From positions 1 through 43,358 of the forward strand of contig JALVIH010000003.1 in the NCBI GenBank assembly GCA_027028625.1: DNA of 43,358 nt, given 5' to 3'. How positions within the stretch are numbered: the stretch's first letter is position 1; the number at the start of each line of letters is the position of its first letter. Under the pieces are notes generated by a model. It saw only the letters and a list, made by a program, of their open reading frames with translations, ran no database searches and was not told the DNA's origin. This DNA comes from a bacterium. Lineage in GTDB: Bacteria; Patescibacteriota; Microgenomatia; JAADGY01. This document shows positions 1-43,358 of the stretch, in pieces. The position numbers were made by a program, and so were the translations under genes.

Positions 1-1
1 G

Positions 2-1357
2 GGGTTGATAAAAGAAGCCAAAAAAATCGGCTTAAAAACAAGCTTGGCCGGCCGCATCCGAAGCATCCGCCGCCACGGCAAGTTAACCTTCATTGATATC
101 AGCGACGAAAGCGGCCAGATTCAACTGCTCCTCCGGGCCAACGACCTTAGTCCTCAGGAGTACCAGTTAGTCAAGCTCTTAGATATTGGTGACTTCATCG
201 GAGCCAAGGGTGAGGTCTTTAAAACAAAAGCCGGCGAGATAACCCTTAAAGTCCAAGAACTAACCCTTCTTAATAAGGCCCTTCGCCCCCTGCCGGATGA
301 GTGGTATGGCTTAAAGGACAAAGAGGAACGTTTTCGTCGCCGCTACCTAGATTTAATTCTTAACCCTCAAATAAAGAAACTTCTCGATAAACGCTGGCAG
401 ATACTTAAAAACATTCGTCTCTTTTTATGGAATCAAGGATACACTGAGGTAGAAACTCCCATTCTCCAAAACCTCTATGGAGGAACTAATGCTCGCCCTT
501 TCACGACTCATCTGAATGCCTTAGATATTGATATGTACCTCAGAGTAGCTCCAGAGCTGTATTTAAAACGGCTGATTGTTGGCGGTTACGAAAAGATTTT
601 CGAGATTGCTCGGAACTTCCGCAATGAAGGAATGGACCAAACCCACCAACCAGAGTTCACTATGATGGAGATTTACTTGGCTTATGGGGATTACCTGGCC
701 ATTATGTCTCTGACTGAAGAGTTACTGCGAAACCTAGCTACAAAAGTAAATGGCACAGCTCAGCTAAAGATAAATGAGGATGTGGTTGATTTAGGCAAAA
801 AATGGACGGTCTTAACAATTGATCAGGCTTTAAAGAAGTACTCCAATGTTGATTGGCAACAAATCAGCAGCCAGGAAATCAAACAACTACTTGAAAAGCA
901 CCAGCTTCAGGTTCCTGGTGTTTACTCTGATAATAAGGCCCTTTTTGTCCTTTTTGATCATCTAGTCACTCCTCAACTTATCCAACCTACCTGGATTATT
1001 GATTATCCTCGAGAAGTCAGCCCCTTGGCTAAGGAACATCGCAGCAAGCCAGGTCGGGTTGAACGTTTTGAGGGTTACATTGGAGGCAAAGAGATTTGCG
1101 ACGGTTGGTCAGAAATAGTCAGCCCCCTAGAACAAAGAAAAAGATTTGAAACAGAACAAAAGAATCTTCGAGCAGGGGATGATGAGGCTCAACCTTTAGA
1201 TGAAGATTTTATTGAGGCACTAGAGTACGGAGCTCCCCCCATCGCCGGTATTGGCATTGGTATTGATAGATTAGTTATGCTCCTAACTAATACTTGGAGT
1301 ATTCGGGAAGTGATAGCTTTTCCTCTAATGCGACCAAGATCTACTTCTAAGACTTAA
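2..1357 (+). CDS. lysS: Lysine--tRNA ligase (class II), 5' end probably outside the window
   Basis: OB-fold anticodon domain ([11 protein letters not shown]), motif 2 [16 protein letters not shown], motif 3 [12 protein letters not shown]; the frame is open to the window edge. Confidence 0.97.
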
Positions 1358-2475
1358 ACGAGGTAATCTTGGAGTTTTTTCCTTCCTGAGGGGCGGCGGA
1401 TTTTCCGAATGGCTTTAGCCTCTATTTGACGAATTCTTTCTCTTGTTACTCCAAAAAAGCGGCCGACTTCTTCAAGTGTCTTAGGAGTAGAACCATCAAG
1501 ACCAAAACGCATAATAATTACTTGAGCCTCTCGAGGAGAAAGACTCTTGAGAACTTCTTGGACACTCTCTTTGAGTAACTCTTGGGTGGCTGCTTCATAA
1601 GGAGAGGGTTGGGTCTGATCTTGGATAAAGTCTCCCAGAAGAGAATCCTCATCATCCCCAACTGGTTTTTCTAACGAGGTTGTATCCTGAGCCAGACGGA
1701 AGATTTCCCTTACTCGTTCCCCAGTTAGCCCAAGTTCAGCGCCTATTTCCTCCGGAGTTGGTTCCCGTCCGAGTTTTTGGGTAAGCTGGCGTTGAGTGCG
1801 AATAATTTTATTGATAGTCTCAACCATATGGACAGGAATGCGAATTGTCCTGGCCTGGTCAGCAATAGCTCGAGTAATAGCCTGTCTAATCCACCAGGTA
1901 GCATAAGTAGAGAACTTAAAACCTCGCCGCCAGTCATACTTCTCCACCGCCCGAATCAATCCTTGATTCCCTTCCTGAATAAGATCGAGAAGGGATAACC
2001 CTCTATTAATATATTTCTTAGCGATCGAAACAACTAAGCGGAGGTTTGATTTGATAAGCCTTTTTTTGGCTTCTTCATCTCCTTTTTCTACTCTCTGAGC
2101 TAGCTCTATCTCGTCCTCCGCCGTAAGAAGGTTCACTCGGCCAATCTCTTTTAGATACATCCTTACCGGATCAATTAAGGTTTTGTCTTTCAACCGTTTC
2201 AACTCCTCAATTTCTTTGAGAATATCGGAGCTTTTTTCTTTAAGCTGTTCTTTTTCCTCCTCTAAATTCTCAATAACCTCAATCTCATTATCCAAACAAA
2301 ACTGGAAAAGTTCATCTAACTGCTCAAGGTATTCTTCCGGCTCAGGTAAGCAGTTTAGAATCTCCTCAAAAGTAATAAAACGGCTTTTCTTACCCTTAGC
2401 CCGGAGAGCTTCCAAACAAGCAGGCGGATGATTCTTTTTGGATTGCTGGTTAACAGTGGCAGTTTTACTAGTCAT
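1354..2475 (-). CDS. rpoD: Primary RNA polymerase sigma factor
   Basis: [11 protein letters not shown] (1.2), [42 protein letters not shown] (region 2), [18 protein letters not shown] (region 4). Confidence 0.97.
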
Positions 2476-2496
2476 TAGTAGCTTTTATTTTAACAC

Positions 2497-2534
2497 GAGA
2501 GAGACCTTGCGGCTCCCGCTTCAAGGTCTCTCTC
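2497..2534. terminator. 13-bp inverted repeat between hsp20 and rpoD (terminator or operator)
   Basis: GAGAGAGACCTTG...CAAGGTCTCTCTC; no clear U-tract; adjoins a TGTTAAAAT extended -10 for rpoD on the minus strand. Confidence 0.5.
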
Positions 2535-2558
2535 TACAACTAACTAAGTAATAAGCCT

Positions 2559-2990
2559 TTACTTATTTACTGTTACTTTTATCTTTTTGCTCTTAGCTTC
2601 CTCTTTCTTGGGCAGAGTCACCTTCAGAATACCGTCCTTTATACCTGCCTTGGCCTTGTCTGGGTTAACCTTGGCCGGCAGCTGGACTTGGTAAAAAAAT
2701 TGGCGTTGCTGCCATCCTCGCAGATAGTAGCGGCGCTTCTTATCCTCTTCTTTCCTCTCTACTTTGGTTCCTGCCTTAACCGTCAAGAGATTGTTATCAA
2801 TAGTCACATCCACCTCAGACGGGCTTACCCCAGGAACCATAGCCTCAACCACCACATTATCATCGGTCTCATAAACATTCACCCCCTCTTCTGATCCACT
2901 AAATGAAGAGGGAAATAACTCCCAGTCTTCAAAAAAAGGTTTAAGTAAGCTTCGAGGTACTAAGGCCCAAGGATTGTTTTTGTCAGTCAT
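2559..2990 (-). CDS. Hsp20/alpha-crystallin small heat shock protein
   Basis: VNVYETDDNVVVEAMVPGV...LPAKVNPDKAKAGIKDGILKVTLPK; AGGAGG Shine-Dalgarno (SD) upstream. Confidence 0.95.
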   Translation of the reverse strand: MTDKNNPWALVPRSLLKPFFEDWELFPSSFSGSEEGVNVYETDDNVVVEAMVPGVSPSEVDVTIDNNLLTVKAGTKVERKEEDKKRRYYLRGWQQRQFFYQVQLPAKVNPDKAKAGIKDGILKVTLPKKEEAKSKKIKVTVNK

Positions 2991-3026
2991 TTTAACCTCC
3001 TTTTTGAAAACTTTATAACTATTATC

Positions 3027-3055
3027 AGTCTAGCACTTAGAGTGCTAATTGTCAA
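3027..3055 (-). promoter_or_regulatory. Sigma-70 promoter of hsp20 containing a CIRCE-like inverted repeat
   Basis: Minus strand TTGACA-17nt-TAGACT; TTAGCACTC-T-AAGTGCTAG (3030-3048) fills the spacer and overlaps the -10. Confidence 0.75.
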
Positions 3056-3058
3056 GAG

Positions 3059-3087
3059 TTGACAACAGAGATAAACAGAGATATATT
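3059..3087 (+). promoter_or_regulatory. Divergent sigma-70 promoter for the 66-aa ORF
   Basis: TTGACA(3059-3064)-17nt-TATATT(3082-3087), back to back with the hsp20 -35; spacer holds the tandem AACAGAGATA x2. Confidence 0.7.
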
Positions 3088-3145
3088 AGGAGAAGAAAGA
3101 GTTAAGCCTGCTTAACAGGCAAAAATAGAAAGGAGGTGAGGTTAG

Positions 3146-3346
3146 ATGGCCTACAGTTATACTAACTCTCGTGGTGTTACTTATTATCTTCACTCTCGTG
3201 AAGTCACTCTTAAGGGCGGTCGAGTTCAAAGGATTTATTGGTTCGCTAAGAGCGAGAATCCTAGCTACGCTCTTGATGACGTCCCCGCTGGTTACAAAGT
3301 AATGGAGACTAAAAAGAGTGGCTTACCTGTTTTGAAGAAAGCTTAA
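3146..3346 (+). CDS. Small basic hypothetical protein (66 aa)
   Basis: Strong SD AGGAGGTGA, its own promoter and a downstream terminator. Confidence 0.85.
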   Translation: MAYSYTNSRGVTYYLHSREVTLKGGRVQRIYWFAKSENPSYALDDVPAGYKVMETKKSGLPVLKKA

Positions 3347-3359
3347 GAAAAAAGCAATT

Positions 3360-3399
3360 AAGTTCCGGACTCCTTATACAAGGGGTCCGGAACTTTTTT
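3360..3399 (+). terminator. Rho-independent terminator
   Basis: AAGTTCCGGACTCCTT-loop-AAGGGGTCCGGAACTT followed by a T-run. Confidence 0.85.
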
Positions 3400-3421
3400 A
3401 AGGTCGTGTTATACTTTTTAT

Positions 3422-4042
3422 ATGAATAAATTAGAAGAAAGATCATTGGTTGTTCTTAAACCCCATACCCTAACAAGAGGGTTAGTTGGTGAGGTCATTC
3501 GTCGTTTTGAGAATGTAGGTTTGAAGTTGGTAGGAATTAAGATGGTCCAAGTTTCCAAAGAACTAGCTGATAAGCACTATCCTTTAAGTCGACGAGAGTT
3601 CATTGAAGGAATGGGGAAAAAGACATTAGAAAACTATGCTCAGCTAGGCGTAGATCCAGTAAAAGAGCTGGGAACAGCTGATGCTTATGAAATTGGTAAG
3701 TTGGTTCGCCAATGGTTAGTAAGAATGATTACTGCTGGCCCGGTTATCGCTATGGTCTGGCAAGGACCAAGTGCTATTGAGGTTATCCGAAAAATAGTGG
3801 GCCACACCCTGCCTTCAAAAGCAGCTCCGGGCACTATCCGAGGAGATTTTTCCTATGATTCTTCATACCTAGCTAACAAAGGTAAGCGGGCAATTAAGAA
3901 TCTCATTCATGCTTCAGGTAATCTAGAGGAGGCTAAATACGAAATTTCTCTTTGGTTTAAAGACGAGGAAATTTATCAATATCCACGAGATATGGAAACA
4001 AACCCTATAAGCCAACTGGTCGACCAGAATGGAAGAGACTGA
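3422..4042 (+). CDS. ndk: Nucleoside-diphosphate kinase
   Basis: ERSLVVLKP, GEVIRRFE, PGTIRGDF, catalytic His in NLIHASG; leaderless TGT-TATACT 6 nt upstream. Confidence 0.95.
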   Translation: MNKLEERSLVVLKPHTLTRGLVGEVIRRFENVGLKLVGIKMVQVSKELADKHYPLSRREFIEGMGKKTLENYAQLGVDPVKELGTADAYEIGKLVRQWLVRMITAGPVIAMVWQGPSAIEVIRKIVGHTLPSKAAPGTIRGDFSYDSSYLANKGKRAIKNLIHASGNLEEAKYEISLWFKDEEIYQYPRDMETNPISQLVDQNGRD

Positions 4043-4565
4043 GATTGACAAATTAGCCAAATTAGCTCAAAACGACAGAAAAAAAGTTGATCAGCTCCTC
4101 CAGGAAGTTTCCCCTTTTCTTTTTACCTTTCTAAAGAAAAGAGCTAAAAGCTTAGCTGATGCCGAAGACATTCTCCAAGAAACACTTATCTCTATTAATC
4201 AATCTTTGCCTTTATGGACAGGAAGGGGGCATTTTCTCTCTTTTTGTTACGCTATTGGCCGTCATGAACTAGCCGACTTTTACCTTAAGGAAAAACTATA
4301 TCAAACCAAGAAAATGTTAGTGGCTAAATTAAAGAATATCTTCCCACCTAATCTAATCGGTCTTATAGAAAAGAAACTTCTTATTCAGTCCCTTTTCCAG
4401 CATCTGCCTCGCCGTTACCAATTAGTCCTCACCCTGAAGTACAGTTATGGACTATCTATAAAAGACATAGCCAATAGATTAGGAGTTAGCCCAAAAGGGG
4501 TTGAGTCACTTTTATTCCGAGCCAGAGAAAAAAGTAAAAAAATACTTCTAGACTCTAACGAGTAA
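4029..4565 (+). CDS. ECF-type (sigma-24-like) sigma factor
   Basis: Region 2 DAEDILQET; region 4 LPRRYQLVLTLKYSYGLSIKDIANRLGVSPKGVESLLFRAR. Confidence 0.88.
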   Translation: MEETEIDKLAKLAQNDRKKVDQLLQEVSPFLFTFLKKRAKSLADAEDILQETLISINQSLPLWTGRGHFLSFCYAIGRHELADFYLKEKLYQTKKMLVAKLKNIFPPNLIGLIEKKLLIQSLFQHLPRRYQLVLTLKYSYGLSIKDIANRLGVSPKGVESLLFRAREKSKKILLDSNE

Positions 4566-4995
4566 GAATTTTATCTAAAATCGACTTAGCCTGGACAAAA
4601 ATCTCTTTTTCCGTATCGTAGGTTAAACGGGAATAAGCTTCATCAAAGGGAAGAAAAACTGCTTCTTCCACCTCGTCATCATGCTCTTCTGTATCTCCAG
4701 CCATTGCTTCCATCAGGAAGAAAACTACTTTCTTAAGAATTTTTTCTCCGTCCTGAGTATAAAAATAACTTATTGTTCCCACCTTTTCCCGTATATTAGC
4801 TAATACTCCTCCTTCTTCTTGAACCTCTCTAATGGCGGTCCGGACACTCGTCTCGTTCTTTTCTATTAGACCTTTAGGTAGTCGCCATTCATCTCGGCCA
4901 GCCGGTTTAATAATTAACCACTTAACCTGACTGGCTTCTATTTTATAAACAACTCCTCCAGCCGAACGCAGTTGGCGAATCTTTTGGTGGGGCAT
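4555..4995 (-). CDS. NUDIX hydrolase (Ap4A hydrolase-like)
   Basis: SAGGVV, WRLPKG, Nudix box GLIEKNETSVRTAIREVQEEGG. Confidence 0.9.
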   Translation of the reverse strand: MPHQKIRQLRSAGGVVYKIEASQVKWLIIKPAGRDEWRLPKGLIEKNETSVRTAIREVQEEGGVLANIREKVGTISYFYTQDGEKILKKVVFFLMEAMAGDTEEHDDEVEEAVFLPFDEAYSRLTYDTEKEIFVQAKSILDKILTR

Positions 4996-5057
4996 AAAAC
5001 TCCTTTAATTTTTCTAACTTCCTTTATTTTAACAGATAGGAGATATAATTAGCTAGG

Positions 5058-6803
5058 ATGTCAGATAAAATTGTCGAAGAAATAAAGGCTAAAGTAGACA
5101 TAGTAGAGATAGTTAGCCACTATGTGAAGCTAAAGCGGACAGGGGCAAATTACAAAGGCCTTTGCCCTTTTCATCAGGAGAAAACTCCTTCTTTTTTTGT
5201 TTCTCCAGAAAGGCAGTTTTTTAAGTGTTTTGGCTGTGGAGAATCAGGAGATGTCATTTCCTTTTTAATGAAGATCGAGGGATGGAGTTTTTATCAAACC
5301 CTAAAATATCTAGCTAAACTAGCTGGAGTTAAACTCCAAAAAGTAACTTTAGATGATGATTCTCGTTTTAAGGAACAGCTTTACCAACTTAATCGCCTAG
5401 CAGCCAGATTTTACCACTACCTACTCCTTAAACACCAATGGGGCGAGGTCGGACGCCGCTACCTTCAGGAGAGGAAAATAAATTCCCAAACAGTTAAAAC
5501 TTTTTATCTAGGGGTGGCTCCGGCTGGATGGCGGACCTTAACTAACTTTCTTAAACAAAAAAAACAAAACTTAGATCTGGCCGTTAAGGCGGGCTTGATA
5601 ATAAAAAGTGAGAAAGGCTATTATGACCGTTTCCGAGACCGACTTATCTTTCCTCTCTTCAACATCCTAGGAGAGATTGTTGGTTTTGGAGGACGCCGAC
5701 TGCACCCCAACGAGGAAGTTCCTAAATATATCAACAGTCCAGAAACTCCTATTTATAATAAAAGCAGGCACCTTTTTGGCCTCTACCAGGCTAAGGAGGC
5801 CATCCGCCAAAAGAAAGAGGCTATCATCACTGAAGGGGAGTTCGATGTCCTTTCTTCTTTTCAGTCCGGCGTCCAGAATATCGTGGCCGTTAAAGGATCA
5901 GCCTTAACAGAAGAACATCTAAAAATTCTCCGCCGCTATGCCGATCAAGTAATTTTTTCTTTTGATAATGATCCAGCAGGAATAAAGGCTACTCAAAAAA
6001 GCTTTGTTATGGCCGAAAACCAAGGACTTAAAAATAAGGTGATTATTCTTAAACAAGGAAAAGATATTGACGAGGTGGTTAAAAGTTCCCCCCAAGAATG
6101 GCTGAGTTTAATTAACCAGGCCAGCTATAGCTTTAATTTTCTCCTGGAGCATTGGAAGGGGGAAATAAAAAAGGATGATCCTTACTCCAAGAACGAAATT
6201 GTTAAAAAGGTTCTTGAGTTAATAAATCAAATTAAGAACCCTCTCCTTCAAGAAGAATATCTCCAGGCTACAGCTAAGGCTCTAGATGTTGATGAAGAGA
6301 TCCTTCGCCGACTTAAAGATCAGACAGACCAGGGTCGGCCAAAACAGTTTAAACCAGAAACCAAAACCCAAACTCAACCCAATTATCTCGATGAACTAGA
6401 AGGCATCCTTCTTAGTTTACTGATTAAAGGAGTGGAAAAAGAGCTTTTATCACAAAAACTAACTAAAGAATGTTTTACTCACTATGGCTACCGTCAACTC
6501 TTTATCCTTTTAAAGGAAAATAACTTCGATAGCCAAAGCTGTCAGGCTAGTCTAAAACCAGAACTCCTTAATCTTTACAACGAACTTTACCTTAACCCAA
6601 CAGCTGAAAAAATTAACAGCTTGCCGGCCGAAAAGAGAAAAAAAGAAGTTCAGAAACTAATCCAACGCTTACTTCAAAACCACCTTAAAACCAAGATCGA
6701 AACTTTAAAAAAAGAAATTGCTGAGATGGAAAAGAGGGGCGAAGATATCAGTGAGAAAAACAAAATCCTAGTTAAGTACCTTCGCCAATTACACCAACTC
6801 TAA
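5058..6803 (+). CDS. dnaG: DNA primase
   Basis: CHC2 zinc finger CPFHQEKTPSF...CFGC, KYINSPET, TOPRIM EGEFDV and FDNDPAG. Confidence 0.97.
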   Translation: MSDKIVEEIKAKVDIVEIVSHYVKLKRTGANYKGLCPFHQEKTPSFFVSPERQFFKCFGCGESGDVISFLMKIEGWSFYQTLKYLAKLAGVKLQKVTLDDDSRFKEQLYQLNRLAARFYHYLLLKHQWGEVGRRYLQERKINSQTVKTFYLGVAPAGWRTLTNFLKQKKQNLDLAVKAGLIIKSEKGYYDRFRDRLIFPLFNILGEIVGFGGRRLHPNEEVPKYINSPETPIYNKSRHLFGLYQAKEAIRQKKEAIITEGEFDVLSSFQSGVQNIVAVKGSALTEEHLKILRRYADQVIFSFDNDPAGIKATQKSFVMAENQGLKNKVIILKQGKDIDEVVKSSPQEWLSLINQASYSFNFLLEHWKGEIKKDDPYSKNEIVKKVLELINQIKNPLLQEEYLQATAKALDVDEEILRRLKDQTDQGRPKQFKPETKTQTQPNYLDELEGILLSLLIKGVEKELLSQKLTKECFTHYGYRQLFILLKENNFDSQSCQASLKPELLNLYNELYLNPTAEKINSLPAEKRKKEVQKLIQRLLQNHLKTKIETLKKEIAEMEKRGEDISEKNKILVKYLRQLHQL

Positions 6804-6804
6804 C

Positions 6805-8817
6805 TTAAGGGGTAAAGTTATAATTTTTCTCCACCTGTTTTATCTGGTCCGCAGCTATTTTTAGACTATTTTCAAACTCCTCCCCCTGCAAGGCAGTTTG
6901 GACAACTTTTCCTAAATAATCAATGGATCTGTCATTTAATCCTTGATCATAGGTAAAGGAGACAAAATGATAACTCCTCAGGTTAGTCGCCATCTGAGCA
7001 ATAGGTTTTAGGTACTCATCTTTTTCCAGCTCATTCTTCATATCTTGTCGGGGGTAAGGTTCACCAAAGAGACGAACCTTCTTGGCTTGATCAAAGAAAA
7101 GACGCAAATTTTCAGGCTGACTCATAAATTTTACCAACTGCCAAGCTTCCTTTTTATGATGAGAGGTAGAAGCTACTCCAATTGCCCAATAACTAGCCCA
7201 TTCAGAGTTGTCTCCAGGTATTTTAGGAACATTAGTTATACCAAAATTGACTCCATTCTTAGCAAATTCAAAGGCCCGCCAGCTAGGACCAAAATAGTAA
7301 GCCAACTGTCCCGAATCAAACATTACCGTTGAGGAGGGCAGGTCACTGCTCCAAACAGGGCTATCTCCTTCAACAAAGTGAGTATAATAGCGAATGGCAT
7401 CAACTGCAAGATTGTGGCCTTTAGCATCCAAACTTGTATCCAACTTATCCATCTCTACACCATTTTGAAAAAACATAAGAGCTAAAATGTCACTCCAGTG
7501 GTCAACATTGTTAGTTGTCCCAAGGGCTACGCCGGCAGTAGTAATCTTTCCTTGTTCATCATGTTGGGTAAGGCTTTTAGCTTGACGCGCCAAAACATCC
7601 CAGTTGGTTGGCAAGTTGTTAAGCAAACCAGCTTTAGAGAGAAGATCTTTGTTATAAAAGAGGAGTAGACCATCTACCTCAAGCGGTATACCTTTTATTT
7701 TTTGATCCATTATTAAATCGTTAGCAGCTACAGGATAAAATGTTTTCTCAAACTCTTCTGTTGAGAAAACATTATTCGGTGCATTATCAAGATCGTCTTT
7801 AAGCATCGGCAACCAGGTGTTATGAAAACGAAAAAGATCAGGCCCTTCATTATCTTTTATGGCGTTAGTGACTAAAAGGCGATAATTCCTAGCTGGTTTT
7901 TGAATATACTTAACTTCTATTCCTGTCTCCGCTTTAAACTTATCAAACAATGGTTTCATCACTGAGGCAGGTTCCCATAAACCCCAATAGGTTAAAACCA
8001 CTTTACTTTTATGGGGAGAAACAGCCGCTTTCTCCGACGGAGACGGTTGAGAAGTTTTCTTTCTTCCTAACATCAACCATCCTAAAGCTAAAGTTGACCC
8101 TACCAAAACAATAATGGCTAAAAGATAAAGAAAGGAAAAAGAGCGATGTTTGGGAGGGTTGGCTGCTGCAGAAAGAAGTTCTTCTTTTTCTTCTTCTGCC
8201 CCCTTGCCTTTGTCTTCACTTCCAAGAGGAGGAGTATCTTTTTTCTCTCCCGCTTCACCTTCAAGGGGAAACTTTTTTCTGTCTCCTTCTAAGTTCAAAT
8301 CCGTACCTTCTTCTTTTTTAGGAGTTAAATTATCTGTTTTCTCTCCTAAGTTGGAGATGGTATCCTTGCTCTTATTAACCAAGGGGGGAACTGAGGGTTC
8401 TTTTTCTGGTTTTACCTCTTTCTGCCCCCACATGCCTTCATCTTCATCATTAAAGTTATCGAAGGGGGAGGGGGTGGTTGGTAGAGGAGTGGGAGTTGAG
8501 GTATGAGAAGAGGATGTTTTGCTTAAGGTAGGTGTTGTTTTATCTTTATCTGTGGCAGCTCCAAGAGGAGATTGTTTTAAATCTGTTGGTTGAGATACGT
8601 CACCGAGGGGTAGAGTGCCTTTTTTTTCACTACTAAGGGGACTCTTAACAGGCTCAGTAACTTCCTTTTTGGGGGAGGAAGTTTTTAGAGAACCTTCTGA
8701 AATAGGAGGGGGTGAGTAAGAAGAACTTGCAACTGCTTTCGGCTGGTCTTTACTTTTTTCAGATAGAGTTTTCTTAGTCTTAGATGGAGACTTTTTGGCT
8801 GGAGACTTTTTATCCAT
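6805..8817 (-). CDS. Membrane-anchored ABC-type sugar-binding protein (SBP family 1) with a long low-complexity N-terminus
   Basis: About 225 aa rich in P/S/K/E/T, one TM helix, then LTYWGLWEP..GPDLFRFHNTWLP..LLFYNKDLL; start placed at ATG 8817, 6 nt after a TATTAT -10. Confidence 0.82.
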   Translation of the reverse strand: MDKKSPAKKSPSKTKKTLSEKSKDQPKAVASSSYSPPPISEGSLKTSSPKKEVTEPVKSPLSSEKKGTLPLGDVSQPTDLKQSPLGAATDKDKTTPTLSKTSSSHTSTPTPLPTTPSPFDNFNDEDEGMWGQKEVKPEKEPSVPPLVNKSKDTISNLGEKTDNLTPKKEEGTDLNLEGDRKKFPLEGEAGEKKDTPPLGSEDKGKGAEEEKEELLSAAANPPKHRSFSFLYLLAIIVLVGSTLALGWLMLGRKKTSQPSPSEKAAVSPHKSKVVLTYWGLWEPASVMKPLFDKFKAETGIEVKYIQKPARNYRLLVTNAIKDNEGPDLFRFHNTWLPMLKDDLDNAPNNVFSTEEFEKTFYPVAANDLIMDQKIKGIPLEVDGLLLFYNKDLLSKAGLLNNLPTNWDVLARQAKSLTQHDEQGKITTAGVALGTTNNVDHWSDILALMFFQNGVEMDKLDTSLDAKGHNLAVDAIRYYTHFVEGDSPVWSSDLPSSTVMFDSGQLAYYFGPSWRAFEFAKNGVNFGITNVPKIPGDNSEWASYWAIGVASTSHHKKEAWQLVKFMSQPENLRLFFDQAKKVRLFGEPYPRQDMKNELEKDEYLKPIAQMATNLRSYHFVSFTYDQGLNDRSIDYLGKVVQTALQGEEFENSLKIAADQIKQVEKNYNFTP

Positions 8818-8909
8818 ACTCCCATAATACAAAATTTTTCCTCTTTCTTCAAATTAGGTGACAATGGGGAAGTGTTTTAATTAGTCAACTTTTTTGTTAT
8901 CATCTAAAT

Positions 8910-9770
8910 ATGCCGGAATTGCCTGAAGTAGAAACTATCCGCCGCCAGCTAGAAGATATTATTGTTGGAAAAACCATTGGCCAAGTAACAGTTTTAGCTT
9001 CTAAAAACATCAAACTCAACCCAAAAAACTTAATTGGCCGACGAGTTGTTGGTCTTCATCGTCAAGCTAAAGTTCTTCTTATTAAACTAGACAATAATCA
9101 TTCTTTAGTCTTCCACTTTAAGATGACTGGCCAGCTTATCTATGAAAAAAATAACCAACGGGTCCGCGGCGGCCATCCAACTGCTGATTGGTACAAACCT
9201 CTCCCGGTCAAGGCAACAAAACTAATTATTGAGTTTACAGATGGAGGGAAACTTTATTACAACGACCAACGGGGTTTCGGTTGGGTAGAAGATGTCCCAA
9301 ACGACAAAATAGCTGAAAGACTAAAAAACTTTAGCCCCATCGACCCTCTTTCTCCTCAATTTACATGGGAATACTTAGCTAAGATCTGTCGCTCCTCCCG
9401 CCGCCCTATAAAACTTACTATTATGAATCAAAAAGAGCTGGGAGGGGTAGGCAATATCTATGCCAACGACTCCCTTTGGCTAGCTCGCATCCATCCTCTT
9501 CAACCCAGCAACACTCTTAGCGAGGAAGAAATAAAGCGCCTTCACAAAGCTATCATCGAGGCCATCAAAGAAGGACTAAAGTATAACGGAACTACCATTA
9601 ACACTTATGTTGATGCTCAAGGTAAGAAAGGAGCGTATCAGCAACATTTTAAGGTCTACAGTCGAGCTGGCCAAAAGTGCCTCCGCAATGATGGGGGAAT
9701 CATAAAAGTAATTAAAGTTGGTGGCCGACGAACCTTCTTCTGCCCAGTTTGCCAGAAACTAAAAATTTAA
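8910..9770 (+). CDS. mutM: Formamidopyrimidine-DNA glycosylase
   Basis: MPELPEVET, HFKMTGQL, GVGNIYAND, C-terminal zinc finger ending FCPVCQ. Confidence 0.96.
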   Translation: MPELPEVETIRRQLEDIIVGKTIGQVTVLASKNIKLNPKNLIGRRVVGLHRQAKVLLIKLDNNHSLVFHFKMTGQLIYEKNNQRVRGGHPTADWYKPLPVKATKLIIEFTDGGKLYYNDQRGFGWVEDVPNDKIAERLKNFSPIDPLSPQFTWEYLAKICRSSRRPIKLTIMNQKELGGVGNIYANDSLWLARIHPLQPSNTLSEEEIKRLHKAIIEAIKEGLKYNGTTINTYVDAQGKKGAYQQHFKVYSRAGQKCLRNDGGIIKVIKVGGRRTFFCPVCQKLKI

Positions 9771-9849
9771 GCTTGTTTTATTAATTTTTACCGCATCCAT
9801 CTCTGTTTTTTTCACGTATCCTATAGTTAATTTTAGGTACACTAAAATC

Positions 9850-10965
9850 GGAACTTGGAACTTGGTAATTGGAACTAGGAACTAGGTTAGAAAATAACCA
9901 ATTATCAAATTCCAAGTATCCAAACAAATTCCAAATTCGGCTTAATGAAAAAAATTAGTTGGTGATTTCGGGGCATACTTTGGGTATTTAGGAGGTTTTT
10001 ATGAAACAGAAAAAAGATGTTCTGCTTGTTATAGTAGTCACATTATGTCTAATACTACCAACTCTTTAGACGGTTCCATTGCTTATTTAAAAACTTTATT
10101 ACGCATCCATAAAGGTATGAATTTATCCTTACGACATAAAATTACAGATGAGGTTCTGAGAGAATTACCAACTAAAAAATTTCATTAAGTCCCAAATTCC
10201 AATAATCAAAACCTTCTTAGGAGTCATCCCGAACTTGTCGGGATCTAGCCGAAGGTGCAGGGAAATGGAACTAGGAACTAGGTTAAAAAAGCACTAAATC
10301 CTAAATTCGAAGCTCCAAACAAATTCTAATCTCTAAATTCTAAATCCTAAACTCCCTCGGTGGATAAATCCACCTTCGGGAGGAATAAAAATCCAGCCGA
10401 AAGCGCATAGGTGTATCCCAAACCTAAGTGTCAACGACCTTGCGCTCGTTTCCACTCGCTAGATCCTTCACTTCGCCTGGCGGCTCGTTCAGGATGACAT
10501 GGAGAAAGAGGTATACTCCCTCCCCGGGTCATTCTGAGTGTTAACGAAGAATCTAGCGAAGCGCAAAGTCTTAGCTCCCAAACTTGAGTAGACACCCCTG
10601 CGCCTTCGGCTAGATTCTTCACTACGTTCAGAATGACTCCTCTCTCAAGAGGTTTTGAATTTTGGTATTAGGATTTCGATTATTGCCTGCCCCGTAAAGA
10701 ATGAAATTTCTTTCGGGGTTTAGATATTAGAGTTTAGGAATTAGGGTTTGTTTGGAGCTTCGGATTTAGAATTTCGGATTTATTCCTATTTGTCTCCTTG
10801 GTATTTGTGATTTGTGCTTTCTTACCAAGTTCTGAGATCCAAGTTCTAAGTTCATCACACTCCCGAAGAGTGATAAATCACACTTTGGGAGAGTGATTTA
10901 TTCTGAGTTCCAAGCTCTGAGTTCTGTTTTATTTGAAAATTGATCATTGATAATTGGTTATTTTT
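9850..10965. repeat. Composite repeat mosaic A (heptamer arrays plus nested palindromes)
   Basis: GGAACT(T/A) and AAAT(C/T)C(T/G) heptamers; exact 18-bp inverted pair 9891-9908/10947-10964; 28-bp inverted pair 10296-10323/10747-10774; GTCAT..ATGAC units 10223-10498 and 10528-10637; modules shared with four other loci. Confidence 0.92.
9939..10191 (+). mobile_element. Non-autonomous IS256-family derivative (MITE, 253 bp)
   Basis: Imperfect terminal inverted repeats GGCTTAATGAAAAAAATTAGTTGGTG / rc GACTTAATGAAATTTTTTAGTTGGTA; 8-bp target duplication CCAAATTC (9931-9938, 10192-10199); remnant frame KRCSAC...NTTNSLDGSIAYLKTLLRIHKG. Confidence 0.82.
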
Positions 10966-13735
10966 GCCGAGTTCCATTTTCCGGGGGTTTCCAGCCAGGG
11001 GGTGGGAGTTGAGGATAATGACACTTCTTCCACTTTTTACCAGAACCACACCAACAAGGATCGTTACGGCCAAGCTTGTAACGATGAACTGTCTGTTGAG
11101 TTTGAATAGGGTTAACCTCTCCGGCCGCAGCTGTCTGAGGATTAAACTCAGCTAGGCTCCCTAAAGAGCTATCGGCTGGACCTTGAGTAACAATGGGCTT
11201 GTCAAGCAGGCTTTCTTGAGGAATCCGTTGAGGAACCAGATGGTAGAAGGAAAAAAGAGATTCTTTTTCTATTAATCTAATAAGTCTTTCAAATAAACGA
11301 AAGGCTTCTTGCTTGTATTCTACTAGAGGATCTTTTTGGGCAAAGCCGCGGACCATCACACCCTCTCGGAGTTGATCTAAAAGGTCGATATGATCAACCC
11401 AAAAATCATCAATAGATTTAAGAAGAGAAACTCTAGCTATGTCTTGAAGTATCTCCGGACCAAACTGTCCTTCCTTGGCTTTAATCGCCTTTTGGCCCAA
11501 CTCTTCCAACACCTCTTTTACCCCTGTTTTGGACTGGCCAGTAAGTTGGTCAACTAAAAACTGGCTCGACTCTTTATCTAAAGGAATAATTTTGGTATAT
11601 TCTTTAACTAGCTCCTTAGCTTCATCTTCAGATAACTTTTCTTCCTCAAAGTAAAACTCAATCAGATGGTCAAGATAGGTTTGGAGAAGTTTATTTATTT
11701 CCTCTACTAGTTTTTGAGGCTCCTTCTCAGCCAGGAGGAGAATTTTATCCCGCCGTTTGTAAATTATCTGGCGTTGCTTATTAATAACATCATCATAATC
11801 AACTAAGGACTTCCTAATATCAAAGTAGAAACTCTCTACCTTAGTCTGAGCCTGTTCGAGAGCCCTGGAGACTAAAGAATGCTCTAGAGGTTGGTCTTCA
11901 GGAAGATTGAACATCGTCATCAACCGAGAAATTTGATCCCCACCAAAGATGCGCATAATCTCATCTTCCAAAGAAACATAAAAGCGAGACATCCCTGGAT
12001 CGCCTTGACGGCCGGAACGGCCACGGAGCTGGTTGTCAATTCGCCGAGCCTCGTGACGTTCACTTCCTATCACAGCTAGGCCACCAGCCTCTACTACCTG
12101 CTGATGGCGCCTTAACCACTCTTGGTAAGCTCTACTTTTAAGATATTCTTCTTCTGATTGCCCCTTCTTTTTTTCTGGTAATGCTCCTCCCAGAACAATA
12201 TCAACTCCTCTCCCAGCCATATTAGTGGCTACAGTTACACTTCCGGGTTTACCAGCCTGGGCAATTATTTGGGCTTCTTGTTCGTGGTGTTTAGCGTTCA
12301 AGACTTGGTGGGGAATGCCTTTGTGCTTAAGAAGGTTAGAGAGAATTTGGTTCATCTCAATAGATCTTGTTCCCACCAAAACCGGCTGACCCTTTTGATG
12401 GAGTTCCTCCACTTCTCGAACGATAGCACTAAACTTGGCCCGAGTAGTTTTGTAAACCCGATCAGGGTAATCTCGGCGAATAACTGGTTTGTTTGTAGGA
12501 ATAACTACGGTGGTTAGATGATAAATTTTATCAAACTCTTCAGCTTCAGTTGCCGCTGTCCCAGTCATTCCAGCTAACTTCTGGTACATTCGGAAGTAGT
12601 TTTGAAGGGAGATGGTAGCCATTGTTTTAGATCTCTTCTGGATAGGCACTCCCTCCTTAGCCTCCAAGGCTTGATGTAAACCTTCCGAGAAGCGGCGGCC
12701 GGGCATTAGCCGACCGGTATGCTCATCAACAATAATTATCTGGTTATCCTTAACGATGTATTCCTTATCTTTATGGAAAAGTTCCTTAGCCTTTAGGGCC
12801 TGCTCAAGGTGATGGACCATCTGAAAGTTCTCTTGATAAAGGTTAGAAACACCAAGAGTTTTCTCCACTTTTCGCATTCCAAAGTCAGTTAAGGAAACAG
12901 TTTTTCTTTTTTCATCAATCTCATAGTCTCGGTCTTTAAGAAGCTGACTAGCTAATTGGGCAAAACGGAGATACATCGAGGTATCCTCTTCATCTGGGGC
13001 TGAGATAATAAGAGGGGTTCGAGCTTCGTCAATGAGGATAGAATCTACTTCATCAACAATACTGTAAAAATGGCCTCGCTGGACCTTCTCGGAAAAAGAG
13101 GCAACCATATTATCCCGAAGATAATCAAAACCAAATTCATTATTAGTGCCGTAAGTTACATCAGCTAAGTAGGCCTCACGGCGGGAAACTGGCCGAAGAT
13201 GAGCTAAGCGCTCCTCTAAGGCTTTAGGGTCGGTATAAGACGGATCGTAAAGGAAGGCTTGGTCGTGGACAATAACTCCCACACTTAAACCAAGAAAATC
13301 AAAGATCGGCCCCATCCAGCCGGCGTCCCGCTTAGCCAAATAGTCATTGACTGTCACTAGGTGAGCTCCCTTTCCATAAAGAGCATTAATATAAAGGGCT
13401 GGAACAGCCGAAAGCGTCTTGCCTTCACCTGTTTTCTGTTCAGCAATCTTGCCTTCAGCCAGGGCCCAGGCGGCCATTAATTGAACATCAAAATGACGCA
13501 TACCCACAGTCAGCTTGGCCGCTTGGCGGACAAGGGCAAAGGCATAAAACCAATCCTCTTGGGACAGTTTGTTGGCCAAGGCCTTATCCCGAAACCGCTC
13601 TGTCTGTTGGAGGAACTCTTCTCGCTTAAGCTTGGCCACTTCAGGTTCCAACCGATTAATCTGCTCGACGAACCTCCTAAGCCGGCCAAGTTCTCGACTG
13701 TTAAGATCAAAAAGTTTTTTGACAAAATCTAACAT
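10958..13735 (-). CDS. secA: Preprotein translocase ATPase SecA
   Basis: KTGEGKT, VDEVDSILIDEARTPLIIS, QLRGRSGRQGDPG, SEC-C GRNDPCWCGSGKKWKKCH; likely start ATG 13735, 7 nt after TATAAT (ORF track start 13744). Confidence 0.97.
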   Translation of the reverse strand: MLDFVKKLFDLNSRELGRLRRFVEQINRLEPEVAKLKREEFLQQTERFRDKALANKLSQEDWFYAFALVRQAAKLTVGMRHFDVQLMAAWALAEGKIAEQKTGEGKTLSAVPALYINALYGKGAHLVTVNDYLAKRDAGWMGPIFDFLGLSVGVIVHDQAFLYDPSYTDPKALEERLAHLRPVSRREAYLADVTYGTNNEFGFDYLRDNMVASFSEKVQRGHFYSIVDEVDSILIDEARTPLIISAPDEEDTSMYLRFAQLASQLLKDRDYEIDEKRKTVSLTDFGMRKVEKTLGVSNLYQENFQMVHHLEQALKAKELFHKDKEYIVKDNQIIIVDEHTGRLMPGRRFSEGLHQALEAKEGVPIQKRSKTMATISLQNYFRMYQKLAGMTGTAATEAEEFDKIYHLTTVVIPTNKPVIRRDYPDRVYKTTRAKFSAIVREVEELHQKGQPVLVGTRSIEMNQILSNLLKHKGIPHQVLNAKHHEQEAQIIAQAGKPGSVTVATNMAGRGVDIVLGGALPEKKKGQSEEEYLKSRAYQEWLRRHQQVVEAGGLAVIGSERHEARRIDNQLRGRSGRQGDPGMSRFYVSLEDEIMRIFGGDQISRLMTMFNLPEDQPLEHSLVSRALEQAQTKVESFYFDIRKSLVDYDDVINKQRQIIYKRRDKILLLAEKEPQKLVEEINKLLQTYLDHLIEFYFEEEKLSEDEAKELVKEYTKIIPLDKESSQFLVDQLTGQSKTGVKEVLEELGQKAIKAKEGQFGPEILQDIARVSLLKSIDDFWVDHIDLLDQLREGVMVRGFAQKDPLVEYKQEAFRLFERLIRLIEKESLFSFYHLVPQRIPQESLLDKPIVTQGPADSSLGSLAEFNPQTAAAGEVNPIQTQQTVHRYKLGRNDPCWCGSGKKWKKCHYPQLPPPGWKPPENGTRQK

Positions 13736-13910
13736 ACTCATCATTATAAACTATTTAGAACTCAGAAATTAGAATGTAGGGGCGTTAATTTAGTTTGAAG
13801 CGCTATCAGCAAGTTTACCTCCAGAAATCCAAATATAACTTTTTTCTCGAATAGATGTGGGGTAGGGAAATTAAGGTTTGGAATTAAAATGAAGGAGTAG
13901 TGCCGGCCAA

Positions 13911-13939
13911 TTGAACAATGTTATAGGAGGCGGTATACT
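13911..13939 (+). promoter_or_regulatory. Sigma-70 promoter (leaderless) of the ASCH-domain gene
   Basis: TTGAAC-17nt-TATACT, 6 nt before ATG 13946. Confidence 0.7.
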
Positions 13940-13945
13940 TCAGGT

Positions 13946-14947
13946 ATGGCTTTCGAAAAATTACTTCAAGGTATGCAAAAGTTTTTTGGTCTTGATCTCG
14001 AGGGAGAAAGTTGGCGGGACCATGTCATTTCCGCAAGAGAACAAACAAATTGGCGCAAATTGGTAGGAATCCAAGAAAGGGCTCTCCAAGAATTGTATGG
14101 TCAGCAGGGTTGGAAAACTTTCCAGGGGGTAGCTGAACAGTTCCGTCTTTGGGATTTAGAAAACCCTAAGGGGCTTTATCTTATTTTGGATATGGTCAGG
14201 AAAACATCATTATGGATGTTAGCTTCTTTTAAAGACTATTTTAGGTTGGAATCGTATGCTTGTGCTCTAGACCTTGTCTTGGATACCCAAATAGTAAAGC
14301 CAGCCGACGAGGTGTTACCTCTTATTTTGGGAGCCGGCCCAGTTGGCCCTTTGAGTGGGAGGGAAACTTTGGAAAGGTTAGGGGATGCTTTTCAGCCGCT
14401 TTTAAATCACCTTTGGGCTAAAGAAGAAAAATGGCAAGCGTTTCGAGAGCAGGCGCAAGCCAAACGGCCAGCTGAATCAAAGACCATAGAGATGAAACTT
14501 TACCCTTTCTACTTTGCCATGATTCAGAATGGCAGTAAGACCTTTGAGGGACGGGCGTTTAAGCCTGGAGATTGGCGTTATGCCATGCTGAGGGCGGGGG
14601 ACAAGATTCGCTTTCGGGTGGACCCCGAAGCTCCGGAAGAATATCGAGAGGACACGGTGGGGCGTAATGATAGTATGGTCTATCGGGTAGAAAAGGTTGT
14701 TTTTGGCCCGCTAGTGAGTTCGGTTTTTCGCCGGACTGGTTTAGGCATGTGCCCGGCCCAACTCTTGACCGGCGGGCGTTTTTTTCAGCCTGATGTTGCT
14801 GCGGGTGCCTATGAATTCTCGCTGGCGGAAGTTTTGGAACAAATTAACCGCTACTATCGGATTCCCGGCTACCTTGACCGCATTGCCGAGCATGGGTTTG
14901 TGGGGGTCGAGGTGAAAAAGGAGCTAGGAGCTGGGTTGAAGAAATAA
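13946..14947 (+). CDS. Protein with an unknown N-terminal domain and a C-terminal ASCH/PUA-like domain
   Basis: EMKLYPFYFAMIQNGSKTFEGR...LRAGDKIRF matches the ASCH GxKxxExR motif; visibly more G/C-rich than its neighbours. Confidence 0.75.
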   Translation: MAFEKLLQGMQKFFGLDLEGESWRDHVISAREQTNWRKLVGIQERALQELYGQQGWKTFQGVAEQFRLWDLENPKGLYLILDMVRKTSLWMLASFKDYFRLESYACALDLVLDTQIVKPADEVLPLILGAGPVGPLSGRETLERLGDAFQPLLNHLWAKEEKWQAFREQAQAKRPAESKTIEMKLYPFYFAMIQNGSKTFEGRAFKPGDWRYAMLRAGDKIRFRVDPEAPEEYREDTVGRNDSMVYRVEKVVFGPLVSSVFRRTGLGMCPAQLLTGGRFFQPDVAAGAYEFSLAEVLEQINRYYRIPGYLDRIAEHGFVGVEVKKELGAGLKK

Positions 14948-15420
14948 CCAATTATCAAATTCCAAGGATACAACAGGAATAAATCCTAAATCCGAAATCC
15001 TAAGTTCCAAACAAATCCTAAATTCTAATCTCTAATATCCAAACCCCGAAAGAAATTTCATTCTTTACGGGACAGGTAAGCCTCAATAACCAATGATCAA
15101 AACCCTCTTTCTCGAGTCATCCCGAGCAAGCTGTTTCCTCCTCTCTGGGTCATCCTGAGGAGCTGGGGCGACGAAGGATCTAGCTGATAGGCGCATGGGT
15201 TCTACTCAAGTTTGGGAGCTAAGAATTTGCGCTTCGCTAGATTCTTCGCGGGACTCAGAATGACTCGTTAATTAACTAAGTTCCAAGTTCTAAGTTCTTA
15301 GTTCCAGATAAACTGAGTTCTAAGTTCATCACACTCCCGAAGAGTGATAAAACACATTTCGTCGGGAGAGTGATTTATTCTGAGTTCCGAGTTCCGAGCT
15401 CTGAGTTCTAATTACCGAAC
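14920..15420. repeat. Composite repeat mosaic B
   Basis: GGAGCTAGGAGCTGGG, AAATAACCAATTATCAAATTCCAAG, AAATCCT array, CCCCGAAAGAAATTTCATTCTTTACGGG, GTCAT unit 15149-15264, CATCACACTCCCGAAGAGTGA module 15327-15377, AGTTC(C/T)G array. Confidence 0.92.
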
Positions 15421-15482
15421 TCCAAAAACAGTTTGTCACTTTTCTTTCTAGTTGTTAAACTAAAAAATGGGAAAGGTTATCT

Positions 15483-18407
15483 ATGTTTAAGGTAAAGATC
15501 GTTAGAGAAAAACCAACTATCGCTGTTTACTCCCGAGAATCGTTCTTCTTGGAACTTTTTCTTTACCATTTCCTTATGCGCCGAGGTGCCCAGGTATACC
15601 TCATTCATCCCCAAGCTGATCAACTTCTAAAACAACCTCATTGGCACTTTTTTACCGCTCACCCTAAGTTAAAAGTAATCTCCCTCCAAGAGGCTAAAGA
15701 AATTCATTCTAAAAAAATCGAGGCTTTTTTTGACTTGGCTCCATTATCTTGGGGTGAACATTTGGGAAAAAGTTTAAACGAGGAAATTGAGGTGGGGTAT
15801 GGTCTCATTAATCGACTTTCTTTAGCAGTACAATCAGAAACAAAATATATTCTTCTTACTCCTCTTATTTATAACCTAGCCAGTGAGCTAAACTTCTATT
15901 ACCAACTAAAAAACCAACAGCTCTTTTTAGCTCACTATGCCCAGGAGTCGCAACTTGCTTATAAAATACTCCAGTTGCCTAACTACCTCTATCCCACCTT
16001 ATTTAACCAACCTTGCCAAAACTTTCTCAGCCTTTTAATTACTTCTTTTTTAGGCAAACAACAAATCCCCCTTTCCCCTTCTACTCCTCTTTATCTGGCG
16101 GATATTGAGGGCATTATTAAAGAAGTAGAAAATCAAGTTTTTGGTTTTTCTTCTCAGAAAGAAATTTCTTTAATCGCTCAACCTCTTGCTCTTTCTTTAT
16201 TTCTAGAAAAAGTCAGAGAAATTTTTAAGATAGAAATTCAGCCCTTCTTTCAACCAACTTCGGTTGCCTTTACCCCTCTTTATCTGGGCCAACCACTTCA
16301 AACTCAATTAAGAGTAGAAAGTGACTTTTTAAAATTGTCCCGATTGGCTCAAGAAAATAAGGTTAGGTTAGCTTTTCCTCCTCGCCCCAACAAACTAAAA
16401 ATTGTTCCTCTGCACAACGATCAACCTGCTTCTTTTCAAATACCTTCGCCATCACCTATTCAAAAGGAAAAAACCAAACCCCAGAAGAAAACAAGGCTGC
16501 CTCACTTCTCTTTTAATTCTCTAACCCCTCCTAAAGTACCAACCCAATTAAAATACTTCTTATTCGCTTTTCTTTTTTTATTTCTTCTCACTAGCCTTAC
16601 TTTTGGTCTTCTTATTTTTTCTTTAAAAAAAGGAGTCTTTGAGTTCGAGAGTTGCCTTCATAGTCAAAACAATCATCTCCTTACTGGAGCTCTAAAGTCT
16701 GAACTACCCCAAAACAGTTCTCGTTGCTTAACAAAAACTAAGAAGTACCTTACTCTAGCCCAAAAAATCAACTCTTCCCTTGTCCCCATTTTTCAATTTA
16801 CAGGCTTAGCCACCACCAATGATCGAATTAGTGATATAGTTCACTTTTATCTCTCGGTTCTTAATGCTTTAGAAAAAAAGAATTCCCTACCTCTTGAGGA
16901 AACAGCTTTTTTAAATTACATCTTTAATCAAGATAGTGAGGGAGATTTCTCTTCTTACTATCACCGTCTAGACAAAGAATACTATCTTCTAACCACTAAC
17001 CTCGATAAATCAATCGCCCTCTATCGCTCAAACCAAAAAACTTATCAACAAGTTCACCTTTGGCACCTTAACAAACATTTTTCTACAACTTTTAATTACA
17101 TCCTCTCTTGGCGACAAAAACTAAAACAAAGGCTAGTTTTGTGGCAACAATTGCCTCAACTTTTAGGAACAACCAAAAGGCAGGATTACCTTATTGTTTT
17201 TGTGGATAATAATGAACTCCGACCTGGCGGCGGCTTGATTACAGCCTACGCCCAACTAACATTTGAGGGAGGACAGCTTTTGGACCTCCAAACCTTTGAT
17301 ATTTACCAACTTGATAACCAATTAACCGGTGAGGTAACTCCCCCTTCACCTCTTCAAGAATACTTGGGGCAAAAAAGTTGGCGAATAAGAGATGCTGCTT
17401 GGCAACCTTCCTATCCAGATACCGCCCGACAAATAGATTGGTTTTACCAAAAAGCCAGCGGCCAAAATATTGACGGGGTTATTTTAATTGATGATGATTT
17501 TTTAGCGGCTATGGCTGAGTTGTGGGGAGGATTTCATCTTCAGGATTTAAAACTGACCCTTAATAAAAACAATCTCCGCCGACGTCTTTTCCTCTGGGGT
17601 AATTTAGAGAAGGGCAACCAAAACCAAATCTTCGTCTCTCTTTTAAAAACTTTCTTGAGTCAACTAAAACAACTAAAGGGCCAACAGCTTCAGACCTTTA
17701 CCGCTACTTTGGATCAACTAGCCAAAACTAAGGATATTAATTTCTATTTCAATAACAGCCAATTAGAAAGTCTTTTCCTTGATCTGGGATGGGGAGGGGA
17801 GATGAAAACTCCCCAGTGTTCTCAAAATTGTATTGTTCTTTCCGGACCAGTCATCGAAGCTAACTTGGGAGCAAATAGAGTTAATTATCTTCTGTCCCAA
17901 CAACTAAAAACAGAGGTCAACATCACCCCCACTTTGATAACTGAGAACTTAAAATTGACTCTCAATAACCCTTCTTCCAGCCCTCGCTGGCCTGGAGGAA
18001 ATTACAACGATTACCTTCAGTGGTATTTTGAGCAGGGATGGAAATTAGAAGAAGTAAAAATTGGCGGAAGACACTTAGACATTGATAATATAAATGTGGC
18101 TACGCGGAGCGGATACCATATTTATAGTTTCTACCATCAGGTTGGTTACAACCAAAGCCAAACGGTCAGCCTTAAACTTAGCCGGCCCTTTAAAGAAAAC
18201 TCTAGCCTAGATCTGCTCTTTTGGCAACCCAAACAAATTGGCCTAACAATTCAAAAAGTCCTTTATCGTCTGAATCTGCCTCAAAACTCTAGAATAAAAG
18301 TCATCTCCCCCGTCGAGTGGAAAAAGAACAATCATCAAATAATATATCAGGGAGAACTAAATAAAAATATTCTCCTGCCAGTAAGGCTCAAGTTTATCTC
18401 TTTTTAA
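15483..18407 (+). CDS. DUF4012-domain membrane protein with a degenerate Rossmann/epimerase-like N-terminus
   Basis: YLIVFVDNNELRPGGGLI, RDAAWQPSYP, IDGVILID, EANLGANRVN; central TM helix. Confidence 0.8.
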   Translation: MFKVKIVREKPTIAVYSRESFFLELFLYHFLMRRGAQVYLIHPQADQLLKQPHWHFFTAHPKLKVISLQEAKEIHSKKIEAFFDLAPLSWGEHLGKSLNEEIEVGYGLINRLSLAVQSETKYILLTPLIYNLASELNFYYQLKNQQLFLAHYAQESQLAYKILQLPNYLYPTLFNQPCQNFLSLLITSFLGKQQIPLSPSTPLYLADIEGIIKEVENQVFGFSSQKEISLIAQPLALSLFLEKVREIFKIEIQPFFQPTSVAFTPLYLGQPLQTQLRVESDFLKLSRLAQENKVRLAFPPRPNKLKIVPLHNDQPASFQIPSPSPIQKEKTKPQKKTRLPHFSFNSLTPPKVPTQLKYFLFAFLFLFLLTSLTFGLLIFSLKKGVFEFESCLHSQNNHLLTGALKSELPQNSSRCLTKTKKYLTLAQKINSSLVPIFQFTGLATTNDRISDIVHFYLSVLNALEKKNSLPLEETAFLNYIFNQDSEGDFSSYYHRLDKEYYLLTTNLDKSIALYRSNQKTYQQVHLWHLNKHFSTTFNYILSWRQKLKQRLVLWQQLPQLLGTTKRQDYLIVFVDNNELRPGGGLITAYAQLTFEGGQLLDLQTFDIYQLDNQLTGEVTPPSPLQEYLGQKSWRIRDAAWQPSYPDTARQIDWFYQKASGQNIDGVILIDDDFLAAMAELWGGFHLQDLKLTLNKNNLRRRLFLWGNLEKGNQNQIFVSLLKTFLSQLKQLKGQQLQTFTATLDQLAKTKDINFYFNNSQLESLFLDLGWGGEMKTPQCSQNCIVLSGPVIEANLGANRVNYLLSQQLKTEVNITPTLITENLKLTLNNPSSSPRWPGGNYNDYLQWYFEQGWKLEEVKIGGRHLDIDNINVATRSGYHIYSFYHQVGYNQSQTVSLKLSRPFKENSSLDLLFWQPKQIGLTIQKVLYRLNLPQNSRIKVISPVEWKKNNHQIIYQGELNKNILLPVRLKFISF

Positions 18408-18409
18408 TC

Positions 18410-18733
18410 TTACTTCCTTATTATTTCTTTCAAGGGTGGGGAGTGATAAATTTCTTTTTTAATCAAATAAAACTTCTCTTCCGATGGTCCAAGGAGTAAT
18501 TTTTCTCTTGCTTTTACCTCTAATTGGGTTGGGTCGTTAACTGTTTGAAGTTCTTCTTGTAGTCTCCGGTTATTCTCGATTAGTTTATCGACTTCTTTTA
18601 CCACTTTTTTCCCACTCAAATATATCTGATACTCTTGCCAGGTAATTTTCAGCTGGTGGAGAATTAAAATCAAAAGAAAAACATTAAACACCAAAAGAAA
18701 CCATCTATGTGACAAGTTGTGTTTCGTCGCCAT
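18410..18733 (-). CDS. Septum formation initiator (FtsB/DivIC-like)
   Basis: N-terminal TM, coiled coil ENNRRLQEEL, DPTQLEVKAREKLLL. Confidence 0.75.
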   Translation of the reverse strand: MATKHNLSHRWFLLVFNVFLLILILHQLKITWQEYQIYLSGKKVVKEVDKLIENNRRLQEELQTVNDPTQLEVKAREKLLLGPSEEKFYLIKKEIYHSPPLKEIIRK

Positions 18734-18737
18734 AAGT

Positions 18738-21074
18738 TTACAACCTAGCCCTTTGGGCTATCTCACGCTCAACTTCGTAGCGATCGCGGCCATACTTCAA
18801 CTGCGAAAGCTGGCGAATCATCTCGGCTACCTTTGGGTTCCTCATTCTTTCTTGAACACTCATATCCTTGGTTAGGTCTAAAGAAAAGGCTGGCAGAGGC
18901 TCATTGTTATAAATCGTCTTAATGTAAGCGTGGTACTTCTCAATGTTTAGGAGGTCGGTCTGACTAAAAACCGGAGCAAACTCGTTCTGAAGATAGTTAG
19001 CGTCAGTTACTCCCACCCGGAAGGAGATAAGGGTGCCAACATTACCAAAGACAGCGTTCTTAACCTCATCCTCCATCTGGCTAATAAACTGGTTGGCTAC
19101 CGTTAGGTTAAGGTGATACTTTCTGGCTTCGGAAAGAATTTGAGCAAAATCAGGAGTGGCAAAGTTCTGGAACTCATCTACATAAAGATAAAAATCCCGC
19201 CGCTGTTCCTCAGGCACGTCTTGGCGGCTCATGGCGGCCATTAAGATGCGGGGGACTAAAACCAAGCCTAAAAAGCTCGAGTTCTCTTCACCAATCTTCC
19301 CTTTTGCCAAACTAATTAAGAGGATTTTTCCTTCATCCATAACCTTCCGAAAATCAAAAGCGCTCTTCGACTGGCCGATTATGTTCCGCATCATTGGATT
19401 AGTGACAAAGCGGCCAAATTTAGAGACTATATAATCAAGAACTTCCGATTTGTGGAAGTCAGAAGTTTTAGCTATTTGATCAGTCCAATAACGCCGAACC
19501 ATAGGGTTCTTTACCTTAGGGAGAAGAGACCGCATATAATTATCGTCGGTTAATACCCGGACCACCTCAACAAAAGAGGCTCCCGGCTCAGCAGTAACAG
19601 TCAAGATGGCGTTGCGGACAGCATGCTCAAAACGGGGACCAACAATCCCTGTTTTGTGGGGATCAAAAAGTTTGTACATCATATTAATGATGGCTGAGGC
19701 AATAAATTGTTTCTGGTCCTCCGTCTTATATTCCAGAAGGTTGAGCCCCATCGGCCGGTCAAGGTTAGAGGGGTCAAAGAGAATTACATCCTCGGCTCGG
19801 TTAGGAGGGATTAACTCTAAGAGAATATCAATAGTGTCATGAGGGTCAATGAAACAAATACCTTTACCGGCTTTGATGTCTTGAAGCATCATATCAAGAA
19901 GGAATTGGGATTTCCCAGCCCCTGTTTTCCCAATAATATACATATGCCGACTCCGGTCCTTGTCTTGAATATAGACAGGTCGGCGGATACCACGGAAGTC
20001 ATTGTAACCCAAGAAGAGACCGCTGGTTGGAATTTGGGCTGGAGCTGGGGCCCTTTTGGCCATCAACCAGTGGATAAAAGGGGTTTCCACTGTTTTGTTA
20101 GGGAAGTGAAAGATGCTGGCCAACTCGTCGGTTGAGAGGATGGAGGTTCGACCAAAAAGAGGCAGGTAACGATAAATAACATCAAGCATAAACATTTTCT
20201 TGAACCAAATCTTCTTACTAACCAAGGCATTGTAGGCTGACTGGAACTGAGAAAAGGCGGCCACAATTTCTTTAAGGTGGGCTTCGGCTCGCTCCTTTTG
20301 GGGGGAAACCACCACCAAACGAAGGTCAGTGACAAAACCAGGCTTGGAACATTTATTCTCAATGGCGTCATAAGTTTTGGGGTCGATATTGTAATTTGCT
20401 TTTTTGGGGTCGGACTCTTCCTTTTTCTTATGGGCTATCCAACTCTTTCCTTGTTTTTGCCAGCGGTTAGAGGCAGGGGTAAGAACTATCTGGAAAATAG
20501 CCCCTTCCCCCTCCATCATCTTAGCCATAGCCGAAGTAATGGGGGCAATGCTGTCTGTGGCCATTTCTTTATAGGTCTTTAGCGGCCAGAAGGGTGCATT
20601 TTTTGTTTTTAGAGCAGTAAAAGCCACATAACCGTCTTTGGTAAAGATATTGTGGTCCTCAACAACCTTGATAAGAGCTTCTGGATAAGCCCCATAAATT
20701 TGCTTCTCTACTAACTGAAAGTCGTCTTCAGGGACGCTGATGTAGAAGCCAATGTTTTCTTTTGTGGCCACTAACTCGAGGGTTAGATGGCGGGGATGTT
20801 TAAAAAAACGGCTCCACCAATGAGAATGATAAAGGGAGGCAAAAGAAGAGAACATTTGTTCAGCTGCATCAACTTTTATTTCGTTGTCTTTAGGCACTAG
20901 GACTTCAAATGTAACCATCGAAAGAGACCTCTCTTCCCGACGGCGGTACTTTAACCATAAAAAGAACAACCAGATTAAAGCCAATAGAATACCAAAGAAA
21001 AAAAGAAAGGCAAAAAGGCTAACTGTAAAAGTAGTTAGTCTAAGAATAAGGGTGTTTAAGAACTCCTGGAACAT
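18738..21074 (-). CDS. VirB4/TraG-VirD4-like (HerA/FtsK superfamily) ATPase of the CPR type
   Basis: N-terminal TM, HMYIIGKTGAGKS (Walker A), YLYVDEFQNF (Walker B), LSEARKYHLNLTVANQ. Confidence 0.88.
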   Translation of the reverse strand: MFQEFLNTLILRLTTFTVSLFAFLFFFGILLALIWLFFLWLKYRRREERSLSMVTFEVLVPKDNEIKVDAAEQMFSSFASLYHSHWWSRFFKHPRHLTLELVATKENIGFYISVPEDDFQLVEKQIYGAYPEALIKVVEDHNIFTKDGYVAFTALKTKNAPFWPLKTYKEMATDSIAPITSAMAKMMEGEGAIFQIVLTPASNRWQKQGKSWIAHKKKEESDPKKANYNIDPKTYDAIENKCSKPGFVTDLRLVVVSPQKERAEAHLKEIVAAFSQFQSAYNALVSKKIWFKKMFMLDVIYRYLPLFGRTSILSTDELASIFHFPNKTVETPFIHWLMAKRAPAPAQIPTSGLFLGYNDFRGIRRPVYIQDKDRSRHMYIIGKTGAGKSQFLLDMMLQDIKAGKGICFIDPHDTIDILLELIPPNRAEDVILFDPSNLDRPMGLNLLEYKTEDQKQFIASAIINMMYKLFDPHKTGIVGPRFEHAVRNAILTVTAEPGASFVEVVRVLTDDNYMRSLLPKVKNPMVRRYWTDQIAKTSDFHKSEVLDYIVSKFGRFVTNPMMRNIIGQSKSAFDFRKVMDEGKILLISLAKGKIGEENSSFLGLVLVPRILMAAMSRQDVPEEQRRDFYLYVDEFQNFATPDFAQILSEARKYHLNLTVANQFISQMEDEVKNAVFGNVGTLISFRVGVTDANYLQNEFAPVFSQTDLLNIEKYHAYIKTIYNNEPLPAFSLDLTKDMSVQERMRNPKVAEMIRQLSQLKYGRDRYEVEREIAQRARL

Positions 21075-21112
21075 ATCTCATTTTAAATTATCAATTCTCA
21101 ATTAGCAAACAA
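21072..21112 (-). promoter_or_regulatory. Leaderless promoter, copy 1 of a 41-bp duplication
   Basis: Minus strand TTGCTA-17nt-TAAAAT-GAGAT-ATG; 38/41 identical to 31185-31225. Confidence 0.75.
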
Positions 21113-21170
21113 CGCCCATTTACAATTTTGGTCGGAGTGGGTATTATATTCTTGTTGACATTTTAGGCTC

Positions 21171-21294
21171 GGAAATCAAAGGAATTGGGTGAAAATCCCA
21201 AGCTGTGCCGCAACCGTGAGAGGAGTTCTCCTCGAGTCGGGAACTTTGATTTCTAAGTTAGTTACCGGAGGCCCTCGAGCAAGGGTTGGTCCGG
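21171..21294 (+). ncRNA. Cobalamin riboswitch-like RNA (compact class-II architecture)
   Basis: Closing stem GAAATCAAAG/CTTTGATTTC; GGAA; TTGGG-TGAAAAT-CCCAA T-loop hairpin; GCTGTGCCGCAACCGT; GAGGAG/CTCCTC stem; GAGTCGG; downstream CCC-TCGAGCAA-GGG loop complementary to L5 TGCCG; upstream promoter TTTACA-17nt-TATTAT (21119-21147). Confidence 0.75.
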
Positions 21295-21332
21295 GTAGAG
21301 TTTCTCTCCCCGATCCTTGCTGAGGGGAAAAG

Positions 21333-22409
21333 ATAAGTAATTTAGAACGACACCAATTACTGCAAATCACTAAGGGGGAGGGAGCTTATCTCCTCTGGGG
21401 GGAAACAAAAGAACAAAACCTCCCTCTGTTTATCCTAAATGTCTTGGAGGCTCTTAATGAGGCTATTGGCGCTCCTACTTACCGAACCGAGTACTATCTA
21501 GGAGAAGAAGGCCATCTTATTCATTTACAAACCGGCCTAGACATCCAAGAATCAATGGCCTTGGCTATCCAAAAAGCCCAGATGCTTCTAAACACACAAA
21601 AAGAAGGGGGTCTCTTGGCTGAACAGTTTTCTCGGCTTGTTCTAGAAAAACACGGCTTGGAAAAAGTGGTTCAACTCCTGGAGGAAGGACATCGGCACAT
21701 TGTTTGGATTTCCCCTCCGGGTTTGGGCCTAAACAGTGGGGAGGCTCGGGTAAATATCTTTTCAAAAACTGGAGATAGGGTTTTAAATTTTGCTTTTGTA
21801 GCCACCCCCCAACTCCAGGCTCTCCAAGAGCTTGTCTCCTCTTTAGGGGGACCAGAAGAACTCGATCATTTTATTGATAATAATGGTTGGGTAGCCTCAT
21901 TTCTTCAGAATCCCTTCCCCACTAATCTAGACCCGCTCCAAGTAAAAGAAAGGGTTGTGGAAATGAATCAAACAGCCAACTTTACTCCCCCGGGTTTTGG
22001 AATAGATATTTACCAACTCTACCGCAAATACCCCCATATATTTGGTGTCCTTGAGGAGGAAATACAAAAGTTCTACTTCTCTTCTAGGCATTTTCCCGGC
22101 GAAGAGAGATATTCTAAAGAACTTGAGTTTCTTGGCTACCTTCTCAATTTCTATGTCAAGCCTTTATTAAGGTATGAGCTACAACAACAAGGAGTAAGTG
22201 AGGAGAAATTCCTCTTAGAATATAATGCCTTGATAAATCGAGTTAGTAGCTGTGGTCAAGGGTTGGGTTCTTTAATAAACCCAATTAATCCTCTGTCACA
22301 AATGAACCTCCTGGCCTTCAATTTTCTTTCCGAGGAAGAAAGGGGGGGATGCCCCCACTGTTCTTCTCCAAGAAGGGAAAAACCCCGTCCAAAACAATGG
22401 ACACCGTAG
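21333..22409 (+). CDS. Hypothetical protein with a C-terminal Cys motif, downstream of the riboswitch
   Basis: Frame open from 21324; GAGGGG SD then ATA at 21333 giving (M)SNLERH (ORF track start TTG 21444); SSCG...CPHC near the C-terminus. Confidence 0.65.
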   Translation: MSNLERHQLLQITKGEGAYLLWGETKEQNLPLFILNVLEALNEAIGAPTYRTEYYLGEEGHLIHLQTGLDIQESMALAIQKAQMLLNTQKEGGLLAEQFSRLVLEKHGLEKVVQLLEEGHRHIVWISPPGLGLNSGEARVNIFSKTGDRVLNFAFVATPQLQALQELVSSLGGPEELDHFIDNNGWVASFLQNPFPTNLDPLQVKERVVEMNQTANFTPPGFGIDIYQLYRKYPHIFGVLEEEIQKFYFSSRHFPGEERYSKELEFLGYLLNFYVKPLLRYELQQQGVSEEKFLLEYNALINRVSSCGQGLGSLINPINPLSQMNLLAFNFLSEEERGGCPHCSSPRREKPRPKQWTP

Positions 22410-22427
22410 GATAGTCTATAATATCTT

Positions 22428-23411
22428 ATGGCCCAAAAAGACAAGATAAGAAAGCTAGCCCACTTAAAGATAGGCCAAGATCCAGCCAACCAGGACCCAC
22501 TTAACCTTTGGGATACTCTCCCCATTAATTATTTATCTCTCCCTGATAAAGACTTCGACTCTCTCCAAACAACGACTACTTTTTTAAACAAAACTCTCTC
22601 TCTTCCTCTAATTATTGGGGCCTTAACCTTCCCTGTGGATCAAAAGACTCGACAACTAAACAATAACCTCGTCAGGCTAGCCGAAGAAAAAAAGTTAGCT
22701 TTTAATGTCGGTAGCCAACGGATTATGGTAGAAAATAACCTGGATGCCGAGGCCAAACGCCTCCGCCGCCTCGCCCCAACGGCCTGCATCCTGGCCAACT
22801 TTGGTGCTGTTCAGCTTAATTATGGTTGGGGAATTGAGGATGCTCGCCGTTGTGTTGATACGCTCGAGGCCGACGCCCTCGTTCTTCATCTTAACTGCCT
22901 TCAAGAGCTAATTCAGCCAGAAGGGCACAAAAACTTTAAGGGCCTTCTTCAGAAGATAGAACTCCTAGTCAAAAAAATTAGTGTTCCTTTAATTATTAAA
23001 GAAGTTGGTATGGGCATCGATCCCCAAACGGCCAAAAGGCTTTATGATTTGGGGGTTTACGGAATAGACGTTGCTGGAAAAGGGGGAACTAATTGGGCTA
23101 AAATCGAGGCCGGTCGGCGACAGGATGATTGGGCTGTTCCCTTTTACACTCTTGGTTATTCTGCTCCAGACTTAGTAAAAGAAATCTCCAAATTTAAACC
23201 CAAAGACAGAATTTTAATCGCCTCTGGAGGAATTCGCAACGGCCTCCATATTGCTAAAGCCTTATGGCTAGGAGCTGACCTGGCATCAGCGGCTTACCCA
23301 TTCCTCATTGCCGGCCAAAAGGGTTACTCCGAGTTGGTAAAATTGTACAACAAACTTCACTGGCAATATAAAGTTAGTCTGATGGTAATCAAAAATGGCC
23401 AAAATTCTTAA
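22428..23411 (+). CDS. fni: Type 2 isopentenyl-diphosphate delta-isomerase (FMN-dependent)
   Basis: RKLAH, VGSQR, LHLNCLQELIQPEG, KEVGMG, DVAGKGGTNW, ASGGIRNG. Confidence 0.95.
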   Translation: MAQKDKIRKLAHLKIGQDPANQDPLNLWDTLPINYLSLPDKDFDSLQTTTTFLNKTLSLPLIIGALTFPVDQKTRQLNNNLVRLAEEKKLAFNVGSQRIMVENNLDAEAKRLRRLAPTACILANFGAVQLNYGWGIEDARRCVDTLEADALVLHLNCLQELIQPEGHKNFKGLLQKIELLVKKISVPLIIKEVGMGIDPQTAKRLYDLGVYGIDVAGKGGTNWAKIEAGRRQDDWAVPFYTLGYSAPDLVKEISKFKPKDRILIASGGIRNGLHIAKALWLGADLASAAYPFLIAGQKGYSELVKLYNKLHWQYKVSLMVIKNGQNS

Positions 23412-24369
23412 GGGTAAAGGGCAGGGGCCGCTTTTTATAGCATTAATTAAATATTGGGGGAATATAGATAACGATCTTCGAATTCCTAGAAATGACAATC
23501 TTGCCATTAACCTAGATTTTATTGGTACCGACACCAATGTCTCTTTCTCTCCTGGCTTTAAAGAGGACAGGGTTGTAGTAAATGGCAAGGCTCTTGAAAG
23601 AGAGAAAAAACTTAGGGTTATTAGGGTTGTAGATATTATGAGAAAAAGGGCTAAAATTAATTGGCCAGTTCATATATTTTCAGAAAACCACATCCCTACG
23701 GCGAGTGGGATTGGTTCCTCGGCAAGCAGCTTTAGCGACCTGGTAGTTGCCATTAATAAGGCTCTTAAGCTTAATTTGACCAAGAAGGAATTATCATTAA
23801 TGGCTAGGCTAGGTTCTGGATCAGCAGCTAGAGCAATCCCCTCAGGTTTTGTTTTACTACCAGGAAATTGCTCTCAATCAGAGGCTTATGCCCGCACACT
23901 TTTCCCTCCGTCTTACTGGCCACTCTCCATTTTTATAATAATCCTCTCTGATGCCCAAAAACATACTCTTACAACTCAGGGTCATTTAGGTGCCTCAACC
24001 AGCCCCCTTTATAAAGAACGGCAGTGGGGGCTAAAAGAAAGATTAAAAGAAATAATTAAAACAATAAGAGACAAAGACATTTGGCGATTGGGTAGGCTAT
24101 TAGAAGCAGAGGCACTTAGTCTTCATGCCAACATTATGTCTCAATCCCCACCAATTTTTTATTGGTCGCCCCGAACTTTCCGGTTTGTAAAAGATTTAGT
24201 TGATTATAGAGAAAAAGAAGGTTATCCAATTTTTTGGACCATAGATGCGGGTGAGAATCTGTTTTTACTAACCGTTCCAGATTACGAGGATGTGGTCAAA
24301 ACTTTTATATCTCGCCACCCAGAAGTTAAAAAATATTATTTGACCCATCCAGGGAAGGGGCCACGATGA
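23395..24369 (+). CDS. mvaD: (Di)phosphomevalonate decarboxylase family GHMP enzyme, probably mevalonate-5-phosphate decarboxylase
   Basis: IALIKYWG, PTASGIGSSAS, ARLGSGSA, TIDAG. Confidence 0.88.
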   Translation: MAKILKGKGQGPLFIALIKYWGNIDNDLRIPRNDNLAINLDFIGTDTNVSFSPGFKEDRVVVNGKALEREKKLRVIRVVDIMRKRAKINWPVHIFSENHIPTASGIGSSASSFSDLVVAINKALKLNLTKKELSLMARLGSGSAARAIPSGFVLLPGNCSQSEAYARTLFPPSYWPLSIFIIILSDAQKHTLTTQGHLGASTSPLYKERQWGLKERLKEIIKTIRDKDIWRLGRLLEAEALSLHANIMSQSPPIFYWSPRTFRFVKDLVDYREKEGYPIFWTIDAGENLFLLTVPDYEDVVKTFISRHPEVKKYYLTHPGKGPR

Positions 24370-25184
24370 CCAAAACGCAAAAAATCATTCTTATTAAGAT
24401 TGGCGGTTCTTTGATAACAGACAAAAATACCCCCTTCAGCCTGAACAAAAGAAATCTGGGAATTATTGCTAATGAAATTAGTTATCTTTACCAACGGGCC
24501 CCCTTCAAACTTCTTTTGGGACACGGTTCGGGATCTTTTGGCCATACGGTGGCCGCCACCTACCAAACTCAAAACGGTGTTAATTCTTCCAACTTTGAAG
24601 AGGTTTTGGGGGTGGCCTTGGTTAAAGAGGCAGCCAGCCGCTTAAATCAGATAATTATTCAAAAATTATTAAAACTAAAAGTTCCAGCAACCACCATCCA
24701 CCCTGATTCATTTCTATATTCAGAAGACAAGCATCTAATAATGGCCTTTTGGCAAAATCTCAACCACCTTCTTAAGATGCCAGTTCTTCCAGTTGTCTAT
24801 GGAGACGTTATCTTTGACCAAAAGATTGGGGCAACAATCTTCTCGACCGAGCAAGTTTTGGCTGAGATAGGCAAGACATTGGTCGCCCAGGGGTGGCAGG
24901 TAACTATTGTCCACTGCGGGGCAACTAAGGGGGTTTACAATACCCAGGGCAAAACCATTCCTTTAATTACCCCCTCAAATTTTGCCTCAATTGCCTCCTC
25001 AATTGGCGGCTCAGCTGGAATAGATGTTACTGGAGGAATGATTCATAAAGTCAAAACTAGCTTGGAGTTAACCAAATTTGGTATTACCTCATATATAACT
25101 GACGGAGTTACTAGGGGAAGTTTAAGAAAACTGCTCCTAGAAGGAATAAAAACAGACACCACCGTAATCGAGGGAAACCTCTAA
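24366..25184 (+). CDS. ipk: Isopentenyl phosphate kinase (amino-acid kinase fold)
   Basis: IKIGGSLITDK, HGSGSFGH (IPK His), PVVYGDV, DVTGGMIHKV; ATGA-coupled to mvaD. Confidence 0.9.
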   Translation: MTKTQKIILIKIGGSLITDKNTPFSLNKRNLGIIANEISYLYQRAPFKLLLGHGSGSFGHTVAATYQTQNGVNSSNFEEVLGVALVKEAASRLNQIIIQKLLKLKVPATTIHPDSFLYSEDKHLIMAFWQNLNHLLKMPVLPVVYGDVIFDQKIGATIFSTEQVLAEIGKTLVAQGWQVTIVHCGATKGVYNTQGKTIPLITPSNFASIASSIGGSAGIDVTGGMIHKVKTSLELTKFGITSYITDGVTRGSLRKLLLEGIKTDTTVIEGNL

Positions 25185-25204
25185 GATTGTGTTAAAATTA
25201 ATTA

Positions 25205-25300
25205 ATGTCTAAAAAGGGTCTTTATATTTTGATAATTGGTGTTTTGGCTATCCTTTTTTATCTTTTTGTTCAAAGTACCGCCTTTATCTTTGGTTTTTAA
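25205..25300 (+). CDS. Small single-TM protein (31 aa), not in the ORF track
   Basis: MSKKGLYILIIGVLAILFYLFVQSTAFIFGF*; TGT-TAAAAT extended -10 lies 6 nt upstream; next ATG follows 6 nt after the stop. Confidence 0.6.
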   Translation: MSKKGLYILIIGVLAILFYLFVQSTAFIFGF

Positions 25301-25306
25301 AGTAAA

Positions 25307-25801
25307 ATGTCCAGGAGGTTAATTTTAACTACCTGCCTAAGCGTCCTGGCATCTCTTCTAATCTATAACCACCAAGATATTAACGGATTGGTGCGAGATG
25401 TTGGCGGCCAAATTATCTCCCTAGCCACCAGTGGGCGGGTTAATCTTACGGAGGACAGTGTTCTCATTAACAACCACCAAGAAATAATAAACATCTCCAG
25501 CCAAATTCCCGATGGGTTCCCTAGCAATCTCCCCATTTTCCCGGGGGCAAGATTAGATTTGGGGATAAGCCAGATTACTGAAGACAGTATCTCGGTCAAT
25601 TTTGTCTCCAGCGCCCCCTTAAAAGATGTTAGTTTCTTTTATCTCCACTGGCTACCACAACGGGGGTGGAAAATAAAGGAGCTTCCTAGCAGCAACCATC
25701 ACCAGAACCTTCTAATAAAAGGCCGACTATGGCGAGGAAACATCTGGCTAACCGAGGACAACAAAACCACTCAAATTGCTATCGACCTTTACCGACGATA
25801 A
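25307..25801 (+). CDS. Exported or membrane-anchored hypothetical protein
   Basis: N-terminal hydrophobic segment; IPDGFPSNLPIFPGA...FY...L..RGWKI domain. Confidence 0.7.
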   Translation: MSRRLILTTCLSVLASLLIYNHQDINGLVRDVGGQIISLATSGRVNLTEDSVLINNHQEIINISSQIPDGFPSNLPIFPGARLDLGISQITEDSISVNFVSSAPLKDVSFFYLHWLPQRGWKIKELPSSNHHQNLLIKGRLWRGNIWLTEDNKTTQIAIDLYRR

Positions 25802-26876
25802 ACTCAACCACCTGACCATCATTTATTACATAATCTCTACCCCCGAAGATAACCTTGCCGGCCTCTGTGGCGCCCTGCCATCCCCCAAGATCAACGAAGT
25901 CCTGGTAAGAAACAACCTTAGCTTTTATGAAATGGCGTTGAAAATCGGTGTGTATCTTTCCGGCTGCTTCGGGGGCAGTTGCCCCTTTTTTAATGGTCCA
26001 GGCCCGCACCTCTTTTACTCCAGCAGTAAAAAACGAAATCAATCCTAACCGAGAGTAAGCCAAACTCAACAACTTATCAAGCGAAGAACTCCCCCCAATA
26101 AGACGCAGGTATTCTTCTTTTTCTTGAGCAGACATTCCTATAAGGGCAGCCTCGCTTTTTAAACAACTAAAGACTATCTCACTTGGCCCCCTCACCGTCT
26201 TGGACAGTTCTTCTCTTAGGCTGGTGTCAGCTAGTTGATCTTCCGAAAGATTAAAAAGATAAATGGTTGGTTTAAAAGACAATAACTGAAGTCGAGAAAC
26301 GACACCTTTTTCCTCTGGGCCTAGATCTGGGGATGATTGGGTATTATTTTTAGAGAGCATTTCCTCTATTTTTTTAATTGCCGCCAGCTCTTTTTGGGCC
26401 GTTTTCTCAAACCGCCGTTTCTGAAGGGCCTCTTTATATTTTTTAATTGTTTCCAAATCCTTAAGGGCAAATTCTAATCTAATTGTCTCTATGTCCTCCT
26501 TTGGCCCCTGCCCCGTCGGAACAACTTGGCCATCATTAAAAACCCGGACCACTTCTATTATTACACTTACCTCTCTTATGTTTGCCAAAAACTTATTACC
26601 CAAACCTTCACCTTTGTGGGCCCCGGCCACCAATCCAGCAATATCAACCACTTGGATAGTTGCCGGAACAACTGGGGGCAGAACCCCTTTTTCTTTTTTG
26701 ATAGTTTCAGCTAACTTTTGAAGGCGGGGGTCAGGCACATTAACAATCCCCACATTTGGATCTATGGTGGTAAAGGGGTAGTTCTGGCTCTCGGCTAATC
26801 GTTGGTTTAAAAGAATATTAAAAAGGGTAGATTTGCCAACATTGGCCAGTCCCACTATCCCCACCTTCAGCGACAT
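25779..26876 (-). CDS. ychF: Obg-family ATPase YchF
   Basis: GIVGLANVGKST, NYPFTTIDPN, DIAGLV..AHKGEGLGNKFL, TGS domain FFTAGVKEVRAWTI. Confidence 0.96.
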   Translation of the reverse strand: MSLKVGIVGLANVGKSTLFNILLNQRLAESQNYPFTTIDPNVGIVNVPDPRLQKLAETIKKEKGVLPPVVPATIQVVDIAGLVAGAHKGEGLGNKFLANIREVSVIIEVVRVFNDGQVVPTGQGPKEDIETIRLEFALKDLETIKKYKEALQKRRFEKTAQKELAAIKKIEEMLSKNNTQSSPDLGPEEKGVVSRLQLLSFKPTIYLFNLSEDQLADTSLREELSKTVRGPSEIVFSCLKSEAALIGMSAQEKEEYLRLIGGSSSLDKLLSLAYSRLGLISFFTAGVKEVRAWTIKKGATAPEAAGKIHTDFQRHFIKAKVVSYQDFVDLGGWQGATEAGKVIFGGRDYVINDGQVVEFIVGKGR

Positions 26877-26877
26877 C

Positions 26878-27981
26878 TTATTCTTGGAGGTTAATCGGCA
26901 TTAAGATATGGTAATAATTGTCTTTTTCTACCCCGCGAATCATTATTGGTGAGGTGGCTGTATTAAGCTTGATGGCTAAATACTCTTCATCTATTACCCC
27001 AATTGCTTCTTGGAGGAACTTACCATTAAGGGCCAAAACTAACTCTTTCTCTTGGTCATTCTCAACTTCCACCTCCCCCTTGACACTCCCAAAAGCAGAA
27101 GATTCAGCTAAGAGAGTCATTTTTTTGCCCTTAATATTTAATTTAAGAAGGTTGCCGTTGTTCTTGGCTACCACCATTACGGTTCGTAGTTGTTGTTCAA
27201 AAAGGGTTTTATTAACAACTAAGTTATAAGCAAATTCCTGAGGAACAATCTCTTTATAGTTAGGGAAGTTGCCTTCTATGAGTTGAGTCTGCAACCAATA
27301 GTTTCCCTCCGTTGGTTGAGCTAGGGCAATAATTCTTTTCTTTTTGAGGTCATATCTTATCTTAATTTTCCCTTCCTTTATAGAAGCTAATTGTTGTAAA
27401 AAACCCAGGGGAACAACCGCATTTTCCAATCCTATTTTTTGGGATGGCCTGAAAACGGACAACCTTATCCCATCAGTGGCTGCGACTTCACCGCTACTAC
27501 TAAAAAATATTCCGGTCAAGATGGGGCGTATTTCATCTTTTGAGACTGAAAAAGATGTCATTCTTAAAATTTCTTCTAAAACGGACGGCTCAATTTCCTC
27601 ATTCCACTCCTCTTTCTCTCCCCAAGTGATAACTGGGTACTCATCTTTTGTTGTTATGTTAATTTTAAGAGTTGTTTCTGGGGTAGTAATAAGAAGTCCG
27701 CCCTTTTCCACTGTTACAGTAATTGATTCGCCCCTTAACTCCCTTATTGCTTCGACCAAAAAACGACCATTAATCAAACACTCCCCATCTTCGGTTACTT
27801 TGGTTTTAAGCTCTATCTTGCTGCCTACTTCTAGGTCTGTTGCTTCTATGGCTAGGGTTGCTGGTTTTTGGGCAACAAGGTGAAGGTTGGCCAAAACTGG
27901 AATTTTGGGGTGGGTAGGGACAACCCGATTAACTTTATCGATCGCCCAAAGGAAACTATTTTTATCCACCACAAACTTCAT
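26878..27981 (-). CDS. dnaN: DNA polymerase III beta clamp
   Basis: ATDLEVG, RPILTGI, ATDGIRLS, LIEGNFPNY, ILMPI; directly downstream of dnaA. Confidence 0.95.
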   Translation of the reverse strand: MKFVVDKNSFLWAIDKVNRVVPTHPKIPVLANLHLVAQKPATLAIEATDLEVGSKIELKTKVTEDGECLINGRFLVEAIRELRGESITVTVEKGGLLITTPETTLKINITTKDEYPVITWGEKEEWNEEIEPSVLEEILRMTSFSVSKDEIRPILTGIFFSSSGEVAATDGIRLSVFRPSQKIGLENAVVPLGFLQQLASIKEGKIKIRYDLKKKRIIALAQPTEGNYWLQTQLIEGNFPNYKEIVPQEFAYNLVVNKTLFEQQLRTVMVVAKNNGNLLKLNIKGKKMTLLAESSAFGSVKGEVEVENDQEKELVLALNGKFLQEAIGVIDEEYLAIKLNTATSPIMIRGVEKDNYYHILMPINLQE

Positions 27982-28114
27982 AAAGCTATTTTACTATTAG
28001 TCGTAATAATAGTCCAGTTGAAAAGTGCGAAGAATAGAATGAAATAACCGAAATCGAAGGTTGATAGGTGTGTGGATAAGATTGTGGAAAAATGTGGATA
28101 ATTGTGGACTAGCT
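27982..28114. other. Putative oriC (dnaA-dnaN intergenic region)
   Basis: DnaA boxes TGTGGATAA (28071, 28093), TGTGGAAAA (28083), TGTGGACTA (28103); AT-rich TAG-TCG-TAA-TAA-TAG trio-like tract near 27998-28012. Confidence 0.82.
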
Positions 28115-29452
28115 CTACTTCAGTAGGTTGCTTTTAATAGAGATTATTGCCTGGCGGATTTGGTTATCAGTTTTGAACAATTGATTGATTTTTTCCACAC
28201 TATGGATAACGGTAGAGTGATCTTTTCCACCAAAAATTCGACCAATCTGGGTGTAGGGAAGATTTAATTCTTGACGACAAAGATACATGGCGACCTGGCG
28301 GGCGGTGGCAATTTTGGACTGCCTTCCTTTTCCAAGGAGATCTTTCATCTTTACCCCCCAAAAAGAGGCCGTTGTTTTTATGACTTCCTTGGGGGTAAAT
28401 GAGGGGGTGGTCAGATGGTTTTTTCCCAACATCTGATTGAGGGTGGTTAGGGTAATCTGCTGGTGCTGAAGAGAAGACAGAGTTTTTAGTTTTAGAAGGA
28501 TGCCCTCTATTTCTCGGGCATTCTTAAAAGGGTAGTTGTTTAGCCACTCAATTATTTCACTGTCGAGAACCAATTGGAGTTCGCCAATCTTATACTCCAA
28601 AATGCCCCGTCGAGTTTCGTAGTCTAGGGGTTGGATGTCTATGGTCAGCCCCCCCTTAAAACGAGAGATTATCCTTTGGGGCATTCCGCTGATTTCGTCT
28701 GGTGGGCTGTCGGCGGTAACAATAACCTGTTTTCCGGCCATATACAATGAGTTAAAAGTGTGGAAAAATTCTTCTTGAACAAAAGTCTTTCCAGCAATAA
28801 ACTGAATATCATCAATAAGGAGAACGTCTATTTTGCGGTATTTGTTTTTATAAAACTCCATCTTTTGGTTGCGCAGGCCCCGAATAAGGTCGTTGGTAAA
28901 CTCTTCGGAGGTGGTGTAAAGAATTTTTGTCCTTGGGTTGTTGGCGATAAGTTGGTGGGCGATGGCTTGAATAAGATGGGTTTTGCCCAACCCGACATCG
29001 CCAAAAAGAAAAAACGGGTTGTAAATGGAGCCTGGGGAGTTGGCTATTGATTGGGCGGCAGCTACGGCCACCTGGTTGCTTGGGCCAACAACAAAGTTCT
29101 GGAAAGTATATGCCGGGTTGAGTTGGGGGTGGGAAGATGGGTGTGGTGGCGGTGTTTCTAGGTGTAATGGGCGAAAAAGGTTGTTGTTTATTGGTGGGCG
29201 GTCTGCCCTTACCTGAAAAGAAAAGGTTACTTGATTTGAAGTTAACTCCTGGCCAATTTTCTGCAGCTGCCCAAGGAAACGCTTTTCGATAGTGTCTTGA
29301 ACAAAACTGCTTGGGCAAGAGATTAAGAGGTGTATTCCGCCCCCACCCTTTTGAACATCGAGCTGTTTTGTTTTGGCGAACCAGATATTAAAACTGGCCG
29401 ATGAAAGAGTTGTTTTGAGGTGGGCCAGAATATTTTGCCAGAGATCATCCAT
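28115..29452 (-). CDS. dnaA: Chromosomal replication initiator
   Basis: YTFQNFVVG, YNPFFLFGDVGLGKTHL, LLIDDIQF, GGKDHSTVIHS; likely start MDDLWQ at 29452. Confidence 0.97.
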   Translation of the reverse strand: MDDLWQNILAHLKTTLSSASFNIWFAKTKQLDVQKGGGGIHLLISCPSSFVQDTIEKRFLGQLQKIGQELTSNQVTFSFQVRADRPPINNNLFRPLHLETPPPHPSSHPQLNPAYTFQNFVVGPSNQVAVAAAQSIANSPGSIYNPFFLFGDVGLGKTHLIQAIAHQLIANNPRTKILYTTSEEFTNDLIRGLRNQKMEFYKNKYRKIDVLLIDDIQFIAGKTFVQEEFFHTFNSLYMAGKQVIVTADSPPDEISGMPQRIISRFKGGLTIDIQPLDYETRRGILEYKIGELQLVLDSEIIEWLNNYPFKNAREIEGILLKLKTLSSLQHQQITLTTLNQMLGKNHLTTPSFTPKEVIKTTASFWGVKMKDLLGKGRQSKIATARQVAMYLCRQELNLPYTQIGRIFGGKDHSTVIHSVEKINQLFKTDNQIRQAIISIKSNLLK

Positions 29453-29492
29453 AAAACACACCCAAATAATTAGATGTAAATAATAAACCACG

Positions 29493-29524
29493 TTTTCCAC
29501 AAAAAGTCAAGATTTTGTGGATTG
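29493..29524. promoter_or_regulatory. DnaA boxes upstream of dnaA
   Basis: TTTTCCACA (29493-29501) and TGTGGATTG (29516-29524). Confidence 0.55.
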
Positions 29525-29528
29525 TTTA

Positions 29529-31187
29529 TTAAAGGGAGACCTTTTTGGCGAGAGGAAGAAACGATGTGTTTATAGTAGTTTTAAAAGGAGTTGGAAGAGG
29601 GGCGAAGACAACCTTTCTTTTGGTAGTTATATGGTCCAGCCCCAAAAGGGAAAGTGCTCGTTGGCTAAAAGAGGGGGTAAATGGCAAGAGAAGGGTGGCT
29701 AGGTTGGTGGCCAGGTAAGATGCGGTAGCCAAGGAGTCTTTGGCGGCGGCCGGAGAGGTTTTAATTTGTCGCCAAGGCTCCTCTTGGTTTAAGTAAAGAT
29801 TAGCTTTATTTGAGAGCTCAATGACCTCCTTGAAGGCTGACCCTAAAGAACAGGACTCCATCTTTTGATTGATTGAGGCGAACGTTTTGTGGATATGTTC
29901 GGCGATGGTCGGGTCGACATTCTCGACCAAAAGTTCGCCTCCAAAGAATTTTTTCTGGAAAAGGGCTACTCGTTGGAAGAAGTTGGCTACTTTGTCTACC
30001 AAAACTCCATTGATTGTTCGGACAAACTCTGTCCAGTACCAAGAAGATTCGTGGTTTTCTGGCAGGATAGAGAAGAGGTAAAAGCGAATCATATCAGGGT
30101 GATATTTCCTTCCCACCTCAAGAGAGTTAATAATAACCCCCCGACTTTTGGAGAACTTTTTTCCCTCTAGAGTGAGAAATTTATTTACACACTCTTGGTA
30201 AGGCAGGGTGTAGTTGTTTTTTTGGCCGATTAATTGGCCAGGCCAGAAGATGGTATGAAAAGCAAGGTTGTCTTGGCCCATAAAGTAATAATGCCGCGAG
30301 TTAGGGTTATGCCAAAATTCAGAAAAAAGACCGTTTTTTTCTTTCTTTTGGGCATATTCTTGAACTGCCGAGACATATCCAATAACAGCGTCAAACCAGA
30401 CATAAAAGCGTTTTTTATCCATATTCTTCAGTTGCCAAGAAGGGGGAATTTTGTTTTTTGGGAAAGGAATTCCCCACTCTAAATCTCGGCTTATGGGGCG
30501 GGGTTTTAATCCTTCTTTTAACCAACCCATTGTTTCTTGCCAGACCCAGGGTCGCCAATGTTTTGATTTAAGAACGAAGTCTTTTATTTCTTTTTCTAAT
30601 TTGGGATAGTCTAAGTAGTAGTGTTCGCTTTTTTTAAGGATTACTTTTTGGCCATCGAGTTTGCTGTGAGGATTAATGAGTTGGCCAGAATCTAGCACCC
30701 GACCGCAAACCTCGCACTGGTCGGCCCGCTGATTGGGGCTATGGCAATATGGGCATTCCCCCTCGACATAGCGGTCGGGAAGGAAGCGTTTTTGGCTAGG
30801 AGAATAATATTGGTAGTCCTCCTTTTTAAAAATATAGCCATTCTTAAGTAGTTTAAGAAAAAATTCTTGGACAATCTTTTGGTGATTTGGGGTTTGGGTG
30901 GTGGTAAAGATGTCGTAACTCAAATCGTAAAGTTTGATTAGTTCTTTAATTTGAGGTAGGTAAGTATCAATTAATTGTTGAGGAGAAAGATGGCGCTTTT
31001 CTGCCTCCACAGTTATAGGGGTTCCATGGCAGTCGGCTCCGGAGACCATCAGGACACGATGCCCTTTTAGTCTGGCCCAGCGAGCAAAGGCGTCGGCTGG
31101 GAGGAGGTAGCCGGCCAGATGACCAACATGAATTTCTCCGTTGACATAAGGCCAGGCAACCGCAACTAAGATATTCTGGGAAGGCAT
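29529..31187 (-). CDS. metG: Methionine--tRNA ligase without the C-terminal tRNA-binding domain
   Basis: AWPYVNGEIHVGH, GADCHGTPI, CPYC/CEVC knuckles, YVWFDA, KFSKS. Confidence 0.96.
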   Translation of the reverse strand: MPSQNILVAVAWPYVNGEIHVGHLAGYLLPADAFARWARLKGHRVLMVSGADCHGTPITVEAEKRHLSPQQLIDTYLPQIKELIKLYDLSYDIFTTTQTPNHQKIVQEFFLKLLKNGYIFKKEDYQYYSPSQKRFLPDRYVEGECPYCHSPNQRADQCEVCGRVLDSGQLINPHSKLDGQKVILKKSEHYYLDYPKLEKEIKDFVLKSKHWRPWVWQETMGWLKEGLKPRPISRDLEWGIPFPKNKIPPSWQLKNMDKKRFYVWFDAVIGYVSAVQEYAQKKEKNGLFSEFWHNPNSRHYYFMGQDNLAFHTIFWPGQLIGQKNNYTLPYQECVNKFLTLEGKKFSKSRGVIINSLEVGRKYHPDMIRFYLFSILPENHESSWYWTEFVRTINGVLVDKVANFFQRVALFQKKFFGGELLVENVDPTIAEHIHKTFASINQKMESCSLGSAFKEVIELSNKANLYLNQEEPWRQIKTSPAAAKDSLATASYLATNLATLLLPFTPSFSQRALSLLGLDHITTKRKVVFAPLPTPFKTTINTSFLPLAKKVSL

Positions 31188-31225
31188 ATCTCATTTTAAA
31201 TTATCGAATCTCGATTAGCAAACAA
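31185..31225 (-). promoter_or_regulatory. Leaderless promoter, copy 2 of the 41-bp duplication
   Basis: TTGCTA-17nt-TAAAAT-GAGAT-ATG(metG). Confidence 0.75.
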
Positions 31226-31228
31226 AGT

Positions 31229-31324
31229 TAGAACTAGGGGATTAATTTTTAACTGCCTGCCGGCAGGTAGGTTTAGGATTTATTCCTGTTTGGATTGCTT
31301 GGGGTTTTGGAAATTGGTTATTTA
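31229..31324. repeat. Short repeat mosaic C
   Basis: TAGAACTAGG, CTGCCTGCCGGCAGGTAGG palindrome, TTTAGGATTTATTCCTGTT (reverse complement of the 14972 module), AATTGGTTATTT. Confidence 0.75.
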
Positions 31325-31332
31325 ATAAAGAA

Positions 31333-31376
31333 GCGGGTGTTTTTACTGCCTGCCCTCACGAGAAAAAACACCCGCC
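31333..31376. other. Inverted repeat in the divergent metG/SpoIID intergenic region
   Basis: GCGGGTGTTTTT...AAAAACACCCGC with ACTGCCTGCC in the loop; a second palindrome TACGAGCC-G-GGCTCGTA at 31461-31477. Confidence 0.55.
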
Positions 31377-31507
31377 CCTTATTATAACAGATAAAGTCTT
31401 CCTTCTCTGTAGCACCCGCGTTAGATAATATTTTTTATTTCCCCAAAAAACAGATTTATGTACGAGCCGGGCTCGTAATTAATAATCCTCATAAGGTATC
31501 ATAAGGT

Positions 31508-33298
31508 ATGAGATTTAGACTGGTTTTGATGGGGTTATTGGTTCTTTTAGTTGTTCCGCTTTTTGCTTTGCCTAGTTGGGCCGATGAGATAGACGACCTT
31601 CAACAACAAATTGATAAGTTAAACCATCAACTGGAGATGAGCCGGCAAGCCACTAGACCCCTAGAATCTACTCTGGCTAATCTCCAGCGGCAAATAAACA
31701 ATGTTCGTTGGCAGCTTAATAAAGTTAAGGCCAGCCTTCACCAAGAAGCACTCCGACTTCAGAGTTTGGAAGAGAAGATAAAAGAAGAAGAAAAAGGGGC
31801 TGAGGAAATGAAGAAAAAACTTGATCAAGAAATAGTTTACAACTACCGCTTAAGCCGTAGTTTCTCCCCCCTTACCACTTTTCTTAGTTTTGGTTTTGAT
31901 AAAGATACTCTTTTGGCCATAAACCTTGAGCAGGGTTTTATTATCCTCACCCAGCGGCAAATTAAAACAATTTCTCGTCAACTAGTGACCATAAAAAGGA
32001 ATAAACAACAACTGGAGAAAGAAAGGGCAGAACTCCAAGAAAAAGAGAAACGCCTAGCGGCCGTGGAGAAAAATCTTGACGAACAGACCGCCTTTTATCA
32101 AAGAGAAATTAAAAAAGCTAAAGATTATCAAAAGACCCTCCAAGAAAAAATAGCCGAACTTTCCCGCCGCCAGAAGGAATTGTTGGCCCAAAAAACAGGA
32201 ATGTTTACTACTACAGTTGGAGAAGTTCCCTTAGTTGGAGACCCTCATGCCCGACCAGATTATGACCCCGGTTTCCACCCGGCCTTTGCTGCTTTTTCTT
32301 TTGGAGCCCCGCACCACAAAGGAATGAGCCAATATGGGGCTTTTGGCCGAGCTAAAAAAGGGCAAAATTATCAGGAGATTCTTAGGGCCTATTATGGTGA
32401 TGTTCGGTTGGAAACCGTTGATACTAACTTTAGTATCTCAACCGACCAAGGATTAAAGTCTTTTGAGAGTAATTATCTTAAAGGAATAGCCGAGATGCCA
32501 ACCAAATGGGCTGACGAAGGAGGTTTTGAGGCTCTTAAGGCTCAAGCAGTGGCCGCCCGCTCTTATGCTTTAGCCTATTTAGGTTGGCGAATGTCTAACC
32601 GCCATCTAAAAGGAACTATCTGTACTTCGGAACATTGTCAGGTTTATCGAAGTTCTAAAGCGGCCAACGCAGGCCGCTGGGGCGACGCTGTTGACCAAAC
32701 AAAGGGGCAGATTTTAGTCAGCAACAAAACGGGGGAGATAGTTAATGCTTGGTACTCCTCCACCTCCGGAGGTTATATGCAAACCTATTCTTCTCTTGGC
32801 CATTCCACCCCTGCTTTCTGGGATACTGAGTGCCACAACCAAAACTGTTGGCCGGATCAGGCCTACGAAAAGATAGGAGGATCGCCCTGGTTTTATAAGG
32901 GTTGGTATAAAGACAGGTCGGGGAAGAGTTGTGGCCGGAGCCACCCCTGGCTCACTCAAGATGAGATGGCTGACATCCTTAATGCGGCCATTGTTTTTCA
33001 AAACAATCCTGACAGCCAAAACCATATTTACCAAACCGACGGCTGCTTAGGTTCCAACCCCGATACCTGGTCTAAAGAGAGAATGGCCCAAGAAGCTGAC
33101 AAATATGGTGGAAGGGTGCGGTCGATTCAGAAAGTTGTTGTCAGATATTCTGGGGCCGGTTACACTTCTCAAGTGGAGTTTGAGACCAATCGGGGCCAGC
33201 TTAAATTTTCTGGAGATCTTTTTAAGCTTGTCTTTAATTTACGCGCCCCGGGAGCTATTCATATAGCTAGCCCCCTGTATAATATAGCCAGGAAATGA
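31508..33298 (+). CDS. Secreted coiled-coil + SpoIID/LytB-domain peptidoglycan lytic protein
   Basis: Signal peptide, about 200-aa coiled coil, GMSQYGA, EALKAQAVAARSYA, ICTSEHCQVY. Confidence 0.88.
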   Translation: MRFRLVLMGLLVLLVVPLFALPSWADEIDDLQQQIDKLNHQLEMSRQATRPLESTLANLQRQINNVRWQLNKVKASLHQEALRLQSLEEKIKEEEKGAEEMKKKLDQEIVYNYRLSRSFSPLTTFLSFGFDKDTLLAINLEQGFIILTQRQIKTISRQLVTIKRNKQQLEKERAELQEKEKRLAAVEKNLDEQTAFYQREIKKAKDYQKTLQEKIAELSRRQKELLAQKTGMFTTTVGEVPLVGDPHARPDYDPGFHPAFAAFSFGAPHHKGMSQYGAFGRAKKGQNYQEILRAYYGDVRLETVDTNFSISTDQGLKSFESNYLKGIAEMPTKWADEGGFEALKAQAVAARSYALAYLGWRMSNRHLKGTICTSEHCQVYRSSKAANAGRWGDAVDQTKGQILVSNKTGEIVNAWYSSTSGGYMQTYSSLGHSTPAFWDTECHNQNCWPDQAYEKIGGSPWFYKGWYKDRSGKSCGRSHPWLTQDEMADILNAAIVFQNNPDSQNHIYQTDGCLGSNPDTWSKERMAQEADKYGGRVRSIQKVVVRYSGAGYTSQVEFETNRGQLKFSGDLFKLVFNLRAPGAIHIASPLYNIARK

Positions 33299-34356
33299 AA
33301 AAAATAAACCTCATTTTTATCAGCCTAATCTTCCTTTTTTTATTGGTTCCAAAGTCCAGCCTGGCCAGTTATGGCGATGTTTGTAATCCGGATAACGCTG
33401 GTATTAAATATGATGATACTCAAGAAGGAAGGGTGGTAATTAATCAAGTGGATCCAAAAATAAAGGTAATAAACGTAAAACTTAAATGCGATGGTCAGAC
33501 TGTAAAAGTTATAGACAAACGATGTGCTGGTTCCTGCCAAATTGCAATTCAAACCGCTGGTTTAAAAGGTAATTGTAATATTTATACCCAGACAAAAACT
33601 CTAACGAGTGGTGGTGGTGGTATTAAAACCCGCAAATGTTCTATCCCAGTTCAAACAATAGTTCTTCAAGGAAAGTTGACCCCTGATTTTGATAAGTGTG
33701 GTGTTGTTGCCAGTCTTAACGCCCCAATTAATAATTATTCTCAATATCATGTGGTGGCTAGGTGTGAAGGGGGAGGGGTATATAATCTTAATGAGATTGA
33801 TGCTTCTTACGCTTCTGAGCATACGTATATTTTTAGCCTGCCACAATACCTAATCACTAATAATAATGGTTGCCCTCTTAGTGGTAAATGTTCTTTTTTC
33901 CTCCTCGATCCTCATGGAAATACTGTGGCTACGGCTGATGAACTTATCAAAGAAGCCGAGGCTCAAGACGAAAAAGCCCACCCCAATGATCCTTGCAGTC
34001 TTTTGAGTGGTAATGACCGGGTGGCCTGCCGCCAGTGTATGGGAACAGAGGACAACCCAACCAACAACGTCTGGACAGTTTTTGGCTGTATTAATATGGG
34101 CTCGTCAGGAAGCATCTTTAATTTTTTCTTTAACCTCCTTTCTTATATGGTTGGCGGCATCGCCGCTCTCCTTCTTATCTATGCCTCTTTCCTTTATATG
34201 ACCTCTGGAGGTGATAGCGAAAAAATTAAGCGGGCCCAGACCTTAATTACAGCCATTGTTTCTGGTATTCTCTTTATAATTTTTTCTATAATGATTATGC
34301 GTTTTGTAGGAATAACTCTTTTTGATTTACCAACTTTAAAAACAACTGGACAATAA
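33295..34356 (+). CDS. Cys-rich extracellular protein with a C-terminal VirB2/TrbC-like pilin domain
   Basis: Signal peptide, 14 Cys, WTVFGCI, LLIYASFLYMTSGGDSEKIKRAQTLITAIVSG. Confidence 0.8.
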   Translation: MKKINLIFISLIFLFLLVPKSSLASYGDVCNPDNAGIKYDDTQEGRVVINQVDPKIKVINVKLKCDGQTVKVIDKRCAGSCQIAIQTAGLKGNCNIYTQTKTLTSGGGGIKTRKCSIPVQTIVLQGKLTPDFDKCGVVASLNAPINNYSQYHVVARCEGGGVYNLNEIDASYASEHTYIFSLPQYLITNNNGCPLSGKCSFFLLDPHGNTVATADELIKEAEAQDEKAHPNDPCSLLSGNDRVACRQCMGTEDNPTNNVWTVFGCINMGSSGSIFNFFFNLLSYMVGGIAALLLIYASFLYMTSGGDSEKIKRAQTLITAIVSGILFIIFSIMIMRFVGITLFDLPTLKTTGQ

Positions 34357-34365
34357 GGAGGCAAG

Positions 34366-34701
34366 ATGGACGGGGGAGTTTGGCAAGGAATCGATTATAA
34401 TAACTCAACTCTTTTTAAGGGGTTGACCGGGAAATTAGGGAGGTTGGGAGTGTCTGGGAATGGATACCAGGGGGCTCCAGCAGCCATCGTTAACCTCATT
34501 ATTCCCTATATTCTAGTCTTGGCCGGCTTGATTCTTTTTGCTACCATCCTTATTGCTGGCTACAATATGTTAACTTCCTTTGGGGATGAGAATAAGATTA
34601 ATTCAGCCAAAAAAATGCTGACCAATGCGGCTATAGGTTTTGGAATAATCTTTATTTCCTACTGGTTGCTCTTACTTGTTAAGACTATCTTCGGAATGTA
34701 G
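34366..34701 (+). CDS. VirB2/TrbC-like pilin (CPR type)
   Basis: LAGLILFATILIAGYNMLTSFGDENKINSAKKMLTNAAIG; AGGAGG SD. Confidence 0.85.
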   Translation: MDGGVWQGIDYNNSTLFKGLTGKLGRLGVSGNGYQGAPAAIVNLIIPYILVLAGLILFATILIAGYNMLTSFGDENKINSAKKMLTNAAIGFGIIFISYWLLLLVKTIFGM

Positions 34702-35099
34702 CTCAAAGGTTCGTTGGGCTGGTTGGCCAACTGGCGGCGAAGAACCACTCTTACCCGGGAACCAAATCTTACCTCTCTTGGCTTAGTCTCTGCCCCAAAA
34801 GGAAGAGTGAGATAAAGGGGATAAATTTTATTTTTCCATTCTACTTTCAACCTGACTACAGCCACAATCTGCAGCCAACGCTTTATCTCTTCTTCTTTTT
34901 CTAAACTTAAGGGGTAGTAACTAAAGGAGACAACCCCTCCTTGAAGGTTCAAGAGTGATTTCTGAATTTTTTCCAGAGGTCGGCCACAGTGAGGACAGTA
35001 TTTTCCTTGATGCCAAAAAGCTAGTTGGCAGGAGGAGCAAATCTGAAGTTCATTAAAGCTTTGATGCCAGCGTTTATTCGCCGCAGGTTGATTATTCAT
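34659..35099 (-). CDS. DUF35-like Zn-ribbon/OB-fold protein (thiolase-HMGS scaffold)
   Basis: CSSC...CPHC followed by an OB-fold (GSRVRVVLRR); GGAGG SD before ATG 35099; follows the thiolase. Confidence 0.82.
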   Translation of the reverse strand: MNNQPAANKRWHQSFNELQICSSCQLAFWHQGKYCPHCGRPLEKIQKSLLNLQGGVVSFSYYPLSLEKEEEIKRWLQIVAVVRLKVEWKNKIYPLYLTLPFGAETKPREVRFGSRVRVVLRRQLANQPNEPLSYIPKIVLTSKSNQ

Positions 35100-36243
35100 T
35101 TTTGCCTCCTCTCCATAAAGAAAGAAAGACCGTTCCTCCCGAGCCACCAACATTGTGGGTTAAGGCCGTTTGTACCCCCTTAACCTGGCGGCGCCCAGCC
35201 TGGCCGGTCAGTTGGTAATAGACCTCAGCCAGTTGTTTTACTCCAGTGGCCCCAATAGGGTGGCCGCAGGCCTTCAATCCTCCTGAGGTGTTAATGTAAG
35301 GATAACCTGATGGAGGTTGGCGGTGCTGCCAGTAATAAGCATAAAACTTTTTCAGTTCTTTTTTGGAAACTAAACCCAGATCGACCACAGCCATAGCCTC
35401 GGCAATAGTAAAGCAGTCGTGGAGCTCGACTAGATCTATCTCTTGAGGCTTAATCTTGGTTTGTTGGTAAAGTTGTTTGGCCGCCTGGCGGCTAGCCGGC
35501 AGGCCATTCAAGGAATAGTTTAGGTGAGGAGTGTTTGGACCACTAGCTAGGCTAGCGCCTAAGAGTTGGGGGCTGTTTTTAGCTGGCGAGCGGCTTAGCC
35601 AAACTGCCGCCGCCCCGTCAGTAATAGGTGAGCAATCAAACAAACTCAAAGGATAAGCAACTACATCTCCTTGTTGATATGTTTTTTTATCGATCTCCTT
35701 AGGAAACTGGGCTTGAGGATTAAGAGAGGCGTAATAGTGGTTCTTGGCAGCGATATGAAAGAGAGTCTCTCGTCTTATCCACTTCTTTTTTAACCAATAA
35801 TTAGCGTAGAGGGCGTAACTGGCTGGAAAAGGGATTTGAAAAACAACATCGGTATCACTATTTCCAGCGGTAGAAAGGGCAGCAGTGATGTCTGGGGTGG
35901 AGTAATCTGTCATCTTTTCTACCCCAACTACTAAGACATCTTTGTAGCCCCGGCTTTTAAGTAGTTGAATGGCTGTCCAGACAGCTACGCCCCCTGAGGC
36001 ACAGGCGGCCTCAACTCGGAAGGCAGGAACATTTAATCCCCACCGTTGGGACAAGACTGCTCCCAGCTGCGACTGTTTGTCCAAAAGTTGGCTAAACATA
36101 TTTCCCACAACTAAAGCCTGGATGCGTTTTAAGTCCAAACCTTGTTTGACTACTCCAGCTACGGCCTCATCGGCCAGATCTAGTAGGCCTTTAGAGTAAT
36201 GTTCTCCAAACTTAGTGTAGCTGGCGGCTCGAAGGTAGATCAT
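35092..36243 (-). CDS. Acetoacetyl-CoA thiolase, archaeal/SCP2 type
   Basis: RVEAACASGG, GVEKMTD, ELHDCF, GHPIGATG, HNVGG. Confidence 0.93.
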   Translation of the reverse strand: MIYLRAASYTKFGEHYSKGLLDLADEAVAGVVKQGLDLKRIQALVVGNMFSQLLDKQSQLGAVLSQRWGLNVPAFRVEAACASGGVAVWTAIQLLKSRGYKDVLVVGVEKMTDYSTPDITAALSTAGNSDTDVVFQIPFPASYALYANYWLKKKWIRRETLFHIAAKNHYYASLNPQAQFPKEIDKKTYQQGDVVAYPLSLFDCSPITDGAAAVWLSRSPAKNSPQLLGASLASGPNTPHLNYSLNGLPASRQAAKQLYQQTKIKPQEIDLVELHDCFTIAEAMAVVDLGLVSKKELKKFYAYYWQHRQPPSGYPYINTSGGLKACGHPIGATGVKQLAEVYYQLTGQAGRRQVKGVQTALTHNVGGSGGTVFLSLWRGGKNE

Positions 36244-37181
36244 ATTTTCTCCAACAGAAGGGCTATAGCCCCAGCCCCAGAACCAAAACTAAGTAAAAGA
36301 ATTTTTTCTCCTTTTCTTAATTCTTCTTGTTTTAGTGCTCCTTGAACCATCACTGAAGCGGTGTAGGGATTACCATTTTTATCAGCTATTAATGGCTCAA
36401 CCTGGCGAGGGGTAAAACCTAATTTTTTGGCTAGCCGCTGAGGAAACTTCATATTTGGGGCGTGGATAGCTACTTTAGCTATTTGGTCGGCTTTTAAGGA
36501 AAGAGTAGAACTTAGTTGGATGTAGGCTTTTTCTAAATGGTGGAAGTAGGCCGGCTGGCCAGTAAAGCGTCCGCCATGAGCCGGGTAAGGGCTCAGTTGA
36601 TGGCGGAAGAAGTCAGGGGTATCGGTAATAAAACTGCTGGCAGCTATAAACCTCAAGGCTCCATCTGTGGCTTGTTGGCCGATCAGCCAGGCCGAGGCAG
36701 CCGCTGAGGCTGACAAAGATAAAATATCTCCGGGTTTAGCTTGGGCCGTATCTGCTCCGATAGCCAAACCATAATCAATGCTCTTATTCTGGACAAACTC
36801 GGCGATGATGATGGCCGCCTCTAATCCAGCGCGGCAAGCGAACTCCAGATCAGCCCCAAAGATTGTTGGTGGCAGATTGAGAAAGTTTTTGAGTAAAGTA
36901 ACTGCCGGCTTAACAGCATATGGAGGGCTCTCCGAACCAAAATAAAGAGCTCCAATTTTCTCCTCGAATCCTTGAACTATAGGGGAGGCGGCTTGCCAGG
37001 CAAGAGTGAGGCTGTCCTCGTCCAAAGCAGGAATGGTTTTTTCTTCTATTCCAAGAGATCTGCCAGGATTAGTTAACCACCCTTGTTTTTTGGCTAACTT
37101 TTTAATTGGGGTCTTCTGGCGAGGAAAGGCAACTCCGGTTTTAAGGAGATAAACTTGATTAAAGTGGATTAGTGGTTTCAT
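36240..37181 (-). CDS. mvaS: Hydroxymethylglutaryl-CoA synthase, archaeal type
   Basis: DEDSLTLA, GSESPPYAVKP, DLEFACRAG, HGGRFTGQPAYF, SFGSGAG; start at 37181 is ATGA-coupled to HMGR. Confidence 0.92.
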   Translation of the reverse strand: MKPLIHFNQVYLLKTGVAFPRQKTPIKKLAKKQGWLTNPGRSLGIEEKTIPALDEDSLTLAWQAASPIVQGFEEKIGALYFGSESPPYAVKPAVTLLKNFLNLPPTIFGADLEFACRAGLEAAIIIAEFVQNKSIDYGLAIGADTAQAKPGDILSLSASAAASAWLIGQQATDGALRFIAASSFITDTPDFFRHQLSPYPAHGGRFTGQPAYFHHLEKAYIQLSSTLSLKADQIAKVAIHAPNMKFPQRLAKKLGFTPRQVEPLIADKNGNPYTASVMVQGALKQEELRKGEKILLLSFGSGAGAIALLLEKI

Positions 37182-38314
37182 TTTTGGTGATAGCCAGTTA
37201 ACTTTTGGTGAGAACAAGCCAAAGTGTTGGTAGCTAAAGCGGCCATTAGAGAAAGCTCCCCACCAGCTATGGCGGTGGTTAATACCTCTGCCAAGATGGC
37301 TGAGCGTCGGCCCCGATAGCTTTTCTTGGCTCCGGCCAGGACTAACTCGATCGCCTCCTTTTGAGTTGGTAGTTGGGTTCCTCCACCAACGCTGCCAATG
37401 TTGAGGCTAGGAAGAAAAAGGGAGAGGTAGAGGTCTTTATTTCTTTTTTCCATAACCAAGATAGCCTGACTATTATCAGCAATATGGGCCAGATCCTGGC
37501 CGGTAGCTAGGTAGAAAGCAGCCAAGACATTAGCAATATGGGCATTAAAACTTACTCCACCAACTAAAGCTGTTCCATACCAAATTTTTTGTTGGTAAGT
37601 AGCCAAAAGATCATCAAGGTTGGTTTTTAAGACGGTATGAATTATTGAGGAAGGAATAATAGCTTCCAACCATACTTGAAATCCGCGGCCAAAAAAGAGA
37701 TTGACGAAAGAAAACTTTTTATCCGGGCAAAAATTGGCCGAGATAGTGGTTAACTTTAAACCTAGTTCTGTCTCGATGATGTCAGCTAAGGCGGTGGTGG
37801 CATAAGTGGTCATATTCATTCCCATCGCCTCGTCGGTATCAAAACGAAAGCGGACAAAAAGGTAACGGCCAAGAACTTGAGTTTGAATCTTTAGAAGATG
37901 GGTATGTTGGCTTAACCTTTTCAGGCGGCGGACAAACTTAGGTTGGAGCTCAGTTTTTATCTTCTCAGCAGCCCTAAAAGCAGACTTTAAGTCAGGGGCA
38001 ACGAAAACAGGCCCTCGGGTCATCCCCACATATTGGCTGACGATTTGGAGGCTTTTAGCTTGCCTTAGGGCTTTTAATCCTCGGTTAACGCTAGCCACCA
38101 AGGCCCCCTCAGTAGTAGCTAAGGGGACGATAAATTTTCCTTTCCCCTTAATTTCTATAGGCCCAGCTAGGCCAAGGGGAACTTGGGTAGCCCCAACCAT
38201 ATTCTCGATATTTTTACCTTGCCATTCTGGACCAAGAATAGTCTGAGAAATTTCTTTAGGTTGGAAGGGCAAAGGGGGAAGGTGATGATTTTTCTTTTTT
38301 AAAACCATAGGCAA
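37178..38314 (-). CDS. hmgA: HMG-CoA reductase, class I (NADPH)
   Basis: ENMVG..QVPLG, PLATTEGALVAS, DEAMGMNM, NFCPDKK, TGQDLAH, VGGGT, GELS. Confidence 0.94.
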   Translation of the reverse strand: MPMVLKKKNHHLPPLPFQPKEISQTILGPEWQGKNIENMVGATQVPLGLAGPIEIKGKGKFIVPLATTEGALVASVNRGLKALRQAKSLQIVSQYVGMTRGPVFVAPDLKSAFRAAEKIKTELQPKFVRRLKRLSQHTHLLKIQTQVLGRYLFVRFRFDTDEAMGMNMTTYATTALADIIETELGLKLTTISANFCPDKKFSFVNLFFGRGFQVWLEAIIPSSIIHTVLKTNLDDLLATYQQKIWYGTALVGGVSFNAHIANVLAAFYLATGQDLAHIADNSQAILVMEKRNKDLYLSLFLPSLNIGSVGGGTQLPTQKEAIELVLAGAKKSYRGRRSAILAEVLTTAIAGGELSLMAALATNTLACSHQKLTGYHQK

Positions 38315-38904
38315 AGAAACTGTTTAAATGAATAAAACCAAGAGAAAGTAAGAAAAAGGATTAGCCAACTTAAAAGTGGTCTTTGGTTGTTAATGATTCT
38401 CAGCCAGAGATAAAAAATGAGGGTTTGAAGAAGAAAAAGAAAGATGGTGAAACTTAAAAAAGAGAAGTCTGTTAGGGCTAGATTAATCCCTCGAAGGCGC
38501 ACCCAGACTGAACGGAGCAGCAACCACAAGGCAGGTAATGGGAGAAAATAGATTAAACTAAAAATTTGTTTCCATTCCCTAGGATAAAGAAGGGCAATAA
38601 GGCTTACTCCAGCTGTTAGGAGGAGAATTATCCAGGCCAGCTCTTGCCAGATTAGTAGCCGCCGCCACAAACCAATTGGTTGAGGATGGATGATTAGTTC
38701 GGCTAACCAAAGAAGAAGGAGAGTAAATCCTATAATTAATCCACCCCCAACCAAGGTTGTTCTTTGTAAAAGGCGGTTAATAGTTAAAAAAGGATGGAGC
38801 CAGAAGCCGGCCAGGACTGAGGTAACTTTTAGGCTGTTTGCCTCAATTTTTTGGAGAAGAGTGTTCCCATCCAGAACCAGTCTTTTTTTAATTGTTAGTG
38901 GCAT
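38299..38904 (-). CDS. Multi-pass membrane hypothetical protein in the upper mevalonate operon
   Basis: About five hydrophobic segments; overlaps the HMGR start. Confidence 0.7.
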   Translation of the reverse strand: MPLTIKKRLVLDGNTLLQKIEANSLKVTSVLAGFWLHPFLTINRLLQRTTLVGGGLIIGFTLLLLWLAELIIHPQPIGLWRRLLIWQELAWIILLLTAGVSLIALLYPREWKQIFSLIYFLPLPALWLLLRSVWVRLRGINLALTDFSFLSFTIFLFLLQTLIFYLWLRIINNQRPLLSWLILFLTFSWFYSFKQFLCLWF

Positions 38905-39068
38905 AACGGTTGGCGGAAATAAGCCTGCCAGTTAAGTTGGAGGAATTGGTTAAGAACTAGGAAAATAAAACTTAAGATAAAGGAAATGAGGAGGAGTTTT
39001 AATCCGCCATTAAGGCCGGCCACCTCAGTTAACCACCAGCTTTCTAGTGTTTTGTCTAGTTTGTCCAT
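38895..39068 (-). CDS. Small single-TM protein (57 aa), first gene of the upper mevalonate operon; not in the ORF track
   Basis: MDKLDKTLESWWLTEVAGLNGGLKLLLISFILSFIFLVLNQFLQLNWQAYFRQPLCH*; TATATT 5 nt upstream; overlaps the next ORF by 10 nt. Confidence 0.6.
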   Translation of the reverse strand: MDKLDKTLESWWLTEVAGLNGGLKLLLISFILSFIFLVLNQFLQLNWQAYFRQPLCH

Positions 39069-39118
39069 CCATAAATATAGTCCGGTTGAGAACCCAAAAT
39101 CATTCGCTGTTTGGGACC

Positions 39119-39570
39119 GGAACTCAGTTTATCTGGAACTAAGAACTCAGCAGAAATTCCAATTATCAAATTCCAAGTATCCAAACAAACTCCAAATCCC
39201 AATAACCAATGATCAAGCCATTGTTTTTCGAGTCATTCTGAGCCCCGCGAAGAATCTAGCCGAAGGCGCATGGAATGGGGCTAGGAACTAGGTTGGAAAA
39301 CAATTAATAACTGTAGTGAGAGTTTAGAAGAAACCTGAGTGCCAGCGACTTTGCGCTCGCTCCGCTCGCTAGATCCTTCGTCGCCATGGCTCCTCAGGAT
39401 GACTCCTCGGGCGGTTCTTTACTTTACGAACTTTATGAACTTTATGGACTTTCTAACTTTACAAACTAAGTTCTGAGTTCTAGGTTCATCACACTCCCGA
39501 AGAGTGATAAAACACACTTCGGGAGAGTGATTTATTCCGAGTTCTAAGTTCCAAACTCTAAGTTCTGATT
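39119..39570. repeat. Composite repeat mosaic E
   Basis: GAACTCAGTTTATCTGGAACTAAGAACT (exact reverse complement of 15293-15320), AATTATCAAATTCCAAGTATCCAAACAAA, GTCAT unit 39232-39403, 9-mer tandem ACTTTA(C/T)G(A/G) 39421-39462, CATCACACTCCCG module 39487-39534. Confidence 0.92.
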
Positions 39571-39597
39571 ACCCGATTGTAGTATACTTAACTTAGG

Positions 39598-39921
39598 ATG
39601 GAAGTAAGAAAGGTGGTAAAGTATATTACTATAGGGTTAGGCAGTTTAATTGGGATAGCTATTTTGGTTTTAACAGTAGTTAATGTTCGTCAGTATCAGC
39701 AACGGACGACATCAGCCCACCCCATTGATTGTTACCTTAATTGGTGTGAGGGGAGAGTGGTTAAAGAAGGTAAAGGTTATGTCATTGAGTTCTCCCAACC
39801 CCTTTCTAGAAGATATCCCCTTAAAGAATTTTCTTATGATATTTCCTCTCTTGAAGGAAAGGTGATTAAAGTTAAGGGGGTAGTAAAAGACAATTATTTT
39901 TATCTGACATCAGTAAAATAA
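39598..39921 (+). CDS. Membrane-anchored hypothetical protein
   Basis: N-terminal TM followed by a small beta-rich domain (LEGKVIKVKGVV). Confidence 0.7.
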   Translation: MEVRKVVKYITIGLGSLIGIAILVLTVVNVRQYQQRTTSAHPIDCYLNWCEGRVVKEGKGYVIEFSQPLSRRYPLKEFSYDISSLEGKVIKVKGVVKDNYFYLTSVK

Positions 39922-39925
39922 CTCG

Positions 39926-40354
39926 ATGAGTAGTTACCTGATTGTTTCTGATGGTGGTTCTCGTGGTAATCCAGGACCGGCTGCTTCAGCTTTTGTAGTT
40001 TTTCAAGATGGCAAACAAAATTTTATGGCCGGTTTTTATTGGGGGAGAAAGACTAATAATCAAGCTGAATATCTGGCCCTAATTATGGCTCTAGAGTGGT
40101 TAAAGAAAGAAGATCTTTCTCTTGAAGATGAGATTACTTTTCGTTCTGACTCGGAGCTGATGATAAAACAGCTAAAAGGGGAGTATAAAGTTAAATCTCC
40201 TCAAATAAGGATTCTTTTTGAAAAAAGCCGACAGCTTCTTCAGAGTCTTTCCGAAAGAGGTGTTTCTTTTAGGTTGGAACATAAACTCCGTCAACATACT
40301 CATTCGGCTGACTCTCTTTTAAATAAGATTTTGGATATGGTTTCCCAAAAATGA
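39926..40354 (+). CDS. rnhA: Ribonuclease HI family protein
   Basis: SDGGSRGNPGPA, TNNQAEY, SDSELMIKQLKGEYKVK, ADSLLN. Confidence 0.92.
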   Translation: MSSYLIVSDGGSRGNPGPAASAFVVFQDGKQNFMAGFYWGRKTNNQAEYLALIMALEWLKKEDLSLEDEITFRSDSELMIKQLKGEYKVKSPQIRILFEKSRQLLQSLSERGVSFRLEHKLRQHTHSADSLLNKILDMVSQK

Positions 40355-41076
40355 AGCCAAACTTTCCCAAACACATTGCTATTATTATGGATGGTAACCG
40401 CCGCTGGGCTAGGCGTCATGGCCTGAGTGTTTTGTCGGGACATAAACAAGCAGCGGAAAAAACTATCGAACCCATCGTTGACCGCTTGGCTAAGATTGGT
40501 ATTCCTTATGTTACTCTCTGGGCTTTTTCTACTGAAAATTGGAGGCGCGACCCCCAAGAAGTTAAGGGGTTAATTGAGATCTTCCGCCAAGGAATTAAAA
40601 ACCAAGGCGACCACTTTCTCCAGCAAGGTTATCGTTTACGGGTTATAGGGGACTATAAAGCCTTTCCACAAGATATAGTTAAGCTAATAGATTATTATCA
40701 ACAAGCCTCGGCTAAAAATAAACGGTTGACGGTTATTTTTGCTCTGAATTATGGTGGTCGAGATGAAATTCTTCGAGCCATAGGCAGGATTTATCGAGAG
40801 AATCCTCATTTTTTTACAAAGATAGAGAAGGCAGATTGGCAAGAAAGAAAAAAGTTGGCTCTTCAGTTGGCCGAGTATTTAGACACTCGAGGACTGCCCG
40901 ATCCAGATATGATTATCCGCACCGGTGGGGAAAAACGCCTTTCAGGCTACCTTCTCTGGCAGATGGAGTATGCCGAGTTGTTTTTTACCCCTACTCTCTG
41001 GCCTGATTTTGGGCCTGAAGAGCTGGATAAGCTTATTCAGGAGTTTCTCCATCGTCAGCGCCGTTTTGGTAAGTAA
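40351..41076 (+). CDS. uppS: Undecaprenyl/polyprenyl diphosphate synthase
   Basis: HIAIIMDGNRRWA, AFSTENWRR, LNYGGRDEI, IRTGGEKRLSGYLLWQ. Confidence 0.96.
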   Translation: MKPNFPKHIAIIMDGNRRWARRHGLSVLSGHKQAAEKTIEPIVDRLAKIGIPYVTLWAFSTENWRRDPQEVKGLIEIFRQGIKNQGDHFLQQGYRLRVIGDYKAFPQDIVKLIDYYQQASAKNKRLTVIFALNYGGRDEILRAIGRIYRENPHFFTKIEKADWQERKKLALQLAEYLDTRGLPDPDMIIRTGGEKRLSGYLLWQMEYAELFFTPTLWPDFGPEELDKLIQEFLHRQRRFGK

Positions 41077-41108
41077 TTTTTTATCTTATCTCTAATATAT
41101 AATGAGCT

Positions 41109-41654
41109 ATGAAGATTCTCTTTGTTGGTTTGGGAAATCCAGAGGAGAAGTATCTCTTAACTCGGCATAATGCTGGTCGCCGTTGGGTTGAGTTTTGGGG
41201 AGATAGGTTACAAGGAAAATGGCAGAAGAGAGAGAAACTTTTTAGTGTTGTTTTGGAGTCCAATGAAACTATCTTTTCTTACCCCCTTCTTTATATGAAT
41301 GAATCCGGTCGGGCAGTCAAGAAATTGTTAGATTGGTACCATCTACCCCCAACCCAATTATGTTTGGTCCACGATGAGTTGGATCTGCCTCTAGGAAGTT
41401 GGAAACTCAGTTTCGGCAAAGGCTCTCCCCTCCATAAAGGAGTTGCTTCAGTGGAGGAAAATCTTGGGGGAGGGAGTTTTTGGCGACTGCGTTTAGGTAT
41501 AGATAATCGGCCATCTAATCAGCGGATGCCGGGAATAAAATATGTTCTCCAAAAGTTTTCACCAAGAGAAGATGATATTTTCTCCAAGCTCGTTCACACT
41601 TTAGCCCCAACAGAGATTATTAAGGTGATGACCAGTAAGGCTAATAAATCCTAA
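41109..41654 (+). CDS. pth: Peptidyl-tRNA hydrolase
   Basis: VGLGNP..Y..TRHNAG, YMNESG, VHDELDLP, RLRLGI. Confidence 0.95.
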   Translation: MKILFVGLGNPEEKYLLTRHNAGRRWVEFWGDRLQGKWQKREKLFSVVLESNETIFSYPLLYMNESGRAVKKLLDWYHLPPTQLCLVHDELDLPLGSWKLSFGKGSPLHKGVASVEENLGGGSFWRLRLGIDNRPSNQRMPGIKYVLQKFSPREDDIFSKLVHTLAPTEIIKVMTSKANKS

Positions 41655-42046
41655 ATCCTAAACTCTAATATCTAAACCCCGAAAGAAATTTCATTCTTTA
41701 CGGGGCAGGCAATAATCAAAATCCTAACGATTTAAATTCAAAACACTTGGAACATTGGTTATTGGAATTTGGTACTTGGAGTTTAGTATTGTGTCATCCT
41801 GAGGAGCTGGGGCGACGAAGGATCTAGCGAAGCGCAAAGAACTTAGCTCCCAAACTTGAGTAGACAACCATGCGCCTATCGGCTAGATCCCGACAAGTCG
41901 GGATGACACAAAGGACAAAGTTTTGGATTTAGATCATTAGGATTTCGAATTTGTTTAGGACCTGCCTGCCGGCAGGCAGGTTTGGGATTTAGAATTTAGT
42001 GCTTTCTTACCGAGTTCCAAGTTCCGATTACCTAGCTCCTAGTTCC
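41643..42046. repeat. Composite repeat mosaic F
   Basis: 41656-41717 is an exact 62-bp reverse complement of 10678-10739; GTCAT unit 41793-41907; perfect palindrome CCTGCCTGCCGGCAGGCAGG 41961-41980; heptamer arrays at both ends. Confidence 0.92.
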
Positions 42047-42090
42047 AATCTCCTCTCGGCTGCTGGAGAGGAGATGAGTTATACTAAGTT

Positions 42091-42423
42091 ATGCAACAGA
42101 AGATTAGTTTTCAGGATTTTAAGCAACTGGAGTTGCGAGTGGCTCGGGTGGTGGAGGTCCGCCCTCTCGAGGGAAGTGAGAAATTGTATCTTATCACCCT
42201 TGACCTTGGTCAAGAACGCTGCCAAGTAGTAGCTGGCTTGAGACCTTATTACTCAGTTGATGAACTAGTAGGCAAAGAGGTGATTTTGGTGGCTAATTTA
42301 GAGGAGAAAGAAATTTTTGGCCACCTTTCTCAAGGAATGTTATTAGCCGCTGACGATGGCCAAGGAAAGGTTAGTTTGTTGGTTCCTGATAAACCAATTA
42401 AAGAAGGAGCCAGGATAAGGTAA
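42091..42423 (+). CDS. Stand-alone tRNA-binding OB-fold protein (MetG C-terminal/Trbp111/CsaA-like)
   Basis: [29 protein letters not shown]....G..SQGMLLAA. Confidence 0.9.
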
Positions 42424-43358
42424 TGCGGTTCAAAAAAACAATAAAAACCAAGATTAATCCTCTTAAGTTAGTTATCTGGCTGATAATAATTCTTTTTTTA
42501 GTTCTCCCCTTAATAGCCAACCATTCACCCCAACAGTCCACCCAAACCATTAACTTAAGCCAAGCTTTAGAAAAAATTAAGGCTGGCCAGATAACAAAGG
42601 TAGAGGTTGTTGGCAATACTCTTTTACTAGAAGACAAGAGTAATCAAAAATACAAAGCCTATAAAGAAGACAATGAATCAATAATTGAGTTGCTCAAGTC
42701 TGTTAATGTCTCCCCCGATCAGGTAAATCTGAAGGTTGTCAGTACCTCGACCAGCCAATTAGTTCAAGATGCCCTTCTCAACTTTATTCTGCCCACCCTG
42801 GCGATTTTCTTTCTCTTTTATTGGATGTTGAGACAGAGTAAGGGGGTTCAGCAGTCTCTCTTTTCTTTTGGCAAATCCCGAGCGAAGATCTTTGCTAAAG
42901 GGAAACAAAATGTTACTTTTAAGGATGTGGCTGGGGTTGATGAAGCCAAAAGAGAGTTGGAAGAGGTGGTAGATTTTTTGAAGCACCCTAAGAAGTATCG
43001 GAAATTAGGAGCTCGGACGCCTAAAGGAGTCCTCTTAGTTGGTCCTCCAGGAGTAGGCAAAACCCTTTTGGCTAAGGCAGTGGCTGGAGAAGCTGGAGTG
43101 CCTTTCTTCTCGATGGCCGGAAGTGAGTTTATGGAAATGTTGGTGGGAATTGGGGCTGCTCGGGTTCGAGATTTATTTTCGACAGCCAAGAAGCATGCTC
43201 CAGCCATTATTTTCATCGACGAAATAGATGCTATCGGCCGTCAGCGAGGGTTAGGAATAACCTCAGGCCATGATGAGAGGGAACAAACCTTGAATCAGAT
43301 TTTGGTCGAGATGGATGGTTTTACTCCTAATGATAATGTAGTAGTAATCGCTGCTACT
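42423..43358 (+). CDS. ftsH: ATP-dependent zinc metalloprotease FtsH, 3'-truncated by the window (absent from the ORF track)
   Basis: ATG 42423 overlaps the upstream TAA; two TM segments; [57 protein letters not shown]. Confidence 0.96.

Follow-up and report, generated by a model that had tools for sequence, protein, structure and literature searches.

Nested mosaics of hairpin-forming repeats in a Microgenomatia (CPR) genome and their relation to the repeats of Ssn-type GIY-YIG nucleases

The five repeat tracts (A, B, C, E, and F) in a 43,358-nt stretch of DNA from a Microgenomatia (CPR) bacterium, hereafter the window, are probably local samples of genome-wide, BIME-like mosaics of selfish, noncoding, hairpin-forming repeats. 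The explanation favored overall, with a probability of roughly 55% for all its parts together, is that SRM-type hairpin pairs set in heptamer arms spread via single-stranded DNA (ssDNA) through a trans-acting nuclease and a copying step. The inverted, gene-less hairpin pairs are read here as MITE/REPIN-like derivatives of the SRM-gene-SRM unit of a small GIY-YIG ssDNA nuclease, from which the gene was deleted. CPR bacteria are usually pictured as streamlined, with few mobile elements; contrary to this picture, at least 5.7% of the ∼0.8-Mb genome of the source bacterium would consist of nested selfish repeats.

A self-BLAST search of the whole assembly (G000; 724,557 bp, 90.8% complete), the check suggested with the original prediction, finds the modules beyond the window as well. 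In total, 152 repeat tracts cover 41,606 of 724,557 nt (5.7%), and only 1,214 nt of this repeat DNA fall within open reading frames (ORFs) of at least 120 amino acids. In the window, stretches present in at least three copies lie at positions 9850 to 9938, 10070 to 10982, 14920 to 15417, 31242 to 31284, 39120 to 39573, and 41643 to 42047, and their sum of 2,402 nt agrees with the predicted ∼2.5 kb. The reuse of common modules among the five tracts is likewise borne out by a repeat search within the window (Table 1). Arrays with a period of 7 make up 272 of the 794 tandem arrays found by TRF. When 20 tracts were folded as ssDNA, they showed a median z score of −6.95 relative to dinucleotide shuffles, with at least 10 long-range pairs in 12 of them. 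Contig ends lie inside repeats in 28 of 108 cases; the tracts explain the fragmentation of such metagenome-assembled genomes and also mark rearrangement points.

Table 1. Repeat tracts of the window and their parts (positions in the 43,358-nt stretch)
Feature	Position	Strand	Description
Tract A, mutM-secA spacer	9850-10982		Oppositely oriented S-type heptamer arrays at the two ends; also A-type arrays, one doublet, two hairpin pairs, one 37-nt hairpin module, and the 259-nt repeat
259-nt repeat enclosed by tract A	9933-10191	+	4 places in G000, none in the sister genome G001
SRM-type hairpin inverted pair, tract A	10223-10498		Centre of 208 nt of other modules (heptamers and small hairpin 10352-10384)
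SRM-type hairpin inverted pair, tract A	10528-10637		51-nt centre; MITE/REPIN-like unit
Doublet, tract A	10850-10901	+	Two inverted hairpin halves; within S-type heptamer array
Tract B	14920-15417		Order: A arrays, 37-nt hairpin module, hairpin pair, S array, doublet, S array
SRM-type hairpin inverted pair, tract B	15149-15264		51-nt centre; orientation opposite to tract F unit
Doublet, tract B	15324-15378	+	Copy with 3-nt insertion
Tract C core	31242-31284		Perfect-palindrome module (module 6 of the original prediction), then A-type heptamers
Tract E	39120-39573		Heptamers, hairpin pair with 107-nt filled centre, 9-mer array, then S array, doublet, S array
SRM-type hairpin inverted pair, tract E	39232-39403		Inserted centre; two further copies, C51:19962-20125 and C54:14987-15169, contain this insert
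Doublet reference copy, tract E	39484-39535	+	46-nt core 39487-39532
Tract F, pth to tRNA-binding-protein spacer	41643-42047		A arrays, 37-nt hairpin module (41676-41712), intact hairpin pair, palindrome module (41960-41982), S array
Intact MITE/REPIN-like unit, tract F	41793-41907		36-nt and 26-nt SRM-type hairpins, inverted, around 53-nt centre

The inverted pairs predicted for tract A are present, one exact (9891 to 9908 with 10947 to 10964; 18/18) and one with 26 of 28 matching positions (10296 to 10323 with 10747 to 10774). The claim that layers close as inverted pairs holds as a strong genome-wide rule of inverted arms, but in tract A the outer layers interleave and do not nest strictly. 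The long exact copies between distant tracts are confirmed at full length (10678 to 10739 with 41656 to 41717, 62/62; 15293 to 15320 with 39120 to 39147, 28/28), but both are reverse complements and not direct copies. Within the 259-nt repeat of tract A lie a ribosome-binding site and a hydrophobic ORF of 22 codons (10001 to 10069).

The module-4 hairpin, the SRM-type hairpin of Table 1, is found in 140 copies on 39 contigs of G000, with lengths of 26 to 41 nt in six length classes. All five pairs of its basal stem are Watson-Crick in 129 of the 140 copies, and the third stem pair covaries (C-G in 72 copies, T-A in 59, mismatched in 9). The yield of a structural scan for this hairpin exceeds chance, with 137 hits in G000 and 277 in G001 versus 2 to 8 in first-order Markov shuffles. 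One hundred of the 140 hairpins form 50 plus/minus neighbor pairs. Forty-five of these pairs are compact units with a centre of 48 to 219 nt, mostly 48 to 62 nt; the other five span 1.4 to 3.3 kb and are not units. The 5-letter 5′ tag (41793 to 41797 in tract F) and the 6-letter 3′ tail (41822 to 41827) agree letter by letter with the NTS consensus of the literature. They are also compatible with the six symbols at either end of the published SRM search pattern, with the base preceding the tag not always in agreement. The full pattern is not matched in the two commonest classes (26 and 29 nt), where the stem symbols fail on a check by hand. Judged from tag and tail, module 4 can be assigned to a family already published in 2025, the NTS/SRM of the Ssn GIY-YIG nucleases. 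Of 301 genomes of the class, 11 contain a match to a 121-nt query across the tract F unit (41790 to 41910). In genomes from outside the genus, only one terminal hairpin is covered, and a terminal hairpin of the unit is ∼90% identical in other families of the class.

Ssn enzymes are single-domain GIY-YIG ssDNA nucleases, and NTS/SRM are their hairpin repeats (Chenal et al. 2025, PMC11893778). A member of Candidatus Shapirobacteria from the same class (G184) contains an intact 96-amino-acid single-domain GIY-YIG gene with module-4-type hairpins on both sides. The right end of this unit matches the unit ends of G000 and G001 over 18 to 35 nt, and the left end shows no match. A GIY-YIG homologue from Blackburnbacteria carries one module-4-type hairpin directly downstream, and related tagged hairpins are present at GIY-YIG homologues from other phyla. 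No intact Ssn-type gene was found in the 90.8%-complete G000 assembly; the sole GIY-YIG match there is a remnant of 31 codons, which contains a premature stop and has no SRM hairpins at its sides. The sister genome contains two intact small GIY-YIG genes, flanked by partial tRNA copies and not by module-4 hairpins. Twelve further small GIY-YIG loci were examined in genomes of the class, and none of them shows the hairpin right beside the gene. Small GIY-YIG genes (one to three each) also occur in all five of five genomes without a match to the hairpin query, so gene presence does not track the repeat. For the heptamers, the doublet, and the palindrome module, no enzyme link was found in this analysis.

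Searches for other enzymes in G000 yielded no match to the Y1/HUH transposase (PF01797) in the 90.8%-complete assembly, the control search matching 6 of 14 genomes, and none to IS110 DEDD or rve. No reverse transcriptase, as a DGR/Avd reading would imply, was found at this completeness. A weak TnpB-like match was rejected as the zinc ribbon of another protein, which, on a reading of its sequence, appears to be a radical-SAM enzyme. Of the enzyme candidates in the original prediction, the stand-alone GIY-YIG nuclease fits module 4 by tag, tail, and the gene flanks in G184, while HUH/RAYT transposases and Avd-like proteins are unsupported, with no Y1 or reverse transcriptase match in the 90.8%-complete assembly. 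Since no transposase was found, the mechanism of spread has to be deduced.

The heptamer arrays are inverted arms around the module-4 hairpin pairs. Across G000, minus orientation is seen for 44 of 46 S arrays to the left of a hairpin group, and plus orientation for 49 of 51 to its right. The arms also house small palindromes in fixed orientation, namely, a genus-specific doublet, a perfect palindrome, and a 37-nt hairpin; in 51 of 54 cases, the doublet and the S array beside it lie on one strand. Array length and unit sequence differ from copy to copy. Literature searches found no description of the heptamer arms, the doublet, or the nested grammar for this lineage. The label "undescribed system" overstates the case for module 4, which falls within the published family. 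With their strict grammar, the inverted heptamer arms and their embedded palindromes lend themselves to studying the assembly of REP/BIME-like mosaics, a long-standing question.

Comparison with the sister species G001, a member of the same genus with genes 80 to 90% identical to those of G000, shows turnover of the modules. The orthologous spacers in G001 are likewise filled, but by different modules. The 46-nt doublet is present in 46 copies in G000 versus 2 in G001, with a mean pairwise difference of ∼2 of 46 nt (about 4%), and a doublet query matched 2 of 301 genomes of the class, both in one genus. The copy numbers, together with the lack of matches in the other genera searched, indicate that the families moved after speciation. 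Among 29 syntenic sites, the doublet is found only in G000 at six, only in G001 at one, and in both at none. Site t50 carries a plain S array in G001 and an S array with the doublet inside in G000; at site t73, G001 has a single 20-nt hairpin where G000 has the doublet. Neither a clean empty site nor a target-site duplication was found at these 29 sites. The comparison of orthologous spacers proposed earlier gives a difference in modules and no empty site. The broader picture of several noncoding palindromic families nested in one another, with their own gene absent from the window and with turnover after speciation, is supported.

In the favored mechanism, spread would act on ssDNA, where a nuclease supplied in trans may nick beside the folded hairpin. 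Modules would then be copied between tracts by repair synthesis or recombination, with the heptamer arrays providing the homology. Such a copying step would preserve the orientation of a module relative to its arm and build nested palindromes. As GIY-YIG nucleases hydrolyze DNA and have no joining activity, the mechanism presupposes that the host does the copying; the nuclease itself would be encoded outside the assembled part of G000. A further, rather speculative and doubtful extension regards the heptamer arrays as portable homology arms, the working part of a transposase-free copy-and-paste system. Here, an Ssn-type or other nuclease would nick ssDNA beside a hairpin, repair would copy a module from another array, and nested palindromes would arise stepwise; the same logic might apply to the heptamer/small-repeat mosaics of heterocystous cyanobacteria and be widespread in CPR.

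The mosaics could also have arisen with no dedicated enzyme, the heptamers by replication slippage and the palindromes by template switching at hairpins with ordinary recombination or gene conversion between arrays, leaving the hairpin pairs as fossils of an element with a lost nuclease. The lack of a detected transposase, reverse transcriptase, or intact Ssn-type gene in G000 and the copy-to-copy variation of the arrays fit this view, as does site t73, where the 20-nt hairpin is compatible with a slip between the internal direct repeats of the doublet or with the reverse duplication. It is nevertheless unlikely, as 46 doublets ∼4% apart beside genes 10 to 20% diverged from a sister with two doublets point to efficient recent copying, and drift alone would not keep a terminal hairpin ∼90% identical in other families. 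The repeats might be conserved by selection for a host function, such as transcription termination or insulation, RNA stability, or processing, and not by mobility; this would agree with the strong folds and with the conservation of hairpins across families of the class. The share of tRNA genes that border a tract is also about twice that of ORFs (15/46 upstream and 13/46 downstream versus 111/629 and 91/629). Such a function is improbable in view of the module content at orthologous spacers, which is not conserved between congeners, the copy number of a single family, which differs up to 23-fold between sister species, and the presence of tracts alike in divergent (25/87), tandem (45/400), and convergent (15/88) spacers.

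A classical transposase (RAYT/IS200-type HUH, IS110, or DDE) could be encoded in the unassembled ∼9% of the genome or on a separate replicon. The inverted hairpin doublets show the REPIN architecture (PMC3116915), and with 90.8% completeness and 28 of 108 contig ends in repeats, multicopy genes may be missing. Against this stand the unmatched Y1_Tnp, IS110 DEDD, and rve searches, the near absence of repeated DNA within long ORFs, and the hairpin tag, which is that of the GIY-YIG-associated family, making a transposase quite unlikely. That the mosaics are assembly chimeras of short repeats is scarcely credible. Tracts E and F are spanned whole by no independent contig, and the contigs of all four runs break inside; however, contigs from these four runs of two studies enter the tracts from both sides, with inner pieces that show no difference. 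Tract C, alone among the window tracts, is covered whole by independent contigs, and the families and their grammar recur at 152 sites and in the independently assembled sister genome.

The favored reading of SRM-type hairpin pairs in heptamer arms places the mosaics beside several known systems. Heptamer repeats and small dispersed repeats (SDR) of Nostoc were reportedly described by Elhai and coworkers in 2008. There, as here, tandem 7-nt arrays form hairpin stems and host small inserted palindromes, but phylum and habitat label differ; the resemblance appears to be one of style, with no homology implied. Compared to the heptanucleotide motifs of trnL P6b (PMC4476775), the A unit fits Class I on the opposite strand, and Class II, also on the opposite strand, fits a minority of S arrays, with the consensus unit counted 12 times. 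A search of 72,556 plasmids and 50,697 phage records returned no sequence match to tracts E or F.

REP/REPIN/BIME repeats with RAYT (PMC3116915; also PMC2817692 and PMC3333891) share inverted doublets of short palindromes that fold into a long hairpin (here 45 compact pairs with strong folds) and clustering with other motifs as mosaics; dependence on a single-copy enzyme in trans would be a further likeness. They differ in the Y1/HUH gene, not found in G000, in the tag, which here belongs to another (CGTC-type) superfamily, and in the heptamer arms, which are not known as part of BIMEs. CGTC-tagged REPs, including Rickettsia repeats, are likewise short stem-loops that bear a conserved unpaired tag at one end and frequently form inverted dimers, but the base preceding the tag in G000 is often not C; CPR is not among the five phyla given for that survey (Di Nocera et al. 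2013, PMC3733652). Bacterial MITEs such as Nezha (PMC3184786) resemble the units in being noncoding, in their size of ∼110 to 135 bp, and in having terminal inverted repeats akin to the ends of an element that carries a gene. In contrast, the putative parent here encodes a nuclease and not a transposase, and no target-site duplication is established. TIGR arrays (TIGR-Tas) are described with a period of ∼36 nt, two alternating repeats of 8 to 12 nt, 9-nt spacers, and an adjoining Tas gene (PMC12045711); this reading was rejected, as period 7 dominates, no period above 32 is reported, and the repeats are dispersed over 152 sites.

The NTS/SRM of Ssn nucleases (PMC11893778) share with module 4 an oriented hairpin repeat with identical 5′ tag and 3′ tail, an inverted repeat of 20 to 50 nt able to fold as a hairpin, an extragenic location in hundreds of copies, often in small-genome symbionts, and a position flanking the gene of a small GIY-YIG protein of ∼95 amino acids, here in a genome of the same class. 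In contrast to the NTS/SRM as published, the repeats of G000 are mostly paired in inverted orientation around a variable centre that lacks a gene, have shorter stems with inserted sub-hairpins in six length classes, and lie inside heptamer-armed nested mosaics with no intact cognate gene seen in G000. CPR does not occur in the main text of Chenal et al. 2025 (PMC11893778). The link between module 4 and Ssn carries this newly described pairing of repeat and enzyme into CPR and offers a concrete, testable candidate for the spread of the repeats.

The repeats are a feature of the whole genome, that of a CPR (Patescibacteria) bacterium of the class Microgenomatia. Self-BLAST of the complete assembly (54 contigs, 724,557 bp, 90.84% complete and 1.98% contaminated, the window lying on contig C3; same-class relatives have genomes of 0.7 to 1.8 Mb) recovers 152 tracts; the modules therefore occur outside the window as well. 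Together these tracts comprise 41,606 nt, or 5.7% of the genome, with 1,214 nt of this inside open reading frames (ORFs) of at least 120 aa, and 28 of the 108 contig ends fall within repeats. The repeated stretches of the window coincide with the five tracts of the original prediction and sum to 2,402 nt; the modules said to be common to them are recovered by the repeat search, and the four coordinate pairs are confirmed as given, all of them reverse-complement copies (18/18, 26/28, 62/62 and 28/28). Compared with the assembly by BLAST, each of the five tracts yields 19 to 429 matches, distributed over 13 to 43 of its 54 contigs. Tract A occupies the spacer between mutM and secA, tract C that between metG and a SpoIID-domain gene, and tract F that between pth and the gene of a tRNA-binding protein.

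Three main classes of heptamer arrays, S, A and W, are defined by units from the window, and 272 of the 794 arrays found by TRF in the genome have a period of 7. The doublet, a 46-nt core built from two inverted hairpin halves, is present in 46 copies (76 BLAST hits with a query coverage of 80% or more, at 46 distinct places), every one of them within an S-type array. Mosaics of heptamers and SDRs resembling these heptamer-hosted palindromes were reportedly described in Nostoc by Elhai in 2008. A perfect palindrome module occurs in 26 copies (47 hits before strand collapsing) and a 37-nt hairpin module in 6; a 9-mer array is also among the modules. Tract A further contains a 259-nt repeat found at four places in this genome and at none in the sister species, all places outside the window being contig ends. 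Within it are a strong ribosome-binding site and an ORF of 22 codons, the peptide of which is hydrophobic, with a basic N terminus; the arrangement is reminiscent of type I toxin loci. A 41-nt stretch containing W-type heptamers extends over the leader and start codon of two genes on the minus strand, metG and a 778-aa ORF.

Coordinates of features in the window, elsewhere in this genome (G000) and in the sister species (G001); C, contig; L, fetched locus
Feature	Location	Remark
S-type heptamer unit	window 15278-15284	
A-type heptamer unit	window 14981-14987	
W-type heptamer unit	window 21086-21092	
259-nt repeat in tract A	window 9933-10191	
259-nt repeat, other places	C52:48954-49211; C36:1-122; C30:30832-30953 (G000)	
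22-codon ORF of the 259-nt repeat	window 10001-10069	
41-nt stretch, both copies	window 21072-21112; 31185-31225	93% identical
AdoCbl (cobalamin) riboswitch	window 21154-21297 (+)	69.4 bits
ORF downstream of the riboswitch	window 21444-22409	
Tract-F unit used as query	window 41790-41910	121 nt
Tract-E spacer	window 39118-39577	
Its orthologue in G001	C30 of G001 (L017:3556-4049)	
mutM-secA adjacency	window 9770-10958	
GIY-YIG remnant of G000	C44:9621-9743 (L015:1501-1623)	31 codons
GIY-YIG gene of G001 after tRNA-Gln	L047:3010-3270	86 aa
Tract at its counterpart place in G000	C35:16303-16835	
GIY-YIG gene of G001 after tRNA-Ile	L052:235-486	83 aa
Segment replaced in the strain of run X2	window 33657-33955	297 nt

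The genome has 140 copies of the module-4 hairpin (GTCAT..ATGAC), spread over 39 contigs and falling into classes that are 26, 29, 30, 36, 39 and 41 nt long. The 5' tag and 3' tail are constant and enclose a basal stem of 5 bp, all of it paired in 129 of the 140 copies; the third pair of the stem covaries, with C-G in 72 hairpins, T-A in 59 and a mismatch in 9. A scan for structure only finds 137 hairpins in this genome and 277 in the sister species, compared with 2 to 8 in Markov shuffles. One hundred of the 140 copies form 50 plus/minus neighbor pairs. Compact units account for 45 of these, with centers of 48 to 219 nt; the other 5 span 1.4 to 3.3 kb and are not counted as units. Most centers measure 48 to 62 nt, their edges being conserved and ∼30 nt in the middle variable, and 5 are filled by other modules. 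The length classes combine freely between the two ends of a pair.

Searches with the tract-F unit give matches in 11 of 301 sampled genomes of the class Microgenomatia, which outside the genus consist of one terminal hairpin only, at ∼90% identity and in several families. In a Shapirobacteria genome of the same class (G184), three hairpins precede and one follows an intact ORF of 96 aa at L125:1228-1515, which is made up of a single GIY-YIG domain; NCBIfam and PDB searches return no specific name for its protein. The right end of this unit matches the unit ends of G000 and G001 over 18 to 35 nt, past the hairpin; the left end has no match. Relatives of the protein with 42 to 58% identity are found in Nitrospirota, Bacteroidota, Elusimicrobia, Blackburnbacteria and others, with related tagged hairpins beside the gene; in a strict structural scan of 20 such loci, only the two CPR records score. 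According to the main text of Chenal et al. 2025 (PMC11893778), genes of single-domain GIY-YIG proteins of ∼94 aa are flanked by hairpin repeats with an orientation, called NTS in Neisseria and "Ssn-related motifs" (SRMs) elsewhere; the proteins bind the hairpin and cut adjacent single-stranded DNA (ssDNA). In module 4 the tag and tail show the letters of the NTS consensus given there, and they agree with both ends of the SRM pattern; a comparison by hand finds no fit between the stem portion of the pattern and the two most frequent hairpin classes of this genome. On the basis of the tag and tail, the hairpin, and the gene links in G184 and the related loci, the hairpin pairs of this genome are read as putative gene-less derivatives of an SRM-gene-SRM unit.

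Annotation of every tract of at least 250 nt reveals a recurring order of S arm, often an A or W arm, hairpin pair, A or W arm, and S arm. S arrays lie on the minus strand in 44 of 46 cases to the left of the hairpin group and on the plus strand in 49 of 51 to the right, and the doublet is on the same strand as the S array next to it in 51 of 54. Where a tract has at least two S arrays, the strands of its first and last array are minus/plus 22 times, plus/plus 10 times, minus/minus 9 times and plus/minus once. The original picture of layers nested like Russian dolls thus holds for the inverted-arm order, which recurs genome-wide, but not for the outer layers of tract A, which are interleaved rather than strictly nested. 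Folded as ssDNA, 20 tested tracts show a median z of −6.95 relative to dinucleotide shuffles; base pairs that bridge more than 60% of the tract number at least 10 in 12 of them and are absent from 4, tract B included.

The sister species G001, of the same genus and with genes 80 to 90% identical, was compared as a whole. Both flanks are syntenic at 29 of the 152 tracts; there, nearly all spacers of G001 are filled as well, with other modules, and a clean empty site is found at 0 of the 29. Hairpins are present at 15 of these sites in both genomes, at 3 in G000 only, at 6 in G001 only and at 5 in neither; the corresponding counts for both, G000 only and G001 only are 0, 6 and 1 for the doublet and 1, 8 and 6 for the palindrome module. 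One site has a plain S array in G001 versus a doublet with extra heptamers in G000, and another has a single 20-nt hairpin in G001 and the doublet in G000. Genome-wide, doublets number 46 in G000 versus 2 in G001, and hairpins 137 versus 277. The doublet copies differ by ∼2 of 46 nt, the consensus is identical in the two genomes, and the doublet query matches 2 of 301 class genomes, both of this genus. The comparison shows that module turnover and family-specific bursts postdate speciation; it yields no clean junctions. The G001 spacer orthologous to tract E contains a tRNA-Pro(TGG) gene that G000 lacks there, the window being devoid of tRNA genes altogether. The mutM-secA adjacency is absent from G001, where secA lies inverted ∼4.3 kb away on the same contig (C28), so that a rearrangement breakpoint coincides with tract A.

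Gene-less inverted pairs of Ssn-type hairpins, inverted heptamer arms with palindromes in fixed orientation, strong ssDNA folds and recent lineage-specific spread form the observed basis of an explanation of the whole to which we give a probability of about 0.55: the mosaics would consist of SRM-type hairpins spread by nicking in trans and copying by repair. A nuclease would nick ssDNA beside the hairpin, and repair or recombination would then copy modules, with the arrays as homology. Such array-guided copying would maintain the orientation that a module has with respect to its arm while allowing modules to assort. The enzyme itself may have been lost, may be unassembled or may be a tRNA-associated GIY-YIG protein. 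The only GIY-YIG match in G000 is a remnant with a premature stop beside tRNA-Ile, without flanking hairpins; its G001 orthologue is intact, and a second small gene of G001 has a tract at its counterpart place in G000. Both G001 genes directly follow a tRNA gene and are flanked by partial tRNA copies, not by hairpins; each gene is followed by part of a tRNA 3' half, a pattern as after integration into tRNA genes. Small GIY-YIG genes number 3 to 8 in four same-class genomes with a hairpin match, 2 in G001 and 1 to 3 in five genomes without a match, a correlation that is too weak, in genomes that are not independent. No long (UvrC-like) GIY-YIG protein is matched in G000; 7 of 10 other class genomes searched have 1 or 2 frames of 429 to 635 aa with the domain, the exceptions being G001, G158 and G004. 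A transposase in the unassembled part of the genome is quite unlikely. The assembly, 90.84% complete, has no match to Y1_Tnp, RVT_1, IS110 DEDD or rve. A weak TnpB match falls on the zinc ribbon at the C terminus of a 355-aa protein, which we take from its sequence to be a radical-SAM enzyme. Small GIY-YIG genes are frequent in the class irrespective of a hairpin match. Slippage and recombination without any enzyme would offer another, unlikely, origin of the mosaics.

Retention of the tracts for a host function is also quite unlikely. Of the spacers between divergent genes, 25 of 87 contain a tract, as do 45 of 400 between tandem and 15 of 88 between convergent genes. A tract lies within 100 nt upstream of 15 and downstream of 13 of the 46 tRNA genes, compared with 111 and 91 of 629 ORFs, an adjacency about twofold higher (odds ratios of ∼2.3, P of ∼0.02). 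Rfam gives a single match in the window at gathering score, an AdoCbl riboswitch outside the tracts; a B12 riboswitch is noteworthy in a genome of ∼0.8 Mb. That the mosaics are an assembly artifact is very improbable. Contigs from seven runs of three studies, three runs being labeled hydrothermal vent metagenome, contain at least part of the stretch. Those of the four best runs reach into tracts E and F from either flank, and inner pieces recur unchanged in short contigs; contigs break at both tracts, and none of the four runs yields one that covers tract E or F whole. Tract C is covered from end to end, including in a strain ∼3% different. The joints seen at tracts E and F derive from other repeat copies, and the summed depth of tract bins is ∼4 to 40 times that of the flanks. 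The run contigs thus argue against a chimera, and the order of modules within the long tracts rests on the original assembly. In a strain of run X2 that is ∼3% different, one segment of the window is replaced by 294 other letters within an otherwise collinear 23.9-kb contig.

Among known systems, TIGR arrays fit in neither period nor dispersal, and tracts E and F have no match among plasmids or phages with the low-complexity filter on. The doublet is organized like REPINs, and the modules cluster like BIMEs. The heptamer-hosted palindromes are similar to the Nostoc heptamer mosaics as presented in PMC4476775. No description of such repeats in CPR was found in the literature, and the main text of PMC11893778, supplements aside, does not include CPR. 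Module 4 has its place among the CGTC-tagged REPs of the older scheme (PMC3733652), and by tag, tail, hairpin and gene link it belongs to the SRM/NTS repeats described in the main text of PMC11893778.

Follow-up and report, generated by a model that had tools for sequence, protein, structure and literature searches.

The window, by which we mean the whole 43,358-nucleotide stretch of DNA that was analyzed, carries five repeat units set in blocks of multi-copy intergenic mosaic (Table 1). The first of these blocks fills the gap between fpg and secA; besides units 1 and 2 it consists of small hairpin modules and of runs of heptamer-like sequence. The original prediction had placed the five units from the letters of the window and had described each as a GTCAT arm, a core, and an inverted arm; both the positions and this form are borne out by our check of the sequence, and the small hairpins described beside the arms (GCGAAGC, GCCGAAGGC, and GCGAGCGGAGCGAGC) are present. 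Both cores likewise recur where they had been seen, the 23-mer in units 2, 3, and 5 and the second core in units 1 and 4, for which chance would lead one to expect no recurrence at all. Ends of the form GTCATYCYGA number 11 in the window compared with 0.16 expected, a count reached by none of 100 shuffles. Connectors like the one that joins units 1 and 2 also join neighboring units elsewhere in the window's genome, and the module of a truncated arm followed by a CT-rich stretch, as found before unit 3, is a recurrent upstream neighbor of units.

Table 1 Repeat units and associated features in the window.
Feature	Positions	Strand	Length	Description
Multi-copy mosaic	9851..10982			Sub-blocks 9851-9938 and 10187-10982; at least 5 copies genome-wide
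Unit 1	10223..10498		276 nt	Arms of two types, lengthened spacer
Unit 1 left arm	10223-10248			Short Watson-Crick hairpin type
Unit 1 spacer				Longer through heptamer-like repeats and nested small hairpins; core 2 at 10420-10448
Unit 1 right arm	10459-10498	-		Long G.A type
Connector, units 1 and 2	10499..10527		29 nt	CT/GA-rich, palindromic
Unit 2	10528..10637		110 nt	Two unlike G.A-type arms
Unit 2 arms	10528-10556; 10610-10637	+; -
Unit 2 spacer				GCGAAGC on the left; 23-mer core 10570-10592 (+); GCCTTCGGC on the right
Multi-copy mosaic block with unit 3	14920..15418
Truncated arm, then CT-rich stretch	15116..15148	+		Arm begins GTCATCCCGAGC
Unit 3	15149..15264		116 nt
Unit 3 arms	15149-15183; 15237-15264	+; -		+ arm of double G.A type
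Unit 3 spacer				Polarity reversed; 23-mer core on the - strand, 15201-15223
Multi-copy mosaic block with unit 4	39134..39573
Unit 4	39232..39403		172 nt
Unit 4 arms	39232-39259; 39369-39403	+; -
Unit 4 spacer				Lengthened; core 2 at 39331-39359; long small hairpin GCGAGCGGAGCGAGC (- strand reading)
Multi-copy mosaic block with unit 5	41645..42047
Unit 5	41793..41907		115 nt	23-mer core 41842-41864 (+)
Unit 5 arms	41793-41827; 41883-41907	+; -		+ arm of double G.A type; - arm of short Watson-Crick type

Make-up of the units across the genome

The 0.72 Mb genome to which the window belongs (90.8% complete; 54 contigs, many with arms at their ends) holds 196 GTCATYCYGA ends and 65 complete units. 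A pattern ending in ATCYAG is fitted by 137 of its arms, and when the tail was left free in hairpin detection, 141 hairpins were found to be followed by CTAG. The base 5' of GTC in the 137 arms is A in 69, C in 32, G in 19, and T in 17. Arms of the G.A types consist of 5 bp, tandem G.A pairs, and at least 2 bp, closed by loops of 3-4 nt or by nested hairpins, and the short type has an 8-bp stem; the arm tail is CTA. The motif of the arms is not confined to this genome: it recurs in at least 126 stretches of DNA, which come from many phyla.

Units pair arms of unlike type on the two sides of a polar spacer and avoid identical pairs: only 1 of the 65 units is a homodimer (10.5 expected), and in each of the 43 units that could be classified the spacer bears a short hairpin on one side and one of GCCGAAGGC type on the other. 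The module CCCCCCTTCGGTAGGGG (39 copies) turns up with every one of the four pairings of left and right context. Of the exchange of arms that had been proposed at the GATCTAG junction, the data bear out only the combination of unlike arms around the polar spacer and the avoidance of identical ones. Between congeners, genes are 82-85% identical, yet the intergenic repeats cannot be aligned, and fpg and secA show a relative inversion across the repeat-filled gap. Neither clean unit-level copies nor presence/absence polymorphism was seen, so that mobility of the doublets is conjectural.

Constraint on the arm hairpins

The stems covary, as had been claimed from the window. Arms from the window's own genome have a fully paired outer triplet in 132 of 154 cases, compared with a mean of 85 and a maximum of 97 in 1000 shuffles; for arms from other phyla the count is 163 of 171, and the shuffles average 87 and never exceed 99. 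The inner two pairs are formed in 80 of 110 own-genome arms (39 in shuffles) and in 107 of 143 arms of other phyla (46 in shuffles). Tandem G.A pairs and GNA loops, both part of the original description, are kept across phyla. Of the 154 own-genome and 171 other-phyla arms, 113 and 151, respectively, have the GA...GA arrangement, 28 and 8 the Watson-Crick arrangement GA...TC, and none TC...TC; the loops of the short arms from other phyla are mostly of GNA type (GAA 11, GCA 8, GTA 7, GGA 7). At loop columns 30-40% of the 39 copies of arm type B vary, and at stem columns that do not covary 0%.

The complementary strand had been expected to fold poorly. With DNA parameters the direction of this effect is as expected, the tag strand folding better in 46 of 56 arms, but its size is only modest (-2.9 kcal/mol for the tag strand versus -2.45 kcal/mol for its complement). 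With RNA parameters the tag strand is favored even more (-7.3 versus -4.9 kcal/mol; better in 48 of 56 arms), and therefore the G.A pairs and GNA loops, which had been offered as signatures specific to single-stranded DNA (ssDNA), do not by themselves indicate DNA over RNA.

Probable Ssn sites and Ssn-like genes

According to Chenal et al. 2025 (PMC11893778), Ssn-related motifs (SRMs) are defined by a 5' GTC tag, a palindrome beginning with AT, and then C and TAG, and the NTS has the frame CGTCAT-palindrome-ATCYRG. The same text describes SsnA as binding and cutting its site on ssDNA only and not on the reverse strand, double-stranded DNA, or RNA, and as depending on the 3 nt before the palindrome to cut and on the C directly 3' of the palindrome to bind. 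Binding and cutting of tag-strand ssDNA by Ssn are reported only for the Neisseria and Wolbachia homologs. The window's arms read GTCAT-YCY...RGR-ATCTAG, which is the frame of the published NTS. A GTC tag lies 5' of every arm, as it does in the arms of other phyla, and both positions critical in the NTS, the GTC before the palindrome and the C after it, are fixed in the window's arms. The published SRM search sequence (HGTCWYN(0-2)YYVSBRHN(0-5)WNVSBRGN(0-2)RNCYNB) matches 0 of the 137 arms; its 4 matches in the window's genome, versus 1.95 in shuffles, all lie in spacer cores.

G.A-type arms are physically linked to Ssn-like genes in other genomes. We used a metagenome sample of 59 loci that encode an Ssn-like GIY-YIG nuclease and have room on both sides of the gene. 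A GTCAT-tagged hairpin lies within 150 nt of the gene at 51 of these loci, on both gene sides at 42 of the 51 and with tags outward at 32, and hairpins are 8.4 times as dense near the genes as at greater distance. At 16 of the 59 loci, strict G.A-type ends are present within 250 nt of the gene, and such ends are 9 times denser close to it. C stands directly 3' of 200 of 267 hairpins at 69 Ssn-like gene loci. The proposed search for protein genes enclosed by such arms leads to Ssn-like genes elsewhere, for example in the class relative G019, where one (L225:414-680) is enclosed by G.A-type arms; a second in the same genome (L231) is flanked by CGTC-1-like doublets. In a quick tree, four of six Ssn-like genes with G.A-arm flanks cluster with an SH-aLRT of 92, and the G.A-flank label changes 3 times compared with 5.9 times in shuffles, none of 500 shuffles being as low.

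An intact close Ssn gene was not found in the window's genome, where the sole match is a broken 50-aa frame (C44:9642-9743; 23 bits), in its congener G001 (88% complete), or in any of the family's four genomes. The congener has only two GIY-YIG genes, both tRNA-linked and more distant (45 and 29 bits); each is located 160-220 nt upstream of a unit. Among 41 relatives, arms and an Ssn-like gene occur together in 1, which is G019, arms without Ssn in 3, Ssn without these arms in 11, and neither in 26. Absence of the gene is weak evidence because high-copy repeats on both sides of a gene would probably leave it on a contig too short to survive binning. The window's genome also codes for ComEC, DprA, RecA, and a ComEA-like protein.

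The repeats are real and, judged by their sequence, belong to a class of DNA hairpins that is already known and very widespread and whose members are cut as ssDNA by small Ssn nucleases. Family membership is established by the sequence frame of the arms, and constraint on their hairpins by covariation. Given the SRM features and the linkage to Ssn-like genes elsewhere, we read the arms as SRMs and each unit as an inverted pair of Ssn sites that lacks the gene, which we consider probable. Since the layout of a unit is that of an SRM-ssn-SRM cassette minus the nuclease gene, the units may be miniature derivatives of such cassettes. The earlier suggestion of strand-specific, REP-like recognition sites in ssDNA is supported in its core by the shared NTS/SRM frame and by the G.A arms that flank Ssn-like genes elsewhere. 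The likeness to attC drawn at the same time adds nothing, and the sites do not face inward as had been proposed: the conserved GTC tags point outward.

By analogy with SsnA of Neisseria, a GTCAT arm (an NTS/dRS3-like, CGTC-tagged REP hairpin) would fold in ssDNA and be readable on one strand only, and Ssn, a small single-domain GIY-YIG nuclease, would bind the hairpin with the C that follows it and cut a few bases 5' of the GTC tag. On this reading a unit presents two inverted sites with their tags outermost on opposite strands and a structured polar spacer between them, and such doublets have accumulated in BIME/NIME-like intergenic mosaics. We infer that a cognate Ssn cuts the G.A-type arms; in this organism cutting presumably acts on incoming or replicating ssDNA, and the doublets may have spread through the nuclease. 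A bolder and rather doubtful extension is that tandem-G.A arms form a separate Ssn specificity class, of which this lineage keeps hundreds of sites (137 and 288 per ~0.7 Mb) without a canonical ssn. Their reader may in that case be the distant tRNA-linked GIY-YIG nucleases of the congener, the nuclease of an unassembled element, or that of another cell. If so, the repeats would be marks that decide the fate of the organism's DNA when it is single-stranded during uptake, and the published SRM motif search would miss the tandem-G.A class.

Alternatively, the arms could descend from Ssn sites whose partner enzyme was lost in the lineage and be functionless now, persisting and being reshuffled by homologous recombination between copies and by template switching within quasi-palindromes. 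Such relics would fit the failure to find an intact close Ssn gene in two genomes of the genus, the four contexts of CCCCCCTTCGGTAGGGG, which are expected from recombination between copies, and the unalignable repeats and fpg/secA inversion of the congeners. However, stems are invariant where loops vary freely, and G.A pairs that are not Watson-Crick are kept uncorrected, which argues for continuing constraint; the missing gene, for the reason given above, weighs little, and we regard functionless relics as unlikely. A role after transcription, as mRNA stabilizers, attenuators, or small RNAs, would suit the greater stability of the tag-strand hairpins under RNA parameters, and in the available text of Di Nocera et al. 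many REPs are argued to be transcribed (PMC3733652). We nevertheless consider it very unlikely. The arms occur in every type of intergenic gap and most frequently, by crude gene calls, in divergent ones (19 of 90, compared with 10 of the 91 gaps between convergent genes and 37 of the 439 between tandem genes); either transcript of a unit would contain one arm in the G.A form and one in the U.C form; no Rfam match was found for the units; and SsnA leaves the RNA form of its own site unbound (PMC11893778).

Least credible to us, and highly improbable, is movement by a transposase, whether of REPIN-like doublets by a Y1 (HUH) enzyme of RAYT type or of MITEs by a DDE enzyme. The doublet form does resemble that of REPINs (PMC3116915), G001, G002, and G003 each have a RAYT-like Y1_Tnp gene on the downstream side of trmD, and 29 of 41 relatives have Y1_Tnp genes, but the window's genome (G000) has no Y1_Tnp match and its trmD-linked slot is empty. 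Moreover, G002 and G003 have the gene yet 0 arms, none of 13 Y1 genes in G019 adjoins any of 31 arms, and the gene of G001 sits tightly between its neighbors without flanking hairpins. The tag is GTC and not GTAG, and the arms of a unit are almost never alike. As for MITEs, no target-site duplication was found, direct repeats of 2 nt being present at 2 of 65 units versus 1.9 in shuffled pairs. An IS110-type gene was not found in 5 genomes, and a Pfam scan of 136 of the 678 ORFs returned no transposase family; none was seen bounded by arms.

Comparison with known repeats

As far as descriptions such as those of Chenal 2025, Nunvar 2010, and Di Nocera 2013 go, the neisserial intergenic mosaics (dRS3-flanked RS units) and the BIMEs of E. 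coli are like the mosaics seen here in that inverted hairpins alternate with a few conserved spacer modules, fill intergenic gaps, and mark points of rearrangement. They differ in belonging to other sequence families, and BIME hairpins are GTAG-tagged and RAYT-linked. The small dispersed repeats of Nostoc treated by Elhai et al. in 2008 are reportedly very small hairpin modules (about 20 nt) nested in other repeats or in heptamer runs; compared by description only, the CCCCCCTTCGGTAGGGG module is also nested in repeats and heptamer runs, although its host is not a cyanobacterium.

SRM hairpins fall within the class of CGTC-tagged REPs, for which the available part of Di Nocera 2013 (PMC3733652) describes an unpaired terminal CGTC tag, with TGTC or CCTC tolerated, and four families with plain 8-9 bp stems, 4-5 nt loops, and a tail near CCA. 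By that account the window's arms resemble these REPs in having an unpaired tag whose last bases are GTC, a stem opening with AT, and a tail of 3 nt, which is CTA in the arms and CCA in the REPs. Also shared are the predominance of head-to-head dimers, common heterodimers, and conserved spacers with small stem-loops at their ends, without an adjacent transposase. Differences are the plain stems and loops of the four published families, the absence of G.A-type arms from the intragenic examples in the available portion of the supplement, and the placement of arms in the window's genome, where the excess falls in divergent gaps and not downstream of genes.

The closest likeness is to the SRMs themselves: a GTC tag precedes a palindrome that begins with AT and is followed by C and YRG, hundreds of copies are nearly all intergenic, inverted copies bracket a segment, and the window's arm type flanks Ssn-like genes in other genomes. 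Unlike those of SRMs, the window's stems are broken by one or two tandem G.A pairs, its arms carry nested inner hairpins of 7-19 nt, and no intact close ssn gene was detected in its genome, of only 0.72 Mb, or in the congener. The class is a known one; what is unusual is a G.A-mismatched variant, packed in a tiny genome without a detected nuclease gene.

Arms, units and their genomic distribution

All five predicted units were verified in the window (see table), each as a GTCAT-tagged hairpin arm, a GCGCA-core-TGCGC spacer and an inverted arm. In the window, 11 copies of the end motif GTCATYCYGA compare with an expectation of 0.16; 0 of 100 shuffles contained as many, and both shared cores lie where they had been placed, with none expected by chance. 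When the whole window was compared with Rfam at gathering thresholds, the units were without a match, and the sole match was an AdoCbl (B12) riboswitch (69.4 bits, E 6.9e-11), downstream of which a run of + strand ORFs begins at 21444. The genes on the window are secA, dnaG, dnaA, metG, fpg, uppS, pth and rnhA; in addition, a 974-aa DUF4012-domain protein and a 778-aa coupling ATPase of the VirD4/TraD-like kind are encoded side by side on opposite strands. Another part of the genome has a T4SS pilin-like ORF.

The host, probably a member of the Patescibacteria, is a bacterium with a small genome (724,557 b in 54 contigs, rated 90.8% complete; class relatives, 0.7-1.8 Mb), of which the window is contig C3. 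This genome contains 196 GTCATYCYGA ends and 65 composite units of 107-306 nt, plus five perfect palindromes of 24 nt that stand alone (GTC + hairpin + GAC) and could have originated from a doublet of two short arms by deletion between an 8-nt direct repeat common to both. A fuller arm pattern ending in ATCYAG occurs 137 times here, 288 times in a congener (G001), 9 and 31 times in two class relatives, and not at all in two other genera of the family or in 35 further relatives searched. Crude gene calls put the coding share of the genome at 87.6%. Repeats of at least five copies, a mosaic that includes the units, occupy 5.4% of all bases and 40% of non-coding sequence. Called ORFs extend into 11 of the 137 arms, and since every such ORF is an 89-115 aa frame crossing repeats, the arms are in effect intergenic. 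By type of intergenic region, arms are found in 19 of 90 that are divergent, 10 of 91 that are convergent and 37 of 439 that are tandem (chi-square P = 0.002), a distribution at odds with a function at the 3' ends of mRNAs.

Positions of units, associated repeats and genes discussed in the text
Feature	Sequence	Coordinates	Strand
Unit 1	window	10223-10498	
Unit 2	window	10528-10637	
Unit 3	window	15149-15264	
Unit 4	window	39232-39403	
Unit 5	window	41793-41907	
23-mer core	window	10570	+
23-mer core	window	15201	-
23-mer core	window	41842	+
Second core	window	10420	
Second core	window	39331	
Heptamer-like run	window	10270-10345	
Heptamer-like run	window	15275-15320	
Heptamer-like run	window	39425-39460	
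Heptamer-like run	window	41745-41790	
Nested hairpin module in unit 1	window	10343-10395	
Further module copy	C5	3051	
Further module copy	C16	26770	
Further module copy	C48	2825	
Solo palindrome	C14	9434-9457	
Solo palindrome	C14	10468-10491	
Solo palindrome	C36	42318-42341	
Solo palindrome	C45	222-245	
Solo palindrome	C54	2709-2732	
fpg and secA	window	8900-13768	
DUF4012 protein and coupling ATPase	window	15483-21074	
AdoCbl riboswitch	window	21154-21297	+
T4SS pilin-like ORF	L160	10801-11202	
trmD-downstream slot	C11	47-1218	
GIY-YIG remnant	C44	9621-9743	
Locus of tRNA-linked GIY-YIG gene, L223	congener, C26	1-1300	
Locus of tRNA-linked GIY-YIG gene, L224	congener, C21	2600-3900	
Bracketed GIY-YIG gene	class relative, L225	414-680	

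Read in the tag direction, an arm consists of GTC, AT-YCY, GA, an inner hairpin of 7-19 nt, GA (TC in the short type), RGR-AT and CTAG(C), and about eight arm types recur. In the window, the double-G.A type is represented at 41793-41827, the single-G.A type at 39232-39259 and the Watson-Crick type at 41883-41907. The stem covariation that had been noted was borne out for the outer triplets both in the window's genome, where 132 of 154 arms are fully paired (mean 85 and maximum 97 in 1000 shuffles), and in other phyla, where 163 of 171 arms are (mean 87, maximum 99) although the search pattern had left stem complementarity unforced. The first two inner pairs also covary (80/110 against 39 in shuffles in the own genome; 107/143 against 46 in other phyla). 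The GA...GA arrangement, which forms tandem G.A pairs, was likewise confirmed, being present in 113 of 154 own arms and 151 of 171 from other phyla with TC...TC in none, while the Watson-Crick GA...TC arrangement accounts for 28/154 and 8/171, respectively. The commonest inner hairpin of the arms from other phyla is GC-GNA-GC. Among the 39 copies of the double-G.A arm type, four loop columns vary in 30-40% of copies and the stem columns are invariant, the covarying outer pair excepted; differences within further arm types are likewise confined to the loop.

The original prediction also held that these motifs are of a DNA type and that the complementary strand would fold poorly. With DNA parameters, the predicted hairpin energy was -2.9 kcal/mol for the tag strand versus -2.45 kcal/mol for its complement, and the tag strand folded better in 46 of 56 cases; with RNA parameters, the values were -7.3 versus -4.9 kcal/mol and 48 of 56. 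The preference for the tag strand therefore stands, but the disadvantage of the complement is only modest with DNA parameters, and because the strand gap is larger with RNA parameters, the motifs fail to discriminate DNA from RNA and the DNA-type argument is not established.

Spacer polarity, mosaic structure and turnover

In all 43 classifiable units the spacer is polar, with GCGAAGC or GCGAGC-loop-GCGAGC on one side and GCCGAAGGC or GCCGATAGGC on the other, the two sides flanking the GCGCA...TGCGC core. Any arm type can be found at either side of the spacer, and identical arms are avoided within a unit (1 homodimer among 65 units vs 10.5 expected, P about 1e-4). Doublets from Anaerolineae (L048, L062 and L079) carry spacer ends, GCGAAGCGCAAA... 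and ...GCGCTCGCTTCGCTCGCTAG, identical to those of the window units; since this is a distant phylum, the composite unit was not invented in this genus.

Heptamer-like runs, CT-rich connectors and small modules make up the larger mosaics in which the units sit. One 17-nt module, CCCCCCTTCGGTAGGGG, is present in 39 copies, among which each of two left contexts is found with each of two right contexts, which points to exchange between its copies; the arm exchange that had been proposed was not established. Tandem runs of heptamer- or octamer-like repeats (GAACTTA/GAACTCA, AAAGTTC/ATAAAGTT, AAATCCT/AAATTCT, TTGGAAT/TTGGTAC and CAATGAT) border nearly every unit. Within unit 1, a small hairpin, TGGA-ATAAA-TCCA, lies inside a CCCCC-TTCGG...GGGG module with TTCGG on either side and resembles a roughly 20-nt insertion accompanied by a short duplication.

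The doublets may be mobile. Target-site duplication was not evident at unit ends (abutting direct repeats at 2 nt in 2 of 65 units vs 1.9 for shuffled pairs), complementarity between the flanks of one unit was no higher than between those of different units, and within the window's genome no pair of unit copies was bounded by unit ends on both sides. The best pair has 94.5% identity over 275 nt with similarity continuing into both flanks; many other unit alignments stop exactly at a unit end. Genes of the congener are 82-85% identical to those of the window's genome, but the repeat-filled gaps are not alignable between the two, so that empty sites are unreadable there. The genes fpg and secA point the same way in the window and opposite ways in the congener (C28), with the inversion breakpoint inside the repeat-filled gap containing units 1 and 2. 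Seven public runs from three studies contain DNA of the organism, with no RNA run among those listed. The contigs of four of these runs, compared with window positions 1-20000, end at repeats and yielded no readable presence/absence polymorphism; the listed joints derive from other repeat copies, and depth over the repeat blocks is roughly 5-20x that of the flanks. A metagenome scan using the Pth protein returned 106 pattern matches and 0 relatives.

Candidate partner enzymes

A search for small GIY-YIG genes identified one in the class relative G019 that is bracketed by G.A-type arms, and a second in the same genome (L231) with CGTC-1-like doublets on its flanks. A two-sequence profile built from the two proteins (A1) found 557 relatives among 598 pattern matches on metagenome contigs; 80 loci were kept, of which 69 had a delimited gene and 59 also left 150 nt or more on either side of it. 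At these 59 loci, a GTCAT-tagged hairpin lies within 150 nt of the gene, which resembles that of the small single-domain ssDNA nuclease Ssn, in 51 cases and on both sides in 42, with the tags outermost in 32; such hairpins are 8.4x denser near the gene than farther off. Of 267 hairpins, 200 are directly followed by C. Ends of the strict G.A type occur within 250 nt of the gene at 16 of the 59 loci and are 9x denser near it. A quick tree built from 71 proteins groups four out of the six G.A-flanked genes (SH-aLRT 92), and the flank label requires 3 changes vs 5.9 in shuffles (0 of 500 as low); the evidence is weak, since the underlying alignment is short and has poor resolution.

NCBIfam has no specific model for these proteins, which gave only sub-threshold matches to a group I intron endonuclease model. 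Searching with A1 produced strong matches in G019, two weaker tRNA-linked GIY-YIG genes in the congener (45 and 29 bits) and just one broken 50-aa frame (23 bits) in the window's genome; at E <=1e-15, an A1-like gene is present in 12 of 41 relatives, none within the window's family. The absence of the gene from binned assemblies is probably weak evidence, because a 300-base gene between high-copy repeats would land on a very short contig. Each of the two congener genes has a tRNA gene on one side and a duplicate of that gene's 3' part on the other, and lies 160-220 nt upstream of a GTCAT unit, and the orthologous tRNA of the window's genome has a broken GIY-YIG remnant beside it and nothing more. 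Several GIY-YIG genes of G019 and of another relative (G012) likewise adjoin tRNA genes.

Other partners were weighed using a Pfam scan of 136 of 678 ORFs followed by targeted family searches. A RAYT-like transposase (Y1_Tnp; 183-228 aa with HUH and YxHxNP-type motifs) is encoded directly downstream of trmD in the congener and in two family relatives, G002 and G003 (L131-L134), and Y1 genes are present in 29 of 41 relatives. This link was rejected: Y1_Tnp was not found in the window's genome, where a different small ORF occupies the trmD-downstream slot, and G002 and G003 have the gene and 0 arms. None of the 13 Y1 genes of G019 adjoins any of its 31 arms. IS110-type genes were not found in five genomes searched, and tyrosine recombinases, at 1-3 per genome, are present whether or not a genome has arms. 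The heptamer-like runs are similar to cyanobacterial STRR repeats but differ in having a host genome of only 0.72 Mb; the cyanobacterial classes (SDR, Nezha and STRR heptamers) were dropped in view of the size and completeness of this genome and the size range of its relatives.

Relation to Ssn-related motifs and tagged repeats

The reading of the arms as strand-specific ssDNA recognition hairpins is consistent with the linkage to Ssn-like genes in other genomes and with the published biochemistry of the family. According to Chenal et al. 2025 (PMC11893778), the Neisseria NTS has the form CGTCAT-palindrome-ATCYRG and is generalised to Ssn-related motifs (SRMs). SsnA, a 94-aa GIY-YIG protein, binds and cuts its site solely as ssDNA and is inactive on the reverse strand, dsDNA or RNA; three bases 5' of the palindrome matter for cutting, which occurs a few bases upstream, and the C after the palindrome matters for binding. 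A motif is nearby in 71% of Ssn homologs and on both sides in 42%, and SsnA reduces transformation by NTS-bearing DNA about five-fold (PMC11893778). The same kind of hairpin had been catalogued as CGTC-tagged REPs, for which Di Nocera et al. 2013 (PMC3733652) describe head-to-head dimers, frequent heterodimers and structured conserved spacers, with no transposase. In the window's organism, imported ssDNA would be a plausible substrate for hairpin cutting, because the genome encodes ComEC, DprA, a ComEA-like protein and RecA.

The hairpin class itself is already known. The published degenerate SRM search sequence matches 0 of the 137 arms of the window's genome, with 4 matches in the whole genome vs 1.95 in shuffles, and six arm 11-mers searched in literature full text matched 210 papers, the 20 listed having primers or unrelated sequences. 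Many phyla contain the tandem-G.A subclass with GNA-capped inner hairpins, a subclass that the published motif misses, so surveys of SRM abundance and Ssn specificity undercount. The Ssn/SRM pairing was first described in 2025, and every pair of nuclease and site could potentially serve as a programmable ssDNA cutter. Given that identical arms are strictly avoided and a nuclease gene is apparently missing, one may ask how the sites are kept up and what their role is in organisms reliant on DNA uptake; a further question is whether they drive rearrangements between congeners. Compared with NTS/SRM as described in PMC11893778, the window arms share the frame and both critical positions, and differ in stems that are interrupted by G.A pairs and carry nested hairpins.
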